From IMG/VR virus record IMGVR_UViG_3300026549_001031: a stretch of 64,000 nucleotides of DNA, one strand, 5' to 3'. Of this stretch, positions 1 to 64,000 are shown one piece after another. This DNA is from a virus. Its lineage: Duplodnaviria; Heunggongvirae; Uroviricota; Caudoviricetes. Position 1 is the stretch's first letter. Every line of letters starts with the position of its first letter. The position numbers and the translations under genes are program-made. The notes beneath the pieces are model-generated. The model worked only from the letters and a program-made list of their open reading frames with translations, ran no database searches and had not been told where the DNA came from.

Positions 1-4
1 TCTT

Positions 5-1228
5 ATGAAAGCATATATGGAAACAGTAGGAGAAAGAGAGTGCTTTAAGACAGAGAGTAAGACAGATAGAAATGGAAATGTTACAACTACTGAAAAGAAA
101 GATGGTAAGATTAAGGACCCTAAAAACTGGAAGAAAGACCCTGGTTATTTATTCTGTAAACAGTGGCTAGAGTGGGTTGACTCAAGATGCTTACAGTGGC
201 AGACAATTGTTACAAAGGCATTAAGAAATAGTAGCACAACATTGATTACAATTTTTCAGAGTAATAACTGGTTAAATCAGAATAAAGCAGGAAACACAAA
301 GATTGGTAGCTTAATGCTTAAGGTTGCACAGAAAACTACAAAGATTGTAGGTAAGGGTGCATTGGTATCAACTAACACATGGGGAGATCAGACTTCATAC
401 GCTTGGAAAGCTGAAGTTGCAAAGGGTAAATGGGCAATAGCAACTGGAGAAAGCGGTTTGTCAGATGATGCAACAATATTTAAGCCTTTCAAAGTATTTA
501 CTACAGACCTTGGTGCAGGAGTTAAGGTACCTTTTGATGATTATGGAGCAGGTTCACAAAATTGTTGGACAGATTCTTTTGAAGGACACAAGGGTAATAA
601 ACCTTTAGGTTTACAGTCATACGTAAAATATATGTTTAATGGACTTGCACCTGAATTACAGGCACAGGCTGATGATGGTAGACGTTTACCAGAAACACTA
701 ACACCTGCTGGAGTATTGGTTTCATCATTTACTTATTTAAGCAATCTTGTAGCAAAGAATCCTGGTTTATTTCAGTATAACAACCTTTATGATTGCATGT
801 ACAAGGTATCAATGTTTGAGGACTTCACAGGAGATATGTCAGATGATGATATAAGAGCAGCAGAGGCAGCTGAGGGCAGTGAAGGAGAAAATGGTACACC
901 TGGTATAGACAGTTATAACTTTGATATGGATGATCAACCATTAGAGAATAATGGCATGGGCACAGGAAATACAAGTGCAGGCATGAATAGTGGAGTAGGG
1001 GCTAGCATGGGTGGTGGAAACACTAACATGGGTAATAACAATGCAGGATACTCAAGAAATGGTAATGCACTAGGAAATAATAACAAACAGCAACAGAGAA
1101 TGCCTGATGCACAGTTAAGACAGTTGATACTTAGTGTAATTAAGTCATGCAGAAATGATTTGAGTAGGTCACAGGTCAATCAGTTAGTAAACGTAGGAAT
1201 GAAAATGTTTAGAAAGTGGGGTTGGTAG
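5..1228 (+). CDS. hypothetical protein with Gly/Asn/Met-rich low-complexity C-terminal region; may be 5'-partial (ORF opens at window edge)
   Basis: Long ORF in + frame, directly followed by next gene at 1230; low-complexity GNN/GMG stretch near 950-1100. Confidence 0.5.
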   Translation: MKAYMETVGERECFKTESKTDRNGNVTTTEKKDGKIKDPKNWKKDPGYLFCKQWLEWVDSRCLQWQTIVTKALRNSSTTLITIFQSNNWLNQNKAGNTKIGSLMLKVAQKTTKIVGKGALVSTNTWGDQTSYAWKAEVAKGKWAIATGESGLSDDATIFKPFKVFTTDLGAGVKVPFDDYGAGSQNCWTDSFEGHKGNKPLGLQSYVKYMFNGLAPELQAQADDGRRLPETLTPAGVLVSSFTYLSNLVAKNPGLFQYNNLYDCMYKVSMFEDFTGDMSDDDIRAAEAAEGSEGENGTPGIDSYNFDMDDQPLENNGMGTGNTSAGMNSGVGASMGGGNTNMGNNNAGYSRNGNALGNNNKQQQRMPDAQLRQLILSVIKSCRNDLSRSQVNQLVNVGMKMFRKWGW

Positions 1229-1229
1229 T

Positions 1230-3566
1230 ATGGACATGAATGGTTTATCAGATGAGCAGCAGAAACAGTTGAAAATGTTTCAGCAGATGATAATGAACAT
1301 GGGTAAAGATGAAGATACAGAGAAAAAACCTGAACATACAGAAAGCAAGTTAGGACAGGGCATAAAGAATGGAGCATCTAAACTTGGTAGTAAGATTGTT
1401 GACAAGGCAAAAGATAGTAATATCATTGGAGATATGTCAGTTGGCATGTCAATAGATGAAAGTTATGCATCTGCTGGTTCATCTGTAAACATGGATAATG
1501 TAAAGCATGACATACATGAACATTTTCAGTCACAGAATGATGAGACAGGTACAGTTGATAGTAAAGAGAATAACAGTACTAAAAAGTCAAATGACTTTGA
1601 AATTGATGAGGACAAAATACTTTCAGACATGGGATTTGATGATTCAGACACAGAATCATCAGAGGATGGACATGGTGCAGATACAGAGAGCAGTGGGAGT
1701 TCAAAAGGTGATGCATCACCTGTAGAAAATTCAGACAATCCTAGTTTAAGTCCTGACAAACAGAAAGAATTAAATGCATTTATGAATTTAGTTAACTCAT
1801 TTGGTAAAAATGGGGATAACACTTCGAATAATTCAGCAGAGACAGAGTTTAATAATGATAGCTTTGGGAATGAAGAGGATGATGCATTTACAGCAGGAAC
1901 ACCCGACATGAGTGGTTTAACATCACAGCAACAGAGTGACTTGGAGCAGTTTCAAAATATAATCAACTCTGTTGCATCCGGTGTAGATGCAAGTGCATTT
2001 GACGATGGACGTAATAGAGACTTTGCTGATGGCGCTGTTGAACAGAATGAGATACAAAGAAGAAAAGAAGTTGCAGCTAGAGCAGCATCATCAATGAGGT
2101 TTATGACGACTAAAAAACTTATGAACAGTGGTTTTGATAAGTATATGCTTGAGCAATATTATGATAAGATTGTTTATAAGTACATAACTAAAAATAGGTT
2201 CAACTATTTAGATAGGGGTGAGAACAGTAAGAATGGTTTATACACAGCATCAGTTGTGTTAAGTAACTTTCATTATTGTTGCACACAAGGAGCATGTGAC
2301 CTTAAAACTTATACAGATGCATTGAAAGTTTCAATTGCTAACGGCGAGGATAAGAATAATAATCATAAATATGCACTTGGAATACTTGAGGATTTAGAGA
2401 ATTGTGACTTGGAATATGATCAGATGCCTCCTAAATTGAGTGTATACCTTGAAAGATATAAGGACATTGTCAGTGATGAGGTACGTGAGGAACGAAAAAT
2501 TGCAGAGACAATGGCTAACAATGTGCAGAGGTTTATGGGTGAGGACTTTAGAGAGAGGTCAACAGACTTTGATGAAAGTAGGTTTGTAAACAAGGATGAT
2601 GTGGATGATGCACAGACTCAAGAACAGAAAGTCATTCAGTTATCTAAAGTAGACATGGGATTAGATGATATTGATCCTTTCTATAAATATGATGAGACAG
2701 GTAGTTTGGTGTTTAGTCCTAGAAGTACAACTAAGGTTTGGGAGATACCTGCAAATGATGTAGTTGAGGCTTCAATAAATAAGTTTGATGGTTTCTACAA
2801 ATTTAAGAGAAAGCTCTTTGAATGTAGATATGGTACATCATTTGAGTTTAAGAAATGCTGGGATAAAGTGTTGGACACTATAGAAGAGAAATATAAGAGT
2901 AGATCAATGGTCACTAGAATTGCCATTATAGACCCTCAGGTAAATGTAAATGGGCAGCCTCTGTTACTCAATACAATTCTTGGTGGGGAGTATGATATAA
3001 GACTAGAGGACATTGTAAGTATTAAGCAACTCTTAAGAAAATTTCCTAACTTACAGCAGTTAGTAATTGACATGAATGGTGCACAGTGTATCATTAGAGA
3101 GTACGGATGTACAGTAGATGATGTTTGGAAAGTCTTTCAGGAAGGGAAGAAATTACAGATGCTTGGCATTATACCTGCTGGTTCAACAGAGACAAAGAGA
3201 TTCTACAGACAAAAATTTGCACAGCAGGTAGATGATTTGGAAGAGTTGCTTGATCTTGAGGCATGTAGAATTCAGATAGATCAGTTCGCAGACAGTAAGA
3301 ATCCTAGGTTTTCAGAGAAGAGAGTAGGAAGAGTAGACAGATTCTGGAAAAGGTCAAAAGCATTTGATAAAGGTTTATTTGCACGTGGTGGTTGGGGAAC
3401 TAACCCTAAAAGTTATAAAGTTGCAGATAAGAGATGGAAGAAAGCAGGTTGGACAGTGGCTGGTGCAGGTGCATTTTTAGCCTGTGGAGCATTAACATTG
3501 GTTGGTAAGGCAGCCTCTGGAATACATAATGCAGGTTCAAATAAGGTTTATGACATGTTCAAATAA
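1230..3566 (+). CDS. large acidic hypothetical protein (778 aa) with hydrophobic C-terminal segment
   Basis: Uninterrupted 778-codon ORF, ATG 2 nt after upstream stop (coupled); Asp/Glu/Ser-rich; C-terminal AGAGAFLACGALTLVG hydrophobic stretch. Confidence 0.6.
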   Translation: MDMNGLSDEQQKQLKMFQQMIMNMGKDEDTEKKPEHTESKLGQGIKNGASKLGSKIVDKAKDSNIIGDMSVGMSIDESYASAGSSVNMDNVKHDIHEHFQSQNDETGTVDSKENNSTKKSNDFEIDEDKILSDMGFDDSDTESSEDGHGADTESSGSSKGDASPVENSDNPSLSPDKQKELNAFMNLVNSFGKNGDNTSNNSAETEFNNDSFGNEEDDAFTAGTPDMSGLTSQQQSDLEQFQNIINSVASGVDASAFDDGRNRDFADGAVEQNEIQRRKEVAARAASSMRFMTTKKLMNSGFDKYMLEQYYDKIVYKYITKNRFNYLDRGENSKNGLYTASVVLSNFHYCCTQGACDLKTYTDALKVSIANGEDKNNNHKYALGILEDLENCDLEYDQMPPKLSVYLERYKDIVSDEVREERKIAETMANNVQRFMGEDFRERSTDFDESRFVNKDDVDDAQTQEQKVIQLSKVDMGLDDIDPFYKYDETGSLVFSPRSTTKVWEIPANDVVEASINKFDGFYKFKRKLFECRYGTSFEFKKCWDKVLDTIEEKYKSRSMVTRIAIIDPQVNVNGQPLLLNTILGGEYDIRLEDIVSIKQLLRKFPNLQQLVIDMNGAQCIIREYGCTVDDVWKVFQEGKKLQMLGIIPAGSTETKRFYRQKFAQQVDDLEELLDLEACRIQIDQFADSKNPRFSEKRVGRVDRFWKRSKAFDKGLFARGGWGTNPKSYKVADKRWKKAGWTVAGAGAFLACGALTLVGKAASGIHNAGSNKVYDMFK

Positions 3567-3591
3567 AATAGAGCAAGGAGGTAAAGGGGTT

Positions 3592-3852
3592 ATGAATCAG
3601 ATTAAAGTAAACGGACTTACTAGAGTAACAAGAGCGACAGCAAAGAAGGTATTTAAGGCAGGGGGAACTATTTATGGTTGCCCTTGTAATGTACTACCTA
3701 CAAAGATAAATTCAATTAAGTACGAGGGAAATGGAGAGGCAACCTTTGATTATATTGACAATTCAGCATACTATTATAACTGTCACGACAGTAGGGGAAA
3801 TCAGATGTTCTACTATGTAGATGATGGAGTTGCAGCTGGTTTAGGAAAATAG
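3592..3852 (+). CDS. hypothetical small protein (86 aa)
   Basis: ATG at 3592 preceded by AAGGAGGTAAAGGGG RBS; track ORF start at 3502 overlaps upstream gene and lacks RBS. Confidence 0.5.
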   Translation: MNQIKVNGLTRVTRATAKKVFKAGGTIYGCPCNVLPTKINSIKYEGNGEATFDYIDNSAYYYNCHDSRGNQMFYYVDDGVAAGLGK

Positions 3853-3870
3853 AATAAGAGGATATAGGAC

Positions 3871-4095
3871 ATGATAAAAGAAAGTAATTGCATTATAAAT
3901 GAGAATGGAGATATTGCATTACCTGGATGTACAGCGAAATTCAGGATATGCAATATTGATATCATTAGTGAAATAGAAGAGATCAATATGTTTAGAAAGA
4001 CAATTACATTGGTAGATGGGTATGGTAATCATAGAGAAATATTGTTTGACATGATTTCAGACTTCAAGATATTAAGAAAGAAAAATAATTATTAA
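3871..4095 (+). CDS. hypothetical small protein (74 aa)
   Basis: ORF with AAGAGGATATAGGAC upstream RBS-like sequence. Confidence 0.45.
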   Translation: MIKESNCIINENGDIALPGCTAKFRICNIDIISEIEEINMFRKTITLVDGYGNHREILFDMISDFKILRKKNNY

Positions 4096-4118
4096 AAGTA
4101 GTTGGAGGATAAGAGGAT

Positions 4119-4475
4119 ATGCATAAGGCTAGTATTATTGAGGCATTGAAACTTTCGGAGTTACATGATGGTTGTTACGCAGTAAACAGTCTTAACAAGT
4201 TAAGACTTGATAATTTAACAATTGGTACAGAGTATATGATTGTTGGGGCAGTAAAATCAACAAAAAGTATTTACAACACTGACATGTGTGGTGGAGACAG
4301 AGCATTTCTTTCAAAGAAAGACATCTATTGTTCAGTACTACACATTGATGGAGAAGCAGTTAAGGTGTTTACAGACAAAAAGATTAAGGTTGATGAGCAA
4401 GTAGTAATTAAGGCAAAGCTGGTGCAGACAAACTCAAACATTGGTAAAGCAAGAGTAGTATTTGACGCAGAATAA
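4119..4475 (+). CDS. hypothetical protein (118 aa)
   Basis: ORF preceded by GGAGGATAAGAGGAT RBS. Confidence 0.55.
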   Translation: MHKASIIEALKLSELHDGCYAVNSLNKLRLDNLTIGTEYMIVGAVKSTKSIYNTDMCGGDRAFLSKKDIYCSVLHIDGEAVKVFTDKKIKVDEQVVIKAKLVQTNSNIGKARVVFDAE

Positions 4476-4504
4476 AAACAAAACGGTTTAATCAGGTAGG
4501 ACAT

Positions 4505-5143
4505 ATGAAAACAGGCAAGGAACAGCAGGAAATAGAGAATAAAAAGTTTCAATTTTGGAAGAAATGGTCATCTACACCTCATACAGAAGAGGAGCTTGAG
4601 GAAATGTTGAGGAAAGCACCTGATGCAGTATGTATATCATTTATATGTAGGCATTCACAACTCAGTGGCAAGTTTATTGAAAGAATGATGGCTTTGACTT
4701 GTCCACTAGTGTGCAAGGAGACACCTGAAGAGGACTTGGAGAAAGTGAAACAGGTGCTTATTGAAAAGAATATGTCACCTTCAGGTAATGATTGCAGTAC
4801 AGATGAAATTGAAATTTACAGTGATAAAAAGACATTTATTACACGTGATGGCATATCAAAAGCAAGAATGGGATCAAGTACAGGAAATATAGAACTTGGC
4901 AGATATAATTATGAGACAGCTGGTTCGATTGATAGACTTGATTGGTATTACATATCAATGTTTCAGAAATTAAGTGAGGACTTCATAAGAAAGTATATAT
5001 TCAGGTTGGATTTAAGACAGGTACTTGGATATCAGAAAATACCTCTTGGATTGAGATTAGAGATACAGCAAGTGTTTACAGATACAAGGAAGGAAAGTGT
5101 TAAGACACAGATAAAACAGGCTATACAGTACAAAGCAATTTAG
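4505..5143 (+). CDS. hypothetical protein (212 aa)
   Basis: ORF preceded by AGGTAGGACAT RBS-like sequence. Confidence 0.55.
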   Translation: MKTGKEQQEIENKKFQFWKKWSSTPHTEEELEEMLRKAPDAVCISFICRHSQLSGKFIERMMALTCPLVCKETPEEDLEKVKQVLIEKNMSPSGNDCSTDEIEIYSDKKTFITRDGISKARMGSSTGNIELGRYNYETAGSIDRLDWYYISMFQKLSEDFIRKYIFRLDLRQVLGYQKIPLGLRLEIQQVFTDTRKESVKTQIKQAIQYKAI

Positions 5144-5145
5144 TA

Positions 5146-5174
5146 TTGACATAGAGGTTTATGTGTGTTATAAT
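5146..5174 (+). promoter_or_regulatory. sigma-A type promoter TTGACA-N17-TGtTATAAT
   Basis: TTGACA at 5146-5151, 17-nt spacer, extended -10 TGTTATAAT at 5166-5174, about 30 nt upstream of RBS AGGAGG and ATG 5206. Confidence 0.6.
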
Positions 5175-5205
5175 ATATGTATAAATTAAATTAGGAGGAA
5201 TACAT

Positions 5206-6411
5206 ATGACTTTTAACAATGATGCAATACAGATTATGTATTTAGGCATTGCAGAGACAGTAGGTCCTAAAACAACAGACCTGGTTCAGAATGTATTTGC
5301 AGTTAAAAAAGTGCTTGACAGTCTGGATTGCAAAAGATTAGCTTCTTCAAGTATTGAGAAACTCAAGAAAGAAATTGAGGCCTCAGTAAATGATTACTGT
5401 AGCTCTGATGAAGTTGAAGTGGCAAATCAGAGATTGGTAATGAGTGGAGTTCTAGACTTAGCTAAAGAGGAATTACAGTTACTTACAAAGTTGCTTGAGA
5501 AGAATGAGCAGGACACAGAGGGTACAGGAAATACCTGTTGTAAACATGGAGATAGACATGAGTGTTCAGGAGAGTGTCACTGTCACAATAAAGAGGACAA
5601 GCAGGTAGAGGACATTGAGAATGAAGATGATACAGAGAATGAAGATGTGAGAGCAGCTAAAATTCTTGATAAGTCAGCTGATGCATTATCAAGTATCATT
5701 GATGGTTTACTCGGTATGGTTGATACAGTCAAGACAAGACCTGAAGATGTACCTAACGCCTTTGCAGGTAAAGTAAACGAGGCATTGAATTCTGCTAAGG
5801 AACTCAAGAGAGGCATTTCAGAAGAGATCAAAAGACGTGTTGCAGAGAAAGAGGCAGCAGCTGGTTTAGAGGATGATGAGGCAGCAGGACATAGCATTTA
5901 CTTTGGAGACAATGGAGTAGAAATTGACCTGCATAAGAAAGCAGCTGATGCAAGAAAGAAATATGCATCAAACAATGGTTTATGTCATCAGTGGCGTTTA
6001 AGAAAAGACCTGTTTCAGTGGTTCTATAATGGAACAACATTTGATAATAGTACAAGCTTTCAGGGAATCGCTGATGTACTTGGTATTCATATTGTTGTTA
6101 ACTGTACAGGAGTGCAGGAGATCAATGGAAAAGGAAAAGAATTCATTCTTATGGAAGTTGTAATGCCTGATAAGGATATCAAGTTCATTGCTAAAGATGT
6201 GATTGACATGCAGAAGATTGCACAGTCATATGCACAATACTACTTAAATGAAATGATGCAAAACGTTGTTGACTACAATGGAGCATTAGGATTTGAGGTA
6301 GAATACAGAAGAATGAAAGCAGAGTTAAATGGAGATACATCGTTCGAGCCCGAAAAGACATTAGCAGGCAAGGAATTGGAAAAGGAATTAAAGAGAAAGC
6401 CTTGGCTGTAA
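5206..6411 (+). CDS. acidic hypothetical protein (401 aa) with Cys/His cluster CCKHGDRHECSGECHCH
   Basis: ORF with strong AGGAGG RBS (5187-5192); possible metal-binding Cys/His patch at about aa 105-125. Confidence 0.6.
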   Translation: MTFNNDAIQIMYLGIAETVGPKTTDLVQNVFAVKKVLDSLDCKRLASSSIEKLKKEIEASVNDYCSSDEVEVANQRLVMSGVLDLAKEELQLLTKLLEKNEQDTEGTGNTCCKHGDRHECSGECHCHNKEDKQVEDIENEDDTENEDVRAAKILDKSADALSSIIDGLLGMVDTVKTRPEDVPNAFAGKVNEALNSAKELKRGISEEIKRRVAEKEAAAGLEDDEAAGHSIYFGDNGVEIDLHKKAADARKKYASNNGLCHQWRLRKDLFQWFYNGTTFDNSTSFQGIADVLGIHIVVNCTGVQEINGKGKEFILMEVVMPDKDIKFIAKDVIDMQKIAQSYAQYYLNEMMQNVVDYNGALGFEVEYRRMKAELNGDTSFEPEKTLAGKELEKELKRKPWL

Positions 6412-6437
6412 AATAAGAAAGCATGATAAGATTAGAA

Positions 6438-6478
6438 CAGACACAGCAGATTATGTTGTGCCTGTTTTTATTTTTGTT
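6438..6478 (+). terminator. candidate Rho-independent terminator (imperfect stem + T-run)
   Basis: CAGACACAGC...GTTGTGCCTG imperfect 10-bp stem followed by TTTTTATTTTTGTTT. Confidence 0.4.
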
Positions 6479-6574
6479 TATAGACCATAACGATGGCTTT
6501 ACTTTTAAGAGAAAGTATATTAAATATTATTCAAGTTTTTGGCTAGTATGACATTTAAGGGGGCATTGTAAATT

Positions 6575-7627
6575 ATGGAATATAAGCATATTAAAGAAAT
6601 TGATTTTGCAGCGAATATACAGGAAAGAGTATTTGGTTTATTCATGGCTAAAAATGTAGACATTAGGGTTCAAAAGGATCAGGTTACTAAATACATTTGT
6701 CTAAATATGGTTGACAAAGACTTCTCAATATCTGCAAAGAAATTTGGAGCAACAGACAGTGAGATTGAGGCTATGCAGAATGGTAAAATATATTGTGCAG
6801 CAATAGATGTTAAGAAATATGATAAAGATCCATTGGGTTTCAGTTGTATACTTTACAATTTTGAGGAAGTAAACATGGATCCTAATGAGTTTATTGATTG
6901 GGCAGATGGAATGGATGAGGCTCAGAGAATAATTCAAGGAGCATTTAACATAATTGGTGAGAGCATCTACAAAGATTTGGTATACAATATAGTTACAGAG
7001 CATTGGGGAGACTTTACAGTTTGGACAGCAGCGAGTAGTTTGCATCACAATCAGCTAGGCGGTTTGTTTGTACATACAGCTGAAGTGATTGCACAGAGTG
7101 AGCAAATTGCAGACTTCTGGGAAAATAAGTATGGACCAAACTTTATAAATAAAGAACTCTTATTAAGCGGGGCACTGCTTCACGATATTGCAAAGACACA
7201 GGAATTAGACGTTGACAAATTGAGTGGCACCACTGAATACAGTACAAGGGCATCACTTGAGACTCATATTACAATGTGTGTATCTATGATAGACGTTGAA
7301 GCTTATAAGCTTAAGCTTGGATATCAGGAGTATAGAATCAATGAATTAAATGAGGCAGAGGGTATAAAAAGTGAAGAGCAGTTGCAAAGAGAAAGAGAAG
7401 CAGTGAGTTTATTAAAGCATTTGATACTAGCTCATCATGGTAAATTGGAGTATGGATCACCTATAAGTATGAATGTGCCTGAGGCTTATATATTGAATAC
7501 AGCAGATTTGTTGAGTTCAGAGATGTATAGGTTTAATAGGACATTTAATAACATGGATGCAGGCACTTCAAATTGTGTATGGCTTAGTGGTGTAATGGTT
7601 AATACTTATAAAGAGAGCATAAAGTGA
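6575..7627 (+). CDS. OB-fold + HD-domain phosphohydrolase/nuclease, YhaM-like (3'-5' exonuclease family)
   Basis: N-terminal OB-fold-like pattern (ERVFGLFMAKNVDIRVQKDQVTKYICLNMVDKDFSISAKKFGA); HD motifs H..E(V), LLHDIAK, and LILAHHGKLEYGSP resembling the YhaM HHG..E.GSP signature. Confidence 0.6.
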   Translation: MEYKHIKEIDFAANIQERVFGLFMAKNVDIRVQKDQVTKYICLNMVDKDFSISAKKFGATDSEIEAMQNGKIYCAAIDVKKYDKDPLGFSCILYNFEEVNMDPNEFIDWADGMDEAQRIIQGAFNIIGESIYKDLVYNIVTEHWGDFTVWTAASSLHHNQLGGLFVHTAEVIAQSEQIADFWENKYGPNFINKELLLSGALLHDIAKTQELDVDKLSGTTEYSTRASLETHITMCVSMIDVEAYKLKLGYQEYRINELNEAEGIKSEEQLQREREAVSLLKHLILAHHGKLEYGSPISMNVPEAYILNTADLLSSEMYRFNRTFNNMDAGTSNCVWLSGVMVNTYKESIK

Positions 7628-7672
7628 GAATAAATAAAAAATTTATTTATTTTATGTTTTTGGAGGTTAAGA

Positions 7673-8701
7673 ATGGATAAGCGTAAAAGATTAAATCAGG
7701 CACTGATTGTTGTATTAGTTTTGGTTTTGTTTATTGTGGCAATCTATGTTGCACTTAAAAATAGCAGCAGTAAGAAGGGTGAAACAGTAGGTACAGAAAG
7801 TGGTACAGAGGCAGTAGAGAGTACAGAAAAGAAAGGAATCACTACTTATACAGAGCCACATGAGGAATTGACAGGTGAAAAGGCAGAGACAGCAAGAGAT
7901 AAAATTACAGATGCTTTGAATGAAATTAGTGAAAATAATTCATATATTCAGGTACAGGTTGGAGATAGTAAGTATGACACTTATATTTACAACAAGAATG
8001 GGGAAGCCTTTGGCCAGGCATCTTCAGGAGATTATTCATCAATTTACAGAAAAGATGGTACAAGTGTTAAATACTCAAAGGACAGTGAGAAGTTTAGTAT
8101 TGGACAGGATGTAAGCTTTGTAGATATCTTGAATAATGTAGTAGATGCTACGAAAGATAATGATAAGAACATTAAGTTTTATAGAATGACAACTGAATTA
8201 ACAGATGGCAAGAATAAAGTTTATGACTACAGAATTGATATGCAGGGAGCAGATGCAATTAAAAAGGCATATGGTAGTTTAGCAGATGACATTGGAGATT
8301 CAATCATTGATGCAATGAAAGAATCCATTGGTAAAAATTGGGAACCTCATTTAATTTATTGTTTTTCAGTATCTGGTGAGCCTGGAACAAAAGATAGTAC
8401 ATTTGTTGCTTGTTGTTATATCATTTATAATGAGAGTGAGTACATGAATTGGATTGCTAATGGTTACATTCAGTTAGATGATTGGACACTTGATGAAAAA
8501 TGGTATGACGATGATGCATTGAATAAATTAAGTGGCGATGAAGCATATGATTATGTGGATGGACTTATCACAGATTTAGAGAATCTTATTCAAAAATTTG
8601 CAGATGATAATGGAATTGATCTTAACATTACAGATAATACAGAGGATACAGAGAATTCAGAGAGTAGTACAGAGTTAAATGTAAGTGAGACAGAAAATTA
8701 A
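7673..8701 (+). CDS. membrane-anchored acidic hypothetical protein (342 aa)
   Basis: N-terminal TM helix LIVVLVLVLFIVAIYVAL then long Asp/Glu/Ser/Thr-rich domain. Confidence 0.55.
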   Translation: MDKRKRLNQALIVVLVLVLFIVAIYVALKNSSSKKGETVGTESGTEAVESTEKKGITTYTEPHEELTGEKAETARDKITDALNEISENNSYIQVQVGDSKYDTYIYNKNGEAFGQASSGDYSSIYRKDGTSVKYSKDSEKFSIGQDVSFVDILNNVVDATKDNDKNIKFYRMTTELTDGKNKVYDYRIDMQGADAIKKAYGSLADDIGDSIIDAMKESIGKNWEPHLIYCFSVSGEPGTKDSTFVACCYIIYNESEYMNWIANGYIQLDDWTLDEKWYDDDALNKLSGDEAYDYVDGLITDLENLIQKFADDNGIDLNITDNTEDTENSESSTELNVSETEN

Positions 8702-8741
8702 AATGGTTTGGCAATATTAAGTTTATAGGAGCATATAGATA

Positions 8742-10523
8742 ATGACAGAACAGCAGGAGTTGAAAAACAAGCCGCAGAGAAAAAGAAAGAAAATAGCAAA
8801 TCCGAGTAAGGTTATGATAGTGATTATACTTATTGCTTATTTGGTATTTTCATTAACAAGTGCTTATATGAGCACTAGACCAGTAGATGGGGCAATTAGT
8901 TACAATGAATTACTTAAGAAATTACAAAGTGGAGACATTGAAAAAGTTAAGATCACTAAAGACGAGACCTCGGGAGTAGCAATTACAAAAGAAGGCAAGC
9001 AGTTAAGTTTTGTGAATCCTGGCAGTGATGATTTTGTAGAGACACTTATGAAAAATGGTGCTAGCATTGAAATTACAAAGAAAACAATGTTTAGTGCAGT
9101 AATGAATGTGGTAGCAACATTACCTATGATTATTTTAACAGCAATGTTAGCTTTATACATTGCAAGTACAATTGTTGGTGGTAACACTAAGAAGTTTACA
9201 CTGCTTAGGGATAAAAATAATGTAACAACCTTTGATGATATAAGAGGCATTACAGAAACAAAGGAAGAGGTCAAGTATTTAGTTGAGACAATCACTGATT
9301 GGCAAAAAGTTGCAGGGGCTGGAGCAAGAACAGTCAATGGTATTATGTTTTATGGACCTGCTGGAACAGGTAAGACATTGTTAGCAAAAGCGATTGCAAA
9401 GGAGGCAAAAGTTCCTTTCATTAGTGCTTGTGGTTCAGACTTCAATGAAATGTTTGTAGGTGTTGGGGCAGCTAGAGTAAGAGCATTGTGGGAATTAGCT
9501 GAGGCAAATGCACCTTGTATTATATTCATTGATGAAATTGATAGTTTAGGAAGTAAGCGTGGGAGTGGTGAGACACTTGGCATGAAAGATTCATCTAATA
9601 CAGTAAATGCTTTGTTACAGAAAATGGATGGATTGAATAAGACACCTGGAGTAATGGTGATTGCAGCTACTAACAGACTGGATGATTTAGATCCTGCATT
9701 GTTAAGATCTGGTAGGTTTGATAGAAAATTCTATGTTGGACCTCCAACAAATAAGAAAGACAGAGATGATATTGTTGAACTCTATTTGAAAGACAAGAGA
9801 TTAGAAGAGGGTGTGACAGTAGAGAAAATCAGTAAACTTTTGGTAGGTTTAACTGCTGCAGATATTGAAGAGGCTTTAAGCGATGCAGTTATGATTTCAT
9901 TCATGGATAAAAGAGATGGGGTGCTTAAGTACAGTGATGTAGACGAGGCAGTAATGAGATTAGCAACTAAGGGAGTTAAGAAAGAGCATTCATCTAAAAG
10001 AGATATTGAGATCAGTGCAATACATGAGGCTGGACATGCAGTCATGGGTTTATTGAATGGAACACCTATTGCAAAAGTAAGTGTTATAGCTTACACAGGA
10101 GGTATGGGTGGTGTTACAGTACCTGATCAAGATATCTTAGGGGATAATCAGTTAAAATTTGAGTCTGAATACATTGATGAAATCAAGATGTTACTTGCAG
10201 GAGAGGTTGCTGAAACATTGAAATATGGGCAGCATACACAGGGTTGTAGTTCAGACATTGCAGAGGCAACGGGGTTAGTTAGCAGAATGTACAGTGGTTG
10301 TGCATTTGGGGATCATATGGTTTCAGTTAATAAACTTGTCAATACTGGATTGGAACATTCATTTGATACAGATGCCATAAGAGTTTGTGATGAAATGCTT
10401 CTTGAATATGAGAAAGAGGTTAAGACAAGTTTAAGTGATAACTTTGATAAAGTAGAGAGACTTGCTGAAATGTTAATAAAAGAAAAAACAGTAGTCGATC
10501 CTACATTGGAAATGTTAAGTTAG
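8742..10523 (+). CDS. ftsH: FtsH-family ATP-dependent zinc metalloprotease (AAA+ ATPase + M41 peptidase), two N-terminal TM helices
   Basis: Walker A GPAGTGKTLLAKAIAKEAKVPF, Walker B CIIFIDEIDS, second region of homology AATNRLDDLDPALLRSGRFDRKF, zinc-binding HEAGHAVM; close match to canonical FtsH blocks; TM helices at about aa 25-45 and 120-145. Confidence 0.9.
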   Translation: MTEQQELKNKPQRKRKKIANPSKVMIVIILIAYLVFSLTSAYMSTRPVDGAISYNELLKKLQSGDIEKVKITKDETSGVAITKEGKQLSFVNPGSDDFVETLMKNGASIEITKKTMFSAVMNVVATLPMIILTAMLALYIASTIVGGNTKKFTLLRDKNNVTTFDDIRGITETKEEVKYLVETITDWQKVAGAGARTVNGIMFYGPAGTGKTLLAKAIAKEAKVPFISACGSDFNEMFVGVGAARVRALWELAEANAPCIIFIDEIDSLGSKRGSGETLGMKDSSNTVNALLQKMDGLNKTPGVMVIAATNRLDDLDPALLRSGRFDRKFYVGPPTNKKDRDDIVELYLKDKRLEEGVTVEKISKLLVGLTAADIEEALSDAVMISFMDKRDGVLKYSDVDEAVMRLATKGVKKEHSSKRDIEISAIHEAGHAVMGLLNGTPIAKVSVIAYTGGMGGVTVPDQDILGDNQLKFESEYIDEIKMLLAGEVAETLKYGQHTQGCSSDIAEATGLVSRMYSGCAFGDHMVSVNKLVNTGLEHSFDTDAIRVCDEMLLEYEKEVKTSLSDNFDKVERLAEMLIKEKTVVDPTLEMLS

Positions 10524-10547
10524 TAAATTTGATAGGAGGATAAGACA

Positions 10548-10751
10548 ATGGGAACAATTGGAACATCAGAGATTATTAGTATTGCACTTTTATTTGTTGG
10601 TTTAATTTCATTGATTATTGGAATTATTACATCTAAAAGAAAAGACAGTGCAGAGGCTGAAATAAGCAGAGACATTTTCAGGTCTAAAGGAGCTGTAATT
10701 GGAATTATTATTCTACTTGTACTGGTTGTAAAGACAATCTTGAAATTGTAG
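10548..10751 (+). CDS. small membrane protein (67 aa, two hydrophobic helices)
   Basis: ORF with GGAGGATAAGACA RBS; IISIALLFVGLISLIIGII and VIGIIILLVLVV segments. Confidence 0.5.
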   Translation: MGTIGTSEIISIALLFVGLISLIIGIITSKRKDSAEAEISRDIFRSKGAVIGIIILLVLVVKTILKL

Positions 10752-10782
10752 TTAGAACAGTAAGAATAGAGAGGATAGTTAA

Positions 10783-11394
10783 ATGGAAGTTAGTGAGGCA
10801 TTAGAAATGTTTAATGTCAGTGATATAACAAAAGAAAGCTCTGGGTCACTTAAGAAAAAATATAAGAGACTCATGATTAAATATCACCCTGACAATAGAA
10901 ATGGAGACTCTAGCAAAGCAGTTTTAGTATCTGATGCATATAAAGAACTGAAAGACTTGTTGGAAGTGATTGAAAGCTACGCTAAAAAGAAGCAGATACT
11001 TGATAGCATGGAAGCGACACTTGAGACAATAATTATTACATCAGATCAGCTGGATAAGGTATTGTCAGGTAAGACAGTAAGGATTGGAAATAAAAACATT
11101 GACAAAAGTGAACTTAAACATTACAGAGTAGTTGTAAGCAGTAAGGTATTTGTAACTGTCAATGGTTACAAAATGGAATACATTAAAAGTGAGATAGAGA
11201 ATTACCAGAATACATATGAGGTTTATTGTGAGGTCTTTGTTGATTCACTAAAAGACAGTGTGCCAATTACAATAGAGGCATTCGATAAAAAGGTGGAAAC
11301 CACATTAGACACTATGTCAATGGAGGTTACATTGAAATCACCTGGAGGGGTAAGAATTAAAACAACAATAATTAAAAAATTGGGAGCAGAGTAA
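10783..11394 (+). CDS. J-domain (DnaJ-like) co-chaperone protein, J-domain only
   Basis: N-terminal J-domain with KYKRLMIKYHPDN (HPD motif) and AYKELKD helix IV pattern; no Gly/Phe or zinc-finger regions. Confidence 0.8.
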   Translation: MEVSEALEMFNVSDITKESSGSLKKKYKRLMIKYHPDNRNGDSSKAVLVSDAYKELKDLLEVIESYAKKKQILDSMEATLETIIITSDQLDKVLSGKTVRIGNKNIDKSELKHYRVVVSSKVFVTVNGYKMEYIKSEIENYQNTYEVYCEVFVDSLKDSVPITIEAFDKKVETTLDTMSMEVTLKSPGGVRIKTTIIKKLGAE

Positions 11395-11981
11395 TGAGTA
11401 AGAATGAGCTTAAGGTCTTAATTATAAGGCTTAGAGATAGTGGTTGTAGCTATGGGGAAATTTCAAATGTACTAAAGAGTGAGTATGGAATAGAAATGTC
11501 AAGACAGTCTGTTTGTGGAATGTACACAAGGTCAGTAAGCAAGGGCAAAGAAAAAGAAGTAAACAGGCTTGATGTTGTAATGTATTCTGTACTTGGTTAT
11601 TCACCTTTAGACATTAGAGAAATACTGAAAGACAATACCGAGTATAGTTTGTCAGCAATGGATATTAAAGACATCATAGCTGAATCACGAGAACTCATTA
11701 AAGAAAATAGGGATAGAAAAGTTAGAACATTGGCAAGGGCATTGTATGATGGAACTGACAACGCTGGTGTAAATAATATACTTTCTTATAATAATAGGGT
11801 TGCAAAGAAAGATGAATACAGACAGTTATTGTGTGATGCAACAGAGATAATTATGAGAGAACTTGCAGCTACAACATATGCTCAATTGTTTAAGGCAACA
11901 GGTAACAGAGACATAGTTAAGAGGGCTATGACTCAGGTAGGTTTAGAGGTATCATTCAGAGAAATAGGTAAGCAAGCATAA
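11394..11981 (+). CDS. putative helix-turn-helix DNA-binding protein
   Basis: N-terminal LKVLIIRLRDSGCSYGEISNVLKSEYGIEMSRQSV resembles resolvase/sigma-70 region-4 type HTH; start overlaps upstream stop (TAATG). Confidence 0.45.
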   Translation: MSKNELKVLIIRLRDSGCSYGEISNVLKSEYGIEMSRQSVCGMYTRSVSKGKEKEVNRLDVVMYSVLGYSPLDIREILKDNTEYSLSAMDIKDIIAESRELIKENRDRKVRTLARALYDGTDNAGVNNILSYNNRVAKKDEYRQLLCDATEIIMRELAATTYAQLFKATGNRDIVKRAMTQVGLEVSFREIGKQA

Positions 11982-12001
11982 ATAATAGGAGGCTTATTAC
12001 A

Positions 12002-12382
12002 ATGAAAATAGAGAATAACCGAGGGAAAAAAGAAAGTAATTCAAATAGTTTAGGTGTAATTGCAATGATTATTTCAGGAGTTGCACTGGTTTGTTGTTTA
12101 TATAACACAGTATTGGCTTTTATACTTTCAATCATCGCAATTGCAATCCTAAATTCTAGAGTGCAGGAAATAGGAGAGGGTATACAGAAGAAAAACGTTT
12201 ATGTAACACTTGCTTATGCAGTAAGCATTGGAGTATTGTTAGTATGCTCAGCATTTATTTTAATTAACCTTATTGAAGTAGTTAAGTCGTTGATTTATCA
12301 TGAATCAGCAGGGAGATATATTGAGAACATGTGTGGTAGAATCAAATTTGATCTGAACACACCTATGAAAAGTACAAAATAG
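12002..12382 (+). CDS. small membrane protein (126 aa, 3 TM)
   Basis: AGGAGG RBS; hydrophobic helices LGVIAMIISGVALVCCLY, AFILSIIAIAIL, VSIGVLLVCSAFILINL. Confidence 0.5.
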   Translation: MKIENNRGKKESNSNSLGVIAMIISGVALVCCLYNTVLAFILSIIAIAILNSRVQEIGEGIQKKNVYVTLAYAVSIGVLLVCSAFILINLIEVVKSLIYHESAGRYIENMCGRIKFDLNTPMKSTK

Positions 12383-12389
12383 CATTGGT

Positions 12390-12418
12390 TTGACTTTTAT
12401 GTTCATATATGATATAAT
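12390..12418 (+). promoter_or_regulatory. sigma-A type promoter TTGACT-N17-TGaTATAAT
   Basis: TTGACT 12390-12395, 17-nt spacer, TGATATAAT 12410-12418, upstream of 12450 gene. Confidence 0.55.
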
Positions 12419-12449
12419 AGGGGTAATGATAGTAGATTGGAGATAAAAT

Positions 12450-13274
12450 ATGGGTATTGTGATTGATAGAGATGTAAATGATGAGGTAGGCATTTCTGTT
12501 ATGATGTTACTTGACGAAGAAAAGAATGGGTACCTTGTAACTGGTAGTAGGTATGATTTATTATTGGCTTTGAGACATACAAAAGAGTTCAGGACAATAA
12601 TCAAGGAATACAGAGACAACCTTGAGTCTTTGATTAATCTCATGCATGAGATTATGGACAAGGAGAGAAACAGTACATACATTCCTGACATACATGGAAT
12701 CATTGAAAGAGTTGAGAACTTACCTCATGAATGGAGTGACCGTCTTGTTCATTCTTTAAGATACTCATGTGATGATATGTTAACTCTTATGACAGAAACA
12801 AACAACGTTAAGGAAGTAGAATTTCTTACAGATACAAATGAGGCAGGACATACACTTGATAACTTGGACTTCAGTAAAGCAAGTGATGATACACTTGGAA
12901 TATTAAGTGTTTGTTTATTGGTTACATTACAGTCTATCATTGTTGCAATGTATAGTCTTTACAGAGTTTATAAGTGTACAGATGAGGAAATAGCAAATCT
13001 TCCTGTAGTGGTAGATGTACTTGATGATACAATACCTGATTTAGGTGAGGCAGTGAGTAATGATAAAGGAGAGGCATATGCAACAATTGCATTTGATTCA
13101 ATGATATTGCCTAATACATTATTAAGTTTAGCATCTGAAAAGATAGCAATGGATATGAGAGAGGATAATGTAAAAGCACCTAGTAATTCACCTGAAGTAA
13201 TGAAATACTCATTATATGTAAATTGTATCATTGAGCCTTATTTGAAATACGGGGAAGATTGGGAGGACAACTAA
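12450..13274 (+). CDS. hypothetical protein (274 aa)
   Basis: ORF behind promoter and RBS GGAGATAAAAT. Confidence 0.55.
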   Translation: MGIVIDRDVNDEVGISVMMLLDEEKNGYLVTGSRYDLLLALRHTKEFRTIIKEYRDNLESLINLMHEIMDKERNSTYIPDIHGIIERVENLPHEWSDRLVHSLRYSCDDMLTLMTETNNVKEVEFLTDTNEAGHTLDNLDFSKASDDTLGILSVCLLVTLQSIIVAMYSLYRVYKCTDEEIANLPVVVDVLDDTIPDLGEAVSNDKGEAYATIAFDSMILPNTLLSLASEKIAMDMREDNVKAPSNSPEVMKYSLYVNCIIEPYLKYGEDWEDN

Positions 13275-13275
13275 A

Positions 13276-13899
13276 ATGGAAAATGTAATGCAGGAAGTTA
13301 CAGAGTCAAACTTTGACGATTTTACATATGACGTAGGACCTGGAAATTATATCATTATTACAAATAGTGATAACACGGATAGAGTAGTGCAGGCAATGTT
13401 TAGTACAGAGGAACTTTTCTTAAAGGGATTAAGAGCAATGGAAAGTACACCTGACATTATTGCAACATTGGCTGAAATTGCAAATGATGAACTTAACGAT
13501 ATAAAAGACACAATTAAAGGATATGGAAGCATTGATAATTGGGTTGCTGCAGATGGAATAGATCAGGTAGAATATGATACAGAAGTCTTCTTACAGACAT
13601 ATTTCACTATTGCAATGCTAACAAATACAATGTATTATGATAATATCATTGTCAAAATGCTTAGCAAAATGAAAAACGAGCACGGTGATTGGTATTATAG
13701 CATTGATATAGATTCAAAGCTTGATCCTGAGGAATGGGAATATTCACTTGTGGCTAATGCAGTATTCAATCATGACTGTTTGTTACAGTCAGTTCCAAAC
13801 AGAGAACATCTGACAAAACAGTTTGTCATAAAAAGTTTAATCACTAAGGCAATCGATGGTATTGAGAGTTTAAAAAGAGTATCAGAGGCAGAGGCATAG
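13276..13899 (+). CDS. hypothetical protein (207 aa)
   Basis: ORF starting 2 nt after upstream stop. Confidence 0.55.
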   Translation: MENVMQEVTESNFDDFTYDVGPGNYIIITNSDNTDRVVQAMFSTEELFLKGLRAMESTPDIIATLAEIANDELNDIKDTIKGYGSIDNWVAADGIDQVEYDTEVFLQTYFTIAMLTNTMYYDNIIVKMLSKMKNEHGDWYYSIDIDSKLDPEEWEYSLVANAVFNHDCLLQSVPNREHLTKQFVIKSLITKAIDGIESLKRVSEAEA

Positions 13900-13920
13900 G
13901 ACATGTAGGACATAGGAAAA

Positions 13921-14496
13921 ATGAGCGCAGCATATATACATTTGGATGTTGGACATTACAACTTAATAAATGTTAGCATAGAGATGAACGAAGCAGACGC
14001 ATTTATGAAAGAATTTACACATGCTTGTAATTATGCAGACATATTGGCAGATGCAATTAGCTCCTTACAAAGTATATATCACAAGTATGGGGTAATGCAT
14101 AGCTTCAATAATATAGAGAAAGACATTGAGAGATTTATCAAACTCGAAAGTGATGATGAAGAGTTCATTACATATGGTGCATATTTAAAAAACAGAGACA
14201 GCTCAGCTTTCAGATATGACTTGGATTTAGCTCACTATCATGATTTATGTAAAATGCTTTTTGAATATCAGAGAGTTGCAGTACTAAAATATAAATCAGA
14301 CTTAGGTAAAATTGGAGCGGCAGAGGTTTATAATTCAAGTTATTGCAAGTTAAACTTTGGAAAAGTAAAGGTACCCTTTGATTGTTGGAACAGGGCAATA
14401 AGAAATGAGTTAGGTTTGCAAAGTATTGGGGTGGATGCAAGAATAAAAGTAGTGAGATACATAGTTAACTTGATAATATCAGAGATAGATAAATGA
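13921..14496 (+). CDS. hypothetical protein (191 aa)
   Basis: ORF with GGACATAGGAAAA RBS-like sequence. Confidence 0.55.
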   Translation: MSAAYIHLDVGHYNLINVSIEMNEADAFMKEFTHACNYADILADAISSLQSIYHKYGVMHSFNNIEKDIERFIKLESDDEEFITYGAYLKNRDSSAFRYDLDLAHYHDLCKMLFEYQRVAVLKYKSDLGKIGAAEVYNSSYCKLNFGKVKVPFDCWNRAIRNELGLQSIGVDARIKVVRYIVNLIISEIDK

Positions 14497-14511
14497 GAGG
14501 ACATAATAAAA

Positions 14512-14868
14512 ATGAAATCAGACAGGGAAAAATTACAGGAGCACTTAAATAGAACAGATGGATCATTTGAGAATATAGTGTTATCATATATGATTAAAAA
14601 TCAGCAGGACTTTGATACAGAGAGAACACTTGAGTTTATTGAAATGATCAACAAAAATATGCTCAAGCATCTTATTAAGAGAGATGCAAGGGCAGTGAGA
14701 GTGGCTAAGGAGCGTGCAGGATATCTCGAGACGTATTTAGAAGGTAATATGTACACTACTAAAGAGGCAGAGGAAATTAACAAACCTGCACAGATAAATA
14801 ATGCTAAAGCAATATTAAATGCTTGTGATGGCAAAGATGAAGATGGAAATACAGTTGGTAGTTTGTGA
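14512..14868 (+). CDS. hypothetical protein (118 aa)
   Basis: ORF with GAGAGGACAT RBS; same frame as upstream gene, separated by TGA + 5 codons. Confidence 0.5.
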   Translation: MKSDREKLQEHLNRTDGSFENIVLSYMIKNQQDFDTERTLEFIEMINKNMLKHLIKRDARAVRVAKERAGYLETYLEGNMYTTKEAEEINKPAQINNAKAILNACDGKDEDGNTVGSL

Positions 14869-14879
14869 GGTGCAGAATA

Positions 14880-15761
14880 ATGAAATTTGAAGTCATTATA
14901 GGAAATCCTCCTTATCAAAATAAAAACAAAAGTATTTATCAGAATTTTATTGATTTAGCACTGCAGTTAAGTAACAGACATGTGGTAATTATATCAAAAG
15001 ACAATTGGTTAGTTGGAGATACACTTCAGAATGTAAGAAACCACATTGTAGAGAACGGGTTAGTTTACATACATGACTTTCCTATTAGAAAAGAGATCTT
15101 TAAGGATGCAAATGTTGCAGTGGCAATACTGCATGTAGACAATTATAAAAATAACGATACACATGAGTTTATTTATGAGTGTACTCAGAATGGAGAAACT
15201 AGAAAGAATTTAATAAGACCAATACTTACAAAAGACGGGTATGATATCATTTCAAATGAAGACGAGTACAGTATAGTAAGCAAGGTTACAAGTCATAGAG
15301 ATTTTGAATCATGGAATTTAACAAGAAACATAAGAATTTGGAGTGTGGCAAGTAATGGAAATTACATGCTTACAGACCGAACAGTAGATATTATAAAATA
15401 CACAGATAATAAAGAAAAAGACAGTGACATTAAGGTAATATTCATGAATAGTAAACATGACAGCTATTGTAAATATACAAATGCATTACCTAAAGGAAGA
15501 GATGGCGTTGATGAATATAAAGTTGTCTGTGGAAGTAAGGTGGGTAAGACAGGACAGGTAATAACATCACTATTGATGGTGAGACCTGGTGAAATAGTTA
15601 CTAACTCATATTCAATTATTGCTATAGTACATACAGAATATGAGGCAAATGCAGTGTATAAGTATGTACAGACAAGGTTGTTTAGAGAGTTGGTACATAT
15701 TGGAATTTCAGGAGACAGAGTTTCATTCAGTTACAGCTGTTCAAAATATGTACCTATGTAG
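14880..15761 (+). CDS. divergent 'headless' gamma-class N6-adenine DNA methyltransferase paralog (begins at motif IV NPPY, no SAM-binding motifs X/I)
   Basis: ATG 14880 gives MKFEVIIGNPPY, matching N-termini of paralogs at 18885 and 44097; C-terminal KYVP resembles FRFVP/TaqI RDFVP; track start 14865 is GTG without RBS. Confidence 0.6.
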   Translation: MKFEVIIGNPPYQNKNKSIYQNFIDLALQLSNRHVVIISKDNWLVGDTLQNVRNHIVENGLVYIHDFPIRKEIFKDANVAVAILHVDNYKNNDTHEFIYECTQNGETRKNLIRPILTKDGYDIISNEDEYSIVSKVTSHRDFESWNLTRNIRIWSVASNGNYMLTDRTVDIIKYTDNKEKDSDIKVIFMNSKHDSYCKYTNALPKGRDGVDEYKVVCGSKVGKTGQVITSLLMVRPGEIVTNSYSIIAIVHTEYEANAVYKYVQTRLFRELVHIGISGDRVSFSYSCSKYVPM

Positions 15762-16102
15762 GACTTCACCGAAAATAGTGATATAGATTGGAATAAGAGC
15801 ATAGAGGAAATAGCATGATATGCTTAGCAAGAAATATGGTTTAACAGAGGATGAGGAGAGATACATAGCTAATAAAATAGTAAGCATATAGAAATATGGG
15901 GTTAGCATAGCAGATATAAGATGTTTAGCGCGGGCTGGACAATATGTTTTATAATTTTGCGAGCAGAAAACCCCGATGCTTTAGCATCGGGGATGAATGC
16001 CGCCAGTAGTGTTTGACCCGTATTATGGTTGTACAGTAAAAAGTACAGATTTCAGTAATGCATTAGCCCAGATACTTCTATACTATGTAGGAGGTATTTG
16101 AG

Positions 16103-16516
16103 ATGGCTAATACATATAAGTCAGGCTCTCACAGCAGGTATTTGTTGCAGTATCATCTGATATTCATATGCAAGTACAGAAGAAAACTTTTGGTATATCC
16201 ATCAGTAATTGCAGATATTAAGTCTTTGTCGAGAGAGATATGTAGTCGGCATAATGTTGTCATACACTATATGGAATCCGATAAAGACCATATTCATTAT
16301 ATGATTGAGACGATGCCCAATATTAACCTTGCAGATTTTGTAAAGACCATGAAGTCATATACAACATATCATATATGGCAGAAATATCCTCAGTATCTGT
16401 CTCGGTTCTTTTGGAAAGAGCATACTTTTTGGTCAGACGGGTACTTTTTAGCCACAATAGGTAATGTAAGTCAGGAGACGCTGAAGCATTACATCATTAA
16501 TCAGGGCAAGAAATAA
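16103..16516 (+). CDS. tnpA: IS200/IS605 family Y1 (HuH) transposase TnpA
   Basis: HuH motif HIHYMIE, catalytic Tyr context WSDGYFLATIG, size 137 aa typical of TnpA. Confidence 0.9.
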   Translation: MANTYKSGSHSRYLLQYHLIFICKYRRKLLVYPSVIADIKSLSREICSRHNVVIHYMESDKDHIHYMIETMPNINLADFVKTMKSYTTYHIWQKYPQYLSRFFWKEHTFWSDGYFLATIGNVSQETLKHYIINQGKK

Positions 16517-16541
16517 GAATACATCCGTTCGAGCCTGTATC

Positions 16542-16570
16542 TTGAAAAATAATTAGCTTTAGTATATAAT
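16542..16570 (+). promoter_or_regulatory. sigma-A type promoter inside IS, TTGAAA-N17-TATAAT upstream of tnpB
   Basis: TTGAAA 16542-16547, 17-nt spacer, TATAAT 16565-16570, then AGGAGGTGA RBS and ATG 16606. Confidence 0.5.
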
Positions 16571-16605
16571 TACTATATAGTAATATGAAAAGGAGGTGAC
16601 AAAAG

Positions 16606-17873
16606 ATGTCAGAACCAATATACATAACACAAAGTAATGTCATACGGGGATTATCATCAAAACAGTATCAGGCACTCCGTGAGATGTGCCAGTATTCCAA
16701 TAACCTTTATAATGTTGCTCTTTACAATATCAGACAGTATTTTTTTAGTCAGAACTTGTTTCTGGCTTACGAAAGCAACTACCATGAGTGCAAAACTAAC
16801 GAGAACTATGGTCTTTTACAGGCAGGGGTAGCCCAGCAGACGCTTAAAGTTGCAGATAGAAGTTTTAAGTCGTTTTTTGCTCTGCTCAAAAAATGTGGTA
16901 CAAGTGATTACCGCTATCATGATGTAAAGATACCCCATTACCGTAAGAAGGGTGGGTATTTTAATATTATCTGTTCAGGCAACGCGATAGCAATATCAAA
17001 CGGATATTTCAAAGTGCCGATGAGTCGTGAGTTTAGAAAGATGCATCCCGACGTAAAGGATATACTGATTCCATACCCAGAGCGTCTTAATGGCGGCGTA
17101 GTGAAGGAAGTCCGTATCATCCCTTATGATAATGCAAAGCATTTTAAGATACAGTATGTCGTGTTATGGTACAATGAGCCGAAAAATGTAAATACAGATA
17201 ATTGTATGGCAATAGACATAGGAGTAGACAATCTTACGACCTGCGTTTCCAATGTTGAGACTCCGTTCATAATAGACGGACGTAAACTAAAATCAATCAG
17301 TATTGGAACAAACGAAGGGCGAAACTTCAGTCTATTGCTATAAAGCAGGGACTCTATACCACGCATCAGATAAATGCTCTCAATCATAAACGTAACAACT
17401 GTGTCAACGATTACATTAAAAAGGCAGCACGTATCATCATAAACAACTGTCTTGAGAACCATATCGGCACTCTGTATGTCGGCTACAATAAGGACTTCAA
17501 GCGTTCAGTCAATATGGGCAAGACGAATAACCAGAATTTCGTACAGATACCATTTGGTAGACTTCGTGACCAGTTAAGTTTTCTGTGCTGGACATACGGG
17601 ATAATGTATCAGGAAGTCGAAGAGTCCTATACATCTAAGTCAAGTTTTCTGGATAATGACCCTCTGCCAGGGTATAAAGCAGAACAGTCATATAAAGGTA
17701 CGTTCAGTGGAAAACGCATCCACAGAGGGCTGTATCGTGCATTAGATGGGACTGTAATCAATGCAGACGTAAATGGGGCATATAATATAATGCGTAAAGG
17801 TAAGCAGAACTTCTGTAAGGAAGAACTGTCTAGTGGGCTATTGGAGAGCCCAGTACGGATAGCTATACAGTAA
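16606..17873 (+). pseudogene. tnpB: IS605 OrfB/TnpB (RNA-guided nuclease family) interrupted by a 1-nt frameshift near 17290-17297
   Basis: Frame 1 (16606-17343) reads ...IDGRKLKSI, then frame 0 reads NQYWNKRRAKLQSIAIKQG...IKKAARIIINNC...LYVGYNKDFK...NADVNGAYNIMRKG (canonical TnpB C-terminal RuvC-like blocks); the join needs -1 shift in AACTAAAATCAATC. Confidence 0.8.
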
Positions 17874-18109
17874 TGTACAGTGACTCACGTACAGAATCCC
17901 CTCTGCTAAAGCAGAGGGGAGTTTCAATGTGAAAAATCAGTATGGCTACTTTGAGGTCTGGCAAGTAGGCGGTCTTGTATCAGATATCAATGGTACATTG
18001 ATTGAACATTTGTACAATGTAAGAAAAGTAGCAGGCATCTTTGAATAAAAGAGGACAGCTGAAACGCATGAGCATTTATACAAGAAAAGAAAAATGGAGG
18101 ACAGATAAA

Positions 18110-18391
18110 ATGAGTGAACAGACAACAGAAAAGAAAGTAGATACAGAGGTTAAGAATACAGAGCATCCTGTTTGGAAAGTATTGGACAAGAGTAAGTTTG
18201 TTGAATCAGCATGGAGAGACATTGAGGAAATGTATGATTTCATCAAGGGCATTGTTAAAGTAACGGGTAACACTACTGTAGATGGAAATACAGTACCAAA
18301 AATGAAGGTATTCTTTGATATGTGGAACAACAATAGTAGCGAGGTCTTTTGGATTCTCAATTCACTTGTACATGACAAGGAAGAGCAGTAA
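18110..18391 (+). CDS. hypothetical protein (93 aa)
   Basis: ATG 18110 with AAATGGAGGACAG RBS; track start 18041 is TTG. Confidence 0.4.
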   Translation: MSEQTTEKKVDTEVKNTEHPVWKVLDKSKFVESAWRDIEEMYDFIKGIVKVTGNTTVDGNTVPKMKVFFDMWNNNSSEVFWILNSLVHDKEEQ

Positions 18392-18414
18392 GTAAAGAAC
18401 AGAGGACAGTTAAA

Positions 18415-18888
18415 ATGAAAAGGACAGTTAAGAATAAGTTAGTTACAAAGATGGTTAGTACAATTGCATGCGCAGTTGTACTTTGCACAAGTTTAGTAGG
18501 GTGTGGACTTGAGGATGTATTTACAAGCAGTACAGAGAACACTGAAAGTACAGAAGCTGACTCTGTTACACTTGGGGAGTTACTCAAAGTTGGACAGAAC
18601 GAAACAAAAGAGTTTACTGTAGGTGCAGAGTATAAAGTACTAGACGTTAATTATGCAGGTGCAGACCATATATTTCTGATACTCGCACTGGAGGATGTAA
18701 AAGATTATACAAGAACAGCATACGAAAGAGAACTTGGCTTTAGTAAAAATGACTATCTGTATGAGAGTATAATCAAGGGAGATACAATCAAGTTTACAGA
18801 GAAAAGTGTAGAGATCATTAAGAGTGCTGATGATACAGAGGATAAGGAAACAGATCAGAAAGCAGAAAAGGTAGAACAGCAGAAATGA
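18415..18888 (+). CDS. putative lipoprotein (157 aa)
   Basis: Signal peptide with lipobox LVGC (VVLCTSLVGCGLED); upstream GGACAGTTAAAATG initiation motif; stop overlaps next start (ATGA). Confidence 0.6.
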   Translation: MKRTVKNKLVTKMVSTIACAVVLCTSLVGCGLEDVFTSSTENTESTEADSVTLGELLKVGQNETKEFTVGAEYKVLDVNYAGADHIFLILALEDVKDYTRTAYERELGFSKNDYLYESIIKGDTIKFTEKSVEIIKSADDTEDKETDQKAEKVEQQK

Positions 18889-19781
18889 AATTCAGTGCAG
18901 TGATAGGAAATCCTCCTTACAATAAAGGAATGGATATAGACTTTGCTATTTTAGGGTTTAACTTGACAAGTAAATATATGACACTGATTATTCCTGCTAA
19001 GTGGCAGACATCAGAAAGAGATGGACAAGCAATTAGCAGATATAACTATGGTCAGTTTAGAGACACACTGGTTAAGCATATGAGCACAGTGTGTTTTTAT
19101 CCTGAAAGCAGCAATGTGTTTAGAGCTGCACAGAGTGATGGTATTACATACTTCCTTATTGATAAGGAAAATACATTTAATAAGTGTAAGGTCATTAACA
19201 AATGTGATGAGCAGGCATTATTTAATAATGAATGTACAAGAGAAATAATTAAGCAACAAAGTCTGAATAATTTAGGACAAGAGATAATTGAGTATATGAT
19301 GCCTTATAAATCTTTTAAGTGGCCTAATTTTAATGGTGGGCACTATGAGGTTTGGACAGCTAGAAAGCTATTGACTAGTGGTAATGGTAGGACAATCATT
19401 AGAAAAGATGGCAATACACAGGTAACTCAAAAGGTATTCATATATGATAACTTTAATGGGCAAGGTAATAATACTGCAGACTCATGTCAGGTTTATGCAA
19501 GTGATGATAAATTAAAGTGTGAGTCATTATCAAGTTATTTGAACACTAAGTTTGTAAGATTTTTCGTTCTAATGAATATAAGTAAGCTTACAGGAGTGTG
19601 TACAGACTACTATTATAGATTTGTACCTGAACCTCCTAACAGTGATTATGGGTTTAATCATGTATGGACGGATGAGGATCTGTATGAATATTATGGTCTG
19701 AACAGAGAAGATGCTAAAACAGCAAATGGAATAAGATACAGAGACATTATTGAAACAGTTGTAAAAGACAGAGAAAATTAA
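18885..19781 (+). CDS. 'headless' TaqI-like gamma-class N6-adenine DNA methyltransferase paralog (starts at NPPY motif IV; has IIPAKWQT and YRFVPEPP...WTDEDLYEYY C-terminal TaqI_C-like region)
   Basis: MKFSAVIGNPPYNKGMDIDF at N-terminus; IIPAKWQT matches M.TaqI VPATW block; C-terminal RFVP matches M.TaqI RDFVP; about 50% identical to 44097 and 61846 paralogs. Confidence 0.75.
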   Translation: MKFSAVIGNPPYNKGMDIDFAILGFNLTSKYMTLIIPAKWQTSERDGQAISRYNYGQFRDTLVKHMSTVCFYPESSNVFRAAQSDGITYFLIDKENTFNKCKVINKCDEQALFNNECTREIIKQQSLNNLGQEIIEYMMPYKSFKWPNFNGGHYEVWTARKLLTSGNGRTIIRKDGNTQVTQKVFIYDNFNGQGNNTADSCQVYASDDKLKCESLSSYLNTKFVRFFVLMNISKLTGVCTDYYYRFVPEPPNSDYGFNHVWTDEDLYEYYGLNREDAKTANGIRYRDIIETVVKDREN

Positions 19782-19796
19782 GGAGGACAATAGATA

Positions 19797-20576
19797 ATGG
19801 ATGATTACTTTAACAGTAAGTATTACGCTGCAAATAAGTTAGGAGATAAATGCAGAAACTTGGTAAAGAGAAACATGCCAACAGAGTATATGTACAGTTC
19901 TAGCATATATGAAGGCTTTAAGACGTTTTATGATACATTTGATAGTGAGCTTACAGGTCTTGTACTTTGTCTTATGGACTCTGAAGATGTAAAGTATGAG
20001 AAAGAGATGCAGAGACTTGCATGCGAATATGCACTTAAAATGGCAGTGAGATACAGTATAGTTGCTTATGGACTTCCAGAGAATCCTTTTACCAGCACAA
20101 CACATGAGCATATGATAGAATCAGAATGCAAGGAATTAAATATGAAATACATTCCTTATGAAAAAGACAAAGAGGAAATATATAAGGAATTATTAGCAGG
20201 GTTAAACATGGATGAGAGAAAGCAGGCACTTTGGGCTTTATGCAAGGTATACTTTACTAAAGCAGTAAAAGACTTGGAGAAAGTTCACGTTTGCTGTAAT
20301 GTTAACTGGCAAACAGCAGTTTATTTTTATGAGCATGAGTTTAAGCCAGCAGACATTAAAATTGATGTAGACAACTGGGCTAAAATAGCATATTTAACAA
20401 CTTTGACAAATAAGTTGATTGATAAGTACATTGATACAGATAGAGATGTGCAGGTAAGTACAAAGCAGATGCTTGATAAAGCACACGAGCATGTTAACAA
20501 GTATATGGGTGAGTGTGGTATGGATTTTGGTTTCAAAGTTGTAGACATTGCCTTTACAGGAGTTCATCATAACTAA
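19797..20576 (+). CDS. hypothetical protein (259 aa)
   Basis: ORF with AAGGAGGACAATAGATA RBS. Confidence 0.55.
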   Translation: MDDYFNSKYYAANKLGDKCRNLVKRNMPTEYMYSSSIYEGFKTFYDTFDSELTGLVLCLMDSEDVKYEKEMQRLACEYALKMAVRYSIVAYGLPENPFTSTTHEHMIESECKELNMKYIPYEKDKEEIYKELLAGLNMDERKQALWALCKVYFTKAVKDLEKVHVCCNVNWQTAVYFYEHEFKPADIKIDVDNWAKIAYLTTLTNKLIDKYIDTDRDVQVSTKQMLDKAHEHVNKYMGECGMDFGFKVVDIAFTGVHHN

Positions 20577-21026
20577 AAAAATGGATATGCATTGACTGAT
20601 GAGCAGTATGAAAAAATAGATATGCAGTAGAAATAAATTCTACAAATTATAGAAATGTAAATCTTAAATGATAAATGAAAGGTTGAGGATATAAAAGATG
20701 ATAAACTAACGAAAATACAATACAGGACAGTTAAAATTGAAATCAACATGTGTTTTTAAGTGAGATTTGCATGGACTAAAAATTGGATGAGCAGTGGGGT
20801 TATTTTTGAGGTAGGCATTGTTCTAAAAATTATGTAGAAAATTTTGGTAAAACGAGAGAAAGGGAAAGAAAGTGGAAAAATGAAATCAGAATTTAACAAA
20901 AAGATAATTATGATTGCACAGAGGTAATCACCCGTATCATTAAGATTGCAGATAATAGCACTAAGGTACGATATGTTTATCAGTGGTATTAAGGAAGTCA
21001 GATAAAAGTAAATAATTAGCATAAAA

Positions 21027-21069
21027 TATAGACGTAATACACAGGATAGTTTAGCATATTACGTCTATA
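21027..21069. promoter_or_regulatory. 13-bp perfect inverted repeat (TATAGACGTAATA-N17-TATTACGTCTATA), candidate operator
   Basis: Arms 21027-21039 and 21057-21069 are exact reverse complements; sits 12 nt upstream of -35 of promoter at 21081-21109. Confidence 0.45.
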
Positions 21070-21080
21070 CTTTTAGGGTA

Positions 21081-21109
21081 TTGTATTAGTTATAGTTTTA
21101 TGATATAAT
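21081..21109 (+). promoter_or_regulatory. sigma-A type promoter TTGTAT-N17-TGaTATAAT
   Basis: TGATATAAT extended -10 at 21101-21109, then AAAGGAGGACAT RBS and ATG 21151. Confidence 0.5.
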
Positions 21110-21150
21110 AATTATAGATTGAAAAAGAGAAAAGGAGGACATCTTAAAGT

Positions 21151-22257
21151 ATGGGAATACTTAACGTTAAAAAAGAAACTGCTATGTCTAATATTAGTAA
21201 TAGACAGTACCATGTCGAAGTGGTTGATAGAGATAACAACCTTCTTGGTTGGGAAGTACATACTCCATTAGAAGAGGTACAGGGATACAATAAACTTATT
21301 AACCTGGCAAAATCACTTGGAGCGCATAGTGTAAGCGAGGATACAGATATCACATGGTTTATGCCTTTTGAGCATAATGATGAGAGACCTGTTGGAACAG
21401 ATGAGACAAAGAAAAGTTGTGTATCAGCATTCAGTAACAAAGAGGCAGCAGCTGAATACACCATTAAAAAGTGTATTTGCAACATGGTTAGTAGTTTTCT
21501 CAGGCTTCATGATGAAATGAAGTTTGACACTATTGTTGGATTTGATCGTGTACAGTATAAGAGAGGTACACTGTTCAATGAGGCAGAAGGGTATAAGATT
21601 TTCGCTAACAAAGATGGAAAATTCATGGTGGACAGTACAAGTAAGCTGGTAGCATTTGTAATGATCAGTTTAACAGACTGTGATAATGAAACACGTACAG
21701 TAAGAGTGGAACTTGACAGAAAGTCAAGGACAGGTAGTAAGATTCAGGCTGAGCGTAAGGTAAATATGTTTAACTCTGCTGATGGTGTAAATTACTATAC
21801 AAAAACAATGATCAGCCTGGCAGGTGCATTCTTTGGTAAAATGAGAGATGCATTGGATGGTTTTGACCTGCTTAATGGTGCAGTCATTACAGAAATGAAT
21901 GTGCGTCATGGAAAGACACTGGACGTTTCAAAACCTAAACTGTCAGACTTCAATGCAAGAGTGACAGTAATGGGTTACAATGATCATATCAAAGCAACAA
22001 AGATTGTCAAGGTTGTTAAGTTGACAGGCATTGATATATTGATTGCTGAGCCTGAAGAAAAGAGTTCAGACTATGTAGCTATGAAGGACAAGCTTATGGA
22101 TAAGCTTGGTGAGGCATATGATGAGAGAGTGACAGCAGGTGTGATTTGTGAGGAGTCTGGAAACTATGAGACAAAGTTAAGGAGCGTTAACAATGGTTCA
22201 GTAGTCCTGAGTGATTATGATACAGAGTTGTTTTCTCAGGTAACAGACATTTACTAA
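21151..22257 (+). CDS. hypothetical protein (368 aa)
   Basis: ORF with AAAGGAGGACATC RBS behind promoter. Confidence 0.55.
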   Translation: MGILNVKKETAMSNISNRQYHVEVVDRDNNLLGWEVHTPLEEVQGYNKLINLAKSLGAHSVSEDTDITWFMPFEHNDERPVGTDETKKSCVSAFSNKEAAAEYTIKKCICNMVSSFLRLHDEMKFDTIVGFDRVQYKRGTLFNEAEGYKIFANKDGKFMVDSTSKLVAFVMISLTDCDNETRTVRVELDRKSRTGSKIQAERKVNMFNSADGVNYYTKTMISLAGAFFGKMRDALDGFDLLNGAVITEMNVRHGKTLDVSKPKLSDFNARVTVMGYNDHIKATKIVKVVKLTGIDILIAEPEEKSSDYVAMKDKLMDKLGEAYDERVTAGVICEESGNYETKLRSVNNGSVVLSDYDTELFSQVTDIY

Positions 22258-22291
22258 CAGAGAAACTGCATGAGAGGAGGTGGGATTAGAC

Positions 22292-22522
22292 ATGCAGGAT
22301 TTAATGTTTAACTATTCAACAGAGGATGGTGAACGTGAAACAAAAGAGTACAGTACAATCATGGACTTCCTTGACGACGTTGAGAGCGGTGCAATGGATG
22401 ATGTACTTGAGTGTGATGATGTTAATGCAGAGTTCTTTGAGAACGAACTTAACACTAAACACTTTGATACAGTGAATGATCTTTACACACATTGTTGTAA
22501 GATTGTTGGACAGGAAGATTAA
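22292..22522 (+). CDS. small acidic hypothetical protein (76 aa)
   Basis: ATG 22292 after GAGAGGAGG; track start 22280 is GTG abutting RBS. Confidence 0.45.
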   Translation: MQDLMFNYSTEDGERETKEYSTIMDFLDDVESGAMDDVLECDDVNAEFFENELNTKHFDTVNDLYTHCCKIVGQED

Positions 22523-22582
22523 AAGCAGTTAGACAAAAATTGTTTAACATAGGACAGTTAAAGTAGAGAGGACATAGTGGAA

Positions 22583-23797
22583 ATGGGAAGTACCAGACAG
22601 AGTGATACATATAAAGGTGTAGTAAGGGTCATTGATGAGTTGTCAGGAGACAAACTTTGTGTGGCAACAGTCAATAATAAAGGTTACCTTAATTATGTAA
22701 AGGGCAGTAAGGACAGTAGAGCAGGTGCTTTTACTATTTATGTGAAGGACAAGGAGACTTGCAAGGCAGACTGTGATATCTTAAAACACAATTTGATTAA
22801 CTATTTAAGACATAAGAGTTATGATACTGACATTGATACACATGGAGAGTCAATATTCAGTTTAATCAATAACAATGATCAGTCATGTGTACTTATTGAC
22901 CCGAAAGAGTCATTATTCTACAGACTTATTGTTTGTGAAAACAAATCATCTGTGGAACATACATCTACAATGGAGGCTGAATTTGGGAAGGATACAATAA
23001 GGTTCGGATTAAGAACACCTGCAAATGTTGTAGGTAGTATTGTACCTGATGAATCAGCACCAAATCACAAAGACATGTATCGTTATGTGTCTAACATGAT
23101 TAATTTTGTTGATCTTGGTATTGTATGCAATCAGAGTAAGGGATCAAATACAATGAGTGGTAAGTTACAGTTTAGATATCATGGAAAGAGCAATGATGAT
23201 TGTATCGGGAACATTCCTGAGTTTACAAGGAATACAACCTTCATGTGGGCGTCGTCTAAAGATTTTGAGAAGGCATATACTTGGTTGGACTCAACAATTG
23301 ATGAGTTATGGAAGCATATTATCACATCAGTAAGTCTTGTACTTGAGCTCGACCGCATTTCAATTAAGCCTGATGAGAATATGGCAGACATCTGTGTTAT
23401 TACAGATACACGATTGAATAGATCACTAAACATGAAGGTTGCTGTATTAGCAAGTATGATCGAGCATGGATTAAGAGTGGACTTAAGTCATACAGAGAAA
23501 AAGTGTGGTACAGCTGGAAATAAATCTTTACAGGATAACAGATTCAATGACATCATGGATGAGTTAAAGAAGCTATCTAATCAGCAGAATGGTTCTGAAG
23601 AGAGCTTTCGTGTTGAAAAGGTGGATTCATATAAAGCAGATGTAACAGACATATATAGTGTAGATGTGGCGCTTGATTCAAATTGGAAAAGCTGTCTTAT
23701 TCATGGCGTTAACAATAACATCACAGATAGATTCTATAAGGGAGATTTAGAGATGCTTAAGAAATATGGTAATCTCAACATTGAGTATGTAGATTAA
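22583..23797 (+). CDS. hypothetical protein (404 aa)
   Basis: ATG 22583 after AGAGAGGACATAG; track start is GTG. Confidence 0.55.
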   Translation: MGSTRQSDTYKGVVRVIDELSGDKLCVATVNNKGYLNYVKGSKDSRAGAFTIYVKDKETCKADCDILKHNLINYLRHKSYDTDIDTHGESIFSLINNNDQSCVLIDPKESLFYRLIVCENKSSVEHTSTMEAEFGKDTIRFGLRTPANVVGSIVPDESAPNHKDMYRYVSNMINFVDLGIVCNQSKGSNTMSGKLQFRYHGKSNDDCIGNIPEFTRNTTFMWASSKDFEKAYTWLDSTIDELWKHIITSVSLVLELDRISIKPDENMADICVITDTRLNRSLNMKVAVLASMIEHGLRVDLSHTEKKCGTAGNKSLQDNRFNDIMDELKKLSNQQNGSEESFRVEKVDSYKADVTDIYSVDVALDSNWKSCLIHGVNNNITDRFYKGDLEMLKKYGNLNIEYVD

Positions 23798-23820
23798 TCA
23801 AAGGAAATTGGAGGCAAGAC

Positions 23821-24882
23821 ATGGAGTTATTAGGAGTGTTTGATGATATCAACAAAAGAGACAGCAAGGTTGGTAAGTACAGACTTCTTGTTTGTGATGA
23901 GACAGATGGAAAAGGTGTATATAGAATTGTAGAGAAAAATGAGTTAGAAGAGGAACTTGGAACAACCATTAGGACTACAGCTATTGGACTTAATCATTTT
24001 GTGTCATACAAGCATATGGTAACAGCTGGACTCATGCTTCAGATGTATAAGCGCTTGAAAGAGGGATTTCCTGCTCTTGCCTTTGATTACATCTGCAACA
24101 TCTGCAACAATGTAGAATCTGATGGCACTATAACATGTAGTGTATACAGTAAACCTGTAATGACACTACGTGAGGCAAAGTGGTTTGAACATAGTGAAAG
24201 AGATATGTCAATTAGTGATAATGTCAAGCTCATTTTTGGCATTACATTATCTTTCACAGACACTAAAGTGGAATATGAGATCAGCCTTCTTGAAAAGAAA
24301 GGACTCACAGTTTATACCACATATACAGGTAAGAAAATTGCATTTGCAGGTACAATTGATGAGGGGACAGACTTTGATTCTGCTAAGTTCATTGCAGCAA
24401 ATGCAGTGCATAGTTTTTTGATGCTTATGAAAAATCAGTTAAACTGTGAGTTGGATCATCCTGTAGTGATGTTATCATTGGAGAACTTTGAGGAATACCT
24501 GTATACTGGAGTACCTGAACTTCTGAAAGTGGACTCACAGACACTGTTTAGACTGATCACCCTTGGTTTAAAAGTGAAATGTGATCAGGGTGTTGCATCT
24601 CCTATTTTGGCAAATGCATACAGAATTCCTGACATGTTCAGGGCAAGAAATAATGTGTGCATTAAGAGAGATGGAACTGCAACTATTTATGATGATTGTT
24701 GCAGTGTATCAATGGACAAGAAAGCAATGATTAAGTTAATCAGGGCAAATGGGTTTGGAGACAGCATTACAGAGTTAAGACAGCAGCAGAAAAGCTATGA
24801 TGAGCAAGAGGAAGTTAGGGTGTCTGCTGAGAATATTAGAAATGTGTTTGACAGAAGGCAGCTTAGGGCACTTGACTTCTAG
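23821..24882 (+). CDS. hypothetical protein (353 aa)
   Basis: ORF with GGAGGCAAGAC RBS. Confidence 0.55.
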   Translation: MELLGVFDDINKRDSKVGKYRLLVCDETDGKGVYRIVEKNELEEELGTTIRTTAIGLNHFVSYKHMVTAGLMLQMYKRLKEGFPALAFDYICNICNNVESDGTITCSVYSKPVMTLREAKWFEHSERDMSISDNVKLIFGITLSFTDTKVEYEISLLEKKGLTVYTTYTGKKIAFAGTIDEGTDFDSAKFIAANAVHSFLMLMKNQLNCELDHPVVMLSLENFEEYLYTGVPELLKVDSQTLFRLITLGLKVKCDQGVASPILANAYRIPDMFRARNNVCIKRDGTATIYDDCCSVSMDKKAMIKLIRANGFGDSITELRQQQKSYDEQEEVRVSAENIRNVFDRRQLRALDF

Positions 24883-24888
24883 AAAGGC

Positions 24889-25098
24889 ATGGTTAAAAAT
24901 ATGGCAACATTAAGAGTAATGGTGATACTCATTCTCATAGGTTGTTTGATTGTAAGTGGTGTGATTGCACTATTGGTTAAGAAACCTGTCATTTTAATAA
25001 TTGGTTTAGTCACTGGTATATGTTTAGGTGGCTTTACAATACAGATGGCAGGCATACTTGATCCTCAATTAAGCACTGAAATAGAGAATAGCTCATAA
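24889..25098 (+). CDS. small membrane protein (69 aa, 2 TM)
   Basis: Hydrophobic helices VMVILILIGCLIVSGVIALLV and VILIIGLVTGICLGGFTI. Confidence 0.45.
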   Translation: MVKNMATLRVMVILILIGCLIVSGVIALLVKKPVILIIGLVTGICLGGFTIQMAGILDPQLSTEIENSS

Positions 25099-25212
25099 TA
25101 AAAAATAAAATGTTTCGAGATGAGCAAGGATGATACGAAGATGTACATTATCAAGAAAGGGCTTACAGAGACAAAAGCAACTTAACATAGCAAAGAAGGA
25201 GCTTAACATCAA

Positions 25213-25518
25213 ATGAATGAGTTTCTTATATTGATTGGTACAGTAGTCATACAGATTTTTGGTGTTTTAATTGTATTGTGTACATTGACTTGGTTGATGT
25301 ACACAAAGAAAAAGATACCTAACATTGCTAGGATATGTTTAGCAATATTTGTAACATTTTCAATGTATATAATCATGGGAAAAATAGTAAATAGGAGGTG
25401 CCTAATGAAAGATATAGCACTAGGAATTTTTGTTATTGCACTGGTTTCAATTAATATTGGTATTGGATTCATGGTGCTTAACAATAAAAAAGATGATGAC
25501 AAGCATGGAGAAAAATAA
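25213..25518 (+). CDS. small membrane protein (101 aa, 3 TM)
   Basis: AAGAAGGAGC RBS; three hydrophobic helices. Confidence 0.5.
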   Translation: MNEFLILIGTVVIQIFGVLIVLCTLTWLMYTKKKIPNIARICLAIFVTFSMYIIMGKIVNRRCLMKDIALGIFVIALVSINIGIGFMVLNNKKDDDKHGEK

Positions 25519-25520
25519 TT

Positions 25521-25566
25521 ACTAAACGAGAGTGCTGATGCAGTAGTATCAGCACTCTCGTTTAGT
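25521..25566. terminator. 19-bp perfect-stem hairpin (ACTAAACGAGAGTGCTGAT-8 nt loop-ATCAGCACTCTCGTTTAGT); terminator or other structured site
   Basis: Exact reverse-complement arms 25521-25539 / 25548-25566 starting 3 nt after stop of 25213 gene; followed by AT-rich promoter-like spacer; no clean U-tract. Confidence 0.5.
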
Positions 25567-25660
25567 TTATGCAGATAGATGGGCATGTTTATGGGCTTAT
25601 AAATTATAAAAAGAGTATTTTAATAATTTTAATTTTTAGACTAGAAAGTGGTGTGGAGCA

Positions 25661-26266
25661 GTGGATAAGAAGGAACTAAACATTAAAAAGCTCGAAGAGT
25701 TTCGTAAACAAATGTCAGGTATTCAAGGAAAGTTAAAACGCAGAACAAATAGAGTGCTAGGCATAAGAGATATGGATAAAGACGTTATATTAAATGGTGT
25801 AATGAACATTGTAGCTGGAACAATAATCATAACAATACTCATAATTGGAGTATTATTTACAGGTGGTAAAATTTCAGGAGACCCTGTAGGGATATTGATG
25901 TTAGTCTGTACCATCTTGCTAGCTTTAGTATTTATGATAATTATACCATCAGCTAGTTTAGCTGTTGCATTTCATAATAGAAAGGTACTTAAGAAGGATA
26001 TTAAGAGGTTTGAGAGTGAGATAATCAGGGCATATGAGGAATCAAATAAAGCATTGAAATTAAATGAGGTACGTGATGAAGTGATAGCTGGTGCAATTGA
26101 AGCATTACAGTCATTTGGATTAGAGGACATCGAGGATGCTATGAAATACTATTATAATAGTATTGAGAGGTTAGGAAATAAAGAGTTCAATACAATATTA
26201 AAGATTGACTCAACAATGGTATATAAAGGAGACATAGATAAATTTGCATATAATGTAGAGGAATGA
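25661..26266 (+). CDS. membrane protein (201 aa; start uncertain, GTG 25661 or ATG 25709)
   Basis: Two long hydrophobic helices (aa 50-75 and 85-110), C-terminal amphipathic region. Confidence 0.45.
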   Translation: MDKKELNIKKLEEFRKQMSGIQGKLKRRTNRVLGIRDMDKDVILNGVMNIVAGTIIITILIIGVLFTGGKISGDPVGILMLVCTILLALVFMIIIPSASLAVAFHNRKVLKKDIKRFESEIIRAYEESNKALKLNEVRDEVIAGAIEALQSFGLEDIEDAMKYYYNSIERLGNKEFNTILKIDSTMVYKGDIDKFAYNVEE

Positions 26267-26270
26267 GTTC

Positions 26271-26588
26271 ATGGAATATAGTTTAGATCAGAGTATTAGT
26301 ATTATAGTACAGAAGTTAAGCTTGGCATCTAGCAAGGTGGATCAAGATAGTCATACAGAAGTAATTGGTAAGACTTCAGCCTTTACATTAGAGACACTAG
26401 ATGAATTGTTTGACAGTTTAAGTGAGGTTTGCAGACATAACTTATATTTTGAGGCGAACAGAAAATTGTATTTTGACATTATTGAGTTTATTAGAGAGCA
26501 ATGTAAAAGAGAGGATGTCAGGTATACAGTTAAGAAATACTTAATCAATTCATTGATTAAGCTCATATGTGAAATAGGAGAGCATTAA
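26271..26588 (+). CDS. hypothetical protein (105 aa)
   Basis: ORF 4 nt after upstream stop. Confidence 0.45.
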   Translation: MEYSLDQSISIIVQKLSLASSKVDQDSHTEVIGKTSAFTLETLDELFDSLSEVCRHNLYFEANRKLYFDIIEFIREQCKREDVRYTVKKYLINSLIKLICEIGEH

Positions 26589-26698
26589 ATACTATTAAAT
26601 TTTAATTGAAACAAAATGGACACATGTTATAAAAGAAAGCTAAACATGGAGAATAATCAATAGTCATAAAACAAATAAAAAGAAAATGAGGGGCAAAA

Positions 26699-27277
26699 AT
26701 GGAACAGGACATTGAAAAACAGGTAGACAAGCAAAAAGAGTTAATTATAGTCTTTGAAGTTCAAATGGATGGACTAGATGAAAAAATGGCAGACTTCTAC
26801 AATAAAGCAAAAGATGCATATAAACGTGGAATCAGGTTAGTAAAAGATATGGTTAGGACATTGGTAGTAATGGCAGTTGCAGTGATATTATCACTGCTGT
26901 GCAATGCAGTAATACATAAGGAGTTTATTAACTTTGTTGGATTTGTGATATGTATATGCATATGTCTTTTGTGTTTGGCACGGATGGTGTTTATAGTATC
27001 AGGTTTAAGTAAAGCAGGTAAGCAACTCGATACCATGGTTGGAGAGATGATTGACATTGATAACCTGATGTTAAAACACTACAGAGAAAGTAATCAATCA
27101 ATGAGTTATGTGATGTACAGAGCAGGAAAGATTGAGGACTTAAAGAAATTATTAGACACTAATAAATATGCATTTATAAAATATGCTGAGCAGGAGATAC
27201 AGTCAAAGGGCTTTGATGATCCTATGTCACACATAAGTGAAGAAAATGGACATAAAACATTTAACAGCATAGCATAG
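26699..27277 (+). CDS. membrane protein (192 aa, 2 TM)
   Basis: GAGGGGCAAAA RBS; helices LVVMAVAVILSLLCNAVI and FVGFVICICICLLCLARMVFIV. Confidence 0.5.
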   Translation: MEQDIEKQVDKQKELIIVFEVQMDGLDEKMADFYNKAKDAYKRGIRLVKDMVRTLVVMAVAVILSLLCNAVIHKEFINFVGFVICICICLLCLARMVFIVSGLSKAGKQLDTMVGEMIDIDNLMLKHYRESNQSMSYVMYRAGKIEDLKKLLDTNKYAFIKYAEQEIQSKGFDDPMSHISEENGHKTFNSIA

Positions 27278-27347
27278 AGAAATAAAAACACAACATTAAA
27301 ATTAAAGTTGGTTTAACACATAAAATTAAAGGAGGACACAGGAAGAT

Positions 27348-27956
27348 ATGGAGATTGGTATTGAATCATCAGATACAAATGTAATGGCACAGTTAATTTA
27401 CATTAACAAATTTCTGAAAAGCATAGAAGCATCTGATGAAGCAATTAAGAAATATAAAGACAATATGGCAATTACATTAAAAGTGAGTGAGGAACTTGAG
27501 GCTTTTAGGAGTAATTGGAGTAATATTGGATGGAGAACATTGTTATTTGCAATTTATACATTGGGAATGAGTATTATTACAAATAGATTGTTTGGTGGTT
27601 TAATTGGAGTGATAGTTGCAGTAATAACTTGGGTCACTGCACTGATAATTTTGTGGTTGGTGCTTACAATCACAGAAAGTAACTATAAGAAGAAAGCAAA
27701 TGAAGCATTTAACAATATGAGGGATGCAGTGAATAAGGTTTATAATGGCACAGGAGCAATAATTGGTACAAAGAGAGTATTGTTAGATGCAGTATTAAAT
27801 AACGAGTTAGACTTAATAATTGAGAGATTAAGAAATAAAGAATTTGATACAGTAGCAGAGGCATGTGAATGGTATAATCTAGCATATAGACCTAAAGTTA
27901 ATTGGACATGGAGAAAATTGAGGCAGGACAGTATTAGTAAAAGAAGTACAATTTAA
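27348..27956 (+). CDS. membrane protein (202 aa, 2 TM)
   Basis: AAGGAGGACACAGG RBS; helices TLLFAIYTLGMSIIT and GVIVAVITWVTALIILWLVLTI. Confidence 0.5.
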   Translation: MEIGIESSDTNVMAQLIYINKFLKSIEASDEAIKKYKDNMAITLKVSEELEAFRSNWSNIGWRTLLFAIYTLGMSIITNRLFGGLIGVIVAVITWVTALIILWLVLTITESNYKKKANEAFNNMRDAVNKVYNGTGAIIGTKRVLLDAVLNNELDLIIERLRNKEFDTVAEACEWYNLAYRPKVNWTWRKLRQDSISKRSTI

Positions 27957-27973
27957 TAGCAAAGGAAAGAGAA

Positions 27974-28411
27974 ATGGAAGAGATTAAAGACATGGAAGTA
28001 AATGAAAACAGCATAGAGGTTAAAAGTGAAGAAATGGATGAGACACCTAAACATGAGGAGATTGACTTAGAGAATAAAACGACAGAGCAGTTACAGAGTG
28101 AGAATGAGCAGTTAAGAAAAGATTCACAGCAGAAAGATAAACAGATTGCAGAGTTGAGAAATTTACACAGGCAATTAGATAAAGAGATGGAACTTGATAA
28201 GAAAGCAAGGGAACTTAGTGAGAAATGGTTAATAACTTCGCTGTTTATTTTAATACCTTCAGTATTTCTGTTAAGTACATTGTTAAAAAGTTGGATCATT
28301 GGAGTATTAGGGTACTTAATCATTGGTTGTTTTATCTTCACATCAAACAGTTTAGCATATAAGCATTTAGAGAAAAAAGAATGCAGAGAGAATAGAAAAG
28401 ACAAAGCATAA
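27974..28411 (+). CDS. coiled-coil + C-terminal TM protein (145 aa)
   Basis: Gln/Glu/Lys-rich heptad region then LITSLFILIPSVFLLSTLL and IIGVLGYLIIGCFIF helices. Confidence 0.5.
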   Translation: MEEIKDMEVNENSIEVKSEEMDETPKHEEIDLENKTTEQLQSENEQLRKDSQQKDKQIAELRNLHRQLDKEMELDKKARELSEKWLITSLFILIPSVFLLSTLLKSWIIGVLGYLIIGCFIFTSNSLAYKHLEKKECRENRKDKA

Positions 28412-28469
28412 GGGAAAGAGGAACAGCATGGGAAAATTATAAAATTTAACATAGGGAGGAAAGAGGGGT

Positions 28470-28925
28470 ATGCACTACATCTTAATTATAGACTTGCATA
28501 GGGGATTGAGAGACAAGGAAAATAAGTATAGTCAGGCAGTAAGGTTTATTGACACTAACATAGGGAAATATGATAGGTCAATAGCAATAAATAGAAAGAG
28601 CAGTGGGAAAAAGAGTAAATGCAAGCTAGATGATCAGATGGACTTTGAGACACAAGGGGTTAAAGTCTTAGAGAAAACAGAGATTAACATAGAGTGGATA
28701 ATGAGTACACTGGACAAAGAGAAAGATACAGTGGATATAGTAGGATGTGACACTGAAGCAAATGTCATGGACATATTGTTTAAATTACAAAAAGTAGGGT
28801 TTGAAAAGGTGAACATATTAAAAGATTATGTTTATACAACTGCTGAAGGAAAAAGTAATAAGATTATGTTGGATCTTATGAAAAGAAACTTTGGAGCATG
28901 GTTAAAAAACAGAGTAAGCATATAA
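28470..28925 (+). CDS. hypothetical protein (151 aa)
   Basis: GGGAGGAAAGAGGGG RBS. Confidence 0.5.
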   Translation: MHYILIIDLHRGLRDKENKYSQAVRFIDTNIGKYDRSIAINRKSSGKKSKCKLDDQMDFETQGVKVLEKTEINIEWIMSTLDKEKDTVDIVGCDTEANVMDILFKLQKVGFEKVNILKDYVYTTAEGKSNKIMLDLMKRNFGAWLKNRVSI

Positions 28926-29004
28926 AGAAAAGGGTATACAGTGAAATAAGTTGGAGCATGTAAATAAAAGTGGTGCAGTGGATAAATAAAATAATACATT
29001 GGGT

Positions 29005-29033
29005 TTGACAGAGTTGGGTATATCTGGTATAAT
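29005..29033 (+). promoter_or_regulatory. consensus sigma-A promoter TTGACA-N17-TGgTATAAT
   Basis: TTGACA 29005-29010, 17-nt spacer, TATAAT 29028-29033 with TG at 29025-29026. Confidence 0.6.
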
Positions 29034-29088
29034 AAATTTATAAATTAAGGGCAGAGGTTATAAACAACATTTGAGTGAGGTAGATAGC

Positions 29089-29337
29089 ATGGCAGTGATA
29101 AAGATTGCATTGGCAGGATGTGGGTTGCTAACATATGTAGTTGTGATGGGATACATTGCTAAGGATTGTTTAAGACTTACAAGAGAAATCAAAAAGAACA
29201 TGAAAAAGTTGCAGGAACAGCGAGTGGAATATGCTAAATACCAAAAAGAGTTAGAGGCATACAGGGCAGAGGCTGAGGCAAAGCGAGCAGAGGTTGAGGC
29301 ATGGAGAGCCGAGGTTGAAGCAGTGAGTAAAAAGTGA
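29089..29337 (+). CDS. small TM-anchored coiled-coil protein with 3 tandem 21-bp (7-aa) repeats RAEAEAK/RAEVEAW/RAEVEAV
   Basis: ATG 29089 after GAGGTAGATAGC; N-terminal helix IALAGCGLLTYVVVMGYIA; tandem 21-nt repeats at about 29266-29328. Confidence 0.45.
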   Translation: MAVIKIALAGCGLLTYVVVMGYIAKDCLRLTREIKKNMKKLQEQRVEYAKYQKELEAYRAEAEAKRAEVEAWRAEVEAVSKK

Positions 29338-29356
29338 AGGGGCTTAGTTAATTAAA

Positions 29357-29539
29357 ATGGACAAGATTACATACATAGTTAACATAGCTGGAGGACTTCC
29401 TTTACTTATTGGGTTTGGTGGTTTAGCATTATATAGTTTATATGATCTCACTACAACAACAATATTAAGGGCATTGAAAAAGAGAGATGAGCAGTTAGAA
29501 GAAAAGGTCCGAACAGAGAGCAGAAAAGAAAAGCATTAA
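29357..29539 (+). CDS. small TM protein (60 aa)
   Basis: Hydrophobic GGLPLLIGFGGLALYSLY segment. Confidence 0.4.
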   Translation: MDKITYIVNIAGGLPLLIGFGGLALYSLYDLTTTTILRALKKRDEQLEEKVRTESRKEKH

Positions 29540-29701
29540 AAGAAGAAATGAGAATTGCTAAAGAAAGGGAAGAGCGTATAAATAGAGCAAGGATCAGGAA
29601 AGAAAAACAATTGGACAGTTAAAAGAAAGGGAAAGACAATGAGTTAAGTAGTAGGTTACAAAGTTTATTTTGATGGAAAACAGTTTAAAAATGAAGATAC
29701 A

Positions 29702-29968
29702 ATGAGTGAAGTACAGTCATTACCTGTAGACAGTACAGATATTTGGATGGATACAGTTGGACATGCTAGAGAAGCACTTGATAAGTACAATAAGCATATA
29801 GGGGAGATTAAGGTATGCAAGGATTGTGGTAGGTACTTCATTCAGTCACAAGATGAGGTTGATTGGTTTATTGAGAGAGACATGAAACCTCCTGTAAGAT
29901 GCATTACTTGTAGGAAAAAGAGAAAGAACGAGAAGAAGCAGGACAGTAGAAAGGAAAAGAAAGCATGA
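29702..29968 (+). CDS. zinc-ribbon protein (88 aa) with basic tail
   Basis: CKDCGRYF ... CITCRKKRKNEKK (CxxC...CxxC). Confidence 0.5.
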   Translation: MSEVQSLPVDSTDIWMDTVGHAREALDKYNKHIGEIKVCKDCGRYFIQSQDEVDWFIERDMKPPVRCITCRKKRKNEKKQDSRKEKKA

Positions 29969-30468
29969 TTGAAATATCAGCAAGCAGTGAGGTAATGGAG
30001 CAGCTCATCAATGATGAAAAGAAAGACATTGAGAATGTAAGCAGGGCAGAATCAATTAAAAAGGTACAGCAGTTCATCTCAGATAAGCAGGAAACTAGTT
30101 TAGATGATGAAAAGATCAATGCAGTGAATAAAAGATATAGCATCATATCAGTAATCGCCTTGGCAACTCTAATTACAATGGTCTTGGCAAGTATAATTGC
30201 ACTGTTTGCAGTAGGAATATTGTGGATACATGTCTTGGCTGTAGGCTTGGAATATGAGATTGGTTGTTTAGTCATCTTGTCTGTTTATTATACCTTGTGT
30301 GTTTCAAAAGACAGAAAACAAATCAAAGATGCTTACGAGAAAACAAATAAAGCAGTCAGTTTTGAGATGATTGATAGGGCAGATGAAGTGATGAGAGCAC
30401 TGGTTGAAGGTAAGGCATACACAATTAAAGATGCTGAAGCAGTGGTATCATCAGTTAAGAAAAAGTAA
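29965..30468 (+). CDS. membrane protein (167 aa, 2 TM)
   Basis: Start overlaps upstream stop (ATGA); helices ISVIALATLITMVLASIIALFAVGILWIHVLAVGL and CLVILSVYYTLCV. Confidence 0.5.
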   Translation: MIEISASSEVMEQLINDEKKDIENVSRAESIKKVQQFISDKQETSLDDEKINAVNKRYSIISVIALATLITMVLASIIALFAVGILWIHVLAVGLEYEIGCLVILSVYYTLCVSKDRKQIKDAYEKTNKAVSFEMIDRADEVMRALVEGKAYTIKDAEAVVSSVKKK

Positions 30469-30491
30469 GTATGATGGAGGACAGTTGAAAT

Positions 30492-31256
30492 ATGGAAAAC
30501 AGCACTAAGAATTTTTACTTGGTACATCTCAATGTTGTTTATGATGGCATTGCTGGTGGATACAATGTCATTGGAGAGATTGACAGCAACAGTGTGGTAG
30601 ACAGAGAGACAATAATTGAAAACCTGGTAAGCAACAGTAGACTTGAGGACATGGATGATGTTGAGTGCATTGAGAGTGTAATGTTAATCAGTGAAAAAGA
30701 TTATTCAAACTTGGTACAAATGTATGGGCATGTATGGTTTGGACCTTGTGGTAATGTATCAGGCACTGATTTGGTTTGTAAGAAAGAAGTTGAGACAGTA
30801 TACAGAGACAAAGCAGGCATTGATCTTGTAGAAATTAGCCTTAATGCAACAGCTCCTTACAGTGGAAATGAGTATTATGAGCATTATTGGATTAAGAAAG
30901 AGTCTTATGAAAAGATTAAGGAGGACTTACCTTCAGAGGAAAGTATCCCTGAATTAGATGGCAAACACAGTGAAGTTTCTGGAGATATCATTACTGAAGA
31001 GTATGGATACAATACAGATGAAGAATATGCAAAGGCAGGAAAAATCAGTACATTTGACAGTGATGATGAAATCCTGAAAAGATTATTGTCAGACTTATAC
31101 AGTGAGGCAGGGTTAGATTTTGACAGTGAGCAGGACGAAATCAATGAGTACTTCAATAATTTGGACTGTTACGTTGACTTAAATATTAAGGTGCCAGAGA
31201 GTTTAGTATCCGACATTGAGGAATTAGTCAATAAATACATTCAGGAAAATAAGTAG
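30492..31256 (+). CDS. acidic hypothetical protein (254 aa)
   Basis: GGAGGACAGTTGAAAT initiation motif. Confidence 0.55.
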   Translation: MENSTKNFYLVHLNVVYDGIAGGYNVIGEIDSNSVVDRETIIENLVSNSRLEDMDDVECIESVMLISEKDYSNLVQMYGHVWFGPCGNVSGTDLVCKKEVETVYRDKAGIDLVEISLNATAPYSGNEYYEHYWIKKESYEKIKEDLPSEESIPELDGKHSEVSGDIITEEYGYNTDEEYAKAGKISTFDSDDEILKRLLSDLYSEAGLDFDSEQDEINEYFNNLDCYVDLNIKVPESLVSDIEELVNKYIQENK

Positions 31257-31570
31257 ACAGTTGGAGGTATAAATATGTATGCATTATTTGAGAGTGTTTT
31301 AGGACTTGTAATCTGTTGTGTGGCGTACAGTGGTGTAAAAAGTGTACATAAAAGAAATAAACAGTGATGCATAAGAGAAAGGGTATCAAACATGGCAGCA
31401 TTTTGGTTTATACTTGCAGTTATTATAGTAGCATTTTTGATTTTCATGTTTCCTCATTTTGAGGGGATTGGAGATACAATTCTTAGGTTCTTTGGACTCG
31501 ACAATGATGACAAGGATCATAAGGATAAAGAGTAATAAAAGAAACAGGACAGTTAAAAGGAGAAAAGGAC

Positions 31571-32476
31571 ATGACAAGAGAAGAAGAAAGACTAATTAAG
31601 AAAAAGAGAATCACAGGGATTGTGACAGTAGTACTTGTGTTTCTAGTGGTAGGCATTGCAGCGGCACTTTGTACAGTGAGGGTACCTGCTGGATATGCAG
31701 CTGTTTGTTACAGTATGAATGGGGGTGTAAGTGGAAAGACATATGGCCAGGGTTGGCACTTCAAGAATCCTACAGTTAAGACAACGAATTATACAGTAGG
31801 CATTGAGCAGAGTTACTTAACAGCAAACAAAAAAGGTGATTCACCTAAGGATGAAAGTTTTTCAGCATCTTCTTCTGAAGGTAAGTCATTAACAATTGAT
31901 CTTACATACACTTACAAGTTTGAGAGAAAGAATGTTTGTAAGGTATTTACAGAGTTTAAGGGTCTTAACGGTGATGATGTAAGAGATACATTTATCAAAC
32001 CTAACATTGTTTCATGGTCAAAAGAAGTGATCTGTAAGTATGAGGTTTCGGACATAATTGGTTCAAAACGCGATGAGGTAAATAAGGCACTGACAAAGAA
32101 TTTGGCAGCAAGATTTGAGCCTTATGGCATTTCAATTAATAATGTGTCAATGCTTGATGTTTCAGTAGACAAGAAAACAATGAAAGTAATCAATGATAAG
32201 ATTGCAGCTCAGCAGGATGCAGAGACACAGGCAATTAAGAATAAGACAAACATTGATAAGGCGAAAGCAGATGCAGAAGTGAAAAGGACACAGGCTCAGG
32301 CAGATGCAGATGCAAAGGTCATTGAGGCTAAAGCAGAGGCAGATGCTAATAAGAAGCTTAACAGCTCAATTACAGAAAACCTCATTAAAATGAAAGAGGC
32401 AGAGGCACGATACAAACATGGTTGGGTCACTGTTAAAGGGGCAGATACAGTAGTAACTGATGCAAAAGAGAAATAA
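31571..32476 (+). CDS. SPFH/band-7 family membrane protein (HflK/C- or flotillin-like) with N-terminal TM and Ala/Glu/Lys/Asp-rich coiled-coil tail
   Basis: TM helix ITGIVTVVLVFLVVGIAAALC, SPFH-like core (...DLTYTYKFERKNVCKVFTEFKG...IKPNIVSWSKEVICKYEVSDIIGSKRDEVNKAL...ISINNVSMLDVSVD), then KAKADAEVKRTQAQADADAKVIEAKAEADANKK repeats. Confidence 0.65.
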   Translation: MTREEERLIKKKRITGIVTVVLVFLVVGIAAALCTVRVPAGYAAVCYSMNGGVSGKTYGQGWHFKNPTVKTTNYTVGIEQSYLTANKKGDSPKDESFSASSSEGKSLTIDLTYTYKFERKNVCKVFTEFKGLNGDDVRDTFIKPNIVSWSKEVICKYEVSDIIGSKRDEVNKALTKNLAARFEPYGISINNVSMLDVSVDKKTMKVINDKIAAQQDAETQAIKNKTNIDKAKADAEVKRTQAQADADAKVIEAKAEADANKKLNSSITENLIKMKEAEARYKHGWVTVKGADTVVTDAKEK

Positions 32477-32505
32477 AAAAAGAGAGTGAGCAGAGAATAA
32501 GGAGG

Positions 32506-33303
32506 ATGAGCATTATGAGAAGTAAGAGTAAGTCATTGTTAATAATGATTTTAGCAATGTGTTTAATCATTGGTTGTGCATTACCAGTGAATGTTGAGGC
32601 AGCTAGTAAGAGTAAGAAAAACACTTGGAAAAATGTAGACAGTATCACAACTACATTGGTAGAAAGTGATTATTCTGATCAGCAAGATGTATATAAGCTT
32701 AAAGTTACAAAGGATTATCAGGTCAGATTTAAGATCAACCTTACAGATGTGGGGGATTATCCATTAAAGTTTGTTGGTTTTGATATTTTCGATGAAAATT
32801 ATCATTACAAAACATCAATGAGAATTGATGAAAAAACAGGAGTTGGATACATTTACCTTGATAAGGGTACATACTATTATACCTGTTATGCTCAAAATAA
32901 TGATATTTACCTTGATTGTCACGGAGTTACTAACATTAAGATGAAACTTGACATTGCTGTAAGAAACATTACTAAACTTCCATCTACAATAGAGGTAAGA
33001 TCAAAATACAGGGATAAGAGCTACATTGAAATTAAGTTTGGTGTGATGAGTACATATCAAAATCAGTCATTGCTTTCAGGCGATAGGACAGAGTGGCAGA
33101 TTGCTACATCAAAGAATATGAAAAAGAATAAAAAGTCATACACTGTTGCAGGTAGTGCTATAGAATTTGATAGGACTGATGGCATAAAACCTAACAAAGC
33201 TTATTACTTAAGAGCAAGGTCTTATTTGAAGTTACATGATGGTTCATATGCATATGGTCCTTGGAGTAAGGTAATCAAGATTGACAAAGCAAAGAAAGCA
33301 TAG
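32506..33303 (+). CDS. secreted protein or lipoprotein (265 aa)
   Basis: Signal peptide LLIMILAMCLIIGCALPVNVEAAS (possible lipobox IIGC or SPase I site VEA-A). Confidence 0.55.
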   Translation: MSIMRSKSKSLLIMILAMCLIIGCALPVNVEAASKSKKNTWKNVDSITTTLVESDYSDQQDVYKLKVTKDYQVRFKINLTDVGDYPLKFVGFDIFDENYHYKTSMRIDEKTGVGYIYLDKGTYYYTCYAQNNDIYLDCHGVTNIKMKLDIAVRNITKLPSTIEVRSKYRDKSYIEIKFGVMSTYQNQSLLSGDRTEWQIATSKNMKKNKKSYTVAGSAIEFDRTDGIKPNKAYYLRARSYLKLHDGSYAYGPWSKVIKIDKAKKA

Positions 33304-33385
33304 CTAAAATAGCAAAAGCTGTGGGGTATAGAGGATATGCCTCACAGCTTTTTGAGTTTATGCAGGGAAAGGAAATAGAAAAGGC

Positions 33386-33796
33386 ATGGATGGTTTAGAG
33401 AGGTTGTTCACTGCGCTTATACTGGGTATTGCACTAATGTCTGCAAGTTTTCTTATAATAACATGTTTTCCAGACATTGGAAATAAGTTAGAGACACAGA
33501 TAGCTAGCTTGAATACAGAGTTAAATGAGAAAACAGCATCAACAGAAAAAATCAAAACAGTTAAGAAAGATAATACACCTAGGGATGATGAATCATACTT
33601 CAACAGATACTTGGTATTTATACATAAGACATTTGGTACAGGTGTTACATATGTAGATGGAGTTAAACAGAGTGATAAATTTGATGCATCAAAGGAAAAG
33701 TACAATAAGCAGTACTATTATAGTCTGGACAGTAAGTTTAATTTGCAGCTTGAAAGTAAGAGTAAATACAGGGCAGAGCATAAAGAAACAGCATAG
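33386..33796 (+). CDS. TM-anchored hypothetical protein (136 aa)
   Basis: N-terminal helix LFTALILGIALMSASFLIITCF. Confidence 0.45.
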   Translation: MDGLERLFTALILGIALMSASFLIITCFPDIGNKLETQIASLNTELNEKTASTEKIKTVKKDNTPRDDESYFNRYLVFIHKTFGTGVTYVDGVKQSDKFDASKEKYNKQYYYSLDSKFNLQLESKSKYRAEHKETA

Positions 33797-33801
33797 GAGT
33801 A

Positions 33802-34416
33802 ATGGAAATGAGTGAGAAAAGCATTAAGAGAGAAGAGAATGACATTGAAAAAAGGGAGCATAAGATTAAAAAGAAAAAGAAGCAACTTAAAAGTATGAGA
33901 ATGGACTTTGAGGAAGAAGTAAGTGACTTTGAAGAAAAAATGAATGACTTTCAGGAAGAAGTTGAATCATTTGAAAATAGAAAAAGTATCTGTCATATTT
34001 GTGGTGATACAAGGATTGATGGCGAGTGTAGTAAGTGTAATATGAGAAAACAGGCATTGCATGATATCATTGAAATTAAGAGACAACTTGGGGATGATGC
34101 ATTACTTGATTTTGATAGGGCAGAGATGTCATTATATGGACTTACGTTCACAGTAGCTGGGGCAGCACTGGTAGTATTGGCTGGACTTTTATTCCAGTGC
34201 TTTTACATGATACCAGTAGTATTGGTACTAGGGTTGTTAGTGGCTGGATACGTTCAGAGAATTGCTAGTATCAAGAGAAAATGGATTGGAGTATTTAACA
34301 AACTGGAGTTATCTGAAAAGTTTAATCTTGATGATTTTATGAACGGCACTATTGATAAGGCAGAGGAGAGACTTAAAACAGGTCAGGCAGACACCTTATT
34401 TGAAGCACTTTCATAA
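33802..34416 (+). CDS. zinc-ribbon + TM protein (204 aa)
   Basis: CHICGDTRIDGECSKCNMRK CxxC...CxxC; helices LTFTVAGAALVVLAGLLFQCFYMIPVVLVLGLLVAGYV. Confidence 0.5.
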   Translation: MEMSEKSIKREENDIEKREHKIKKKKKQLKSMRMDFEEEVSDFEEKMNDFQEEVESFENRKSICHICGDTRIDGECSKCNMRKQALHDIIEIKRQLGDDALLDFDRAEMSLYGLTFTVAGAALVVLAGLLFQCFYMIPVVLVLGLLVAGYVQRIASIKRKWIGVFNKLELSEKFNLDDFMNGTIDKAEERLKTGQADTLFEALS

Positions 34417-34440
34417 TAAAAGAAAGGGAGGGCAGTTAGG

Positions 34441-34908
34441 ATGGAAAAGTTAGTAAGGAGAAGCAATGAGATCACTAGAAAATATCAATTATACACTGCT
34501 ATTTACATGGGCATAGTAAGTATGGCATTGATAGTCATGGATTGTGTTAGTAAAGTGCATAGTATTGCAAAGTGGGCAGATATAGCAATAATGCTAATTA
34601 GCATTGTTATGTTTGTACAGGCACTTGTACACTTCACAATAGACTACGATGTAATAAATACAGGGAACAAATTCAAAATAGCAGTACTATTTGCAGTGAT
34701 ACAGTTAATCGAAAATATTGCAATCCTAGTATGCCTTGTAATTGATACAGTCACAATAGAGGGGTACACAGTATTAAGAGCATTCTTTGTGTTCTTGTGT
34801 GGTTTGATGTTTGAATGTGAAATAGTAGAGTACATTGCATCAATAAAAGATTTACGTATGAAAAGTAAAATTGGCAAGGATATAAAAAAGAACAGCATTG
34901 GCAAGTAA
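34441..34908 (+). CDS. multi-pass membrane protein (155 aa)
   Basis: Four hydrophobic segments. Confidence 0.5.
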   Translation: MEKLVRRSNEITRKYQLYTAIYMGIVSMALIVMDCVSKVHSIAKWADIAIMLISIVMFVQALVHFTIDYDVINTGNKFKIAVLFAVIQLIENIAILVCLVIDTVTIEGYTVLRAFFVFLCGLMFECEIVEYIASIKDLRMKSKIGKDIKKNSIGK

Positions 34909-34918
34909 GGAGAAGAAA

Positions 34919-35344
34919 GTGAAAGTGGTTGAAAGACAGTATCAATTATCATCAATTATAGTAATGTTTGCATTAAGTTGTGCTATGTTAGCAGTAAGTA
35001 TTGCACCTGAATTGACAAGTTTAGCAGTAAAGAATACTGTAGTAATTTTTTGTTTATGCGGTTTGATGCTATTTCAGAGATTAGCTTGCATGATTCTTGC
35101 AGAACTTAAACAGGGATTAACAGATGATCTGCAGTTGTTATTTTCAGGAATGCAGTCAGTTGAAAATCTTGTAATTACTTGTTGCATTATGATAAATATA
35201 GTACAATATGGAATGAATATGAACAGTAGAATTATCATTTTAGCAATGTTTTCAACTTCCTTCTTGATTGAAGTGATTGGATGCACTAGATGTATCAATA
35301 GAGTCAGTGCTAAAGAAGCAATGAACACTAGAAAATCAGTTTAG
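34919..35344 (+). CDS. multi-pass membrane protein (about 141 aa; GTG start after AAGGAGAAG RBS)
   Basis: Track start 34898 is TTG inside upstream gene end; GTG 34919 has RBS at 34907-34915; 3-4 hydrophobic helices. Confidence 0.45.
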   Translation: MKVVERQYQLSSIIVMFALSCAMLAVSIAPELTSLAVKNTVVIFCLCGLMLFQRLACMILAELKQGLTDDLQLLFSGMQSVENLVITCCIMINIVQYGMNMNSRIIILAMFSTSFLIEVIGCTRCINRVSAKEAMNTRKSV

Positions 35345-35439
35345 CATAAGAGAATGAAATATGCTTATTGGATTTAGGTATAATAAGCATATTGTAATGT
35401 TTGGATATACAGTAATAGTTTGACATATGTAATACAGAC

Positions 35440-35830
35440 ATGGGTTCAGAAAATATTTGGAAAAAATTGGGTAATTAAAGCATCAGAAAAAGGGATGAGC
35501 AGTGGTGGAAAATTAGGTATGCATTGGTGAAAAATTAGGGTTCGACAGTGATGAAAATTTTGGTAAGCAGTAGGTAAAAATTGAAAGCAGTGAAATGGCT
35601 ATTTAGCAATTTCATAAAAAGTGTTGGTTAGATGATAAATGAAAGGTCAAACTAATAAGTGAAATCAGCTAAAGATAGAGTATAGATAATACATAGTAAA
35701 AAGAGGTATGCAGTGGGTATAAATTGAGTATACAGTGACTTGTAAGACATTGGGAAAAATTAGCGTGGGCATACATAGATAGACATAGTAGTTGGTTTAT
35801 CTTTTACATATAGAAAATTGGTTTAACATA
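35440..35830. repeat. non-coding region with at least 7 direct copies of GAAAA(A)TT(A/T/G)GG, four of them phased every 23-24 bp (iteron-like array)
   Basis: Copies near 35452, 35465, 35505, 35528, 35552, 35576, 35755, 35810; region 35345-35890 has no ORF >60 aa; contains GGGATGAGCAGTGG (35492-35505) also found at 20784-20796. Confidence 0.45.
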
Positions 35831-35891
35831 ATAATTAGCATAAAGAGTATTAAATAATAAATTTATTTATTTTATTTAGGAGGATTGACTT

Positions 35892-37295
35892 ATGAATGCA
35901 AGTGATTGTACATATGACAAGGAAAGAAGAACATTGATTGATGATAATGGACAGCCATTTGCGGCTTCAAACATTGAGCAGTTTAGGACATACTTAAGAA
36001 TAAATCCAGCATATATGTTAGACATATGTACAAGGACAGTTGGCATTGGGGAAACTCTAAAAAACATGATTAGCTGGGATAGCGCACAGGAGAAATTTGA
36101 TGAATCAGTAGAAAAGAAAGATTACAAGTTCATGTATACAGTGCATTTATTTTTAGAGACAATGTCAGAATACATGAGCGTAGTAAAAAATGACTCTAAC
36201 ATGGCTAATTTGATGTATGAGCAAGATGAAACAGGAAGTTACTTTAGAATTAAAAAGAATGCACTTGATACTATGGGACCTAACAAGTTGTTTATTTGCA
36301 ACGATGGTTTAAGTAGCAGTAGGTATGACAAATATACATCAGGTAAACTTGATTCAGACCAGATGAGTGTGATGGAGATACAGTGTTGTAAAACACTATG
36401 TACATATAACATAATTAACTGTGCAAGGTATGCTCAGAGTATGACATCTAAGAGGGAGTTTAATACAGAAGTAAGAAAGTTTAAGAAAGAGTTAGAAAAA
36501 GAATTGAGCAAGCTTGATGGAGAAGATGCAGCTAAAAAGATAGAGAATGTTAGTGAAAACCTAGGAGGCGGACAGGCAATAGAAGGCAATGGGCATGAGA
36601 GTGCAGGAGTCCAGCAGGTAGAGGAAAAGAGAGTAGAGACACATAGCAATAGTGAGTATACAAAAGCAGTTATGACAGGTGGGGTACTTCAATTTGCTAG
36701 ACAGACAGAGGATGGAGAGAATAGAATCAGGGTGTTTAGTAGTGAGGACAGTTTAATTGAGACTGCTGGACATTGTAAACAATATGTTGACTTCTTAATG
36801 GGAAAAGTAAGGAGTGCAGTAGATAAATTAGTATCTGCATATGAGGAAGTGGATTCTAACTCTGAAACAGTAGATGAAGCAGTAGATAAATTGATTGAGA
36901 ATCATCCTTTTGACATAAACTCCATGTTAATGGATGTGACCAACAGTGTACAAGAGGTACTGGTCATTACTAGAGGTAGAGAGGACATATATCAGGAGTT
37001 AAAAGATCATTTCATAATGTCAAATAAGAACATTCATGGAAAATTGTCTAAGGCATTTAAGGAAAAAGCAGACTTTGAGGATGAAAATAGTTCAGACATA
37101 TATTTAGGAATTGTGTCTAAACCTGTTGATAAGTTTGATACCCTGATTGACCCTTGGCTAAGCAGGGATGAGAAGAGAGAACTTGTAGATGGAGCAGAGC
37201 AGGCAGCTAGGATGCAGACACTTGCAATAATTAGAATGTCTAACTCAATTAAGAGTGATGAGTATACACTAGATACAGTGTGCACAATCAATTAA
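35892..37295 (+). CDS. hypothetical protein (467 aa)
   Basis: TTTAGGAGGATTGACTT RBS, ORF behind long non-coding region. Confidence 0.6.
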   Translation: MNASDCTYDKERRTLIDDNGQPFAASNIEQFRTYLRINPAYMLDICTRTVGIGETLKNMISWDSAQEKFDESVEKKDYKFMYTVHLFLETMSEYMSVVKNDSNMANLMYEQDETGSYFRIKKNALDTMGPNKLFICNDGLSSSRYDKYTSGKLDSDQMSVMEIQCCKTLCTYNIINCARYAQSMTSKREFNTEVRKFKKELEKELSKLDGEDAAKKIENVSENLGGGQAIEGNGHESAGVQQVEEKRVETHSNSEYTKAVMTGGVLQFARQTEDGENRIRVFSSEDSLIETAGHCKQYVDFLMGKVRSAVDKLVSAYEEVDSNSETVDEAVDKLIENHPFDINSMLMDVTNSVQEVLVITRGREDIYQELKDHFIMSNKNIHGKLSKAFKEKADFEDENSSDIYLGIVSKPVDKFDTLIDPWLSRDEKRELVDGAEQAARMQTLAIIRMSNSIKSDEYTLDTVCTIN

Positions 37296-37317
37296 AAATA
37301 GTTTGGAGGACAGCTGA

Positions 37318-39045
37318 ATGGACTTTAGTATCATAGAGGCAGATGATAAATACATAGGTGGAGATAGATATGTACTTATAGACAATGATAGTATAATGGA
37401 GTTTGACACAGTAGATGAATTTGTCAGCATGGCTAGGAAAGTTAGTAGACTTAACAATATAGTGCTTGGCAATCTGAGTTTGCTAGCACATACACTTATT
37501 GAAAGATATAGGCCTAGATACAATAAGAGTTTATCACTAAAGAGTTTATTTGTTCAGTTGAAATCAGAGGACTGTACAAGCATAGAACTGGAAAATACAT
37601 TCAGAAGTTTTGCTGAACTTAAGATAATATATGATATACTTATGGGAAGATATCATAGACATATGAAAGAATTCTTCCTGCATAATAAAAATAGAAAGGT
37701 TGACACTCTTTACATAAGGGATGCGTTGGAATATGTGAAAATTAGCACTGGTATTAAAAACTGGGCAGACAGTAATGAGGTTTATGCAAGTAGCAGAGAA
37801 CTAAAAGCAATGAGTTTAATTGAGCATGCATATAATATTGAGCATATAAACAAGAAGATTGGCATTGACTTTGATGTAGTGTATCAGCATGGAATTGATA
37901 CAGGCAGCATATTGGGGGATGTGCAAGTTGTACCCGGTGAAGTCATAGGATTTCCTGATGATGCTAGCAACTGGTTTGTAAGGAGTGTATCACTAGGTAT
38001 TGGGGATAAACAGGTGCCGATTGGTCAAGCAGCATATAATACTGTTACACATGAAAAGGTGTTCACTTCAGACAGTGATCAACCTGGTAGCATTTATTAT
38101 AAACCTTCGTATCATGGAGACTATATAATAAGTCTTATTGGTTCTAATTTGGAACAGTTGAACTTTAAGGTTGATGGATATGTAATACATATAAAACCTA
38201 TGGATATACTTAGGGATAAAGCAGGTAATACAGGGTTTTATGATGTGTTTAGCAAGGAAAGAAAGGCAAGACTTGTAAGAAATAATCATTTTGTAGGATT
38301 TGAAAGCCTTGAGGAAACATTAAATGCATTTAACAGTAATGTTGAGATCTTAGGTGCTTTTAAATTAGGTTTATTAACAAATATACACTTATTTAAGGAT
38401 AAGATCATGTATATATTTAATAAGGAACAGCTGCTAAAGAAGATAGTATCATTTAATGAATTACTTGACAGTGGAGAGACAGTAGATAGCTTAAATAATA
38501 GAAGGTACAGCATACTAGAAGACTATGTGGTACATGCAAGAGCAGTAGTAGAGGCATATCAATTATATAGTATACTTACTGATACAAAGAGAGGATTAAG
38601 AATATTAAGAGGGCTTCCTGATAACTACATATTTTCAATGAATCCATCATTATGGGGAAATATTGAGGGCAATGTAGTAGAAGGAAACAGCAGTGGAGAA
38701 GCAAAGTTTAGTCAACTAGATTGCAGTATACACAATGGTAGAGAAATTGAAATCTCTGATATAATAATGAAGGACATACTGGATGAAAGCGAGTACATTG
38801 ATTATAAAAATAGTTTAGACAAGTGGACAGCTAATAATAGAATTGGACACAATGATAAATTGAATAAGTCATATGTAATTGCAGCATATAACATTTATGT
38901 AAAATTTAAGGCTATGTATGATAATTATTTAGCACGAGTAGGGTATTCAAGGTTACCTTTGGAAGATATAAAGACATTGGATAGTTTAAGGGTAAAAGAG
39001 TTTGGTAGATTGAACTCTCATGGAAAAGTGATGATACAAGAATAA
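37318..39045 (+). CDS. hypothetical protein (575 aa)
   Basis: GGAGGACAGCTGA RBS. Confidence 0.6.
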   Translation: MDFSIIEADDKYIGGDRYVLIDNDSIMEFDTVDEFVSMARKVSRLNNIVLGNLSLLAHTLIERYRPRYNKSLSLKSLFVQLKSEDCTSIELENTFRSFAELKIIYDILMGRYHRHMKEFFLHNKNRKVDTLYIRDALEYVKISTGIKNWADSNEVYASSRELKAMSLIEHAYNIEHINKKIGIDFDVVYQHGIDTGSILGDVQVVPGEVIGFPDDASNWFVRSVSLGIGDKQVPIGQAAYNTVTHEKVFTSDSDQPGSIYYKPSYHGDYIISLIGSNLEQLNFKVDGYVIHIKPMDILRDKAGNTGFYDVFSKERKARLVRNNHFVGFESLEETLNAFNSNVEILGAFKLGLLTNIHLFKDKIMYIFNKEQLLKKIVSFNELLDSGETVDSLNNRRYSILEDYVVHARAVVEAYQLYSILTDTKRGLRILRGLPDNYIFSMNPSLWGNIEGNVVEGNSSGEAKFSQLDCSIHNGREIEISDIIMKDILDESEYIDYKNSLDKWTANNRIGHNDKLNKSYVIAAYNIYVKFKAMYDNYLARVGYSRLPLEDIKTLDSLRVKEFGRLNSHGKVMIQE

Positions 39046-39065
39046 GATAAGGTAGGACAGTTAAA

Positions 39066-40526
39066 ATGGTAGGAATACATAAATCAGCATTTAGACCTTG
39101 CATGGATAAAGTGAATGGAGTCTTAAGATTAAGAAAAATTAGCACAGATACAGAGGATCTAGCAGGAGAGAAAGTAAATGACAATAACTATACAGATTAT
39201 AGCACTATTGATGAAATGTTTGATAGTTTTAGATCAGACAATAGGGTTGTAACCCAGTTTATGTGCAGAACATGTGATATAGTTTACAGAATAGTTGAAG
39301 CATACAGGGATAAAAACAATGCATATATCATGGAGCATACAGAATATCATAAGGACTTATTAGAGTTAGCATATAGGTGGTATGCATGGGAATCACTTAA
39401 AAGCAAAGACAAGTGTGTAAAGACATACTTTAGAGAAGATATGACACCTGAGAGAATAGTAGACAAGGAGAGCAGAAGATATAAGCTTGCAGCAACAGTG
39501 AAGGACAAGGGTGAAAAATTAAGGGTACTTGGTATTTGGAGTAGTGTACCTAGTGAATATGAAGCTGACATTAAGAAAGAAGTGGTTCAGCATTACTTTG
39601 GAATAGAAAGCAGTAATGATGAATTGTTTATACTTAGTGCAGTTAAACTTGCAAGAGAGATTGATAAGGACTTCTACAATAAAGGGGTTAATCTTGGTTT
39701 GGTTTATGATCACACAATAGAGTCTGGGTTGCAAATTATCAAAGGAAGATACCTTGACATTAACACTAGTAGTCGTATAGTATTATGTGAGTTGTTTGCT
39801 AGTGATGGAGTAAACAAGTTCTTTATTGGTATAGCTGAATGGCATGGGCTAATGACTAACCTGCTTAGTGTATATCAGCAATTTGCAGTACGTATTGGTG
39901 GAAAGACATATGATATATCATCACCAAGCATTACTCATATGAACAAGCGCTATTCAAAGTTTTTACATGCAGACACTTATGGTCTATTGTCAGATAGGGG
40001 AGTAAGGGTAACGTATGACACAGCTGATGAGGCACTTACAGCAATAAGAGAATGCAGTAGTTTTGTTTCTGTTACACATAATCATTTGATGCTGGCATGT
40101 GGAGAGTTCTTTAGAACATTTAAGGATGTAAATCAAGAAGAAAGTAAATTTAGAGAATACATATATGGTACTACTAAATACTCCGATGATGCAGGAGATA
40201 TACTTCATTATTTACTAGGGTCATATGTAGAAAATTATGTATTAACATATGAGAATACTGACATGGCATTGGAGGTAGCACATGAGGCAGGGTTTATTAT
40301 GTGTAATAAACAGGGTTTTTGCCTTGAGTTTCCAGATATAGAGGATGCATACATAGGTGATAAAATACTTGAGCAGTGGTTAACAAAAGATGAGCTTAAG
40401 AAATTAAGGACAAGTGACAGGGATAGAGAGATGCTATGGCTTGCAGCTTATAGGATTGCAATGAATCTTAGGACAGAATACATGAAATATTCTGAAGTTA
40501 TGAGTGACTCGTGGGATAGACTTTAA
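39066..40526 (+). CDS. hypothetical protein (486 aa)
   Basis: GGTAGGACAGTTAAAATG initiation motif. Confidence 0.6.
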   Translation: MVGIHKSAFRPCMDKVNGVLRLRKISTDTEDLAGEKVNDNNYTDYSTIDEMFDSFRSDNRVVTQFMCRTCDIVYRIVEAYRDKNNAYIMEHTEYHKDLLELAYRWYAWESLKSKDKCVKTYFREDMTPERIVDKESRRYKLAATVKDKGEKLRVLGIWSSVPSEYEADIKKEVVQHYFGIESSNDELFILSAVKLAREIDKDFYNKGVNLGLVYDHTIESGLQIIKGRYLDINTSSRIVLCELFASDGVNKFFIGIAEWHGLMTNLLSVYQQFAVRIGGKTYDISSPSITHMNKRYSKFLHADTYGLLSDRGVRVTYDTADEALTAIRECSSFVSVTHNHLMLACGEFFRTFKDVNQEESKFREYIYGTTKYSDDAGDILHYLLGSYVENYVLTYENTDMALEVAHEAGFIMCNKQGFCLEFPDIEDAYIGDKILEQWLTKDELKKLRTSDRDREMLWLAAYRIAMNLRTEYMKYSEVMSDSWDRL

Positions 40527-40593
40527 GTAGGACATTGGTATCAAGAGGAAGAGTATTTTAATTAAAATTTGTTTGGTTTGGAGGCATATAGAA

Positions 40594-41184
40594 ATGGGCA
40601 GTAAGAAAGCAAAAAGACTCGCTAAAAGAATGGCACAGCAGGCTGGTTTAGAGTCAGCATTTGAGGATGAAAGTATTGACATGGGGAATGAAAACGTAAG
40701 CAGTATGGGAGTTACTAGCTTTGATGAGGTTGCATTAGATAGAGGAATAAAAGCACTTGTAGATAAAAGAATCAAGAAAGTTTGTAAGAAATACAATGAG
40801 GATGAGCCTCTGGACATTCAGGGAATTAGGAATGAAATTGGGGCATATGCAGCTACACATACAGTTAAGCATTGTAGTTTAGTAGGAGCAGAGTTTGAGA
40901 CACTTGATGACTTTTTATCTTATGTGGAGTCATTAAAAGGTTGCTCAGTGTTTGTAGAACAGCATGAGGAATATATTGCAGCAGACACAACTGGATTGAG
41001 TGATAGCATTTCTGAATATGTGGATAAGGCAATCAGAAAGAAAGGTTTAACCTTTGATATGGTAACTTTCAGTACAGGTGATGCATATATTAGAATTAAG
41101 AGCAGAGAGAAGAAATATGGACTTAATAAGTTAGGTAAGAGACTCATTGATGATATATACACTATGGGATTGTATGAGTCATGA
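40594..41184 (+). CDS. hypothetical protein (196 aa)
   Basis: ATG 40594 after GGAGG (40579-40583); track start 40573 is TTG. Confidence 0.55.
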   Translation: MGSKKAKRLAKRMAQQAGLESAFEDESIDMGNENVSSMGVTSFDEVALDRGIKALVDKRIKKVCKKYNEDEPLDIQGIRNEIGAYAATHTVKHCSLVGAEFETLDDFLSYVESLKGCSVFVEQHEEYIAADTTGLSDSISEYVDKAIRKKGLTFDMVTFSTGDAYIRIKSREKKYGLNKLGKRLIDDIYTMGLYES

Positions 41185-41300
41185 GATAGAATGTACCAAA
41201 TCAGTGAAGAAATGGGAGCAGACACAGGTAAAATCATTTGAACATAGTAATGTTAAGGTAGTTGCATAGTAAAATAAAAAGAAATTTCGTTAAGAATTTA

Positions 41301-41340
41301 AGACAAGCATTGAGTTAAAAAGTGCTTGTCTTATTTTGTG
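41301..41340 (+). terminator. Rho-independent terminator (9-bp stem AGACAAGCA/TGCTTGTCT, 13-nt loop, T-rich tail)
   Basis: Exact 9-bp inverted repeat 41301-41309 / 41323-41331 followed by TATTTTGTG. Confidence 0.6.
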
Positions 41341-41354
41341 CTTTGTGATATAAT
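41326..41354 (+). promoter_or_regulatory. promoter with extended -10 TGaTATAAT (weak -35 TTGTCT overlapping terminator stem)
   Basis: TGATATAAT 41346-41354; followed by GGCAGGAGG RBS and TTG 41398. Confidence 0.45.
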
Positions 41355-41397
41355 ACTATTATAGGAAAATTAGAATTGTTGGGCAGGAGGAATAAAT

Positions 41398-42720
41398 TTG
41401 GCAGACAGTAATAAAAAGAAGTTAAACATAGAGTTTAAGGATGATACAATACTGGTAGGACAAGCATACACAGATGTAAATGACTTGTATGTGGACCTTA
41501 ACTTAGATAATGAGGTCATAGCATATATTGTAGGTTGCATGGCAATAAATGCATGGAGATTAAGAAAGCACATTGAAAACATTGAGTACAAGCAGAGAAT
41601 GTTGTCTGCATGGACACTTTGGAGGGTACTCGAGGGTTGTTTAGAGGAGGAACTTGACTTCATCTTTGCAGTCACAGATGAAAATGATAATTACATTGGA
41701 GTTAAGACACTTATAGGATGGAGTGACATTGAGACAGTAGGAAAATACATAAATGATGGAAAGATGAGCACTGACAATCCTAGATATGTCATGAATGCAA
41801 TACTGTCAGAGTGTGAAAGTAATGGAGTGGTGCTTAGTAAATTATGTGAAAGAGACAATGGTAGATACGGGATATACTATGATAAGTTTATAAGTGTACC
41901 TAATGGTTCAGGTGCAGAGTGGAGATATAAGGTGAGACTTGACTCACATGGAACTAACATTGGTTTAGAGAAATTGATCAACAGTATTGAATTTTATTAC
42001 ATTCCTGGTGTTACAATAAATGCAAGTATGACTTTACAAAAAGATATAACTGACATGTGCCATGAAGGTATGGCATTTGAGATGATGCATAATGGCAAGG
42101 TAGAAACATTTAATCTCTATGATTTGTTGATACCTGACCCTGATGATGTAAATATGACAGTGCAAGATGATTTAGACCACTTTATGGTTGATGATATTAC
42201 AAGATTTAAAAGGTTTATATACACAGTTACATTTGGTGATTACATTTCATATAGGAGATGTAGCAGTGTTATAACAAGTCACAACAGACTTAATTTCTAT
42301 TCAGACTTGCTTAGTGCATTAAGAAATTGGACTGACTTTGATCTTCTCAACTCTGCAATTGTATTAAAATACATGAACTATTTGCTTTACTACAAGCTAG
42401 ATATCAATAGAGCTATTAAGTTGGCAAAAGAGACAGGCGGTTTAGTTTTGGATAACATACCTAAACAAGGATTCTACTTTGTTGGAGAGAATGAGTGCAT
42501 GACACAAACAACTAGGATGAGTGTAGTAATTAGTGATGAACCAGATATTTCTTTAAGAAGGCTTGCAAGTTATGATGGATTTACACTTAAAGAAGATGAG
42601 GGAGAAACCAGTTTATTGTATAGGGTGCTTAAGAGATATGAGTCAGAAGCAATGAAATGGATGAATGACCCTTGTAATAAATGGGTTATTAGCAAGTACT
42701 ATAAAGATGGCATATTATAG
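41398..42720 (+). CDS. hypothetical protein (440 aa), tandem paralog of 42735 gene
   Basis: TTG start with AGGAGG RBS; shares IAYIVGCMAINAWRLRKH / FISVPNGSGAEWRYKVRL blocks with next gene. Confidence 0.55.
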   Translation: MADSNKKKLNIEFKDDTILVGQAYTDVNDLYVDLNLDNEVIAYIVGCMAINAWRLRKHIENIEYKQRMLSAWTLWRVLEGCLEEELDFIFAVTDENDNYIGVKTLIGWSDIETVGKYINDGKMSTDNPRYVMNAILSECESNGVVLSKLCERDNGRYGIYYDKFISVPNGSGAEWRYKVRLDSHGTNIGLEKLINSIEFYYIPGVTINASMTLQKDITDMCHEGMAFEMMHNGKVETFNLYDLLIPDPDDVNMTVQDDLDHFMVDDITRFKRFIYTVTFGDYISYRRCSSVITSHNRLNFYSDLLSALRNWTDFDLLNSAIVLKYMNYLLYYKLDINRAIKLAKETGGLVLDNIPKQGFYFVGENECMTQTTRMSVVISDEPDISLRRLASYDGFTLKEDEGETSLLYRVLKRYESEAMKWMNDPCNKWVISKYYKDGIL

Positions 42721-42734
42721 TTGGAGGAAATGGC

Positions 42735-44060
42735 ATGAGGTTTAATAGTGATAACAATACAGTATGGTTTGACAAGAATTTTAAAAACATTGGTGAGGCA
42801 TATGCATTTAGTAGAAACAACAATGAAATTATATCATTTATAGTTGGTATTATGTGCATCAGCGCTTGGAGAAGATACACCTGTGAGAAGATGGAGTATG
42901 CATATGAAAGATTGCATGAATATGAGAATAAATATACAGGGCTTATGCTGGCAGCTAAAAATTGCTATGAGGCATTGATAGGTGTGACTGCAAGCATAGC
43001 AGGAATGCATAGACATTTTATATTTACTAAAACATCTGGTAGAGTAAAAGGCATTAAGATTGAAGCATGTCAGCTTGATACAACATTCACAAGCTCTGCA
43101 GAAATAGCTAGTACAATGAATAAAATAATTCTACAGTGTTATAAGAAAAACATCAGGTTGGGAAGTGTATTTGAGCGTAACAATGGAGAGAAAAGCATTG
43201 TATGGGATAGGTTTATTTCAGTACCTAAACATGGTGGACAGTGGTTATTTAAGTTGAAGGCAACATCCAGTAAAAGACCTGCATTTGCATATTGGGTAAA
43301 TCAGCAAATGTTTACACTTGCAGAGGATGCTGAATACATTGAACCTGTGGGGTGTGAAAAAGTAAACTTACTTGGTGGAACAGATAAGCCTTTTGTAGCA
43401 GTGAAGTACAGTGGAAAATGTGAAATAATCAATACAAATGATGCTGCACTGCCTAGTCCATTAGACATAGGTGTTAGAGTATTTAGACCTGGTGTGTTGG
43501 AAAATGGCATGTTTGGAAAAGACTATAGAGAAGAGGCAATTACATTTAATACAGCTAGAGACTTTATTCTTTATTTAAGGGCGTATCCAGAAAAGGTAAG
43601 AGACACTTGTGATCAATTTTACACAGCAATTTATAATGCAGCTTATTGTTTGTATACAGGTAAAGGGTTTGCTGACTACAATAGTGTAAGGTATTATTAC
43701 TTTAGATATTTATTATTTACAAGATTAGGTATTGATATGGCTTGTAAATTGGGAAAGAATACAGGATGTATAAGCACTAAATTCAAAATTAGAGATGCTA
43801 TAACATTTGGTGATGGACCTGAAGGCTATATGGTGGACATTGGAACATATGACCTGGATGAGAACATGAATGCAGACATTGCTCATCTTGCAGCATATGA
43901 GGGATTTGAAATATCTGGGGATCCTTTAGATCAGCTGAAACAGCTTATAACATACTATGCTGATACAGTGAATAATTGGTGCACATATTGGGGTTTAGCA
44001 AATACAGGTGTGCTATATAAATGGCATGAGGTTGGTTCTGACTGTTTATATTTTAAGTAA
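42735..44060 (+). CDS. hypothetical protein (441 aa), tandem paralog of 41398 gene
   Basis: GGAGGAAATGGC RBS; ISFIVGIMCISAWRRYTC / FISVPKHGGQWLFKLKAT blocks aligned with upstream gene. Confidence 0.6.
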   Translation: MRFNSDNNTVWFDKNFKNIGEAYAFSRNNNEIISFIVGIMCISAWRRYTCEKMEYAYERLHEYENKYTGLMLAAKNCYEALIGVTASIAGMHRHFIFTKTSGRVKGIKIEACQLDTTFTSSAEIASTMNKIILQCYKKNIRLGSVFERNNGEKSIVWDRFISVPKHGGQWLFKLKATSSKRPAFAYWVNQQMFTLAEDAEYIEPVGCEKVNLLGGTDKPFVAVKYSGKCEIINTNDAALPSPLDIGVRVFRPGVLENGMFGKDYREEAITFNTARDFILYLRAYPEKVRDTCDQFYTAIYNAAYCLYTGKGFADYNSVRYYYFRYLLFTRLGIDMACKLGKNTGCISTKFKIRDAITFGDGPEGYMVDIGTYDLDENMNADIAHLAAYEGFEISGDPLDQLKQLITYYADTVNNWCTYWGLANTGVLYKWHEVGSDCLYFK

Positions 44061-44096
44061 TTTGTGGTATAATAGAGGTAGGAAAAGAGGAACAAG

Positions 44097-45041
44097 ATGA
44101 AATTTAGTATTGTCATTGGAAATCCTCCTTATAACAAGGGGATGGATATAAATTTCATACAGATAGGATACAAGATCAGTAGAGAGGTTTGTTGCATGAT
44201 AGTTCCTGCAAAGTGGCAAACAGCAGATGATGAGTACAGTGGGACAAATTATGCTAACTTTAGAAAAGAAATAGTTCAGCATATGAAAGAAGTGGTATTT
44301 TATCCTTGTAGCAAGGATATCTTCGATATATTACAAGTAGATGGAATTACATACTTCTTATTAGACAAAGAGGTACATGAGAAATGTCTAGTGTCTAACA
44401 GATGTAGTGTGTATAAAACACTAGAAAGTGATGGAATATACAGAGATATAAGAAACAGACAGAGTTTATTAAACTTTGTTGACAATATAATAAATAGACT
44501 TGGGCAGTATGAGAAATTTAGGTTCAATCATATAAGTATGGGCAGCAGGTTCAGAGTTTATATGAACAATAAGGCAGGTGGTGGAGCGTTTGCAAGTGCA
44601 GACATAACAGAGGGATGTAAGGATAGGGAAACTAGAAAAGTGTTCTTTACAGGTGCAAGTTATATAGAGGACACTTTGGGAATAGATAAGACATGTGGGA
44701 TTCATAGAGAGAATAGGACAGCTGAACAGTTAGTTTTTACATCAGACAGTAAGGAAGAATGTGAGAACTTTATAATGTATTTGAATACAAGGTTTGTTCA
44801 GATGTTACTTTCTGGAAATCAGAGTAAACTTAGTTGCATTTTGACAGATGATTGTTTCAGGTTTGTACCTAGCATTGAAAATGAAATTGGTACAGATGGG
44901 AAAATAGGGTACCAACATAAGTGGACTGACGAGGAATTATATGAGAAATATAACATCACAGAGAAAGAACAGAGAGACATTGAAAGTTATGTAAATAGAC
45001 GTGAGAATTATGGATTGATGAAAGAGAAAGATGGTGAATAA
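44097..45041 (+). CDS. 'headless' TaqI-like gamma-class N6-adenine DNA methyltransferase paralog (starts at NPPY)
   Basis: Own extended -10 TGGTATAAT (44065-44073) and AAAGAGGAACAAG RBS; MKFSIVIGNPPYNKGMDINF, IVPAKWQTAD, FRFVPSIEN...WTDEELYEKY. Confidence 0.75.
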   Translation: MKFSIVIGNPPYNKGMDINFIQIGYKISREVCCMIVPAKWQTADDEYSGTNYANFRKEIVQHMKEVVFYPCSKDIFDILQVDGITYFLLDKEVHEKCLVSNRCSVYKTLESDGIYRDIRNRQSLLNFVDNIINRLGQYEKFRFNHISMGSRFRVYMNNKAGGGAFASADITEGCKDRETRKVFFTGASYIEDTLGIDKTCGIHRENRTAEQLVFTSDSKEECENFIMYLNTRFVQMLLSGNQSKLSCILTDDCFRFVPSIENEIGTDGKIGYQHKWTDEELYEKYNITEKEQRDIESYVNRRENYGLMKEKDGE

Positions 45042-45366
45042 CATGTATTATAGATATGTTGGCAGAAGACTAAATGGAACAGACATTAGATTTAAGGGCA
45101 TATTTGAGATCTTTACACCTGACGAACGAAGAAAGTGGAGCAGTTGTTTGGCTACACCTAAATGGTACAGCGAGCATCCTGGTGTTGAGACTGAGGCGTG
45201 GTTTACTCAACATGGATATGATAAGTGGCATGGCAAAATGGATGCAATAATCAATGATTTCTTAGATGCATACGGTAGAAATAATTATGAGGTACATTTA
45301 TTAAGGGTAGAGACATTAAATAACATCGTGTCTAAAGGAAAGACACAGTGTATTGTGAGAGTGTAA
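45031..45366 (+). CDS. hypothetical protein (111 aa; start 45031 or 45043)
   Basis: ORF overlapping end of upstream gene. Confidence 0.45.
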   Translation: MVNNMYYRYVGRRLNGTDIRFKGIFEIFTPDERRKWSSCLATPKWYSEHPGVETEAWFTQHGYDKWHGKMDAIINDFLDAYGRNNYEVHLLRVETLNNIVSKGKTQCIVRV

Positions 45367-45413
45367 CAGTTAGAAATAGAAGTAGGACAGTTAAAATATC
45401 TGGGGGAGATACA

Positions 45414-46043
45414 TTGAACAGAAAAGTGTTTAACATTAACAACTTAAAGAATTGCATACTTATACAAAGATGGGATGGAGATATAGGCATTATTGACCTT
45501 GAGTATACCATTGGTACAACTGAAGTGATAGACTATGATTTCTATAACATACCTGATGGAAGTAATATAGAGTTCATTGTTGGAGCAGGCAGGACATATG
45601 AGAAAATGAGTGAGGACAGAGCAATGGTATTTAATAAACATAAGCTCAAAGAGGATGATCAATCAATATTTCCGTTATACAATAAGGAATATGACTATGT
45701 TGACATTCATAAAAACAATGATCTTATCTTTTGGGATGGCAAGAACTTAACAGATGTAATGTTAGACGTATGTAATAAAAAGATATCTTATATGTGTACT
45801 AAGGTATGCAGTTTACTGCTAGAGAATAACAGTGGTTATAGGACAGTTGATAGGTTTGATACACTTCTGTCTAGGAGAGATACAGTAGAGTTAATAGATA
45901 AGACAGGATTCATTACAGATCTGACTAGTGAGTATGATATAGCAAACATGCTTAAAGGAGAAGAAATCATGTATTTTAAGCATGGTCCTTTCAACATTGT
46001 GTATCAACCTCGAAAAATAAGTGTAAGGAACATTCCATTTTAA
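45414..46043 (+). CDS. hypothetical protein, paralog family G (TTG start after GGGGGAG RBS)
   Basis: N-terminus (M)NRKVFNINNLKNCILIQRWDGDIGIIDLEY aligns with (M)RKEKFDIDNLRDCIVIHRYDGSIDIIDI of next gene; track start 45348 is GTG inside previous gene. Confidence 0.5.
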   Translation: MNRKVFNINNLKNCILIQRWDGDIGIIDLEYTIGTTEVIDYDFYNIPDGSNIEFIVGAGRTYEKMSEDRAMVFNKHKLKEDDQSIFPLYNKEYDYVDIHKNNDLIFWDGKNLTDVMLDVCNKKISYMCTKVCSLLLENNSGYRTVDRFDTLLSRRDTVELIDKTGFITDLTSEYDIANMLKGEEIMYFKHGPFNIVYQPRKISVRNIPF

Positions 46044-46064
46044 GAATGAAAGGTAGATGGTACA

Positions 46065-46733
46065 GTGAGAAAAGAGAAGTTTGACATTGACAATTTAAGA
46101 GATTGTATAGTAATACATAGATATGATGGGAGCATTGACATTATTGATATAAGACAGGCAAGAGAGAAAGATAGAGTTATTGAGTCTGAATACTATGTCA
46201 TACCTGAAGAAAGCAATATTGGGTTTATTACAGGCATCAATAGAAAATATGTTACAGATAATAGAGAAGCATTAGGGCTTGCACTTGTTTATAATAACAG
46301 TAAGTTTAAGAGATCTAGCATGAATGTTATTGGTTATACAAGATGCTCATTACATTATAGGGACAATAGTGCATATGATAAGTTTATTATATACAATGGG
46401 GATAGCTTAAGAGATGCAGTCAAGGTTAAAATAGACAACACAGATCTTGAGTTTGAGGTAGTTGGTGATTTTGCTATTTGTAAAATGGCTATTTTACCAA
46501 GTATAGCTATTGTACCAAGTATTGATATAAGATATACATATGTTAATAATTTTAGTACACTAGTTTCTAAAGATGATACAATTGAATTGATAGATTCAGC
46601 AGGTAATACTAGAGATTTAACATATGAATGTGATGTACATGCAATGACAAGCGAAGAAGATAAGTACAGAATTATGCTTAATGAACTTGCTATATACATT
46701 GAGAATGAGAATCTATGCATTTCGAGACTATAG
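46065..46733 (+). CDS. hypothetical protein (222 aa), paralog family G (GTG start)
   Basis: Tandem paralog of 45414 gene. Confidence 0.55.
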   Translation: MRKEKFDIDNLRDCIVIHRYDGSIDIIDIRQAREKDRVIESEYYVIPEESNIGFITGINRKYVTDNREALGLALVYNNSKFKRSSMNVIGYTRCSLHYRDNSAYDKFIIYNGDSLRDAVKVKIDNTDLEFEVVGDFAICKMAILPSIAIVPSIDIRYTYVNNFSTLVSKDDTIELIDSAGNTRDLTYECDVHAMTSEEDKYRIMLNELAIYIENENLCISRL

Positions 46734-46747
46734 TATGATACATTGAT

Positions 46748-47026
46748 ATGAGGAGAAAGTTCCTAGAGAAACTAGACAAAGATAGTTTAATTGAGAGGCT
46801 TATGATAGCTGAAGAGTTACTCAACGAGGAAAAAGCAGATGCACGAGAATGGACAGGTTCAGACGGTATGCTAGGAAAAATTAGCAGTATTGTTTATAAC
46901 GAAAACAGCGTTAATTATGATAAGGAACTTGCTGAAAAGTGGACAGACTTAATAAACAAAATTGAAGTCATGTCATTTGGAGCAACTTACAGAATAAATG
47001 AGAGGATACAACACTATGATAAATAG
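46748..47026 (+). CDS. hypothetical protein (92 aa)
   Basis: ORF with ATATGAGGAG RBS. Confidence 0.45.
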   Translation: MRRKFLEKLDKDSLIERLMIAEELLNEEKADAREWTGSDGMLGKISSIVYNENSVNYDKELAEKWTDLINKIEVMSFGATYRINERIQHYDK

Positions 47027-47954
47027 AGAGATACAGAGTTTCTGTGTACAGGGCACTAGAAAATCACATGCAGACTTGAATGGTAATACACATGATATGA
47101 GAGTATTAGAATTTGAGACTAGTCGTGGTTTAAATAATAAAATGCAATACAAAAGTTTAACTACAACTGGTAGAATAGATTTTGTACAGGATGGTTTATG
47201 GGATCAGCGTTACAATGTTATAATAAGAGACAATGACTATGATGACATTAAGCATCCACATTTTGATTCTTTGAAATTAAACCAGATTACATTAACATGC
47301 CCTAATGATACAGATATAAAATTGAATGTACTTTGGAATGACGGAACTAAGGAGGTTATAGACATAGTAGGTGACCTTTTTACACATGTAATGTTAGGAT
47401 TTAATCATTATGCTACAAGAATAGGCTGCTATGAAATTACACTAACACTTACAGATGATTCATTGATCATGTGGCTAACAGACATGTCTAGATTTGACTA
47501 CGTTAAATGGGTAGAAGTTCAGCAGGTCAAGAAAGAGGACAACAGGGTTGTGTTTGACTTTGATGCATATGATAGTAAAGATAAGTTGTCATGTGATAAG
47601 TTTAAGGGCAGTAACTCAAAACTAATGTGCAGTGGTCATATTGTGTTTAATACAGATCATAAAACACTGACAGCAGAGACAAGAGGTTATGATGCATATG
47701 GATTAAGAGAATATGACCTTAATAAAATGAAAGATGAGAGGGTACTGTATATTGAATTGGATGATACCAGTGATACAGAAGTGAAGATCATGGGAGAGTT
47801 GGAGAATGGCAGTATCATAAATATGAATGTACGTGAGGTATTGGACATGTATGCAAGACATGTGATAAATGACAATGAAATAAATTGTGGAGCATTAAAA
47901 GTCATAGTAGATTGGGGTAAAATTGTGATTAAACTTTCACATAACTTGTATTGA
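46998..47954 (+). CDS. hypothetical protein (318 aa)
   Basis: ORF overlapping upstream gene end. Confidence 0.55.
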   Translation: MRGYNTMINREIQSFCVQGTRKSHADLNGNTHDMRVLEFETSRGLNNKMQYKSLTTTGRIDFVQDGLWDQRYNVIIRDNDYDDIKHPHFDSLKLNQITLTCPNDTDIKLNVLWNDGTKEVIDIVGDLFTHVMLGFNHYATRIGCYEITLTLTDDSLIMWLTDMSRFDYVKWVEVQQVKKEDNRVVFDFDAYDSKDKLSCDKFKGSNSKLMCSGHIVFNTDHKTLTAETRGYDAYGLREYDLNKMKDERVLYIELDDTSDTEVKIMGELENGSIINMNVREVLDMYARHVINDNEINCGALKVIVDWGKIVIKLSHNLY

Positions 47955-48015
47955 GGGGGAATGATGCATAGGACTAAACTTGACAGGCACACAATAAAGA
48001 AGATGAGGCAGTGAT

Positions 48016-48270
48016 ATGAATGAGCTAAGAGATTGTGTAGTAGTAGAGTTCACTAATGGTATCAAGTTTTACATTGGGTTTGACAGTAGTAATAAAAAAT
48101 AGAACATTGGGGAATATGACTTATGTGCATATTTAGGTGAAATTGGCATATATAATAAGTTAATGAAGCATCTAAAGGATGAAAATAGTGCATTGGGTAG
48201 TTTATGTGTTCCTGTGGAGAGATACTTGACATATTGGAAGATATATGTATACAGGAAATGTTAGGATATG
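48016..48270 (+). pseudogene. decayed remnant of paralog family G with in-frame TAG at 48100-48102
   Basis: MNELRDCVVVEFTNGIKFYIGFD aligns with NLKNCILIQRWDGDIGIIDLEY / NLRDCIVIHRYDGSIDIIDI; reading frame continues after TAG for 53 more codons. Confidence 0.45.
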
Positions 48271-48462
48271 AACTTATGGATAAAGTAGAGTTCAGTTATG
48301 CAAGTGGAGCTGGCACACTTAGTTTAGCAGTGAAATGTGCAAATGAGAGTGTGCAATAACAGTAAAAACTGCATTTAGATATAATAATTATAATTTAATT
48401 ATTAAAATACAGATCAAAGACAAGCTAAGAAAAGCAATGAGCATATAAAAGGAGAAAAAGAC

Positions 48463-48987
48463 ATGGTAAATGGTTTATTTGTACGTATCAGATCAAAAGA
48501 GACAGAAGAAGTTTTATTAAAGTGTCCCCTGTCTGAAAAGGTTAGCTCAGATGATATAGAGGCAATCAAAACAGAGTGTGAGCAGTGCGGAATCAAGTTA
48601 GTGGACAGTATAGTTCCTGAATCCTCAAGATTAGCTAGTAACTCTACATTTTGGACAGTCTTGTGGGATGATTACAATTATGTAGCATTAGAAGTTGGAA
48701 TATATGACCAGTATTTGTATGATGTTACAGTGGCTTGGGATGAAAGCAGGCATATGGCAGAGGTTGTTTGGACTGATGATAATGGAGAAGAGCAGGTATT
48801 TGATTTAGCATCACAGCGTGAATTAAGTGCAATGCTTGGTCAGGAATCTTGGAATACAGACTTTGGATGTAAACTGACACCTGGTAAATTGGAGGACAAG
48901 CAGGTGTTTAACTTGGATACAAATGAAGTAGAGAATATGGAATACAGTAGTGCAGTGATTACAGTGAGAGAATCAGAGGATAAATAA
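48463..48987 (+). CDS. hypothetical protein (174 aa)
   Basis: AAAAGGAGAAAAAGAC RBS. Confidence 0.55.
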   Translation: MVNGLFVRIRSKETEEVLLKCPLSEKVSSDDIEAIKTECEQCGIKLVDSIVPESSRLASNSTFWTVLWDDYNYVALEVGIYDQYLYDVTVAWDESRHMAEVVWTDDNGEEQVFDLASQRELSAMLGQESWNTDFGCKLTPGKLEDKQVFNLDTNEVENMEYSSAVITVRESEDK

Positions 48988-49024
48988 AAGAGCGTGCAGT
49001 TGGAGCATTGAAAAAATAAATAAG

Positions 49025-49068
49025 CCTGTGTCATAGGAAATAAAACCATGACACTAGGTTTATTTTAG
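49025..49068 (+). terminator. candidate Rho-independent terminator (bulged stem CCTGTGTCATAGG/CCATGACACTAGG + TTTATTTT)
   Basis: Imperfect inverted repeat with 7-bp core GTGTCAT followed by T-rich run. Confidence 0.45.
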
Positions 49069-49096
49069 CACTTGGGTAATTGCAGGAGCATAGGGA

Positions 49097-50248
49097 ATGT
49101 TAGATAGACAGGGTTTAGGTTTGGAGTTAGACAATACTAGTTTATATTTGATCTTTGTAAGAGAGGGCAAATATGCAGTAGTTAATTTAGACAAGACCAT
49201 TGAAAATAGTAAAATTGACATAGCAGGTGATTATTGGACAGTTAATGAGGATGTTAACTTGCATCAACTTGAATATACTGAGGCATTGATTAAAATAACA
49301 ATTAGCAGCTATTTTCAAGACAGACTTGGATGTGCAGTCTCTTTTAATTGTAATACAGGCGAGGAAATAACTGGAGTTACACTTGATAATTTATTTGAGA
49401 GAGTTACAATTAAATCTAGGACAGATACAGATGTGTATTTGGTCAGAGGAAATAAAGAGATATACATTAGTGAACAAGTTGGTTTGGCTTCAGCGCTTGG
49501 ATGTGACGGTACAGAAGTTGGTTTGGACAACCTGATAGATAATGTCAGGGTTTCAGGGTTTATTAGTCCTATGACTAATTCAGATGGGTTTATAGAGGGT
49601 TGTCTTAGCATTAGAGTTGAGATATATAGACAACCATTGGAGGAGGATAACAATACAGAAGTTATTATACTGCGTGACAAAAGAAAAATGGACAGATATG
49701 AGGTAGAGGGGGAGGAGAGCAGCATTGGAGAAAAGAGCATTGGAGAAAAGTATGAGTTGGAAGAGGCATTTAGAATTAACTTAGGCAGACCTCTTAATTT
49801 AAGAGCTGGTACATGTGGATTTCATATAGACAATTCAAAGAATATTAAAATTACAGTGAGTAATAATCATACACCTTTGACAGATAGAGGTAGAAAAAGC
49901 TTCTATAGGGGAAGTTGTAGGATACCTGTAATAACAAGTGAACTCACTAGAGTAGGAGTGTTCATTGGAAGTGACACAGTAAATCTATGGATCAACATAG
50001 ATGACTATGGAAGAGTGCATAGGGCTGATTTATTTTGGACAGATAAGAATGAGGATGTGCAAGTAATAGTTGAGAATAAGGCACTTGGACAAAAAATGGT
50101 TTATCAAATGTTTGATAATGATACATATGAAAATGAACCTGATACAGGGATTGGATGTTGGGTTGTGCATGAGACAATTTCAAAAGATCCTGATGAAATT
50201 TCAGAGTTCATAAGGTTAAATAGTAAAGAAAACGGGTTGAATACATAG
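49097..50248 (+). CDS. hypothetical protein (383 aa), paralog family D
   Basis: Shares LYLIF N-terminal block and GxxxGxxGTEVGLDNLI block with 53441, 54597, 55633 genes. Confidence 0.55.
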   Translation: MLDRQGLGLELDNTSLYLIFVREGKYAVVNLDKTIENSKIDIAGDYWTVNEDVNLHQLEYTEALIKITISSYFQDRLGCAVSFNCNTGEEITGVTLDNLFERVTIKSRTDTDVYLVRGNKEIYISEQVGLASALGCDGTEVGLDNLIDNVRVSGFISPMTNSDGFIEGCLSIRVEIYRQPLEEDNNTEVIILRDKRKMDRYEVEGEESSIGEKSIGEKYELEEAFRINLGRPLNLRAGTCGFHIDNSKNIKITVSNNHTPLTDRGRKSFYRGSCRIPVITSELTRVGVFIGSDTVNLWINIDDYGRVHRADLFWTDKNEDVQVIVENKALGQKMVYQMFDNDTYENEPDTGIGCWVVHETISKDPDEISEFIRLNSKENGLNT

Positions 50249-50299
50249 ACAATGTAGAAAGACATGAAGTAAATAAGAGTTAGGGCAGGGGTTATAAGA

Positions 50300-51499
50300 A
50301 TGGGATCTGGAGTATATCATATCGAGACAATAAAAGTAAAGAGTAGGGCAACAGGAAATGTGGTTGTGCAGTTTAGATTGGATGCTAAATACAAGAAAAC
50401 AATAATAAAGCCATCAGAGATGAAACCACTTATAGGGGCTATGTTGATCAGTAGTAATACAGGGTACAGTTATGATTTTGAGAAATTGGCAAGAAATTAT
50501 AAGTATGTGCCTACTAGAAGTATAAGGGCATACATACCATATGTACATACAGCAGTATACCATACAAGCATTACAAAGAAAGAGATTGATACACCTGATT
50601 TGACAGAGTGTCATGTGATTAGTTTATTGCATGATTTAGGTACAGAGTATTTAGCAGCAGTTGCATTTAATTCACTTGATAACAGGAAATATGAGTACAT
50701 ATACACTGGAGAGAAAGAGATAAACTTATCAGAATTATATGAGAAGCATAGACAAGTTGGAGTAAAAGAGATTGATAGCACTTCAACAAGAAACATATAC
50801 ATGGCAAATGAGATTTTGTTTATGACTTCAAAAAGAATAGACTTCTATGAAATGGGTAAGCTTTATGATGCATCTAGTACATGTAAAATAGATTTGGTTC
50901 CTACAGTATTGAAAATTGAGGAATCAAAAAGAAAAAAGAGAGGAAAGATTAGCATTGAGGAACAGGCAGAGGAAAATAAGAAAGAATACAATGAAAGATT
51001 AGAAAGGGCTAAAAGAAAAGGAAATATATACATTGAAATTAACAATGACATTGACAAAATTTTGATTGATACAGGGGCTGAAAAGATGGAGGACATTGTG
51101 ACAATTCTTCAGAGCAGTAGGTTTAATTACAGATTAACTCATGGAGAATTGGAAACAAATGTTAGCAACATGTCTTTTAGGTTGGAGTACAGAGATCCTA
51201 ATAAAGAGGCTCTAAAAAGTTCAAGAATTGTGGAAGGTAGTGTTGTTGTTGATACCTTAATTCCTAGGGACAGGTTTATTTGTGACATTTATTTTTTACA
51301 TAATCAGTGTAGCATATTCAGGTTCAAAAAGAATGATATATATGTAAAAGTATGTGGAGGGCATGAAGACTATGACCTTAATGAATTAGTTGGCATAGCT
51401 GATATGACAGGCGGCAATAAATTTCTTTATGAAGACTGTGCTATTGGGATAAACAACTTTGTGTTTGTAGGGATTGGCAATGGAATGAAAGAGATTTGA
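50300..51499 (+). CDS. hypothetical protein (399 aa)
   Basis: ORF with GGGCAGGGG RBS-like sequence. Confidence 0.55.
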   Translation: MGSGVYHIETIKVKSRATGNVVVQFRLDAKYKKTIIKPSEMKPLIGAMLISSNTGYSYDFEKLARNYKYVPTRSIRAYIPYVHTAVYHTSITKKEIDTPDLTECHVISLLHDLGTEYLAAVAFNSLDNRKYEYIYTGEKEINLSELYEKHRQVGVKEIDSTSTRNIYMANEILFMTSKRIDFYEMGKLYDASSTCKIDLVPTVLKIEESKRKKRGKISIEEQAEENKKEYNERLERAKRKGNIYIEINNDIDKILIDTGAEKMEDIVTILQSSRFNYRLTHGELETNVSNMSFRLEYRDPNKEALKSSRIVEGSVVVDTLIPRDRFICDIYFLHNQCSIFRFKKNDIYVKVCGGHEDYDLNELVGIADMTGGNKFLYEDCAIGINNFVFVGIGNGMKEI

Positions 51500-51570
51500 C
51501 AAGGAAAAAGAAAAGATGAGCAAAGGATTACAGGTAACGGACAATGGCAGAATAATGGGATGTACATTGG

Positions 51571-52071
51571 ATGAATTTGAGAAAGTCATTAAAAAAAGAA
51601 AGAGTTACGAGCGATGGTTTATTGCTGAACATCAATAATGAGTTTAGGGCATATATTCCTTTGAACTTGGGGCTTGTACATGGAAAGTTAAACATGTATA
51701 CAACAGAGATTGGACATAAATCTAGTATGGGGTTTAATTATATTGAAGATGATGGGCATATAAAAGTAAATTTGGTCTATAGGACATGGCTAATTGGCAT
51801 GTGTGAGTATAAGCAAGGAGTAAAAAATAAATGGGTATTACATAAGATAATTTTAATACCAGGTAGTATAATATCAGAGTTTGATGCTGATTACATAACA
51901 ATTGATGAAAAGATCAGTTTATCTGATGTGTTGGATGAGTCAAGGATGTTTGGGATATTAACATGGTACAATGTCAAAGAGATTAATGGCATGTGGTTAA
52001 GTTTGGATGGAGGTAATATGTTTTTAAGTGATCATATGTACAATCCTAAGGACTTAAAGGTTTATGGATAG
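51571..52071 (+). CDS. hypothetical protein (166 aa), paralog family E; start uncertain (overlaps 40-codon ORF 51516-51638 with A7 tract)
   Basis: C-terminal block MFGILTWYNVKEINGMWLSLDGG aligns with NMLGISSWNNIEEIDNLWLSISAG and NMLGIKVWHNMNKIDNMFVSIVNKG. Confidence 0.5.
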   Translation: MNLRKSLKKERVTSDGLLLNINNEFRAYIPLNLGLVHGKLNMYTTEIGHKSSMGFNYIEDDGHIKVNLVYRTWLIGMCEYKQGVKNKWVLHKIILIPGSIISEFDADYITIDEKISLSDVLDESRMFGILTWYNVKEINGMWLSLDGGNMFLSDHMYNPKDLKVYG

Positions 52072-52244
52072 AACATAAGAAAATAGGAAAATGGACAAGG
52101 AGTAATGGGAAGTAGATCATGGGAAGTGATTTAGATAGCATAGTCTTAAGAGGGGATCAAGCAGCTAAGACAGTTATAAAAGACCTTGATACAATTAAAG
52201 AATGAAATAAACATGTTGAAATTGAAAGCAAACATAAGGGTTGC

Positions 52245-52712
52245 TTGATATTCACACTGAAGGATTGTAAGATACTTTTCTCATTATGTGTTTATTACAG
52301 TGATAATACACCAGAGACACATTTATACGTGTATAAGCATAATGGAAAAGCAAAGGTGTCCACAGAAACAGGAAAGATGCTTGGGAGAATAATAGACACA
52401 GCAGTAATGTTTAATGATGAGACAGCTATACACTTGAGATTTGAGCTTAAGGATGACAATTGGTCAGCTACAGATATTGAGTGAGATGCTGGGGTATTGA
52501 GTGGTACTACAGAACTTACACATGTACATGGGGATGTGCATAAAAACTTATTAGAAAACATTGATATGATCAATATGCTTGGGATATCAAGTTGGAACAA
52601 CATAGAGGAAATAGATAACTTGTGGTTGAGTATAAGTGCAGGTAAATTTGTTTATTTAACAAGTAAGCAAGCAGTACCTATCAATTATAAGGAATATACA
52701 GTGACAGATTGA
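52245..52712 (+). pseudogene. paralog family E gene with in-frame TGA at 52482-52484 (nonsense mutation or readthrough/recoding)
   Basis: Track ORFs 52245-52484 and 52497-52712 are in the same frame separated only by TGA; fused length 151 aa matches paralogs (152-166 aa); TGA aligns with Cys (TGT/TGC) of 52932 paralog. Confidence 0.5.
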
Positions 52713-52931
52713 GGGTTAGACATAACAAATGGGAGCATGACATTGGATAGTATAACATATGAATTGATAAAGCAGAGATTAAGAAAAGCAATGAGTAAAT
52801 CAACATCTATGAAAGATAATAAATGCATGGGTAATGGTAAAGATACAGCAGTCTATCAGCTCTGCAAAATTGATAACCTGGTTGATTTGAATAAATAAAT
52901 AGAAATTGAGAAGCAACATGACGGTTGTTTA

Positions 52932-53420
52932 TTGATGCAATGGGAAGAACACACAATGATGCTTTCATTTTGGATACCTGACTGTAATGATAGGAAAGAC
53001 ATCATTACAATTTATATGGTGGACAATGTACAAATCTGGGACCTGGAAGATCCAGTCATAGAAGTTCAAAAGACAAACTGGGATTCAATTAGTGTTGGTA
53101 TATATTATTATGGATATGACATTGTACTTGTAGACTTTATATGGGATACAGATAAAAAGAAATGGACAGTGGCAAATTGTGATTGTGGCATGGTAGAGGT
53201 ATCTAGACATACAGAAGTTACATATATAACAAAGAATGGACAGTGGAAATTATCAGAAAACATTGATTTAGCTAATATGCTTGGTATTAAGGTTTGGCAT
53301 AATATGAATAAGATAGATAATATGTTTGTTAGCATAGTAAATAAAGGAATATCATTAAGTATTCAGAAGAAAGCACCTGATGAATTGAGAGTATTTGAAA
53401 CAGACGGAGAAAAGCAGTAA
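52932..53420 (+). CDS. hypothetical protein (162 aa), paralog family E
   Basis: Conserved 5' leader GAAATTGAGAAGCAACATGACGGTTG shared with 52245 gene leader. Confidence 0.5.
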   Translation: MMQWEEHTMMLSFWIPDCNDRKDIITIYMVDNVQIWDLEDPVIEVQKTNWDSISVGIYYYGYDIVLVDFIWDTDKKKWTVANCDCGMVEVSRHTEVTYITKNGQWKLSENIDLANMLGIKVWHNMNKIDNMFVSIVNKGISLSIQKKAPDELRVFETDGEKQ

Positions 53421-53440
53421 AAGAAAGGACAGGCAGTAGA

Positions 53441-54547
53441 ATGAAAGTTTCAGACTTTGGAATTTATGGAATTGACAATGGAGATGCATACTTATTATTT
53501 AAGAGAATAGGATCAAACAATCTTGACTGGTCGTGGTTTAATTTAGATGATACAGTTAAAAATGAAGTGAATGGAGCACAGGTTTATGGTAAACAGCTTA
53601 GACTACAGGAGGATGCTATTGTAGATACCTTATATGGTAGTAGGTGTGGTAAGCTGGATCGTAACTTTACACTTGGCATAACTGAATATAGTGAATGTCA
53701 GTTCAATAAAAAAACACATACAGCAAATGAAATTGGTGCATATAATATAACAATTAGGAGCATTGATGGAAATATAGACTCTGTTAAAATGAAATACAAT
53801 ATACAAACATATGAGTCATATCTAGTAAAGGGAGATACAGTAATAGATATTAACAAGTGTGCAGGAGTTAGACAACTTGCAGGGTTTTGTGGAGAGTTAG
53901 GGCTCGAGAGTTTAATACAGAACATACAAATTATATTGGATACAGCTGAAAGAAAAGATGGTTACATTGGAATTTCAATATATAAAGCAGTATTTGATTG
54001 GGATAGCAGTACATATTTACAAATGGTAGCACACAGTATGGGAAAACAAACAGTGTTTGACCTGGGATACACAAATGAGGGCATAAGTAGTAATAAATAT
54101 GACTTGTATTCTTTGAGGCACATGAATGTAGATTTGGATAGACCTGGAGTTAAGAGCTTTTCTTACATTAGATGTAGTAGCTTAACTACTAAAGAAGAGG
54201 ATAGTATTATGGAATATGACATGTGGTTACCTGATAGATTGTATGTGATGGCATTGTTAGACGGAGAAAAACGCTTAAGTAAAATGAATGTCATTGGTAA
54301 AGATACTCGTACAGATAAAATTGAATTTATACTTAGGAAAACAGAGGATGGCAACACAGTAGATAAATCAGTGTTACTTATTGATAATGAAGGATGCGTT
54401 AAAGATGGTAAGAATAAGTTTTCAAAAGAAGTACTTGGGCATTGGGTATTAGAATATAGTCCTAGTGTAAAGGGAAGATGGGCAATAGGTATAAATCATT
54501 TGAGCAATACTGGAAAGATGCCTTCATTTGCATTTCTTGGTATATAA
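53441..54547 (+). CDS. hypothetical protein (368 aa), paralog family D
   Basis: AAGGACAGGCAGTAGA RBS; GVRQLAGFCGELGLESLIQN block. Confidence 0.55.
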   Translation: MKVSDFGIYGIDNGDAYLLFKRIGSNNLDWSWFNLDDTVKNEVNGAQVYGKQLRLQEDAIVDTLYGSRCGKLDRNFTLGITEYSECQFNKKTHTANEIGAYNITIRSIDGNIDSVKMKYNIQTYESYLVKGDTVIDINKCAGVRQLAGFCGELGLESLIQNIQIILDTAERKDGYIGISIYKAVFDWDSSTYLQMVAHSMGKQTVFDLGYTNEGISSNKYDLYSLRHMNVDLDRPGVKSFSYIRCSSLTTKEEDSIMEYDMWLPDRLYVMALLDGEKRLSKMNVIGKDTRTDKIEFILRKTEDGNTVDKSVLLIDNEGCVKDGKNKFSKEVLGHWVLEYSPSVKGRWAIGINHLSNTGKMPSFAFLGI

Positions 54548-54596
54548 AAGTCAGACAGAAAAAAATTGTAGTCAAAAGTTGGACAGGTGGTTAAAA

Positions 54597-55628
54597 ATGA
54601 ATGGCTGTAAATTTGATAAAAGATACAGTAAAGGCTTATGGTTAATCTTTAGAGAAAAGAGTGGTAGGACTTGGCATAAAATAAAGTTTGGCAAGGGGTT
54701 TAATGCAAAAGACAGTGGACTCAATAAATATGCATATGGTAAAAGGGAAAGGTCTTATTTTCCTAGGTCATTAGCATTACTTGGCAACAGGTTTGACATA
54801 TACGACTTCTTGTTACATGAGGGTACTTATGAATGGAATAGTTCTACATTAACAATTAGAACAATAGATAGTGTAATAGACAATGTAGTTTTTGAATTTG
54901 ACAAAGACTTATTTGAGGCATACTTAATAAATGAGGGGTACATCATTGATGTTTATAAGGAGATAGGAGTAACAAATGCATGTGGCAGTAATGGTACAGA
55001 AATAGGTTTGAACAAGGTGGTACCCGGAGTTGAAATTGAGTACTCATATAAATGGAAAGGGATGATCCGTCTAAGAATAATAAAAGAGCATATCAAGTAT
55101 GACTATAATGAGGAACTTGAATGCAAGGTTACAGTTAATGGTACAGTGGAGTTTGACTACAATATCAGTAGTCCACTATTTGATGGACCTAAGGGGTTGG
55201 ATATGAGGAACAATATTAAGGACAAGCATCTGGATATAAGAGACTACTATCACTATAGAATTAGGAGTGGATACAGGCTAGGAAAAACAATAGCATTTGA
55301 GAGTTACTTATCACTCTACGAAAATCTGGGTGTATACACACTTGAAATTGAGAATGACATGAAACTATGTGCTATAGAAATTAACCCTACAGTTAGATGT
55401 TTAGCTGGCAGTGATGCAACTATAGAGTTGACACGATTGAAAAATGGGAAAGAGATTGATAAGCTAGAGTTATTATACACTAAAGATACAGATGATAACA
55501 TATATAAATGGTTTGGACAGTGGATGATATGGAAAGAGGGCAGTATACTTAATATAAGACATAGTTCATGTCTTGGAGAGTTTGTAGTTTGCAGACTTGG
55601 TAGTGAAGAAGATGGCATAGTGATATAG
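54597..55628 (+). CDS. hypothetical protein (about 343 aa), paralog family D
   Basis: ATG 54597 after GGACAGGTGG gives N-terminus MNGCKFDKRYSKGLWLIF aligning with paralog N-termini; track start 54528 overlaps upstream gene. Confidence 0.55.
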   Translation: MNGCKFDKRYSKGLWLIFREKSGRTWHKIKFGKGFNAKDSGLNKYAYGKRERSYFPRSLALLGNRFDIYDFLLHEGTYEWNSSTLTIRTIDSVIDNVVFEFDKDLFEAYLINEGYIIDVYKEIGVTNACGSNGTEIGLNKVVPGVEIEYSYKWKGMIRLRIIKEHIKYDYNEELECKVTVNGTVEFDYNISSPLFDGPKGLDMRNNIKDKHLDIRDYYHYRIRSGYRLGKTIAFESYLSLYENLGVYTLEIENDMKLCAIEINPTVRCLAGSDATIELTRLKNGKEIDKLELLYTKDTDDNIYKWFGQWMIWKEGSILNIRHSSCLGEFVVCRLGSEEDGIVI

Positions 55629-55632
55629 GAGA

Positions 55633-56787
55633 ATGTACATGATATCTGAAAGAAAACACTTCTTAGAAAAAGTTAATATCATGGAGAAGTTAGGATTAGG
55701 CAAGGATGGTTTATATCTTGTACTTAGGGGAAAGTTAACAGGCTGTGTTGGAAAATGGTCCTGGTTAAGATTAGATACATGTTTAAGTAATAATGACATT
55801 GACAAGTTGAATGGAGGTGCATGGCATGCAAGTGTAGAGGCAACGGAACAAAGAAGAGAGCATACAGAACAAACACGTAATACATATAAAGGAAGAAGTA
55901 TGTTATATGAACCTTGGTGTGTTGAGCATTTCAGTTTTGCAGAATCACTTGATAATTATGGAAGTCACTTAACAGTAAGAGCATTTGATAATAAAGTTGA
56001 CAAAGTTAAATTTGAGTATGTGTCTGATAATTATGATATGTACATTGTGAGTGGGAATAGTGGCAGTGTAATTGACATAAATAAAGAGGCGGAAGCATTA
56101 TACTTAAGCGGTTTTGACAATGGAGAATTAGGACTTGATAGTTTAATTCCTGGTATCAGCATAGAGTTTGTAAGAGTTCATAGATACAAAGTTCATGGGC
56201 ATAAAAAGTATATTATTTATATTAAGTTCATAAGTTTTAAGGAAGATAGACATGAAAGATTGGGTATTAACTTTTTGTTTGATGGCACAAGCAGGTTGAG
56301 AATTAAGAGTGTTGATGACATTAAATCTCAAGACTCCTTAAATTGGTATATTGATGATGGAATTGAGGATAGAGGTTATACTTATAGAGCTGGCAGACCT
56401 GGTGCACCTTTTAATAGACATTGTTATAAATTAGCTGATATACATAAGAGTTATAATAGATATGGTTTAATTGTAGGTCATCAGACATCTATAGATTTTG
56501 TAGTAGAAAATGATTATAGCACTAAGCTCATTGATATTTCCTTGTGTCCTAAGATAATTGATGTTGGGAAGGATATAGACATTATAATCACAAGGGAATA
56601 CAACGGAGAAGTGATTGATACCATTAAAATAAATAACAGTCACCCTGAAGTATTAAGGGATAAGCAGAGCAGTTTTATATTTGGCAATTGGATTTTTATA
56701 AGTGACGTCTCTGATAGTGTGGTAGGTTTATGTAGATATAAATTGATGCATAAACAAGGAACAGCAGAATTTATACATGAAATATGA
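55633..56787 (+). CDS. hypothetical protein (384 aa), paralog family D (alternative start ATG 55680)
   Basis: TAGGAG RBS before 55633; EKLGLGKDGLYLVLRGK aligns with RQGLGLELDNTSLYLIFVREGK of 49097 gene. Confidence 0.55.
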   Translation: MYMISERKHFLEKVNIMEKLGLGKDGLYLVLRGKLTGCVGKWSWLRLDTCLSNNDIDKLNGGAWHASVEATEQRREHTEQTRNTYKGRSMLYEPWCVEHFSFAESLDNYGSHLTVRAFDNKVDKVKFEYVSDNYDMYIVSGNSGSVIDINKEAEALYLSGFDNGELGLDSLIPGISIEFVRVHRYKVHGHKKYIIYIKFISFKEDRHERLGINFLFDGTSRLRIKSVDDIKSQDSLNWYIDDGIEDRGYTYRAGRPGAPFNRHCYKLADIHKSYNRYGLIVGHQTSIDFVVENDYSTKLIDISLCPKIIDVGKDIDIIITREYNGEVIDTIKINNSHPEVLRDKQSSFIFGNWIFISDVSDSVVGLCRYKLMHKQGTAEFIHEI

Positions 56788-56839
56788 AGCATAAAAGAAA
56801 TACTTTGGAAACAGTCGAGAAACAGTTGGGGAATGAAGT

Positions 56840-57319
56840 ATGGACATAAATAAAAAATTGTACAACTTTGATAAAAGTAAACTAATCAATGAAGATTTGT
56901 ATCTAATCATTGAAAAAGAGGATAAAGACACTGGAGAATCAAGATGGGCATGGATAGATATAGATAAACCATGTAATGATGAAAGAAGTAAAATTGTGGT
57001 TTATGGGGATGCATGGGAGGATAGTGGAATTACATGTAATGCATATACAATATGGCAACAGCTTTATATAGGAGAATTTGAGGACTATTTTGATACTCTT
57101 ATAACAGTAGATAAAGAGACAGGGTTCTGTATTAGTATAAGGATTGTACATAATGAAAATAAAGTTGATCAGGTAGGTATAAAAATCAGCACTAAAAAGT
57201 CAGATGGCTTAGCAATTTATTTATATCATTTGGGAAAGATAATAAACATGACAGAAGAAACTAAGATATGCTATCTTAGTGGGGGGAGTTTAGCAATGAA
57301 ATTGGGTTTGGAGACTTAA
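56840..57319 (+). CDS. hypothetical protein (159 aa)
   Basis: ORF with GTTGGGGAATGAAGT RBS-like sequence. Confidence 0.5.
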   Translation: MDINKKLYNFDKSKLINEDLYLIIEKEDKDTGESRWAWIDIDKPCNDERSKIVVYGDAWEDSGITCNAYTIWQQLYIGEFEDYFDTLITVDKETGFCISIRIVHNENKVDQVGIKISTKKSDGLAIYLYHLGKIINMTEETKICYLSGGSLAMKLGLET

Positions 57320-57357
57320 TAAATAATGTAAGAGTTAGCTTTGCAATAAGTGGTAAG

Positions 57358-57909
57358 GTGACAGAGTTTAGAATCAACAGGGTAATAAATAACTGGGACT
57401 ATAGACACAAGACATGGTTCAGTGTAGAGGCAAGTAATGATACAGCATTTGAGATAGATGCAAAAGCAGCAATAGATGTTAAAACTAGCATAGGAAATAA
57501 AAAGAAACTTGACATTGTAGATTATATTGGTAGACCTAATTATTCATATTATAGGAGCACTTTTAGAGATCCTAGCATTTACAAAGAACCAACAGAACTT
57601 CGTCTAAAGTTGGGTAAGAAAGTGTTTTTGAAAATGGTGCACGATGAATATGGAGGTATAATCAGTATGGTGGTTAAAGCACATCACCTTAAACCTGGAG
57701 ACTTCAAAATGAAAATAACTTGCATTGATGAGACAGAAACTACAAAGGAAAATGAGGGCGGAAAGAGAGAGATATATGAAATAGACAATGTAAATAAGAA
57801 AGATACAGAAGTGGCAGAGGTTGGCAATTGGTTAATTAGCTATGACATTCAAAAAGAAGTAGTCAACATACATGTTTTTAATAAAGACTACACTTGCATG
57901 ACAGTGTGA
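57358..57909 (+). CDS. hypothetical protein (183 aa; GTG start, weakly supported)
   Basis: ORF; start codon choice uncertain. Confidence 0.4.
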   Translation: MTEFRINRVINNWDYRHKTWFSVEASNDTAFEIDAKAAIDVKTSIGNKKKLDIVDYIGRPNYSYYRSTFRDPSIYKEPTELRLKLGKKVFLKMVHDEYGGIISMVVKAHHLKPGDFKMKITCIDETETTKENEGGKREIYEIDNVNKKDTEVAEVGNWLISYDIQKEVVNIHVFNKDYTCMTV

Positions 57910-57959
57910 TATAATAGATAAAGATAAAAAGTAGTTAGAAGGATAAGGGCATATAAATT

Positions 57960-58418
57960 ATGAAGAAAGCAGTATTAAAAATTGAAAAAGATGGAGTAAA
58001 AATATTTGAGGCATCCTTATCAAATGGTATAGGATTGATTTATCAGGACAGTGAAGTTGCTATTTATGATCAGAGACTAAATATTGAGTACTATACTCAT
58101 TTGATCAGTTACAAGGATAAATTAGTTGCAATGATTATCAGTAGTGACAATGATGTTGCAGAAGTAAACCTGTTCATTAAAGATGGATCATTGAAAGCTT
58201 GGTTCACTACAGATGCTGGGGATGGAGATATCATTGATGCTGGTTTAGTGCAGAATATGTTAGGAACTAAGTTCAAGGGATTTGGAGAATTATATGATAT
58301 AATTACACAGGAGTATGAGGATATGACATTGATAACAATGTATACTAACATGTCACCTGATGGTAAATCATATAAACCCAATACAAAGCATTTGGAGTGG
58401 GCATACACACAGGCATAG
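57960..58418 (+). CDS. hypothetical protein (152 aa), paralog family F
   Basis: KIFEASLSNGIGLIY block shared with 58437 gene. Confidence 0.55.
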   Translation: MKKAVLKIEKDGVKIFEASLSNGIGLIYQDSEVAIYDQRLNIEYYTHLISYKDKLVAMIISSDNDVAEVNLFIKDGSLKAWFTTDAGDGDIIDAGLVQNMLGTKFKGFGELYDIITQEYEDMTLITMYTNMSPDGKSYKPNTKHLEWAYTQA

Positions 58419-58436
58419 TGAAAGAGGTAGCATAGA

Positions 58437-58895
58437 ATGATAAGTAAGTTACTTTTGCAATTAACATATGACAAAGAAAAGATATTTGAGGCATCTGTAT
58501 CAAGTGGGCTTGGACTAATTTATACAGGAGAGGACATTGAATATAAGGAATTTACATTTGGTCCTGATTACATAGCAGTTGTAGTTTATAGAAAAGATAA
58601 AGTGATTGCACTGTTTGAATTAGATTGTAACATAGTGAAATCAATTCATACATTCAGCAAGGATAATAATTTAGATGCATATGTCATTACAAAAAATTGT
58701 AAGGAAAGTGTGGATGCTGCAGTTACACTAGGTGTAATGCTTGAGCAAAATGTATGCACAGTGGCTAATAAGTTCAATGTACATTGTAAAGTATTGGATG
58801 GCATTCAAGTCACAAGTATGTACATTGACTTACAAGATTATATCAGAGATAAAAATACAGCACTACGTTATAGTTGGGTATTAAATAAAGTTTAA
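58437..58895 (+). CDS. hypothetical protein (152 aa), paralog family F
   Basis: Tandem paralog (KIFEASVSSGLGLIY). Confidence 0.55.
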   Translation: MISKLLLQLTYDKEKIFEASVSSGLGLIYTGEDIEYKEFTFGPDYIAVVVYRKDKVIALFELDCNIVKSIHTFSKDNNLDAYVITKNCKESVDAAVTLGVMLEQNVCTVANKFNVHCKVLDGIQVTSMYIDLQDYIRDKNTALRYSWVLNKV

Positions 58896-58906
58896 CCGCA
58901 TGGGTA

Positions 58907-58935
58907 TTGATTTTTATGGAAATAAGTGGTATAAT
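58907..58935 (+). promoter_or_regulatory. sigma-A promoter TTGATT-N17-TGgTATAAT (near-identical copy at 63333-63361)
   Basis: TTGATTTTTATGGAAATAAGTGGTATAAT; followed by GTTGGAGGTAAG RBS and ATG 58967. Confidence 0.6.
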
Positions 58936-58966
58936 TTAATTATTAAGAGTTGGAGGTAAGAGATAG

Positions 58967-59845
58967 ATGAAAGCATCAAATAAAATTTTAGGAGCAGTAT
59001 TAGCATTAGCTATGACAGTAGGAACAGTAAGTGGAGCACCTGTTGCAGGTGATGTACTTGGAGCAGAAACAGTGCAGGCAGCTACAAGAACAAAGAGTGT
59101 TACAATTAGTAACGTTAAGAATGGAAAAGCTACCTTATATACAGGGCAGAGTTTATCATTTAAGACGAACTATAAAGAAAATCAGTTGAAAGTGTCTACA
59201 TCAGATAAAAGCGTGGTCAGCGTAAAAGGTATTAAGATCACAGGAGTAAATAAAGGAACTGCAAAGATTACAGTGGCTGTTAAAAGCAATACAAAAGTAA
59301 AAAAGACTATTACAGTAAAAGTTGTGGATAGGTATATTATCAGAAAGAGTTGTGAAGGTGGTAATGCAGTTACAGAAAAGTATGACAGAAAGACAAAGAA
59401 GAGCACATATACAGTTGCTATGACAGGTACAGATGAGTTAAATAAAGCAGATATCAGTGTAAAGTTTAAGTTTACATCTAAGGCTACAAATCTGACAGGT
59501 ACAAGATATGCAGGAGAATTAAATAATGGTGAAGGTTGTGGTCTTAGACTATACAACATGACAAAAGATGACTCATACAAACAGATTATTGATTTTAACA
59601 AGAAATCAGATAAAGAGCTTTACAAATATTATGAGCTGACAAAGGCAGAAATCAAGCAGACAAAGTTTACACGTAATAATACAGATGCAGGGTATGTGAT
59701 GGCATCTGTTGTTCCACATGGCAAAAACGGACTTATTAAGGAATGTTTAATCAAAGACAAGGAAACAGGAACATTATATAAATTAGAGTATCGGGGTAGC
59801 GAAGATCCGTATGCAGTATATAAGAGTGTAAAAGTCATAAAGTAA
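58967..59845 (+). CDS. secreted protein with signal peptide and bacterial Ig-like (Big_2) domain
   Basis: Signal peptide MKASNKILGAVLALAMTVGTVSGAPVAG; Big_2-like SVTISNVKNGKATLYTGQSLSF...KVSTSDKSVVSVKGIKITGVNKGTAKITVAVK. Confidence 0.7.
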   Translation: MKASNKILGAVLALAMTVGTVSGAPVAGDVLGAETVQAATRTKSVTISNVKNGKATLYTGQSLSFKTNYKENQLKVSTSDKSVVSVKGIKITGVNKGTAKITVAVKSNTKVKKTITVKVVDRYIIRKSCEGGNAVTEKYDRKTKKSTYTVAMTGTDELNKADISVKFKFTSKATNLTGTRYAGELNNGEGCGLRLYNMTKDDSYKQIIDFNKKSDKELYKYYELTKAEIKQTKFTRNNTDAGYVMASVVPHGKNGLIKECLIKDKETGTLYKLEYRGSEDPYAVYKSVKVIK

Positions 59846-59875
59846 CAAGCATAAATAACTAAAGATTTAGTTGTT

Positions 59876-59915
59876 AACAGAGGACTCAGGTGTTTGGACA
59901 CTTGGGTCCTTTTTG
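59876..59915 (+). terminator. candidate Rho-independent terminator (GGACTCAGGTGT...ACACTTGGGTCC stem + TTTTTGTG)
   Basis: 12-bp stem with G-U/mismatch positions followed by T-run, 30 nt after stop of 58967 gene. Confidence 0.5.
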
Positions 59916-59991
59916 TGTACATAAATTTCTACATGAATTTAATTAAAATTGAAATTTTATATTTTTAATAATTTATAAGAGGTAATAGAAG

Positions 59992-61736
59992 ATGAGCATG
60001 TTATTAAGAGGACAAGACAGTATTGATGAAGTTTTGAGGCTATCTAAAGATCATGATAGCATTGAAAAACTTAATGAGACACAAGAAAGTGAAGATAACA
60101 TTGGGTACACAAAAGGAAAAGAACTGGAAAATTCTGGAAATGAGGAGTCAGAGTTAACAGACAATAAAGAAAAGGCAAAAGGCAGTGAGTCAGCTGAAAA
60201 TAACATTGAAGAAGAAAACAAACAGGAGGATAAGAGTAAATCATTAGGGGGTTTAATTAAACGCGGAGCAGAAGCATTAGCAACACTAGGATTAATAGCA
60301 GTCACAGAAAAGCAGATAGAAGAGACACATCAATTGAGAGTCTTTGCAACTTGTACATGTAAAGGTTCTTGCGGTAATAATTGTAAAGGTTGCAGTGGTA
60401 GTTGTAAAGATAGTTGTGTTTCAGGTTGTACAGGAAGTTGCAAAGGTGACTGTAATACAACATGTCATGGTGGCTGTAAAAATGGGTGTCATACAAGTTG
60501 TAATGGCGGTTGTAAGGGTGGTTGTAATAAGTTATGTAAAGGCGGATGTAAGACGTCATGTAAAGATGGATGTGCAAATGCATGTGGTGGGTGCAAAGGT
60601 GGTTGTGCACATGACTGTGCTAATTGTAAAGATAGTTGTAAGGGTGGTTGTATACATGGTTGTGGTGGTGATTGCAAAGGTTCATGCAAGGAAGGATGTA
60701 AAGGTTCATGCAAAGGCAGTTGCAAAGGTGAGTGTAAAGATGGCTGCAAGGGAGATTGTAAGGGCAGTTGCAATACTGGATGCAAGGGAGATTGTAAGGG
60801 CAATTGCAAAGGAAGTTGCAACACCGGCTGTGATAGTTCATGCAAGGGAGGTTGCAAGACAGGTTGTAACACTTCATGTACAGGCAGTTGTAGTGGCGGT
60901 TGTAATACTTCATGTTCAGGAGGATGTGATGGCTATTGTGGAGGTTCTTGCAGTAGTTCCTGTGGTGGAGACTGTTCAGGAAGTTGTGGATCCTGTGACT
61001 CAGGATGCTACAGTTCTTGCAAGACAGGCTGTTATCAAGGATGCACAGGAAGTTGTGGACAGGGATGTGCAAGTGGATGTGATAGTACATGCACAGGATC
61101 CTGTGACACTAGTTGTAATACTTCTTGCAATACAAGTTGTACTGGATCATGTGGTAGTGGGTGTGAAAGCACTTGTGAAGGATCATGTAAAGGACAATGT
61201 GACACAGATTGTAATGGATGTACAGGAACTTGTAATGGTAGTGCAGCAAGTACTTGTGGTGAGAGCTGTGAAGGTGGCTGTAAGACAACATGTAATACAA
61301 GTTGCACGGGGGCATGCACAACTAGTTGCAGTGGAGAAAGTAGTGGATCAGACACAGGTTGTAATGGATCATGTAAGGCAGAATGTACAGGCTGTACAAC
61401 TACTTGTGGAGCAGATTGCTCAAGTGGATGCAACACAAGTTGTTCAAGTAGTTGCAGTAACGGATGTAAAGGCAAATGCACAGATTCCTGTACAGGCAGT
61501 TGCATAGGACAATGTTAGGTACTTGTATAGGCACATGTAATACAGGATGTATGACAGGATGTAAGACAGGTTGTAAAGAGGCATGTGCAGGAACTTGTTT
61601 AGGTGGATGCACCGGTTCATGTAAGATGACAGCCCAAAGTACAACACCTGGTGGAGGAAATGGTGGGACAGTTGTGCCTGGTGAACAACCTGGAAGCACT
61701 AACAGAGATAGAATACATACAGTAATAGTAAATTAA
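59992..61736 (+). CDS. giant cysteine-rich C-x3-C tandem-repeat protein (about 580 aa, more than 100 Cys); reading frame needs -1 shift near 61513-61518
   Basis: Frame 1 ORF 59992-61518 (acidic N-terminal 100 aa then ...CKGSCGNNCKGCSGSCKDSCVSGCTGSCKGDC... for about 400 aa); frame 0 continues CLGTCIGTCNTGCMTGCKTGCKEACAGTCLGGCTGSCK to TAA 61736 keeping the 4-residue Cys period. Confidence 0.6.
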
Positions 61737-61845
61737 ACAAAGTGTTTATAAGTAGGACATGTCATATAAAAGGCATGTCCTATTTTTATGCATAGAAGTA
61801 TAAAAAGAGAATTTTTATTTTTAATTAAAGTTGGGAGGAATAAGC

Positions 61846-63185
61846 ATGTCTGATGTAATTGAGCAGTTATATGGAGATAGGGTACCTGGTACAAATATAG
61901 TGTTTACACCTGAAAATGTTGTAGAGGAAATGATGAGTAGACTTCCTGAAGATTTCTGGACACCTGACAAAAGAATATTGGACATATGCAGCAAGTCAGG
62001 TAGATTTCTGAAATATGCATTTAACAAATTATATAAATCACCTTATTTAAGTGAAATGACACCTAATGAGAGAAAGAGGCATATAATTGAAAATCAGTTG
62101 TTTGGACTGTCAAATGACTTTACATGTCTAGTTTTGGCAGAAACAACACTATATGGTTTTGCACAGTATGGAAAAAGAAACATTAAGCTTGTATCAAATT
62201 TAGAGGCAGTAGTAAAAAGAGTAGATAGACAGAGTGAACTTGGAAAGGAGACAGGTTTTGATATGCATTTCGACTTAGTAATTGGAAATCCCCCTTATAA
62301 TAAGGGCATGGATATTGATTTCATAGATCTTGGCTATGAATTAAGTAAACAGTATACAGTGATGATAGTGCCTGCAAAGTGGCAAACAGCAGATGCAAAT
62401 CAGAGGATCAGTAGTAAAATGAGTTATGGACAGTTCAGAGAGAAGCTAGTCCCTCATATGAAATATGTATGTTTTTACCCTGACTGCTTAGACGTTTTTG
62501 GTATTCAAGAGCAGTCTGGGGTTAGCTGGTTTATTTTAGATAAGAGCAATACATATGAGGATAGTTGCACAGTAGAAAATAAGTGTAACTTACAGAAATA
62601 TGCTAATGGCATTGAGAAAAGAGATATAACTCACAGACAAACCTTATGGAACATAGGAAATAAAATAATTGAGCACTTAAATAGGGGGGGCAGTACAAAT
62701 CATATGAGTTTAGTCCTATAGAAAATAGAAAAGCATACACACTTAACATGAATACACAAATGGCACTTGGTACATGTTCATCTGGTGCATGGGATTTCGA
62801 CATGGGTGGAATAAAGAAAAGCTTTATAGGCAAAGGTGGAGTATTGTTTAATCAGAGTGGACAATTGAATCTAACAAATAAAGCACGCTTATTAAGAGGG
62901 GTTGAAAAGTCAGGCATAAGTGCATCAAAAGATGTCTTTACTTCTGATGACATAGACGAGTGTAAATCTTTTTATACATGGATAAATAGCAAATTTACAA
63001 GGTTTTTTATACTGATCAACATTAGTTCATTAACAATTTTAAATGACAACACATTCAGGTTTGTCCCTTGTCCTCCTCATAATTCCTTTGATCACCTGTA
63101 TACAGATAAGGAGCTGTATGATTGGTTTAACCTACCAGAGGAATATAGGGAAGTCATAGATAGTATCCTACGAGACCGTAAATAA
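61846..63185 (+). CDS. full-length TaqI-like gamma-class N6-adenine DNA methyltransferase, split by poly-G(7) tract at 62684-62690 (intact with G8)
   Basis: ATG 61846 after GGGAGG; motif X/I VFTPENVVEEMMSRL...ILDICSKSGRFL (cf. M.TaqI VETPPEVVDFM...LEPACAHGPFL), motif IV LVIGNPPY, IVPAKWQTAD; second ORF 62748-63185 carries FRFVPCPP...YTDKELYDWF; inserting one G joins ...LNRGG to QYKSYEF..., restoring homology to paralog 44097 (GQYEKFRF). Confidence 0.75.
62684..62690 (+). repeat. G7 homopolymer inside methyltransferase coding sequence (candidate slipped-strand phase-variation switch)
   Basis: Only long G run in an AT-rich window; length 7 = OFF (stop 14 codons later), length 8 = ON. Confidence 0.6.
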
Positions 63186-63332
63186 TAAAATCACAAGCAG
63201 TATAATAAATTTAGTTTAACAGGTTGTAAAAAGAGAGATTCATAAATAAAAGAAGATACACAGATATGAAAATAAGATATAGCATTTGTATAAAATAATA
63301 TACATTGAGTTATAGGTCTGATATGCAATAGG

Positions 63333-63361
63333 TTGATTTTTATAGAAAAACATGGTATAAT
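63333..63361 (+). promoter_or_regulatory. sigma-A promoter TTGATT-N17-TGgTATAAT (copy of 58907 promoter)
   Basis: TTGATTTTTATAGAAAAACATGGTATAAT. Confidence 0.6.
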
Positions 63362-63402
63362 ATAAATAGAGATTGGAAGAGAGTTAAGCGAGGGACTCAA
63401 GA

Positions 63403-64000
63403 ATGAAAATAAGCAGTTCAGAATTAGCAAGAGTACAAGGACAATTATGTGTAAGTGCATATAGATATTTAAGAGGACTTAACAGAGAAATAAGTGATAG
63501 TTCTGAGGATAAACTCTTAGATGATTTCAATGATGCATATAGAGAATATGCTAAGGTCATGCATGATGAGTTTAATACATTAACTCCTGCAACAGCACCA
63601 GAGATTGCTAAAACAATCGTAGAAGAGTGTAATAGATGCAGCCTTGACTTGAGTGCATTCTGGGAAAGAAGGATAAGTGATGCAGTAAAAATCAAGTATG
63701 GAACATTCAAGAGAATAATACCTGACATAAGTAGATATGAGTTTACAGTGATTTGTGAAATTGATCATGTGGATTACGAGATCGGATGCATTGACATTTG
63801 GAGAAATAGTTGGAAATTCTATAACATTGCAGATGAGGCAATGGAAGTTGATGACACAATTACAGTAATGATAGACGGAAGGGCACATGATATTTGTAAA
63901 GTACACTTTTTAAGTGTAAAAGATCCTTTCTGTAAAAATAACATAGCAATGTATAACAGTTATTGCATAAAAGTTGAAAGTTACATTTACAATTATGATT
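63403..64000 (+). CDS. hypothetical protein, 3'-partial (runs off window end)
   Basis: ATG 63403 after promoter and GCGAGGGACTCAAGA; open for 199 codons to window end; not in track because no stop inside window. Confidence 0.45.
   Translation, partial: MKISSSELARVQGQLCVSAYRYLRGLNREISDSSEDKLLDDFNDAYREYAKVMHDEFNTLTPATAPEIAKTIVEECNRCSLDLSAFWERRISDAVKIKYGTFKRIIPDISRYEFTVICEIDHVDYEIGCIDIWRNSWKFYNIADEAMEVDDTITVMIDGRAHDICKVHFLSVKDPFCKNNIAMYNSYCIKVESYIYNYD

Follow-up and report, generated by a model that had tools for sequence, protein, structure and literature searches.

The window (the whole 64,000-nucleotide stretch of DNA analysed) encodes a complete, membrane-anchored FtsH-type protease followed closely by a J-domain protein, and the adjacency of the two genes is retained in all six lineages sampled, across a span of 40-93% in FtsH identity. 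The FtsH-J pair has persisted through a divergence comparable in depth to that among bacterial FtsH sampled from many phyla. We regard it as an evenly balanced proposition that the segment from 6.5 to 12.4 kb is a single transcription unit, constituting an element-specific module for proteostasis or regulated proteolysis which would make use of the host DnaK. Extra copies of FtsH are already known from phages, heat-resistance islands and megaplasmids, and J proteins are known from phages as well; for a fixed FtsH-J gene pair, no description was found in our searches of the literature, PLSDB, INPHARED and IMG/VR. The features discussed are collected in Table 1.

Table 1. Coordinates of the genes and signals of the FtsH-J block, and of the SPFH gene, in the window.
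Feature	Position	Strand	Basis or remark
Terminator-like hairpin and T-run	6442-6478	+	Consensus match only; probable upstream boundary of the FtsH unit
YhaM-like HD-domain protein, 350 aa	6575-7627	+	Pfam HD, 4e-08; first conserved gene of the block
Protein X, 342 aa	7673-8701	+	N-terminal hydrophobic helix read from sequence; signal-anchored
FtsH-type membrane AAA+/M41 zinc protease, 593 aa	8742-10523	+	Pfam, NCBIfam, structure match, clade alignment
Membrane micro-protein, 67 aa, two hydrophobic helices	10548-10751	+	Read from sequence
J-domain protein, 203 aa	10783-11394	+	Pfam DnaJ, HPD, family search, predicted fold
Protein Y, 195 aa	11394-11981	+	Start overlaps the J stop codon; alignment A4
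Membrane protein, 126 aa	12002-12382	+	Hydrophobic segments read from sequence
Near-consensus extended -10 promoter, TTGACT-17-TGnTATAAT	12390-12418	+	Consensus match only
SPFH/Band-7 protein, 301 aa	31571-32476	+	Band_7, 4.6e-26; phrog_200, 1.3e-57

The FtsH protease

Pfam recognises three consecutive regions in the FtsH protein, namely FtsH_ext at residues 26-108 (35.8 bits; cut-off 25.5), AAA at residues 201-333 (1.4e-42) and Peptidase_M41 at residues 418-587 (8.3e-19), and two hydrophobic helices, read from the sequence at about residues 24-44 and 116-145, flank an extracellular domain. The functional motifs are all found: Walker A as GPAGTGKT (9354-9377) and Walker B as IIFIDEID, an aromatic pore loop with the sequence EMFVGVGA, a second region of homology that reads ATNRLDDLDPALLRSGRFD and contains the arginine fingers, and the HEAGH motif (10023-10037), followed further along the M41 domain by an acidic third ligand. 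The top match among solved structures is the full-length Thermotoga FtsH (7tdo, 1.6e-85); the alignment to this T. maritima protein begins at residue 24, and the M41 part aligns with its GGRAAE..DI motif. In an alignment of 34 members of the clade to which the protein belongs, the AAA+ residues K211, T212, D264, E265, R322 and R325 are invariant, as are the M41 residues H428, E429, H432, E491 and D505. The protein looks complete and is predicted to be catalytically competent; the description of a complete membrane-anchored FtsH given in an earlier note on this DNA is thus borne out in its two helices, AAA+ and M41 domains and HEAGH motif. The same note had singled out the Walker A sequence. 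The reading GPAGTGKT is correct, but it occurs in 3 of the 34 clade members, the consensus being GPPGTGKT, and judged from this alignment it is a trivial lineage variant without signal.

The score of the protein against the NCBIfam equivalog TIGR01241 is 374.2 bits, below the cut-off of 600, and we therefore consider it a divergent member of the family and not the housekeeping equivalog; for this reason it may act on a different set of substrates from the housekeeping enzyme.

The J-domain protein

The second partner comprises a J domain (residues 1-75) and a beta-rich C-terminal domain (residues 77-203). The match to Pfam DnaJ (PF00226) is marginal, at 28.8 bits against a cut-off of 27.8, and the orthologue in lineage L176 is without a precomputed Pfam match. 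The protein has the helical J fold with its hairpin of helices II and III, and the HPD motif (10885-10893) lies between these helices, being invariant in all six J orthologues at 19-30% identity (alignment A2) and likewise in alignment A3. Helix II, as read from the sequence, is basic (LKKKYKRLMIKYHPD), and from the HPD and this basic helix we infer that the protein would stimulate the ATPase of an Hsp70 (DnaK).

The C-terminal domain of 127 residues is predicted to adopt a beta fold with high confidence (pLDDT 91.8) and has no strong match among solved structures. The attributes of class A/B DnaJ proteins, i.e. a G/F-rich linker, a zinc finger and the C-terminal substrate-binding domains (PF00684, PF01556), are not found in the protein. 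A genuine J-domain protein is present in the same gene string, as had been claimed, but the label "J-domain-only" does not hold in view of the separate beta domain. The family to which it belongs counts 193 representatives at E<=1e-10, and the best 150 of these 193 are 172-244 aa long, nearly all within 190-230, and align almost end to end; the full-length Foldseek matches are viral CbpA/DnaJ-class proteins.

Gene order around ftsH

The block formed by the YhaM-like HD nuclease, an exported protein, FtsH and the J protein is kept in six lineages. The HD protein consists of an N-terminal region followed by the HD domain, and it matches the NCBIfam YhaM 3'-5' exoribonuclease over residues 31-251 (1.8e-29); the 103 bits of this match fall well short of the 460 required of an equivalog. 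In 6/6 lineages this position is taken by a gene of 338-351 aa, for which the precomputed Pfam HD match is clear in two lineages and no more than weak or faint in three others, L177 having none. Protein X, predicted to reside outside the cytoplasm, has no Pfam match and no relative in IMG/VR; it is kept in the six lineages, between which 16 residues, often aromatic ones, do not vary, and its L164 and L176 orthologues have lipobox-like TGC/AGC motifs (alignment A5), pointing to a lipoprotein in some relatives. The N-terminus of protein Y is possibly a helix-turn-helix, with hints of HTH_SB, Sigma70_r4_2 and MerR_1 that are all sub-threshold.

The 67-aa membrane protein reported in the earlier note is indeed present, and it corresponds to an insert, particular to some lineages, that separates ftsH from the J gene. 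Among relatives the 67-aa gene was seen only in the close relative L182 (as a 67-aa ORF) and in the P0003 lineage; L175 has at this position a homologous hairpin of 62 aa, with the loop AE..S(K/R)D(I/M)F in common, and in L162, L164 and L177 there is no space for such a gene. The J gene is thus two genes downstream of ftsH in the window, as had been stated, but in most relatives it directly abuts or overlaps ftsH.

The genes are real and under purifying selection, as seen from the dN/dS values obtained against one relative, 84-97% identical: 0.12 for FtsH, 0.15 for the J gene, 0.04 for the HD gene and 0.11 for protein Y. The values for the remaining genes are 0.26 for protein X, 0.37 for the micro-protein and 0.17 for the gene of the 126-aa membrane protein. 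The latter is the last gene ahead of the next strong promoter, which would start the following transcription unit and therefore set the downstream boundary of the FtsH unit; on the upstream side, the terminator-like hairpin is the sole such site in a consensus scan of positions 3500-14600.

The most stable feature of the block is the FtsH-J junction. The two ORFs overlap in L162, and the J stop overlaps the start of Y in four lineages (the window, L164, L176 and L177). In L175 protein Y is replaced, and the genes downstream of the block differ in every lineage; the J gene always follows ftsH. However, since the upstream gene order is also kept, through the HD protein and including a giant protein of 1150-1700 aa, the adjacency may reflect a general collinearity of the core instead of coupling. 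FtsH and J would then be independent accessory genes standing side by side, a reading that we consider possible, if somewhat unlikely. Under it, FtsH would provide extra quality control for the element's flood of small membrane proteins, and indeed about a dozen small membrane or coiled-coil proteins are encoded within 24.9-30.5 kb and others within 33.4-35.3 kb; the annotated FtsH of PA5oct, pJFP838A, pRSJ11_1 and Butyrivibrio pCY360 are also without a J neighbour. The J protein would serve, for example, the assembly of large complexes or the DnaK-dependent activation of the element's replication initiator, for which P1 RepA, F RepE and lambda P are precedents. Yet no replication initiator is recognised nearby, and against the independence of the two genes stands a J gene that stays behind ftsH despite the replacement of Y and the varying downstream genes, and that overlaps it in L162.

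Phylogeny of FtsH and nature of the carrier element

In the FtsH tree the clade is monophyletic in 100/100 bootstraps. It comprises at least 73 clusters, the sources of which are exclusively metagenome contigs of 0.4-0.72 Mb, and the species-level cluster of the window has 87 member sequences. Identity to any cellular, plasmid or phage FtsH is about 35%. The phylogenetic check proposed earlier places the protein in a clade of its own, apart from cellular FtsH. The mean distance within the clade (0.77) is similar to the value of 0.73 for cellular FtsH sampled from many phyla, and this diversity suggests that the gene has been on these elements for a long time and was not captured from a host recently. 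Searches of IMG/VR, INPHARED and PLSDB did not recover the family (PLSDB giving no megablast match), and a scan with FtsH-specific peptides returned a sole relative, at 31%.

For the carrier itself the most fitting name is that of a giant extrachromosomal element, so far unclassified; it measures 0.42-0.50 Mb, and its relatives reach 0.72 Mb. Independent assemblies from many samples repeatedly yield contigs of 418-497 kb, and a close relative with the same gene order is a human gut metagenome contig of 464,735 bp; the host is most likely a bacterium of the human gut whose translation signals are of Bacillota type. The window has 82 genes, all on the same strand and averaging 233 aa, and a Bacillota-type Shine-Dalgarno motif precedes 54 of them. 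Capsid, terminase, portal and tail genes were not found by Pfam in the 82 genes or by PHROGs in 40, the window representing about 13% of the element; nor was a replication initiator, relaxase, type IV secretion component (VirB4/VirD4) or InoC (PF13814) found in the 82 genes and the flanking loci, the data surveyed amounting to 64 kb and about 20 kb of flanks out of some 500 kb. The assignment as phage- or plasmid-borne thus finds no marker among the window's genes.

An ordinary chromosome of an unrecognised small-genome bacterium, with FtsH as its housekeeping ftsH, would account for contigs of 0.42-0.72 Mb, which is the size of a reduced genome, and for a synteny kept in many assemblies. In reduced genomes, however, recognisable housekeeping genes would dominate, whereas about 85% of the 82 genes are without a Pfam match and among them we find no tRNA, rRNA, Rfam match or housekeeping gene, nor any gene for ribosomal proteins, translation, replication or metabolism; together with the small mean gene length and the FtsH score below the equivalog cut-off, this renders the chromosomal explanation extremely unlikely. 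The earlier note had named conserved synteny in many genomes as the sign of chromosomal core sequence: such synteny is found, but the genomes are relatives of the element and not bacterial chromosomes.

Two further assignments were considered and rejected. For a known anti-phage defence system, PADLOC gave only generic AAA similarity (IetA, TRIP13) and an HD match to Cas3. For a Borg-type element, which would have an archaeal host (Methanoperedens), the expression signals are bacterial (Shine-Dalgarno, sigma-70-type promoters) and pervasive perfect tandem repeats are absent, the only tandem repeats in the window being imperfect coding repeats in a Cys-rich gene.

Proposed role of the FtsH-J pair

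The reading we favour supposes that the block is an operon and that FtsH and the J protein cooperate. The divergent FtsH would insert into the membrane of the host and work there as a zinc protease powered by ATP, and the HPD loop and basic helix II of the J protein would activate ATP hydrolysis by an Hsp70, which is most likely to be the host DnaK; the element could also carry its own Hsp70 outside the window. Clients would be chosen by the beta domain of the J protein and, once bound to DnaK, would be remodelled or passed to the element FtsH, in a manner comparable to the hand-over of sigma-32 by DnaK/DnaJ in E. coli. The likely clients would be the many small membrane proteins of the element or the co-translated, HTH-like protein Y. 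It is plausible that the element manipulates host proteostasis via the host DnaK. Should the two proteins cooperate, this would be a natural case of a mobile element that carries the adaptor of an Hsp70-to-FtsH degradation pathway together with its protease, and it would lend itself well to studies of substrate delivery to FtsH.

A more specific proposal, which we judge rather unlikely, is that the block, taken from the HD nuclease through protein Y, is the signature operon of an undescribed family of human-gut Bacillota elements of 0.4-0.7 Mb and acts as a self-contained J/DnaK/FtsH switch on a regulator. The J protein would recruit host DnaK to present protein Y, or another regulator of the element, to the element FtsH, and the life-style decision of the element would then be coupled to the proteotoxic state of the host. 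Parallels exist in lambda CII/CIII with FtsH and in sigma-32 with DnaK and FtsH; unlike in these circuits, the element here contributes the co-chaperone as well as the protease. Irrespective of function, the FtsH and J families provide two easily searched markers for a recurrent gut element of about 0.5 Mb that is almost wholly unannotated.

Comparison with known systems

A close phage counterpart is the FtsH of the jumbo Pseudomonas phages PA5oct and MIJ3 (Wroclawvirus), which is likewise full-length, membrane-anchored and carried on a very large non-chromosomal replicon, and which is transcribed throughout infection (PMC7318152). It stands among proteostasis genes, those for a heat-shock protein, ClpS and an "FtsH-interacting integral membrane protein" lying just upstream. 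However, it is 31% identical, groups with proteobacterial FtsH and has no J neighbour, and the 287-kb replicon on which it lies is a phage proven to form virions. The J protein resembles Rki of the T4-like phage RB43 in being a short mobile-element J protein with a non-DnaJ C-terminus; Rki works via the host DnaK and stabilises the FtsH substrate sigma-32 (PMC3486835). No sequence relationship between the two was detected beyond the J domain, and the Rki gene has no adjoining protease, RB43 using the FtsH of its host, which is E. coli and not of Bacillota type. The same logic operates in E. coli itself, where DnaK/DnaJ/GrpE present sigma-32 to the membrane-bound FtsH, which degrades it (summary in PMC3486835), but in that circuit housekeeping genes scattered over the chromosome encode the parts, and here the FtsH and J genes are neighbours on a mobile replicon.

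These precedents lend some credit to a role in host takeover or counter-defence, in which FtsH would degrade host regulators, membrane sensors or defence proteins and the J protein would divert host DnaK: Rki is a phage J protein acting via DnaK on an FtsH substrate (PMC3486835), the FtsH of the jumbo phages is thought to sustain host viability (PMC7318152), and an identity of about 35% to any cellular FtsH leaves room for altered specificity. We nonetheless find takeover quite unlikely, as nothing in the data surveyed indicates a lytic life cycle or a viral nature of the element, the PADLOC similarity is of the generic AAA kind, and the sigma-32 circuitry is proteobacterial while the expression signals here are Bacillota-like.

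The transmissible islands for protein quality control and heat resistance (TLPQC, tLST and LHR) have sHsp20, ClpG/ClpK, DegP and genes of this kind as their hallmark, and none of sHsp20, ClpG/ClpK or DegP lies near the window FtsH. The FtsH2 of TLPQC in P. aeruginosa clone C and of tLST/LHR in Klebsiella and E. coli was acquired horizontally and has narrower substrates than the core enzyme (PMC10850787); these islands probably account for many of the 238 FtsH matches on Klebsiella plasmids. Regarding the type of carrier, Inocles, giant plasmid-like elements of oral Streptococcus, are similarly human-associated, hundreds of kb long, of about 32% GC and mostly unannotatable (PMC12340149), and share with the window element the presence of IS elements, a replichore-type GC skew and gene orientation, and absence from reference databases. 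They are, however, oral, at most 395 kb, defined by InoC (PF13814) and equipped with VirB4/VirD4. None of InoC, VirB4 and VirD4 was seen in the window, and the description of Inocles makes no mention of FtsH or DnaJ (PMC12340149).

The SPFH protein that the earlier note had linked to the FtsH module is present as reported, but the link is conjecture, since the gene belongs to a separate unit 21 kb downstream of FtsH, well past the promoter that follows the block, and the protein fails the orthology cut-offs for both HflK (30 bits against 159) and HflC (20.8 against 134). Giant extrachromosomal elements that likewise duplicate host quality control include pJFP838A, pRSJ11_1 and the Enterobacteriaceae pMEGA4, with three FtsH-like and three HflK/C-like proteins (bioRxiv 10.1101/2025.09.30.679422). 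The megaplasmid FtsH are 35-36% identical, fall outside the clade and have no J protein alongside; their carriers possess T4SS ATPases, integrases and many annotated genes, in contrast to a window without plasmid marker and with its SPFH gene 21 kb away. In the annotated records, SPFH, FtsH and ClpP lie within about 17 kb on C. perfringens pJFP838A (404 kb), and FtsH and a prohibitin-family protein are 3 kb apart on C. sporogenes pRSJ11_1.

Sequence divergence of the FtsH protein

The ftsH gene, the gene for a 67-aa membrane protein and the J-domain gene are all found where the earlier note had placed them. The 593-aa FtsH matches the Pfam domains FtsH_ext (residues 26-108), AAA (201-333, 1.4e-42) and Peptidase_M41 (418-587, 8e-19), and its closest solved structure is that of the full-length Thermotoga FtsH (7tdo, 1.6e-85), with an alignment that starts at residue 24. 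The protein is complete. The Walker A GPAGTGKT (9354-9377) and the HEAGH motif (10023-10037) were re-read directly in the sequence, and the Walker B motif, the pore loop with FVG and the region of the arginine fingers are intact as well. Across a 34-member alignment of the clade formed by this FtsH and its metagenomic relatives, all catalytic residues are invariant (K211, T212, D264, E265, R322, R325, H428, E429, H432, E491 and D505). The substitution in Walker A, which had been singled out as unusual, is present but carries no signal, since just 3 of the 34 members have it and GPPGTGKT, the usual form, is the consensus of the clade. Against the NCBIfam FtsH equivalog model the protein scores 374 bits, the cut-off being 600, and by this measure it is to be regarded as a divergent member of the family and not as a housekeeping orthologue.

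A large protein search with the window FtsH retrieved about 74 clusters (38-93% identity, from 1214 down to 397 bits), which come from metagenome contigs, the longest of them (ERZ1767641 NODE_1) having 720,900 bp, and below these clusters the scores fall abruptly to cellular FtsH (≤37% identity, 312 bits). When IMG/VR and GTDB were scanned with the clade alignment, the matches listed were all generic FtsH at 30-40% identity. We have built a neighbour-joining tree of 121 FtsH sequences, comprising 73 clade members and 48 others, among them FtsH of Aquificota, Pseudomonadota and Lachnospiraceae, three from Bacillota megaplasmids and that of phage PA5oct. In this phylogeny, an analysis which the earlier note had proposed, the clade stands apart from cellular FtsH and is recovered as monophyletic in every one of 100 bootstraps, the mean distance being 0.77 inside the clade, 1.40 from the clade to all others and 0.73 among the outgroups. 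A recent capture of a host ftsH is rejected on the basis of this tree, and judging from these distances the protein belongs to an element-specific lineage and is not a borrowed host gene.

Nature of the carrier element

The 82 genes of the window all lie on the + strand, with 90% of the DNA coding, a mean product of 233 aa, a GC content of 34% and a GC skew that stays close to +0.3 along the window, the sole dip (0.095) being located at an IS200/IS605 insertion. Around 85% of the genes have no Pfam match, and those recognised are limited to FtsH, DnaJ, HD, SPFH, five Eco57I-type methyltransferase genes or fragments, IS200/IS605 with a broken tnpB and one treble-clef zinc finger. No structural or replication match was obtained with PHROGs for 40 window proteins, and the window has no tRNAs and no Rfam matches. 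The species-level FtsH cluster holds 87 member sequences, whose longest contigs reach 418-497 kb in many independent assemblies, and the contig with the exact window FtsH measures 496,540 bp. A close relative (L182) has an identical gene order; its contig, ENA ORTT01000003 of 464,735 bp, bears the label human gut metagenome. Accordingly, the locus does not belong to a bacterial core chromosome, in agreement with the mobile-element reading of the earlier note. The element to which the window belongs has a size of about 0.42-0.50 Mb, and its relatives reach 0.72 Mb.

By megablast, 25 kb of the window matched nothing among the INPHARED phages or the PLSDB plasmids, and scanning IMG/VR with the clade-specific protein X revealed no relative. 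We have considered several known classes of large elements. A Borg-like element is rejected, as perfect tandem repeats are absent from the window and the expression signals are bacterial. Lak phages, whose host Prevotella is generally devoid of Shine-Dalgarno motifs, recode a stop codon; a Lak-type megaphage is discarded, given that the standard code yields uninterrupted ORFs in the window and that their Shine-Dalgarno motifs are strong. Also, InoC and T4SS genes, expected for an Inocle, are not seen in the window, the relatives are larger than the Inocle maximum and the habitat is different. As for defence systems, PADLOC returned nothing specific. With about 13% of it visible, the element could be a huge phage or a megaplasmid; it may belong to a class of giant extrachromosomal elements or huge phages that has yet to be described. 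A Shine-Dalgarno motif is found ahead of 54 of the 82 starts, and the promoters that score best resemble those of sigma-A and have an extended -10, which points to a Bacillota-type host.

A conserved gene block around ftsH

We have compared the window's own contig with the surroundings of ftsH in five distantly related members of the clade (40-54% FtsH identity). The order shared by all six lineages starts with a giant protein (1150-1700 aa) and variable genes, and continues with an HD protein (~350 aa), protein X (340-390 aa), FtsH and a J protein of ~200 aa. Protein Y (190-235 aa) follows J in five of the six, and in four its start codon overlaps the J stop codon. Protein X has a signal anchor, replaced by a lipobox in two relatives (L164 and L176), and its predicted location is extracytoplasmic; the HD protein resembles YhaM (NCBIfam 1.8e-29, with a score well under the equivalog cut-off) and Y gives only sub-threshold Pfam hints of a helix-turn-helix. 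The 67-aa product, a two-helix membrane hairpin, is confined among the lineages compared to the close relative and to one further lineage (P0003), while elsewhere the J gene abuts ftsH or, in the relative L162, overlaps it. In respect to the close relative, with 84-97% identity between the proteins of the two blocks, dN/dS amounts to 0.04 for HD, 0.11 for Y, 0.12 for FtsH, 0.15 for J, 0.26 for X and 0.37 for the 67-aa gene.

In the window, a terminator-like hairpin and a near-consensus promoter flank seven genes, from HD through a 126-aa membrane protein. This promoter and a perfect one further upstream suggest that the element uses the host primary sigma factor. The SPFH protein which the earlier note had associated with FtsH is real, but it does not belong to the FtsH unit, being encoded 21 kb away in another unit, and it matches the phage SPFH family phrog_200 (1.3e-57) rather than HflK/C.

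Features of the window
Feature	Position (nt)	Remarks
Promoter	5146-5174	extended -10 sigma-70/sigma-A, TTGACA-17-TGnTATAAT, 12/12; upstream of 401-aa gene at 5206
Terminator-like hairpin	6442-6478	consensus match only
HD gene	6575-7627	
X gene	7673-8701	
ftsH	8742-10523	
67-aa gene	10548-10751	
J gene	10783-11394	
Y gene	11394-11981	
Promoter	12390-12418	near-consensus, extended -10; consensus match only
Five paralogous Eco57I-type DNA methyltransferase genes	14865-15761, 18885-19781, 44097-45041, 61831-62721, 62748-63185	
IS200/IS605 insertion	16103-17873	intact Y1 transposase TnpA (2.3e-30); downstream TnpB broken into two ORFs (16606-17343, 17514-17873)
~15 small genes, 47-204 aa	24889-30468, 33386-35344	mostly 1-4 hydrophobic helices and coiled-coil segments
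Treble-clef zinc-finger protein, 88 aa	29702-29968	zf_Tbcl 3.4e-07; among very few recognisable domains
SPFH gene	31571-32476	
Tandem paralogue families	41398-44060, 45348-46733, 51571-53420, 53441-56787, 57960-58895	
Cys-x-x-x-Cys repeat protein (CKGSCKG type), 508 aa, then 86-aa paralogue	59992-61736	phrog_6085, 2.6e-17

Possible cooperation of FtsH and the J protein

The J protein had been described as consisting of a J domain only, which is not the case: residues 77-203 are modelled as a separate all-beta domain (pLDDT 91.8 when modelled alone). A word-indexed search retrieved 4 matches with the window sequence and 11 with a six-orthologue profile, missing distant orthologues which were recovered instead by running HMMER exhaustively from the J profile (193 representatives at E≤1e-10, each standing for a cluster at 50% identity). 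The best 150 of these 193 have 172-244 aa, nearly all 190-230 aa, and match almost end to end, from which it results that the two-domain architecture is a family trait. The HPD motif is invariant in the J proteins, in spite of only 19-30% shared identity.

Clearly, FtsH and the J domain are both intact and under purifying selection, and their junction is stable across deep divergence; the model further provides the J protein with a confidently folded client-side domain. Within such an arrangement the J protein would activate an Hsp70, presumably the host DnaK, on clients picked by its beta domain, which would then be remodelled or handed to the element's FtsH; candidates for these clients would be the many small membrane proteins of the element, or the co-translated protein Y. 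There is precedent in the DnaK/DnaJ-dependent delivery of sigma-32 to FtsH, and Rki, a J protein of phage RB43, acts via DnaK on the sigma-32/FtsH pathway (PMC3486835). We consider the chances that FtsH and the J protein cooperate to be evenly balanced. The main alternative, that both are independent accessory functions situated in a collinear core region, appears less likely to us. The observation made in the earlier note is thus confirmed, and its interpretation as a module for host proteostasis or membrane quality control is supported in part, cooperation being what we infer.

The jumbo phages PA5oct and MIJ3, like the element, have FtsH on a non-chromosomal replicon (PMC7318152), the neighbours in PA5oct being ClpS, a heat-shock protein and an 'FtsH-interacting' membrane protein. 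Also, the Enterobacteriaceae megaplasmid pMEGA4 encodes three FtsH and three HflK/C-like proteins (bioRxiv 10.1101/2025.09.30.679422), clostridial megaplasmids combine FtsH with SPFH or prohibitin proteins, and P. aeruginosa clone C has a horizontally acquired FtsH2 (PMC10850787). A J-domain gene beside ftsH was found in none of the four annotated mobile-element neighbourhoods inspected. The FtsH of 'Microcystis phage MaAM05' (L180, MW495066.1), which adjoins glgX, proS and lepA and lies between the latter two, was not counted as a precedent because its surroundings resemble what may be host DNA within the phage record. The components are new, very divergent members of known families, and the conserved FtsH-J pairing on giant unannotated human-gut-metagenome elements is a novel form of a known theme, that of large mobile elements bearing their own quality-control proteases. 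The element as such may turn out to be the more rewarding find.

Other genes of the window

In three of the methyltransferase genes the reading frame opens directly with the catalytic motif NPPY (MKFSxVIGNPPY...) and aligns only to the latter half of the Pfam model, so that the AdoMet-binding half is apparently absent, and a fourth is seemingly split into an N-terminal gene (at 61831) and a C-terminal gene (at 62748). In this region, 953 bp (62262-63214) are 98% identical to positions 9515-10466 of a further record, L174, at the end of an 81-kb contig which otherwise has ~43% GC and chromosomal-type genes (GGDEF/EAL, PfkB, MatE). This shared segment reflects either host-element exchange, and hence a clue to the host, or an assembly chimera at a repeat. 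The IS200/IS605 DNA provides no usable host clue, since it gives only weak TnpB matches (67% identity), to Paenibacillus and Paraclostridium plasmids.

The products of the ~15 small genes on both sides of the SPFH gene show no similarity to known families beyond a weak DUF2207_C hint, and are possible clients of an element-encoded membrane protease. The paralogue families comprise two proteins of ~440 aa, two of ~225 aa, three of ~370 aa and two of 152 aa, together with a family that has the C-terminal motif 'NMLGI..W.N..EIDN.W.S' in common. The 508-aa protein consists almost wholly of its Cys-x-x-x-Cys repeats, and nowhere else in the window does the DNA contain tandem repeats or show an elevated GC content (0.41 here).

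Follow-up and report, generated by a model that had tools for sequence, protein, structure and literature searches.

Headless Eco57I/TaqI-like methyltransferase genes that start at the NPPY motif in a gut mobile element

Headless genes in the window

Three genes (h1, h2, and h3; Table 1) that open with MKF..IGNPPY lie in a gut mobile element of roughly 465 kb, of which we analyzed a 64-kb stretch, hereafter the window. The ORFs were as given in a preliminary description of this DNA, with stops and unrelated genes directly upstream. h1 could be extended in the 5′ direction by at most five codons, to a GTG, in a frame different from that of the upstream gene. The start of h2 shared an ATGA with the stop codon of an unrelated gene for a lipoprotein-like protein of 157 aa, and four in-frame stops preceded h3. 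The earlier proposal that each gene has its own ribosome binding site held for h1, which followed a Shine-Dalgarno (SD)-like GAGGTG, and for h3, with AAGAGGA ~7 nt ahead of the ATG. For h2 the only candidate was a weak AAGGTAG some 13 nt ahead of the start, and translational coupling is probable. The extended -10 proposed for h3 was found again as a promoter-like site, which is a consensus match only.

Table 1 Features of the headless genes and of the fourth copy in the window.
Feature	Position (strand)	Description	Sequence
h1	14880-15761 (+)	headless body gene, type-2 Eco57I-like family (IIGNPPYQ)	MKFEVIIGNPPYQ
h2	18885-19781 (+)	intact headless body gene, 298 aa, type-1 family	MKFSAVIGNPPYN
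h3	44097-45041 (+)	intact headless body gene, 314 aa, type-1 family	MKFSIVIGNPPYN
Promoter-like site ahead of h3	44045-44073 (+)	TTTATA-17-TATAAT with upstream TG (TTTATA-17-TG-n-TATAAT); consensus match only	
Fourth copy, part 1	61846-62721 (+)	N-lobe residues 1-139 (motif X VFTPENVV, motif I LDICSKSGRFL) and C-lobe; frameshift-induced stop	
Fourth copy, part 2	62685-63185 (+)	TRD and C-terminal tail, shifted frame open to 63185; called as ORF 62748-63185	
Internal SD and ATG of the fourth copy	SD 62244-62251, ATG 62263-62265 (+)	matches the start position of the headless genes	AAAGGAGA
G7 homopolymer	62684-62690 (+)	reading frame of the fourth copy lost here	

The three genes had been presented as one paralog set. 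h1, however, was only about 19% identical to h2 and h3 and fell into another Eco57I-like family, the broad type-2 group that also contains the bodies of the Lactobacillaceae split pairs described below. It was also damaged at its 3′ end: a CAG->TAG nonsense change at 15759-15761 (CAG in a relative) followed by a 1-nt insertion deprived it of the last 43 aa of its orthologue, which is intact at 336 aa. Over the part common to both, h1 had a dN/dS of 0.08.

Domain content

The Pfam Eco57I profile (PF07669) matched h1, h2, and h3 (E = 7e-9, 4e-4, and 4e-7) from profile position 73 of 171, i.e. from motif IV onward. NPPY occupied residues 9-12 in all three and was invariant in 35 headless homologues, as were F20, PAKW, and F76. 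F20 aligned by eye to the SAM-contacting F146 of M.TaqI, and F76 corresponded to M.TaqI F196. h2 combined this NPPY with PAKWQT, a variable target-recognition domain (TRD) core, and the tail FRFVP...WTDEDLY. The TaqI_C profile (PF12950) matched h2 only (E = 0.003, 18.2 bits, under the 26.5-bit cut-off), although the conserved FRFVP...YTDEELY tail and the fold matches of the whole chain (CamA, M.TaqI) favor a TaqI_C-like TRD.

The AF2 model of h3 (pLDDT 85.8) contained the elements E3-8, H16-27, E28-37, E63-69, and E84-90, and its Foldseek matches were CamA, BrxX, M.TaqI, and HsdM, with BrxX among the top ones. Model, fold matches, and conserved residues together identified a class I methyltransferase (MTase) C-lobe (β4-β7, motifs V-VIII), in agreement with the original assignment to gamma-class Eco57I/TaqI-like proteins made of C-lobe and TRD. 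The headless protein, or body, comprises β4 and its NPPY adenine pocket, the remaining C-lobe (motifs V-VIII), and a probable TaqI_C-like TRD, and is without β1-β3. Since the ORFs begin two residues before β4 with stops upstream, the N-terminal SAM half (motifs X, I, II, and III; the head) is absent from h1-h3, and an N-lobe HMM matched the fourth copy alone in the window. h1-h3 are therefore homologues within the family, as incomplete members.

A fourth copy losing its head

The gene at 61846 did carry the N-lobe missing from the other three (139 aa), but it was not the full-length copy it had been taken for, as the frameshift at the G7 homopolymer splits it in two (Table 1). At this position the relative had non-homopolymer sequence that was one base longer. 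The exact frameshift-truncated 291-aa product was present on 5 public contigs and the exact h2 protein on 7, so neither is an assembly error of the window, a concern raised previously. In the AF2 model of the fourth copy (pLDDT 89.9; fold matches CamA, HsdM, and Type ISP enzymes), β1-β3 preceded Met140 and β4 spanned residues 142-147, with Met140 between the last N-lobe helix and β4. The SD ahead of this internal Met had an anti-SD duplex of -11.5 kcal/mol.

In the closest relative (L069), window positions 61849-62218, which encode the N-lobe, were precisely absent, and the body ORF there (307 aa) began with the former internal ATG, its SD unchanged. The two loci show directly a head loss caught in transition, with the N-lobe present here and cleanly deleted there. 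An earlier suggestion that specificity subunits are swapped onto one catalytic head fits poorly, as the sole full-length copy was frameshifted and its N-lobe was deleted in the closest relative.

The element contains several copies whose 5′ block is conserved and whose TRD cores vary, and these might instead be silent cassettes from which TRDs are moved by recombination onto the single full-length gene. Specificity would then be phase-variable, as with Type I hsdS shufflons or pglX inversions, and MTase genes in which full and truncated forms are exchanged by programmed inversion are known (PMC9881135). In the window, however, all copies were in direct orientation, 4-47 kb apart, and their 5′ ends were ~65% identical at the DNA level with a longest shared run of about 14-15 nt in the alignment. 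Each copy had its own start and RBS and was under purifying selection as an ORF, and no recombinase was adjacent, the sole nearby mobile-element gene lying in an IS200/IS605 insertion absent from the relative. We consider the cassette explanation hardly credible.

A conserved internal start in full-length homologues

Among full-length proteins, 79/86 of type 1 and 46/48 of type 2 had a Met at the position of the headless start. Val replaced it in two type-1 exceptions, and in two further full-length genes, examined at the DNA level, the codon was GTG. In all 31 non-redundant full-length genes examined, an SD lay 9-13 nt upstream of the internal Met, with a mean anti-SD duplex of -9.2 kcal/mol and values at or below -6 in 31/31. 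Control codons averaged -2.25, and only 1.1% of them reached the median of the internal sites. The internal SD was built in different codon registers (KEF as AAG GAG, QGAF as cAA GGA Gca, and also AEGV and RRSF).

The identical N-terminus of the headless genes, previously read as a sign of selection on a protein made only of C-lobe and TRD, is no separate proof of such selection: it follows from the internal Met and SD site kept by the full-length family, since any loss of the head leaves the same start. The body (motifs IV-VIII plus TRD) thus seems to be a ready-made translation unit that would outlive head loss: being already autonomous, it would still be expressed after loss of the 5′ 420 nt or so. 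With a conserved internal RBS and a start codon two residues before β4, bodies would repeatedly emerge from full-length genes, and the conservation of the site suggests that full-length genes probably also yield the body as a short isoform by internal initiation.

Selection and recurrence

Compared with a 464,735-bp relative, dN/dS across the genes was 0.08-0.12. h2 had a dN/dS of 0.11 against its orthologue in L084 and h3 one of 0.115 against L016, the dS behind these values being 0.3-0.5. About a quarter of the best 120 homologues (32) started at NPPY, and the start of h1-h3 was also the body start at nine loci elsewhere, three of them split. A rough NJ tree placed h3 in a deep, mostly headless clade of about 18 sequences and implied at least 17 state changes. 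L003, a distant relative of the element, had in a similar place after the HD-FtsH-DnaJ block a headless homologue with 43% identity to h3.

These data bear on whether the bodies are decaying remnants, with the shared N-terminus being simply the first in-frame ATG left, i.e. the conserved internal Met. The family is generally breakage-prone in metagenomes. N-lobe remnants or frameshifted N-lobes lay upstream of headless genes at seven loci and in phage PTm1, many headless database entries are of this kind, and in the window itself h1 had the nonsense change and frameshift and the fourth copy the G7 frameshift. Against decay, h2 and h3 had intact frames and no upstream remnant, with unrelated genes abutting and RBS and promoter signals, and purifying selection at this divergence largely refutes it for these two genes. 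The deep and diversified headless clade with invariant catalytic-pocket residues and the recurrence in L003 also argue against decay, which we judge very improbable. The first impression that these are genuine genes and not truncated fragments was borne out for at least h2 and h3, and the body half-enzyme is widespread and maintained by selection.

Such proteins are common in databases and annotated as methyltransferases, among them gp277 of jumbo phage PTm1 and NCBI entries named 'Eco57I ... domain-containing protein', and matches to PADLOC PDLC03375 and PHROG 11371 begin near profile positions 10 and 2. The family is in that sense not undescribed, as had been supposed; the part of that claim that stands is that our literature search found no paper treating headless proteins as a class or giving them a split-body or adenine-flipping-binder role.

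Head-only genes and split pairs elsewhere

In Lactobacillus bombicola and others, a gene for a 244-aa head-only protein (GEVFTP, EPSAGEGAF, GNTL) stopped 2 nt before a headless gene of 331-344 aa, in an operon shared with a ResIII helicase and GmrSD. Aligned to full-length enzymes, the head covered residues 21-106 and the body (P0160) residues from about 180 to 512. Another such pair was found on a 268-kb IMG/VR viral contig. The head-only family, named 'methylase', had 4,990 matches and carried motifs X, I, II, and III. From their motif content, adjacent head-only and body genes are predicted to be natural split methyltransferases, and because these pairs exist the partner binding SAM in trans that the preliminary description suggested is a legitimate possibility. 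Head-only genes flanking type-1 genes at six loci point the same way. Head-only genes also preceded full-length MTases, and the head-only protein is therefore not simply a 'missing half'.

Neither a stand-alone motif X/I ORF, as once envisaged, nor any head-only gene or second N-lobe was detected within the 64-kb window by head HMM, N-lobe HMM, or motif scans. The remaining orphan bodies on large contigs (L003, L016, L019, L069, L084, and L099) likewise had neither a head-only gene nor a second N-lobe in the surrounding 3-10 kb. Searching the type-1 N-lobe against 1.84 billion representative proteins returned short matches whose ends were heterogeneous and junk-like, and no coherent family of free-standing type-1 heads emerged.

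Proposed function of the bodies

Our leading but tentative reading is that the body may be one subunit of a two-piece methyltransferase, providing DNA recognition and the catalytic loop, with the head supplied in trans. Alone, the body would be expected to read a DNA sequence and to take up the flipped target adenine in its pocket, with no methylation; a SAM-binding head would come from the element outside the window or from the host, and several bodies with different TRD cores would provide several specificities. Head-body assembly and the resulting methylation are predictions of this reading. Besides the absence of a separate head from the regions scanned above, two observations weigh against a two-piece enzyme. 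The sole type-1 head in view was on a frameshifted gene and was deleted in the relative, and the deep headless clade was relaxed at V21, G24, T36, and P61, positions at least 90% conserved in full-length proteins, with residues 1-45 and the C-terminal tail relatively less conserved. Loss of contact with a head would produce such relaxation.

The same pattern, in which residues 1-45 and the tail, where an N-lobe may be faced, are relaxed and the adenine pocket is invariant, suits the main rival explanation: the bodies are non-catalytic, SAM-independent DNA binders that occupy their recognition sequence and keep a flipped adenine bound in the NPPY pocket but do not methylate it. They might then protect the element from restriction by occluding sites, act in reading or regulation, or compete in a dominant-negative manner with related host enzymes (Eco57I-like MTases, BREX PglX-like or DnmA-like systems). 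No head was found near orphan bodies in any large-contig context examined, the closest relative lost the only type-1 N-lobe and kept that body intact, and the retention of an internal start by full-length genes implies a use for the free body even alongside the complete enzyme. Invariance of both NPPY and F20, however, exceeds what plain DNA binding needs, the head and body operons show that bodies can join a two-piece enzyme, and stoichiometric site occlusion would be costly; we know of no site-occluding activity for any MTase fragment. We regard DNA binding without catalysis as possible, if somewhat doubtful.

A broader form of the two-piece reading, which we think unlikely, is that Eco57I/TaqI-like MTase genes are systematically two-product, with a SAM-blind body that is functional and docks onto separate heads, and that huge gut phage-like elements kept only the bodies, borrowing a head or binding flipped adenines against restriction or BREX. 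If true, both a modular head/body organization of N6A methyltransferases and a counter-defense strategy would be new to description, and a body borrowing a head, possibly the host's, would let the element write new methylation specificities.

Relation to known systems

The best fold matches of the bodies, M.TaqI and CamA, are monomeric gamma-class N6-adenine MTases with a C-terminal TaqI_C-type TRD. They share NPPY motif IV, the PAKW/VPATW-type strand, the adenine-stacking Phe, and the FRFVP...TDEELY tail with the bodies, at 10-17% identity. Unlike them, the bodies are missing the N-terminal half of the Rossmann-like domain (β1-β3; motifs X, I, II, and III) and for that reason cannot form the SAM pocket. 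The pairs in Lactobacillaceae defense islands and on the 268-kb contig have the same body boundary, M(K)F..IGNPPY, and the same C-lobe and TRD content; there the head and body genes are adjacent, in most cases accompanied by a ResIII/T5orf172 helicase or GmrSD, whereas the bodies in the window are orphans with unrelated neighbors.

Bacterial type-2 operons resemble DnmA(YeeA)-YeeB-YeeC, MmeI-like, and BREX PglX/BrxX systems in placing an Eco57I/MmeI-like MTase beside an SF2 helicase or T5orf172 protein (PMC9973331). This is a likeness of context: those enzymes are large single chains with their own heads, and the window has no such helicase or nuclease partner.

Natural splitting is known in the C5 MTases M.AquI (alpha/beta) and M.EcoHK31I, in which the catalytic domain is divided between two polypeptides that assemble. 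These belong to a different MTase class and are split after motif VIII, or have motif IX supplied separately, with the halves adjacent; to our knowledge, no N6A enzyme divided between motifs III and IV has been described. Internal starts that give an N-terminally truncated isoform, able to modulate the long form or to act as its partner, are known from Tn5 Inh versus Tnp, ClpB, and IF2. Here internal initiation is suggested by sequence conservation, and the short form also occurs as a stand-alone gene.

Headless reading frames in the window

The three headless adenine methyltransferase (MTase) genes of the preliminary description (h1, h2, and h3; see table) were present as claimed, and upstream extension was impossible for all three. 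At most five extra codons, reaching to a GTG, are available ahead of h1, in a frame that differs from that of the preceding gene; the start of h2 overlaps the stop (ATGA) of an unrelated lipoprotein-like gene; and four in-frame stops lie ahead of h3. These upstream stops and differing frames ruled out read-through from, or fusion with, upstream ORFs. Each gene had been credited with its own ribosome-binding site, which held for h1 and h3, where Shine-Dalgarno (SD)-like sequences were found, but not for h2, whose only such sequence is weak and whose translation is probably coupled. Where an extended -10 had been claimed ahead of h3, there is a promoter-like TTTATA-17-TGnTATAAT site.

All three proteins matched the Pfam Eco57I profile PF07669 from position 73 of 171, i.e., from motif IV onward. 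We refer to motifs IV-VIII plus the target-recognition domain (TRD) as the body, and to the SAM-binding half with motifs X and I-III as the head or N-lobe. Description of the genes as three paralogs was appropriate for h2 and h3, which with the fourth copy (61846 onward) form a family termed type-1, but h1 shares only ~19% identity with them and is assigned by its sequence to a different Eco57I-like family (type-2, IIGNPPYQ...).

Features of the window and coordinates of related loci (L numbers, homologous loci compared)
Feature	Location	Strand	Description
h1	14880-15761	+	headless body gene; N-terminus MKFEVIIGNPPYQ
h2	18885-19781	+	headless body gene; N-terminus MKFSAVIGNPPYN
h3	44097-45041	+	headless body gene; N-terminus MKFSIVIGNPPYN
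IS200/IS605-type insertion	15953-17927		between h1 and h2
Subterminal hairpin	15971-15992		CCCCGATGC-TTTA-GCATCGGGG
Subterminal hairpin	17898-17919		CCCCTCTGC-TAAA-GCAGAGGGG
tnpA	16103-16516		
tnpB	16606-17343, 17514-17873		in two frames, broken
Tandem ORFan paralogs	41398-44060	+	two ~440-aa proteins
Tandem ORFan paralogs	45348-46733	+	two ~225-aa proteins
Tandem ORFan paralogs	49097-56787	+	five 340-400-aa proteins
Tandem ORFan paralogs	57960-58895	+	two 152-aa proteins
Head-only genes	L096:5264-5998, L097:5260-5997, L101:3146-3829, L102:3349-4011, L103:3349-4008, L105:3759-4385		210-245-aa family

Compared with its 336-aa orthologue (L084:679-1689, in a 464,735-bp relative), h1 lacks the last 43 residues because TAG replaces CAG at 15759-15761 and a single nucleotide is inserted a little further on. 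The C-terminal tail (...DFTENSDIDWNKS...GLTEDEERYI) is readable across two frames (15759-15830), so the inactivation looks recent. An alternative genetic code, with TAG in h1 for the relative's CAG, was rejected: read-through adds nothing coherent, a frameshift follows, and TAG is an ordinary stop that ends 22 of the 72 window genes, so recoding does not explain h1. Assembly or read error was also rejected. Seven public contigs, some of them 0.2-1 Mb long, encode a protein identical to h2, and five encode the identical 291-aa product that the frameshift leaves of the fourth copy, so the genotypes are real.

Domain content and structure models

An AlphaFold2 model of h3 from a 35-sequence alignment (pLDDT 85.8) has beta4 at residues 3-8, followed by the NPPY loop, helix D, beta5, and then a second domain, and in Foldseek searches of the PDB it matched CamA, BrxX/PglX, M.TaqI, and HsdM. 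The model of the 291-aa fourth-copy product (pLDDT 89.9), which again matched gamma-class N6A enzymes, has beta1 (44-46), beta2 (85-89), beta3 (113-115), two helices, Met140, and beta4 (142-147). From the strand order in both models, the headless proteins start two residues ahead of beta4. They thus lack three of the seven strands and the SAM-binding motifs, save the contribution of motifs IV and V, and retain the target-adenine pocket and TRD. Invariant in 35 headless proteins are N9, P10, Y12, F20, and F76, with PAKWQT almost so. The bodies are homologous to M.TaqI, CamA, and gamma-class enzymes of the Eco57I type, but the SAM-binding half that defines such enzymes is missing, and we therefore do not class them as methyltransferases proper. 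An NCBIfam search returned no family for the bodies, and a PDB sequence search with them gave only a marginal METTL5 match.

A conserved internal start in full-length genes

At position 8 before NPPY, 79 of 86 type-1 full-length homologues carry Met; of the exceptions, two have Val and others a Met one residue off, and two other full-length genes whose DNA was seen have GTG at this codon. In type-2, Met occupies the internal-start position in 46 of 48 distinct contexts. We took the DNA of 42 full-length type-1 genes (31 at <80% identity) from genome, viral, and metagenome scans and duplexed with the anti-SD the 17 nt whose 3' end lies 4 nt ahead of the internal-start codon. Pairing averaged -9.2 kcal/mol and was -6 or lower in every gene, compared with a mean of -2.25 at all other codon positions of those genes, where only 1.1% of controls reached the site median. 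The internal SD core is written in varied codon registers (K-E-F as AAG GAG, Q-G-A-F as cAA GGA Gca, A-E-G-V as GCG GAA GGG, R-R-S-F as AGG AGG), and the Lys of Lys-Glu at this site is AAG in every listed case vs ~39% elsewhere in these genes. The internal SD is thus conserved at the RNA level, and we infer a functional internal ribosome-binding site and start inside the full-length genes. This would make the body an autonomous translation unit, so that any head deletion would yield an N-terminus at the internal Met. The exactly conserved N-terminus had been taken to argue for selection, an argument that falls away since the conserved internal Met and SD of full-length genes give the same N-terminus upon head loss. 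From the conserved internal start one would also expect a short, so far overlooked product from many bacterial MTase genes already annotated; cultured carriers of a full-length gene include Oscillibacter valericigenes An890 and Roseburia zhanii BX1005.

Head loss in the fourth copy

The gene at 61846 had been described as full length. It does carry an additional 139-residue N-lobe with motif X (VFTPENVV) and motif I (LDICSKSGRFL), but a frameshift in a G7 run (62684-62690) splits it, the rest being open in the shifted frame up to 63185. This homopolymer lies inside the sole full-length MTase gene of the window, in a genome of 35% GC, and may reflect either phase variation or an inactivation that has become fixed; the 291-aa product is a complete catalytic domain without the TRD. 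At the corresponding locus of the 464,735-bp relative (L069), 370 nt of the N-lobe (61849-62218) are exactly absent, and the body ORF is intact (307 aa) and begins at the internal ATG after an identical AAAGGAGA. Comparison of the two loci shows the head-loss step directly.

Selection and spread of the bodies

The syntenic relative, ORTT01000003.1 (464,735 bp, human gut), holds orthologues of all four copies (L084, L016, L069). Between the window and this relative, dN/dS was 0.08 for h1, 0.11 for h2, and 0.115 for h3, at dS of 0.3-0.5. Intermediates of every grade occur elsewhere, with leftover N-lobe codons (10-33; L014, L015, L022, L033), frameshifted or broken N-lobes (L001, L025, L045, L061), or a decayed N-lobe upstream of gp277 of the phage PTm1, which marks many 'headless' database entries as products of decay. 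The contention that the headless genes of the window are genuine rather than 5'-truncated fragments survives for h2 and h3, under purifying dN/dS. Simple decay of h2 and h3 themselves is quite unlikely in view of those ratios. That they serve as recombination cassettes is more improbable still, with copy orientation and low DNA identity counting against it.

Among the best 120 database homologues of h3, 32 are 280-320 aa long and start M.F..(V/I)(V/I)GNPPY, and the others, bar a few of intermediate length, are 404-510 aa. The family of h1 likewise has two length classes. A rough neighbor-joining tree of the C-terminal parts placed h3 and proteins of 119-465-kb contigs in a deep, diversified, nearly all headless clade, with at least 17 changes between headless and full-length states overall. 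In this clade V21, G24, T36, and P61, all ≥90% conserved in full-length proteins, are relaxed. Relative conservation is also lower than in full-length proteins over residues 1-45 and in the C-terminal tail, but not in the TRD core or the pocket. This pattern is consistent with a lost head contact, though greater clade depth could contribute.

Motif-IV-started proteins are already in databases, filed as methyltransferases. NCBI names such bodies 'Eco57I restriction-modification methylase domain-containing protein'; h3 matched PHROG 11371 from profile position 2 and h1 matched PADLOC PDLC03375 ('MTase_II', 348 positions) from profile position 10; and the 344-aa gp277 ('DNA methyltransferase') of Tenacibaculum PTm1, a jumbo phage in culture, is a type-2 body without a head. 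Upstream of gp277, a stop-interrupted N-lobe remnant (TVTPEIVTDKIINSLP...LLDISAKQGEF) has gone unannotated (L151:2532-4035; NC_049340.1 193472-194975). A 362,352-bp contig has a type-1 cluster in 6.2 kb (L087:25-6220) with one full-length gene, two headless genes with TTG starts (one frameshifted), and a 460-aa GIY-YIG-plus-N-lobe ORF. The last shares 11 nt with a body ORF in a different frame, and the pair may represent a nuclease-MTase fusion that has been split or frameshifted.

Heads as separate genes

Of the stand-alone motif X/I ORF whose presence had been proposed for checking, we found no instance in the 64-kb window using an N-lobe HMM, a head-only HMM, and motif regular expressions; a second N-lobe was likewise absent. 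A weak tblastn match of a body C-terminus at 59543-59653 was rejected as chance similarity within an unrelated secreted-protein gene. Within 3-10 kb of other orphan bodies on large contigs there was no head-only gene or second N-lobe, and among 1.84 billion representative proteins the window N-lobe retrieved many short matches with heterogeneous, junk-like ends and no evident stand-alone type-1 head family.

Elsewhere, split head/body pairs do occur. Lactobacillus bombicola and related contigs encode a 244-aa head; this protein, with GEVFTP (X), EPSAGEGAF (I), IYGIEL (II), and GNTL (III) and no NPPY, ends 2 nt ahead of a headless type-2 gene of 331-344 aa. Next downstream come a ResIII helicase of 1,117 aa and a GmrSD protein. 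Aligned to full-length type-2 enzymes, the head covers residues 21-106 and the body ~180-512. The head-only family has 4,990 matches (NCBI name 'methylase'). Head and body pairs also occur on IMG/VR contigs, one of 268,054 bp (L120), and head-only genes adjoin type-1 genes at six loci (L001, L021, L039, L042, L068, L085). Head-only genes lie directly ahead of full-length type-2 enzymes as well (Moraxella, a Sphingopyxis plasmid, metagenomes), so the head-only protein has to count as an independent component rather than just a detached half.

In bacteria and plasmids, heads of 210-245 aa (motifs X, I, II, and III, no NPPY) form a large family encoded directly upstream of headless or full-length Eco57I-like MTases and a ResIII/T5orf172 helicase, a context reminiscent of DnmA-YeeB-YeeC (PMC9973331). 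Many IMG/VR contigs (L112-L121, L125, L130-L148; 13-125 kb, one 329 kb) have orphan head-like ORFs of 150-213 aa with no body near, the mirror image of the orphan bodies. At L123 and L144 the body ORF comes first and an overlapping head ORF after.

Possible functions

The bodies are selected genes that look expressed, with an adenine pocket and TRD and no SAM site. Their boundary falls at the conserved internal start, and a head can be encoded apart from its body. The body presumably binds a specific DNA sequence and flips an adenine. We tentatively favor the reading that it is a subunit of a two-piece methyltransferase whose head would be supplied in trans, encoded elsewhere on the ~465-kb element or by the host. 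In that case h2, h3, and the fourth copy, whose TRD cores differ, would differ in specificity too. The main rival, a possibility to which we give somewhat less credence, has the body bind DNA and flip adenines without SAM and without catalysis, and thereby occlude sites, regulate, or interfere with related host enzymes. In principle, we take the closest analogues to be C5 MTases that are naturally split (M.AquI, M.EcoHK31I) and isoforms made from an internal start, such as Tn5 Inh.

The literature searched (full text, with subscription journals thinly covered) held no description of motif-IV-initiated MTases, a head-only family, or an internal start in these genes. DNA MTases are usually treated as single catalytic domains, and genome annotation, methylome prediction with REBASE-style motif assignment, and defence-system finders call these half-proteins methyltransferases; the chief interest of the bodies is the conserved internal start and head/body modularity. 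Should the bodies depend on a separate head, this family would keep specificity and catalysis in separable modules, so that a single head could serve a number of TRD-bearing bodies and orphans carried by phages could make use of host heads. If they act alone, they would represent a class of enzyme-derived, sequence-specific base-flipping proteins.

The element and its neighboring genes

The window has 34.7% GC and no tRNAs, and nearly all genes are on one strand, mostly ORFans with several tandem paralog families (no Pfam or PHROG match among those scanned). Its relatives are human-gut contigs of 465-483 kb (ORTT01000003.1; ERZ27244629 k141_140062, 465,594 bp; ERZ1643247 NODE_4, 483,036 bp), and homologous MTases in Lachnospiraceae, Roseburia, and Oscillibacter suggest a Clostridia host. 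Of the 10 largest window proteins scanned, none was recognized as a phage structural or conjugation protein, window pieces had no DNA or protein match in 50,697 phage records, and no IMG/VR relative of a window-specific protein was found; an MTase-family relative was on an IMG/VR contig of 249,770 bp. The element may be a huge phage or a megaplasmid.

Genes for an HD-domain protein, an FtsH-like AAA+/M41 protease with a transmembrane N-terminus, and a DnaJ-like protein occur in the same order at 6575-11394 and in a distant relative (L003:2039-7973, 465,594-bp contig). In each case a headless MTase gene comes next (h1 in the window). The arrangement suggests a module conserved across the element family. 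The IS200/IS605-type insertion is absent from the 464,735-bp relative. A 508-aa protein (59992-61518) has an acidic N-terminal region, then ~400 C-terminal residues of Cys/Gly/Ser/Lys-rich low-complexity repeat (CKGSCKG, CNTSCTGSC ...).

Follow-up and report, generated by a model that had tools for sequence, protein, structure and literature searches.

A fast-changing island of small membrane proteins, probably including a family of hairpin paralogs, in a half-megabase gut element

The DNA analysed here is a 64-kb window from an unclassified element of roughly half a megabase (~0.5 Mb) that comes from a gut metagenome. Between 24889 and 35344 the window is tiled by 20 open reading frames (ORFs), all on the + strand, and the preliminary description saw there a dense set of small membrane proteins forming a dedicated, perhaps holin-like, module that might be tied to the element's own FtsH protease. 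This raises the question of whether the region is one fixed machine, and of what its products may do to the host.

Gene content of the island

At least one transmembrane (TM)-length hydrophobic segment is present in 16/20 island ORFs compared with 8/62 ORFs in the rest of the window (Fisher exact p = 5e-8), the calls being made by Kyte-Doolittle hydropathy alone with a 19-residue window and a threshold of 1.6. The density described earlier is therefore upheld. A purine-rich sequence resembling a ribosome-binding site (RBS) lies 5' of most of the ORFs. The dN/dS values between variants of the element are 0.11-0.5 for most island genes, which marks the genes as real, most of them being under purifying selection; higher values were obtained for 29357 (0.53), 33386 (0.64) and 25213 (0.85). 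The ORFs, named below by their first position, are as follows.

24889..25098, +: 69-aa hydrophobic ORF, about 2 TM by hydropathy, weak RBS; uncertain gene
25213..25518, +: 101-aa, 3-TM protein (hydropathy)
25661..26266, +: 201-aa putative hairpin-family member; charged N-helix, TM hairpin 41-106, helical C-domain
26271..26588, +: 105-aa acidic soluble protein, no TM, starting 4 nt past 25661
26699..27277, +: 192-aa putative hairpin-family member (hydropathy, family layout and motifs)
27348..27956, +: 202-aa putative hairpin-family member (motif DNA match, hhalign), dispensable
27974..28411, +: 145-aa protein; acidic coiled-coil N-part, TM hairpin, short tail (hydropathy)
28470..28925, +: 151-aa basic soluble protein (hydropathy; pI 9.0), variable
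29071..29337, +: 88-aa single-pass protein (hydropathy) whose coiled-coil tail contains the repeat below
29357..29539, +: 60-aa single-pass protein (hydropathy), variable
29702..29968, +: 88-aa treble-clef zinc protein (Pfam zf_Tbcl, E = 1.2e-9), basic tail, variable
29965..30468, +: 167-aa putative hairpin-family member, its start overlapping the 29702 stop
30492..31256, +: 254-aa very acidic soluble protein (hydropathy; pI 4.1)
31392..31535, +: 47-aa single-pass ORF (hydropathy), immediately 5' of the SPFH gene
31571..32476, +: 301-aa prohibitin-like SPFH/Band-7 protein (Pfam Band_7, phrog_200)
32506..33303, +: 265-aa beta-rich protein with a signal peptide in its sequence, variable
33386..33796, +: 136-aa protein with an N-terminal TM anchor (hydropathy), variable
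33802..34416, +: 204-aa putative hairpin-family member with a CxxC...CxxC zinc knuckle in its charged N-terminal region
34441..34908, +: 155-aa, roughly 4-TM protein, paralog of 34898, variable
34898..35344, +: 148-aa, roughly 4-TM protein, paralog of 34441, variable
29254-29322, +: 21-bp x 3.3 tandem repeat, within 29071/29089-29337
29005..29033, +: perfect sigma-70-type promoter match TTGACA-17-(TG)TATAAT, 38 nt 5' of 29071
33281..33310, +: near-consensus sigma-70-type promoter match, 11/12 (consensus search)
25521-25566: hairpin with a 19-bp stem, 3' of the 25213 gene
35358..35393, +: AT-rich hairpin, 12-bp perfect inverted repeat, just past the last island gene

The zinc proteins at 29702 and 33802 (the latter with CHIC...CSKC) and the tandem repeat had been recognised correctly before. 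Among the soluble exceptions listed at that time, 30492 is indeed acidic and 32506 does carry a signal peptide, but 28470 is basic, and 26271 is a fourth that had not been listed. The ORF at 24889 is missing from the collection's gene table for an identical contig and is absent from the variants, and the block 22524-25195 that contains it is absent from L026 and L035 (L numbers denote related loci). The product of 29071 is 82 aa if the start is ATG 29089. The lipobox-like Cys of 32506 is a Ser in its L035 orthologue, so a cleaved, secreted product is more likely than a lipoprotein; its AF2 model consists mainly of strands and, with a pLDDT of 42, is unusable.

Neither the island nor the window contains any defence-system, lysis-enzyme, phage-hallmark or conjugation domain that we could find, PADLOC gave zero matches, structural comparison gave no significant match, and no homologue with a known role was found. 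The proteins are not mostly soluble, and we found no homologues annotated as virion proteins; either outcome had been named beforehand as counting against the general idea, which is thus not refuted, and the superinfection exclusion or membrane remodelling suggested earlier may yet apply.

A putative family of hairpin proteins

At least five island proteins (25661, 26699, 27348, 29965 and 33802) are probably diverged paralogs, an assignment made from their sequences and held with moderate confidence. The five have in common a charged helix, a TM hairpin and a helical C-domain, the last with the motifs AYExxNKA and ERLxNKEFDT (AYEESNKA and ERLGNKEFNT in 25661). Comparison of the C-domains with hhalign gives P values of 1e-4 to 3e-3 for three pairs (1.2e-4 for 27348 with 33802; 1.1e-3 for 29965), while several other pairs are not significant, and the pairwise statistics for paralogy are weak. 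DNA matches of 24-36 nt link the genes over the motifs, with 36 nt shared by 27348 and 25661 across ERLxNKEF and 24 nt shared by 29965 and 25661 across AYExxNKA. A further member, which carries a zinc ribbon, is present in L038. The 27974 protein is similarly built, and we place it beside the family by layout, with no claim of homology.

When six of these island proteins were searched as a concatenated query against 1.84 billion representative proteins, only their own clusters were returned, at >=56% identity; no relative of the hairpin family below about 56% was found in that set. The 20-kb FtsH neighbourhoods of distant relatives likewise contain no hairpin-family homologue that we could see. 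By the search of representatives, the family appears private to the element's lineage.

The soluble domains of the hairpin proteins are better conserved (means of 0.77 and 0.81) than the TM hairpins (0.68), and 33802, which is found in all variants, shows 91-98% identity over the C-domain compared with 55-71% over the hairpin. Because Lys/Arg residues flank most hairpins on both sides, an N-in/C-in topology is suggested. The AF2 model of 25661 builds the hairpin from two helices of roughly 60 residues (pLDDT about 60), and a DUF2207_C match to this protein falls below threshold. The top fold matches, none significant, are ESCRT-III/Vipp1 helical-hairpin membrane remodellers and alpha-pore-forming toxins.

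Variation between relatives, and the SPFH and FtsH genes

Related elements that are 83-95% identical in a flanking gene differ from one another by whole-gene deletions within the island, which gives no support to a dedicated module as proposed previously. Counterparts of 25661, 26699, 27974, 29965, 30492 and 33802 occur in every variant, counted over those whose contig spans the gene position. Identities are 73-82% for 25661 (dN/dS about 0.3), 76-91% for 26699, 64-87% for 27974 and 74-93% for 30492 (dN/dS about 0.2), the last of which also matches phrog_10488, of unknown function (E = 1.2e-5). The 29965 gene is found in L028 and L038/L039, and in L035/L036 a syntenic 165-aa gene aligns at 66%.

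The other genes come and go one by one, with remnants at deletion sites. The SPFH gene, the 47-aa ORF, the gene for the secreted protein (no copy in L029 or L038/L039), the zinc-ribbon protein (absent from L027/L028/L035, and extended N-terminally to 134 aa in L038), 33386 (a remnant only in L035) and the 4-TM pair are each missing from at least one variant. Within the pair (blastp E = 3.8e-5), 34441 is absent from L029, L035 and L038, and 34898 is partial in L038 and absent from L035. Even 27348 has been lost from L026/L035, and a frameshift splits it in L038/L039. Only an 81-nt remnant of 28470 persists in L027/L028/L035; the L035 clade lacks 29071 and keeps a remnant of 29357. The L035 orthologue of 25213 is 66-68% identical, and its dN/dS points to weak constraint; that of 26271 is 89% identical (dN/dS 0.14), and the L038/L039 ORFs include no counterpart of 26271, the DNA of window positions 26288-26473 being missing there. 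In all, about a third of the island is gone from the L035 clade, a loss that decay of dispensable genes fits as well as an arms race does.

The identification of 31571 as an SPFH protein is secure (Pfam Band_7 at 92.4 bits, where the cutoff is 23.6, E = 4.6e-26; phrog_200, E = 1.3e-57), and its nearest PDB entries by sequence are prohibitins. A predicted N-in TM anchor is followed by the SPFH domain, an Ala/Glu/Lys-rich helix and a conserved C-terminal motif. Relatives occur in 252 phage records, and phrog_200 is widespread among phages of Streptococcus, Bacillus, Enterococcus and Clostridium; the loci of the nearest relatives (68-72% identity) share no further island gene. The dS of the SPFH gene against L038 is 0.064, compared with 0.08-0.66 for other island genes, and L035 retains only its last 92 nt. 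The 47-aa ORF is lost jointly with it in L029/L035, and a small 1-TM ORF is positioned likewise in the unrelated SPFH loci L012 and L019.

The element does encode FtsH, as reported earlier, within a conserved block.

8742..10523, +: membrane FtsH protease with AAA, Peptidase_M41 and FtsH_ext domains; Walker A/B, SRH and HEAGH motifs intact
6575-11394, + (FtsH): conserved block of HD protein, 342-aa TM protein, FtsH, 2-TM peptide and DnaJ-domain protein, kept in L041 and L043

The block is kept in relatives with just 51-54% FtsH identity, on contigs of up to 720 kb, and the SPFH gene lies outside it. The interval 24889-35344 is thus fast-changing and probably an accessory region, not a fixed machine tied to FtsH.

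Possible roles of the island

The link between SPFH and FtsH nevertheless deserves weighing, as cages of HflK/C around FtsH and of prohibitin around the m-AAA protease are well documented. The island's SPFH protein could build such a cage around the element's FtsH, with the small membrane proteins as substrates or regulators; it is prohibitin-like by sequence, the N-in anchor would place its SPFH domain outside, on the same side as FtsH_ext, and all FtsH catalytic motifs are present. However, 21 kb separate the two genes, L035/L029 have lost SPFH while the FtsH block persists in the distant relatives, and the conserved neighbours of FtsH are the 342-aa TM protein, the 2-TM peptide and the DnaJ-domain protein. 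Many phage records with phrog_200 SPFH genes are about 37-44 kb, a size at which FtsH is unlikely. We therefore consider this explanation unlikely. Comparably doubtful is a scaffold in which the hairpin paralogs would shape or coat a membrane domain in which replication or assembly takes place, aided by SPFH, FtsH and DnaJ, in the manner of chlamydial Inc proteins, poxvirus A14/A17 or reticulon-type hairpins. The bilobed hydrophobic hairpin with flanking coiled-coil or helical domains, the expansion of the family, the retention of 4/5 members plus 27974 in all variants, the membrane-proteostasis genes on the element and the top, albeit non-significant, fold matches are consistent with it; yet the argument is purely one of analogy, with neither sequence nor structure significantly similar to any of these proteins, 27348 is dispensable, and the FtsH neighbourhoods of distant relatives lack the family.

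Firmicutes bacteriocin immunity genes typically encode small multi-TM proteins, and the tandem membrane paralogs, notably 34441/34898, might similarly guard against membrane-targeting toxins or bacteriocins of the element or its competitors. Diverged tandem paralogs with presence/absence polymorphism would suit that role, which we rate as quite improbable given that the neighbourhood showed no domain of a toxin, bacteriocin precursor, LXG/WXG protein or ABC exporter, that PADLOC is silent and that nothing in the island is less conserved than the 4-TM pair. A lysis cassette of holins, antiholins or spanins that time and execute host lysis is slightly less probable still. It would account for the holin-sized ORFs 24889, 29357 and 31392, with 1-3 TM and charged tails, and for the Rz-like spanin PHROG matches of 29071, the sole lysis-family matches. 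These are weak (E = 7e-4 and 2e-3) and span a generic coiled coil, neither the island nor the 64-kb window yielded an endolysin, amidase or lysozyme domain, the conserved members have 145-204 aa and large cytoplasmic domains, unlike typical holins, and gene-by-gene variation among close relatives is unexpected for essential lysis genes; we have accordingly rejected the lysis reading, and with it the earlier holin-like label. Internal-membrane phages such as PRD1 and PM2 typically have clusters of small membrane proteins, but a virion role here is the least credible option: no member of a capsid, portal, terminase or packaging-ATPase family turned up in the window, variation of single genes would be unexpected for a structural set, and the host-type promoter matches suggest non-late expression.

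We tentatively favour a hypervariable accessory island, made of a backbone and cassettes, that would act at the host cell envelope in exclusion or host takeover. The backbone would be a tandem array of diverged, lineage-private hairpin paralogs, each inserted into the cytoplasmic membrane through a two-helix hairpin whose outer loop is very short, and with its charged N-terminal helix (bearing a zinc knuckle in some) and conserved helical C-domain most likely in the cytoplasm; the very acidic 30492 would be its conserved soluble companion. Between the backbone genes, single-gene cassettes may be gained, lost or decay independently. These would comprise the prohibitin-like SPFH protein, of phage type, and the small TM protein that accompanies it, the secreted beta-rich protein, the treble-clef zinc protein, single-pass peptides and the 4-TM pair. 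The two promoter matches fit a strong consensus of host type, and the + strand of the 64-kb window has only three other intergenic sites that come near it, so the island may be read by unmodified host RNA polymerase, early or constitutively.

The analysis shows that the genes are real, that most of their products are membrane proteins, that the island varies, that homologues are lacking and, with moderate confidence, that paralogs are present, whereas topology, promoter use and function are inferred. The island possibly serves as an envelope modifier, its products most likely altering the host membrane to the element's benefit. The hairpin proteins would tether cytoplasmic partners at the membrane, and SPFH would be an optional scaffold, microdomain or cage at the outer face. 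Such a cytoplasmic orientation would not block adsorption directly, and since the element may be a phage, a plasmid or something else, 'superinfection exclusion' is possibly the wrong frame; the candidate roles are to keep out rival elements and phages, or to take over the host.

Membrane Proteins and Probable Hairpin Paralogs of the Island

The island (24889-35344) is tiled by 20 plus-strand ORFs, which we name by their start coordinates. The preliminary description had called it dense in membrane proteins, and this holds: with transmembrane (TM) calls made by a Kyte-Doolittle hydropathy scan alone, TM-length hydrophobic segments occur in 16 of the 20 ORFs and in 8 of 62 elsewhere (Fisher p = 5e-8). 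Several individual assignments are likewise borne out. The protein at 31571 is an SPFH/band-7 protein (Pfam Band_7, E = 4.6e-26), the zinc protein at 29702 matches the treble-clef family zf_Tbcl (PF13451; 38.4 bits against a cutoff of 24, E = 1.2e-9) with CKDC...CITC in its sequence, 33802 contains a CxxC...CxxC knuckle, a 21-bp tandem repeat (x 3.3) lies at 29254-29322, and FtsH is encoded at 8742 with intact Walker A/B, SRH, and HEAGH motifs. The product of 28470, said to be acidic, is instead basic (pI 9.0). Soluble exceptions do exist in the island, but the earlier list of them was incomplete, as 26271 is also soluble.

Judged from their sequences, the island ORFs are real genes. An RBS-like sequence lies 5' of most of them, and dN/dS between orthologue pairs is 0.11-0.5, with weaker constraint at 25213 (0.85), 33386 (0.64), and 29357 (0.53). 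ORF 24889 is doubtful because it is missing both from the gene table of an identical contig and from the variants, the related elements that carry the island. We considered 32506 as a lipoprotein and rejected this; a signal peptide is present, but the lipobox Cys is replaced by Ser in an orthologue, and the protein is therefore probably secreted rather than lipid-anchored (AF2 model pLDDT 42.5). The acidic 30492 has no match among PDB sequences, and 34441 and 34898 form a separate pair of 4-TM paralogs (blastp, E = 3.8e-5).

Five of the proteins (25661, 26699, 27348, 29965, and 33802) have a common layout in which a charged N-terminal helix is followed by a hydrophobic hairpin of ∼40-65 residues, whose loop is very short, and then by a helical C-domain that carries the motifs [AH][YF]-E-x-[ST]-N-[KQ]-[AS] and E-R-L-x-N-K-E-F-[DN]-T. 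The zinc knuckle of 33802 lies in the charged N-terminal helix region, and 27974 matches this layout in its N-terminal part and hairpin but ends in only a short tail. By blastp, 25661 and 27348 match at E = 0.04; alignment of the C-domains alone with hhalign gives P = 1.2e-4 (27348/33802), 1.1e-3 (25661/29965), and 3.2e-3 (25661/27348), with the remaining pairs not significant. Matches at the DNA level over the two motifs span 36 and 24 nt, and an extra family member with an N-terminal zinc ribbon, found in the variant L038, matches 25661 (E = 0.001) and the knuckle of 33802 (E = 0.011). These pairwise statistics are weak to modest but consistent, and they point with modest strength to a shared ancestry of the five hairpin proteins.

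AF2 applied to the family alignment predicts two ∼60-residue helices that form a hairpin across the TM region, with pLDDT of ∼60-79 there and poor values in the C-domain. This model, of 25661 (pLDDT 59.6), returned no Foldseek match with E < 0.5 in the PDB or BFVD. Lys and Arg residues stand on either flank of most hairpins, which suggests that both soluble parts face the cytoplasm. Mean conservation is higher in the soluble domains (0.77 and 0.81) than in the hairpin (0.68), with the sharpest contrast in 29965 and 33802. The hairpin has the appearance of an anchor, with the specific function probably carried by the cytoplasmic parts. When six of these proteins were joined into one query for a full HMMER scan of 1.84 billion representatives, only their own clusters were recovered (sizeable matches at 56-93% identity), so the family is confined to this element lineage. 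We regard this lineage-private paralog family as the backbone of the island. If this reading is right, it is a protein family without relatives outside one lineage, and its conserved cytoplasmic domains presumably engage partners from the host or the element at the membrane.

The closest architectural likenesses are to the chlamydial Inc proteins and poxvirus A14/A17, which are bilobed-hairpin membrane proteins with coiled-coil tails. The island family resembles them in the ∼45-65-residue hydrophobic hairpin, in helical domains on either flank that are predicted to share one side of the membrane, and in lineage-specific expansion. However, the similarity is one of architecture alone, without homology, and it spans different organisms and secretion contexts. 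Over the coiled coil and hairpin, 25661 and 26699 also score 21.8 and 15.5 bits to DUF2207_C of the predicted membrane proteins DUF2207 (PF09972/PF20990), against a gathering cutoff of 33; the island proteins are without the N-terminal DUF2207 domain, and DUF2207 is itself uncharacterised. A full DUF2207 protein is encoded 3 kb downstream of FtsH in a 720-kb relative (L041).

Gene-by-Gene Variation across the Island

We compared variants gene by gene and by blastn, covering the clades L035/L036 (∼84%) and L038/L039 (∼94%) and the short contigs L026-L029. The flanking gene 35892 is found in at least 31 variants at 83-100% identity. Wherever a contig reaches their position, 25661, 26699, 27974, 29965, 33802, and the acidic 30492 are retained; other genes differ as follows.

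Genes in and next to the island that differ among variants (all on the + strand)
22524-25195, +, block of 22577, 23821, and 24889: missing in L026 and L035
26271, +, soluble protein: without counterpart in L038
27348, +, hairpin protein: deleted in L026/L035, frameshifted in L038
28470, 29071, 29357, and 29702, +: short remnants or missing in L027/L028/L035
31392-31535, +, 47-aa ORF, and 31571-32476, +, SPFH gene: SPFH down to its last 92 nt in L035, both missing in L029
32506, +, protein with signal peptide: missing in L038 and L029
33386, +: remnant in L035
34441, +, 4-TM protein: missing in L029, L035, and L038
34898, +, 4-TM protein: missing in L029 and L035, partial in L038

The breakpoints coincide with gene boundaries, and gene remnants left at variant sites show deletion to be behind many of the differences. 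Between the SPFH gene and its counterpart at 6941-7846 of L038, identity is 97.7% and dS is 0.064, against 0.08-0.66 (mostly 0.2-0.66) for other island genes, among which 26699 (0.077) and 33386 (0.136) are also low. This low dS suggests that recombination or an exchange of cassettes took place recently inside the island. The island had been proposed to be a dedicated module; it is instead hypervariable, with gain and loss of single genes among variants.

The 548-bp non-coding gap that follows the island (35345-35891) is 84-92% conserved in variants, and in L035 the gene for a 223-aa soluble protein is inserted in its middle. The gap contains an array of ∼23-bp repeats with the consensus ∼GGTATGCAGTGGTDAAAAATT. 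Within the window this motif is confined to the gap (0 expected by chance), and the repeats could be an operator or iteron array.

Segments of the ∼23-bp repeat array
35487-35582
35698-35725
35754-35766

SPFH and FtsH Genes

The SPFH gene (31571-32476) encodes Band_7 (PF01145) at residues 37-226 with 92.4 bits against a cutoff of 23.6, and its product aligns with phrog_200 over almost the full length (E = 1.3e-57). An N-terminal anchor (hydrophobic residues 8-43, preceded by six Lys/Arg) and a helix-like stretch rich in Ala, Glu, Lys, and Gln (∼residues 215-275) can be read from the sequence, and the C-terminal motif ...ENLIKMKEAEAR.KHGWVTV.G.DTVV is conserved between 31571 and relatives on gut-metagenome and phage contigs. 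Among PDB sequences, the closest solved structures are prohibitins. Relatives occur in 252 phage records, mainly of Bacillus, Enterococcus, Klebsiella, and Streptococcus phages. The nearest relatives are at 72% in the unannotated human-gut record MT835474 and at 68% in PPYE01046458, and neither of these carries a further island gene; none was found in GTDB genomes. Seventeen metagenome SPFH loci and MT835474 have no other island gene in common with the window, and the neighbourhoods of those relatives are not comparably rich in TM proteins. The phrog_200 proteins of phages, such as phb1 of Streptococcus phage phi3396 and those annotated as "SPFH domain-containing protein" or "HflK protein" in large Bacillus phages, share the anchor, the Ala/Glu-rich helix, and the C-terminal motif, whereas here a giant element carries the gene, and not in every variant. 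The literature searched held no description of a function for phage SPFH proteins, and a comparative review of jumbo phages mentions neither SPFH nor FtsH. By sequence comparison, we take the SPFH gene to be an exchangeable, optional cassette from a family widespread in phage genomes.

A single-pass ORF of 47-66 aa lies directly 5' of, or overlaps, the phage-type SPFH gene in the window (31392-31535) and in two metagenome loci (L012, 5387-5542; L019, 9789-9989). The latter two peptides resemble each other, while the SPFH loci are otherwise unrelated. This small ORF may be a conserved partner of phrog_200 SPFH proteins.

The FtsH gene (8742-10523) is complete, with Pfam matches to AAA (1.4e-42), M41 (8.3e-19), and FtsH_ext (9.8e-9), the motifs GPAGTGKT, IIFIDE, TNRLDDLDPA, and HEAGH, and TM segments at 17-45 and 115-148. 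Together with many relatives at 40-56% identity, found on contigs of 180-720 kb, this FtsH makes up a separate group. The bacterial FtsH loci recovered from GTDB are at ∼30% identity only and therefore give no clue to the host. The gene lies in a block whose order is conserved in the window (5-13274), L041 (1-13300 of a 720,900-bp contig), and L043 (400-12600).

Conserved gene order of the FtsH block (window genes on the + strand)
large protein(s)
6575, +, HD protein (65% identity)
N-terminally anchored TM protein of ∼342 aa
8742-10523, +, FtsH
2-TM peptide (window and L043, not L041)
10783, +, DnaJ-domain protein
homologue of 11394 (L041 only)

Proteins with LRR_5 (BspA-like leucine-rich repeats) are encoded 5' of the block both in this element upstream of the window (L007, 1638-5219) and in the 720-kb relative (L041, 1-884). 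Conservation of the block in distant giant elements marks FtsH as a core gene whose likely partners are its neighbours. The link drawn earlier between SPFH and FtsH is not upheld: the genes are 21 kb apart, SPFH is deleted in L029/L035, and in L041 and L043 the FtsH block has no SPFH within ±10 kb. The two thus come apart, with FtsH in a conserved core block and SPFH as an accessory.

The Carrier Element and a Proposed Function of the Island

All credible genes of the window are on the plus strand, at a coding density of ∼90%, a GC content of ∼0.35, and without tRNAs. GC skew is +0.2 to +0.44 throughout except at an IS200/IS605-type insertion (16103-17873; TnpA with Y1_Tnp, E = 1.5e-31, and then a TnpB that a frameshift divides into 16606-17343 and 17514-17873), where local GC rises and the skew dips to ∼+0.1 (16-18 kb). 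All three stop codons are in use, which rules out stop-codon recoding; read-through in the two split genes (TnpB and methyltransferase 61831/62748) was also ruled out, as both are frameshifts. Pfam matches above cutoff in the whole window comprise the HD protein (6575), FtsH (8742), the DnaJ domain (10783), TnpA and the split TnpB (16103-17873), Eco57I-like methyltransferase paralogs, SPFH, and the treble-clef zinc protein, with no others; PHROGs adds families of unknown function only, and Rfam has no family in the window.

Eco57I-like N6-adenine methyltransferases are encoded by four paralogs, at 14865-15761, 18885-19781, 44097-45041, and 61831-63185. The last gene is longer and interrupted by a frameshift (61831-62721 and 62748-63185), and no restriction-enzyme partner was recognised in the window. 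At 59992-61518 is the gene for a 508-aa protein with Cys-rich repeats (CKGDCKGN, CKAECTGC) that matches phrog_6085 of unknown function (E = 2.6e-17) at a local GC peak of 0.41. Further paralog families, tandem or dispersed, have no database match, and the element seems prone to gene duplication in general.

Window paralog families without a database match (all on the + strand)
41398-44060, +: 41398/42735
45348-46733, +: 45348/46065
49097-57319, +: 49097/53441/54528/55633/56840
51571-53420, +: 51571/52497/52932
57960-58895, +: 57960/58437

By megablast, neither the 50,697 phage records nor the 72,556 plasmid records match 24000-36000. With tblastn, 12 large window proteins found no match in the phage set (INPHARED, 50,697 records), nor did six of these in the plasmid set (PLSDB). 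In IMG/VR, the related-locus search with 23821, 35892, and 59992 returned no locus, and the sole relatives of the proteins tried are a distant SPFH and a distant FtsH (31% identity). The window sequence does recur in metagenomes, where contigs that contain it reach 496-506 kb. It is part of a diverse family of giant elements with a common FtsH block, whose contigs reach 451, 496, 506, and 721 kb, with co-directional genes, GC of 30-35%, and strong GC skew. Capsid, portal, terminase, and tail families were found neither in the 64-kb window nor in its flanks, which together cover ∼84 kb, or ∼15%, of a ∼0.5-Mb element. We describe the carrier as a giant gut element, unclassified as to tailed phage, plasmid-like, or other.

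Near-consensus promoter matches of the sigma-70 type occur at five intergenic sites in the window, two of them in the island.

Promoter matches in the island
29005, +, perfect TTGACA-17-TGnTATAAT
33281, +, 11-of-12 site

Near-perfect extended -10 matches of this type at 5146-5174 and 12390-12418 lie 32 nt 5' of ORFs 5206 and 12450, with the geometry seen at 29005. The promoter set suggests transcription units that depend on the host polymerase, and an AT-rich hairpin lies at the end of the island.

Small membrane products, host-type promoters, lineage ORFans, and gene-by-gene turnover are usual for moron, host-takeover, and superinfection-exclusion regions in large or temperate phages and other mobile elements, among them the SPO1 host-takeover module, T4 Imm/Sp, lactococcal Sie2009, and S. 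thermophilus Ltp. The island resembles such clusters in its many small genes, membrane products, host-type promoter matches, high turnover, and lack of enzymatic domains; it differs in that there is no sequence or structural homology, its core proteins probably face the cytoplasm, and its carrier is an element of unclassified type. Features expected of superinfection-exclusion proteins (membrane location, an own promoter match, and variability between close relatives) are present, although they are permissive rather than specific. We infer function throughout from sequence, and our preferred reading, which we hold tentatively and at somewhat less than an even chance, is that the island is an accessory region that modifies the host envelope. 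Hairpin proteins would tether specific cytoplasmic domains to the membrane, and exchangeable cassettes (the SPFH scaffold, the secreted protein, small peptides, and 4-TM proteins) would tune the interaction with the host. Of the preliminary interpretation, the membrane-focused region stands; the dedicated module and the FtsH link do not.

Five other readings were weighed, all of them improbable and within a narrow low range. An SPFH-FtsH proteostasis module would recall the HflK/C-FtsH and prohibitin-m-AAA cages, in that the genes for a prohibitin-like SPFH protein and for a complete membrane FtsH occur in one element. Such a cage is topologically possible because the SPFH and FtsH_ext domains are both predicted on the outer face, on the same side of the membrane. 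Gene linkage does not support it, as the two genes lie 21 kb apart and do not co-vary. There is also one SPFH gene here rather than an HflK/HflC pair. For a lysis cassette, the coiled coil of 29071 has weak Rz-like spanin matches to phrog_89 and phrog_214 (7e-4 and 2e-3), with no match to holin families, but the window is without a muralytic enzyme gene: no lysozyme, amidase, or peptidase family of that kind was found in any window ORF. An array of immunity proteins would find no support in PADLOC-DB, where the concatenated island matched no defence family. Virion membrane proteins are a further improbable reading. Searches of the island and window recovered no virion hallmark, lysis enzyme, defence-system model, or conjugation gene.

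The remaining alternative, a membrane-compartment scaffold, is a long shot suggested by analogy. In it, the conserved hairpin paralogs would represent a class of scaffold, so far undescribed, that organises membranes. A gut element of giant size (0.45-0.72 Mb) would combine them with its own FtsH and DnaJ-domain protein, and optionally with a prohibitin-like cage, to build or maintain a specialised membrane domain or compartment in its bacterial host. If true, bacteria would thereby have an equivalent of the membranes that Inc proteins decorate or that viruses shape.

Arguably, the family of giant elements in which the island occurs is a more notable lead than the island itself. The carriers, at 450-720 kb, are nearly devoid of recognisable domains, phage and plasmid collections hold no match for the proteins tried, and they are possibly the bigger prize. 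If our reading of the island as an accessory region is right, it is the place where a very large gut element adjusts how it interacts with the envelope of its host.
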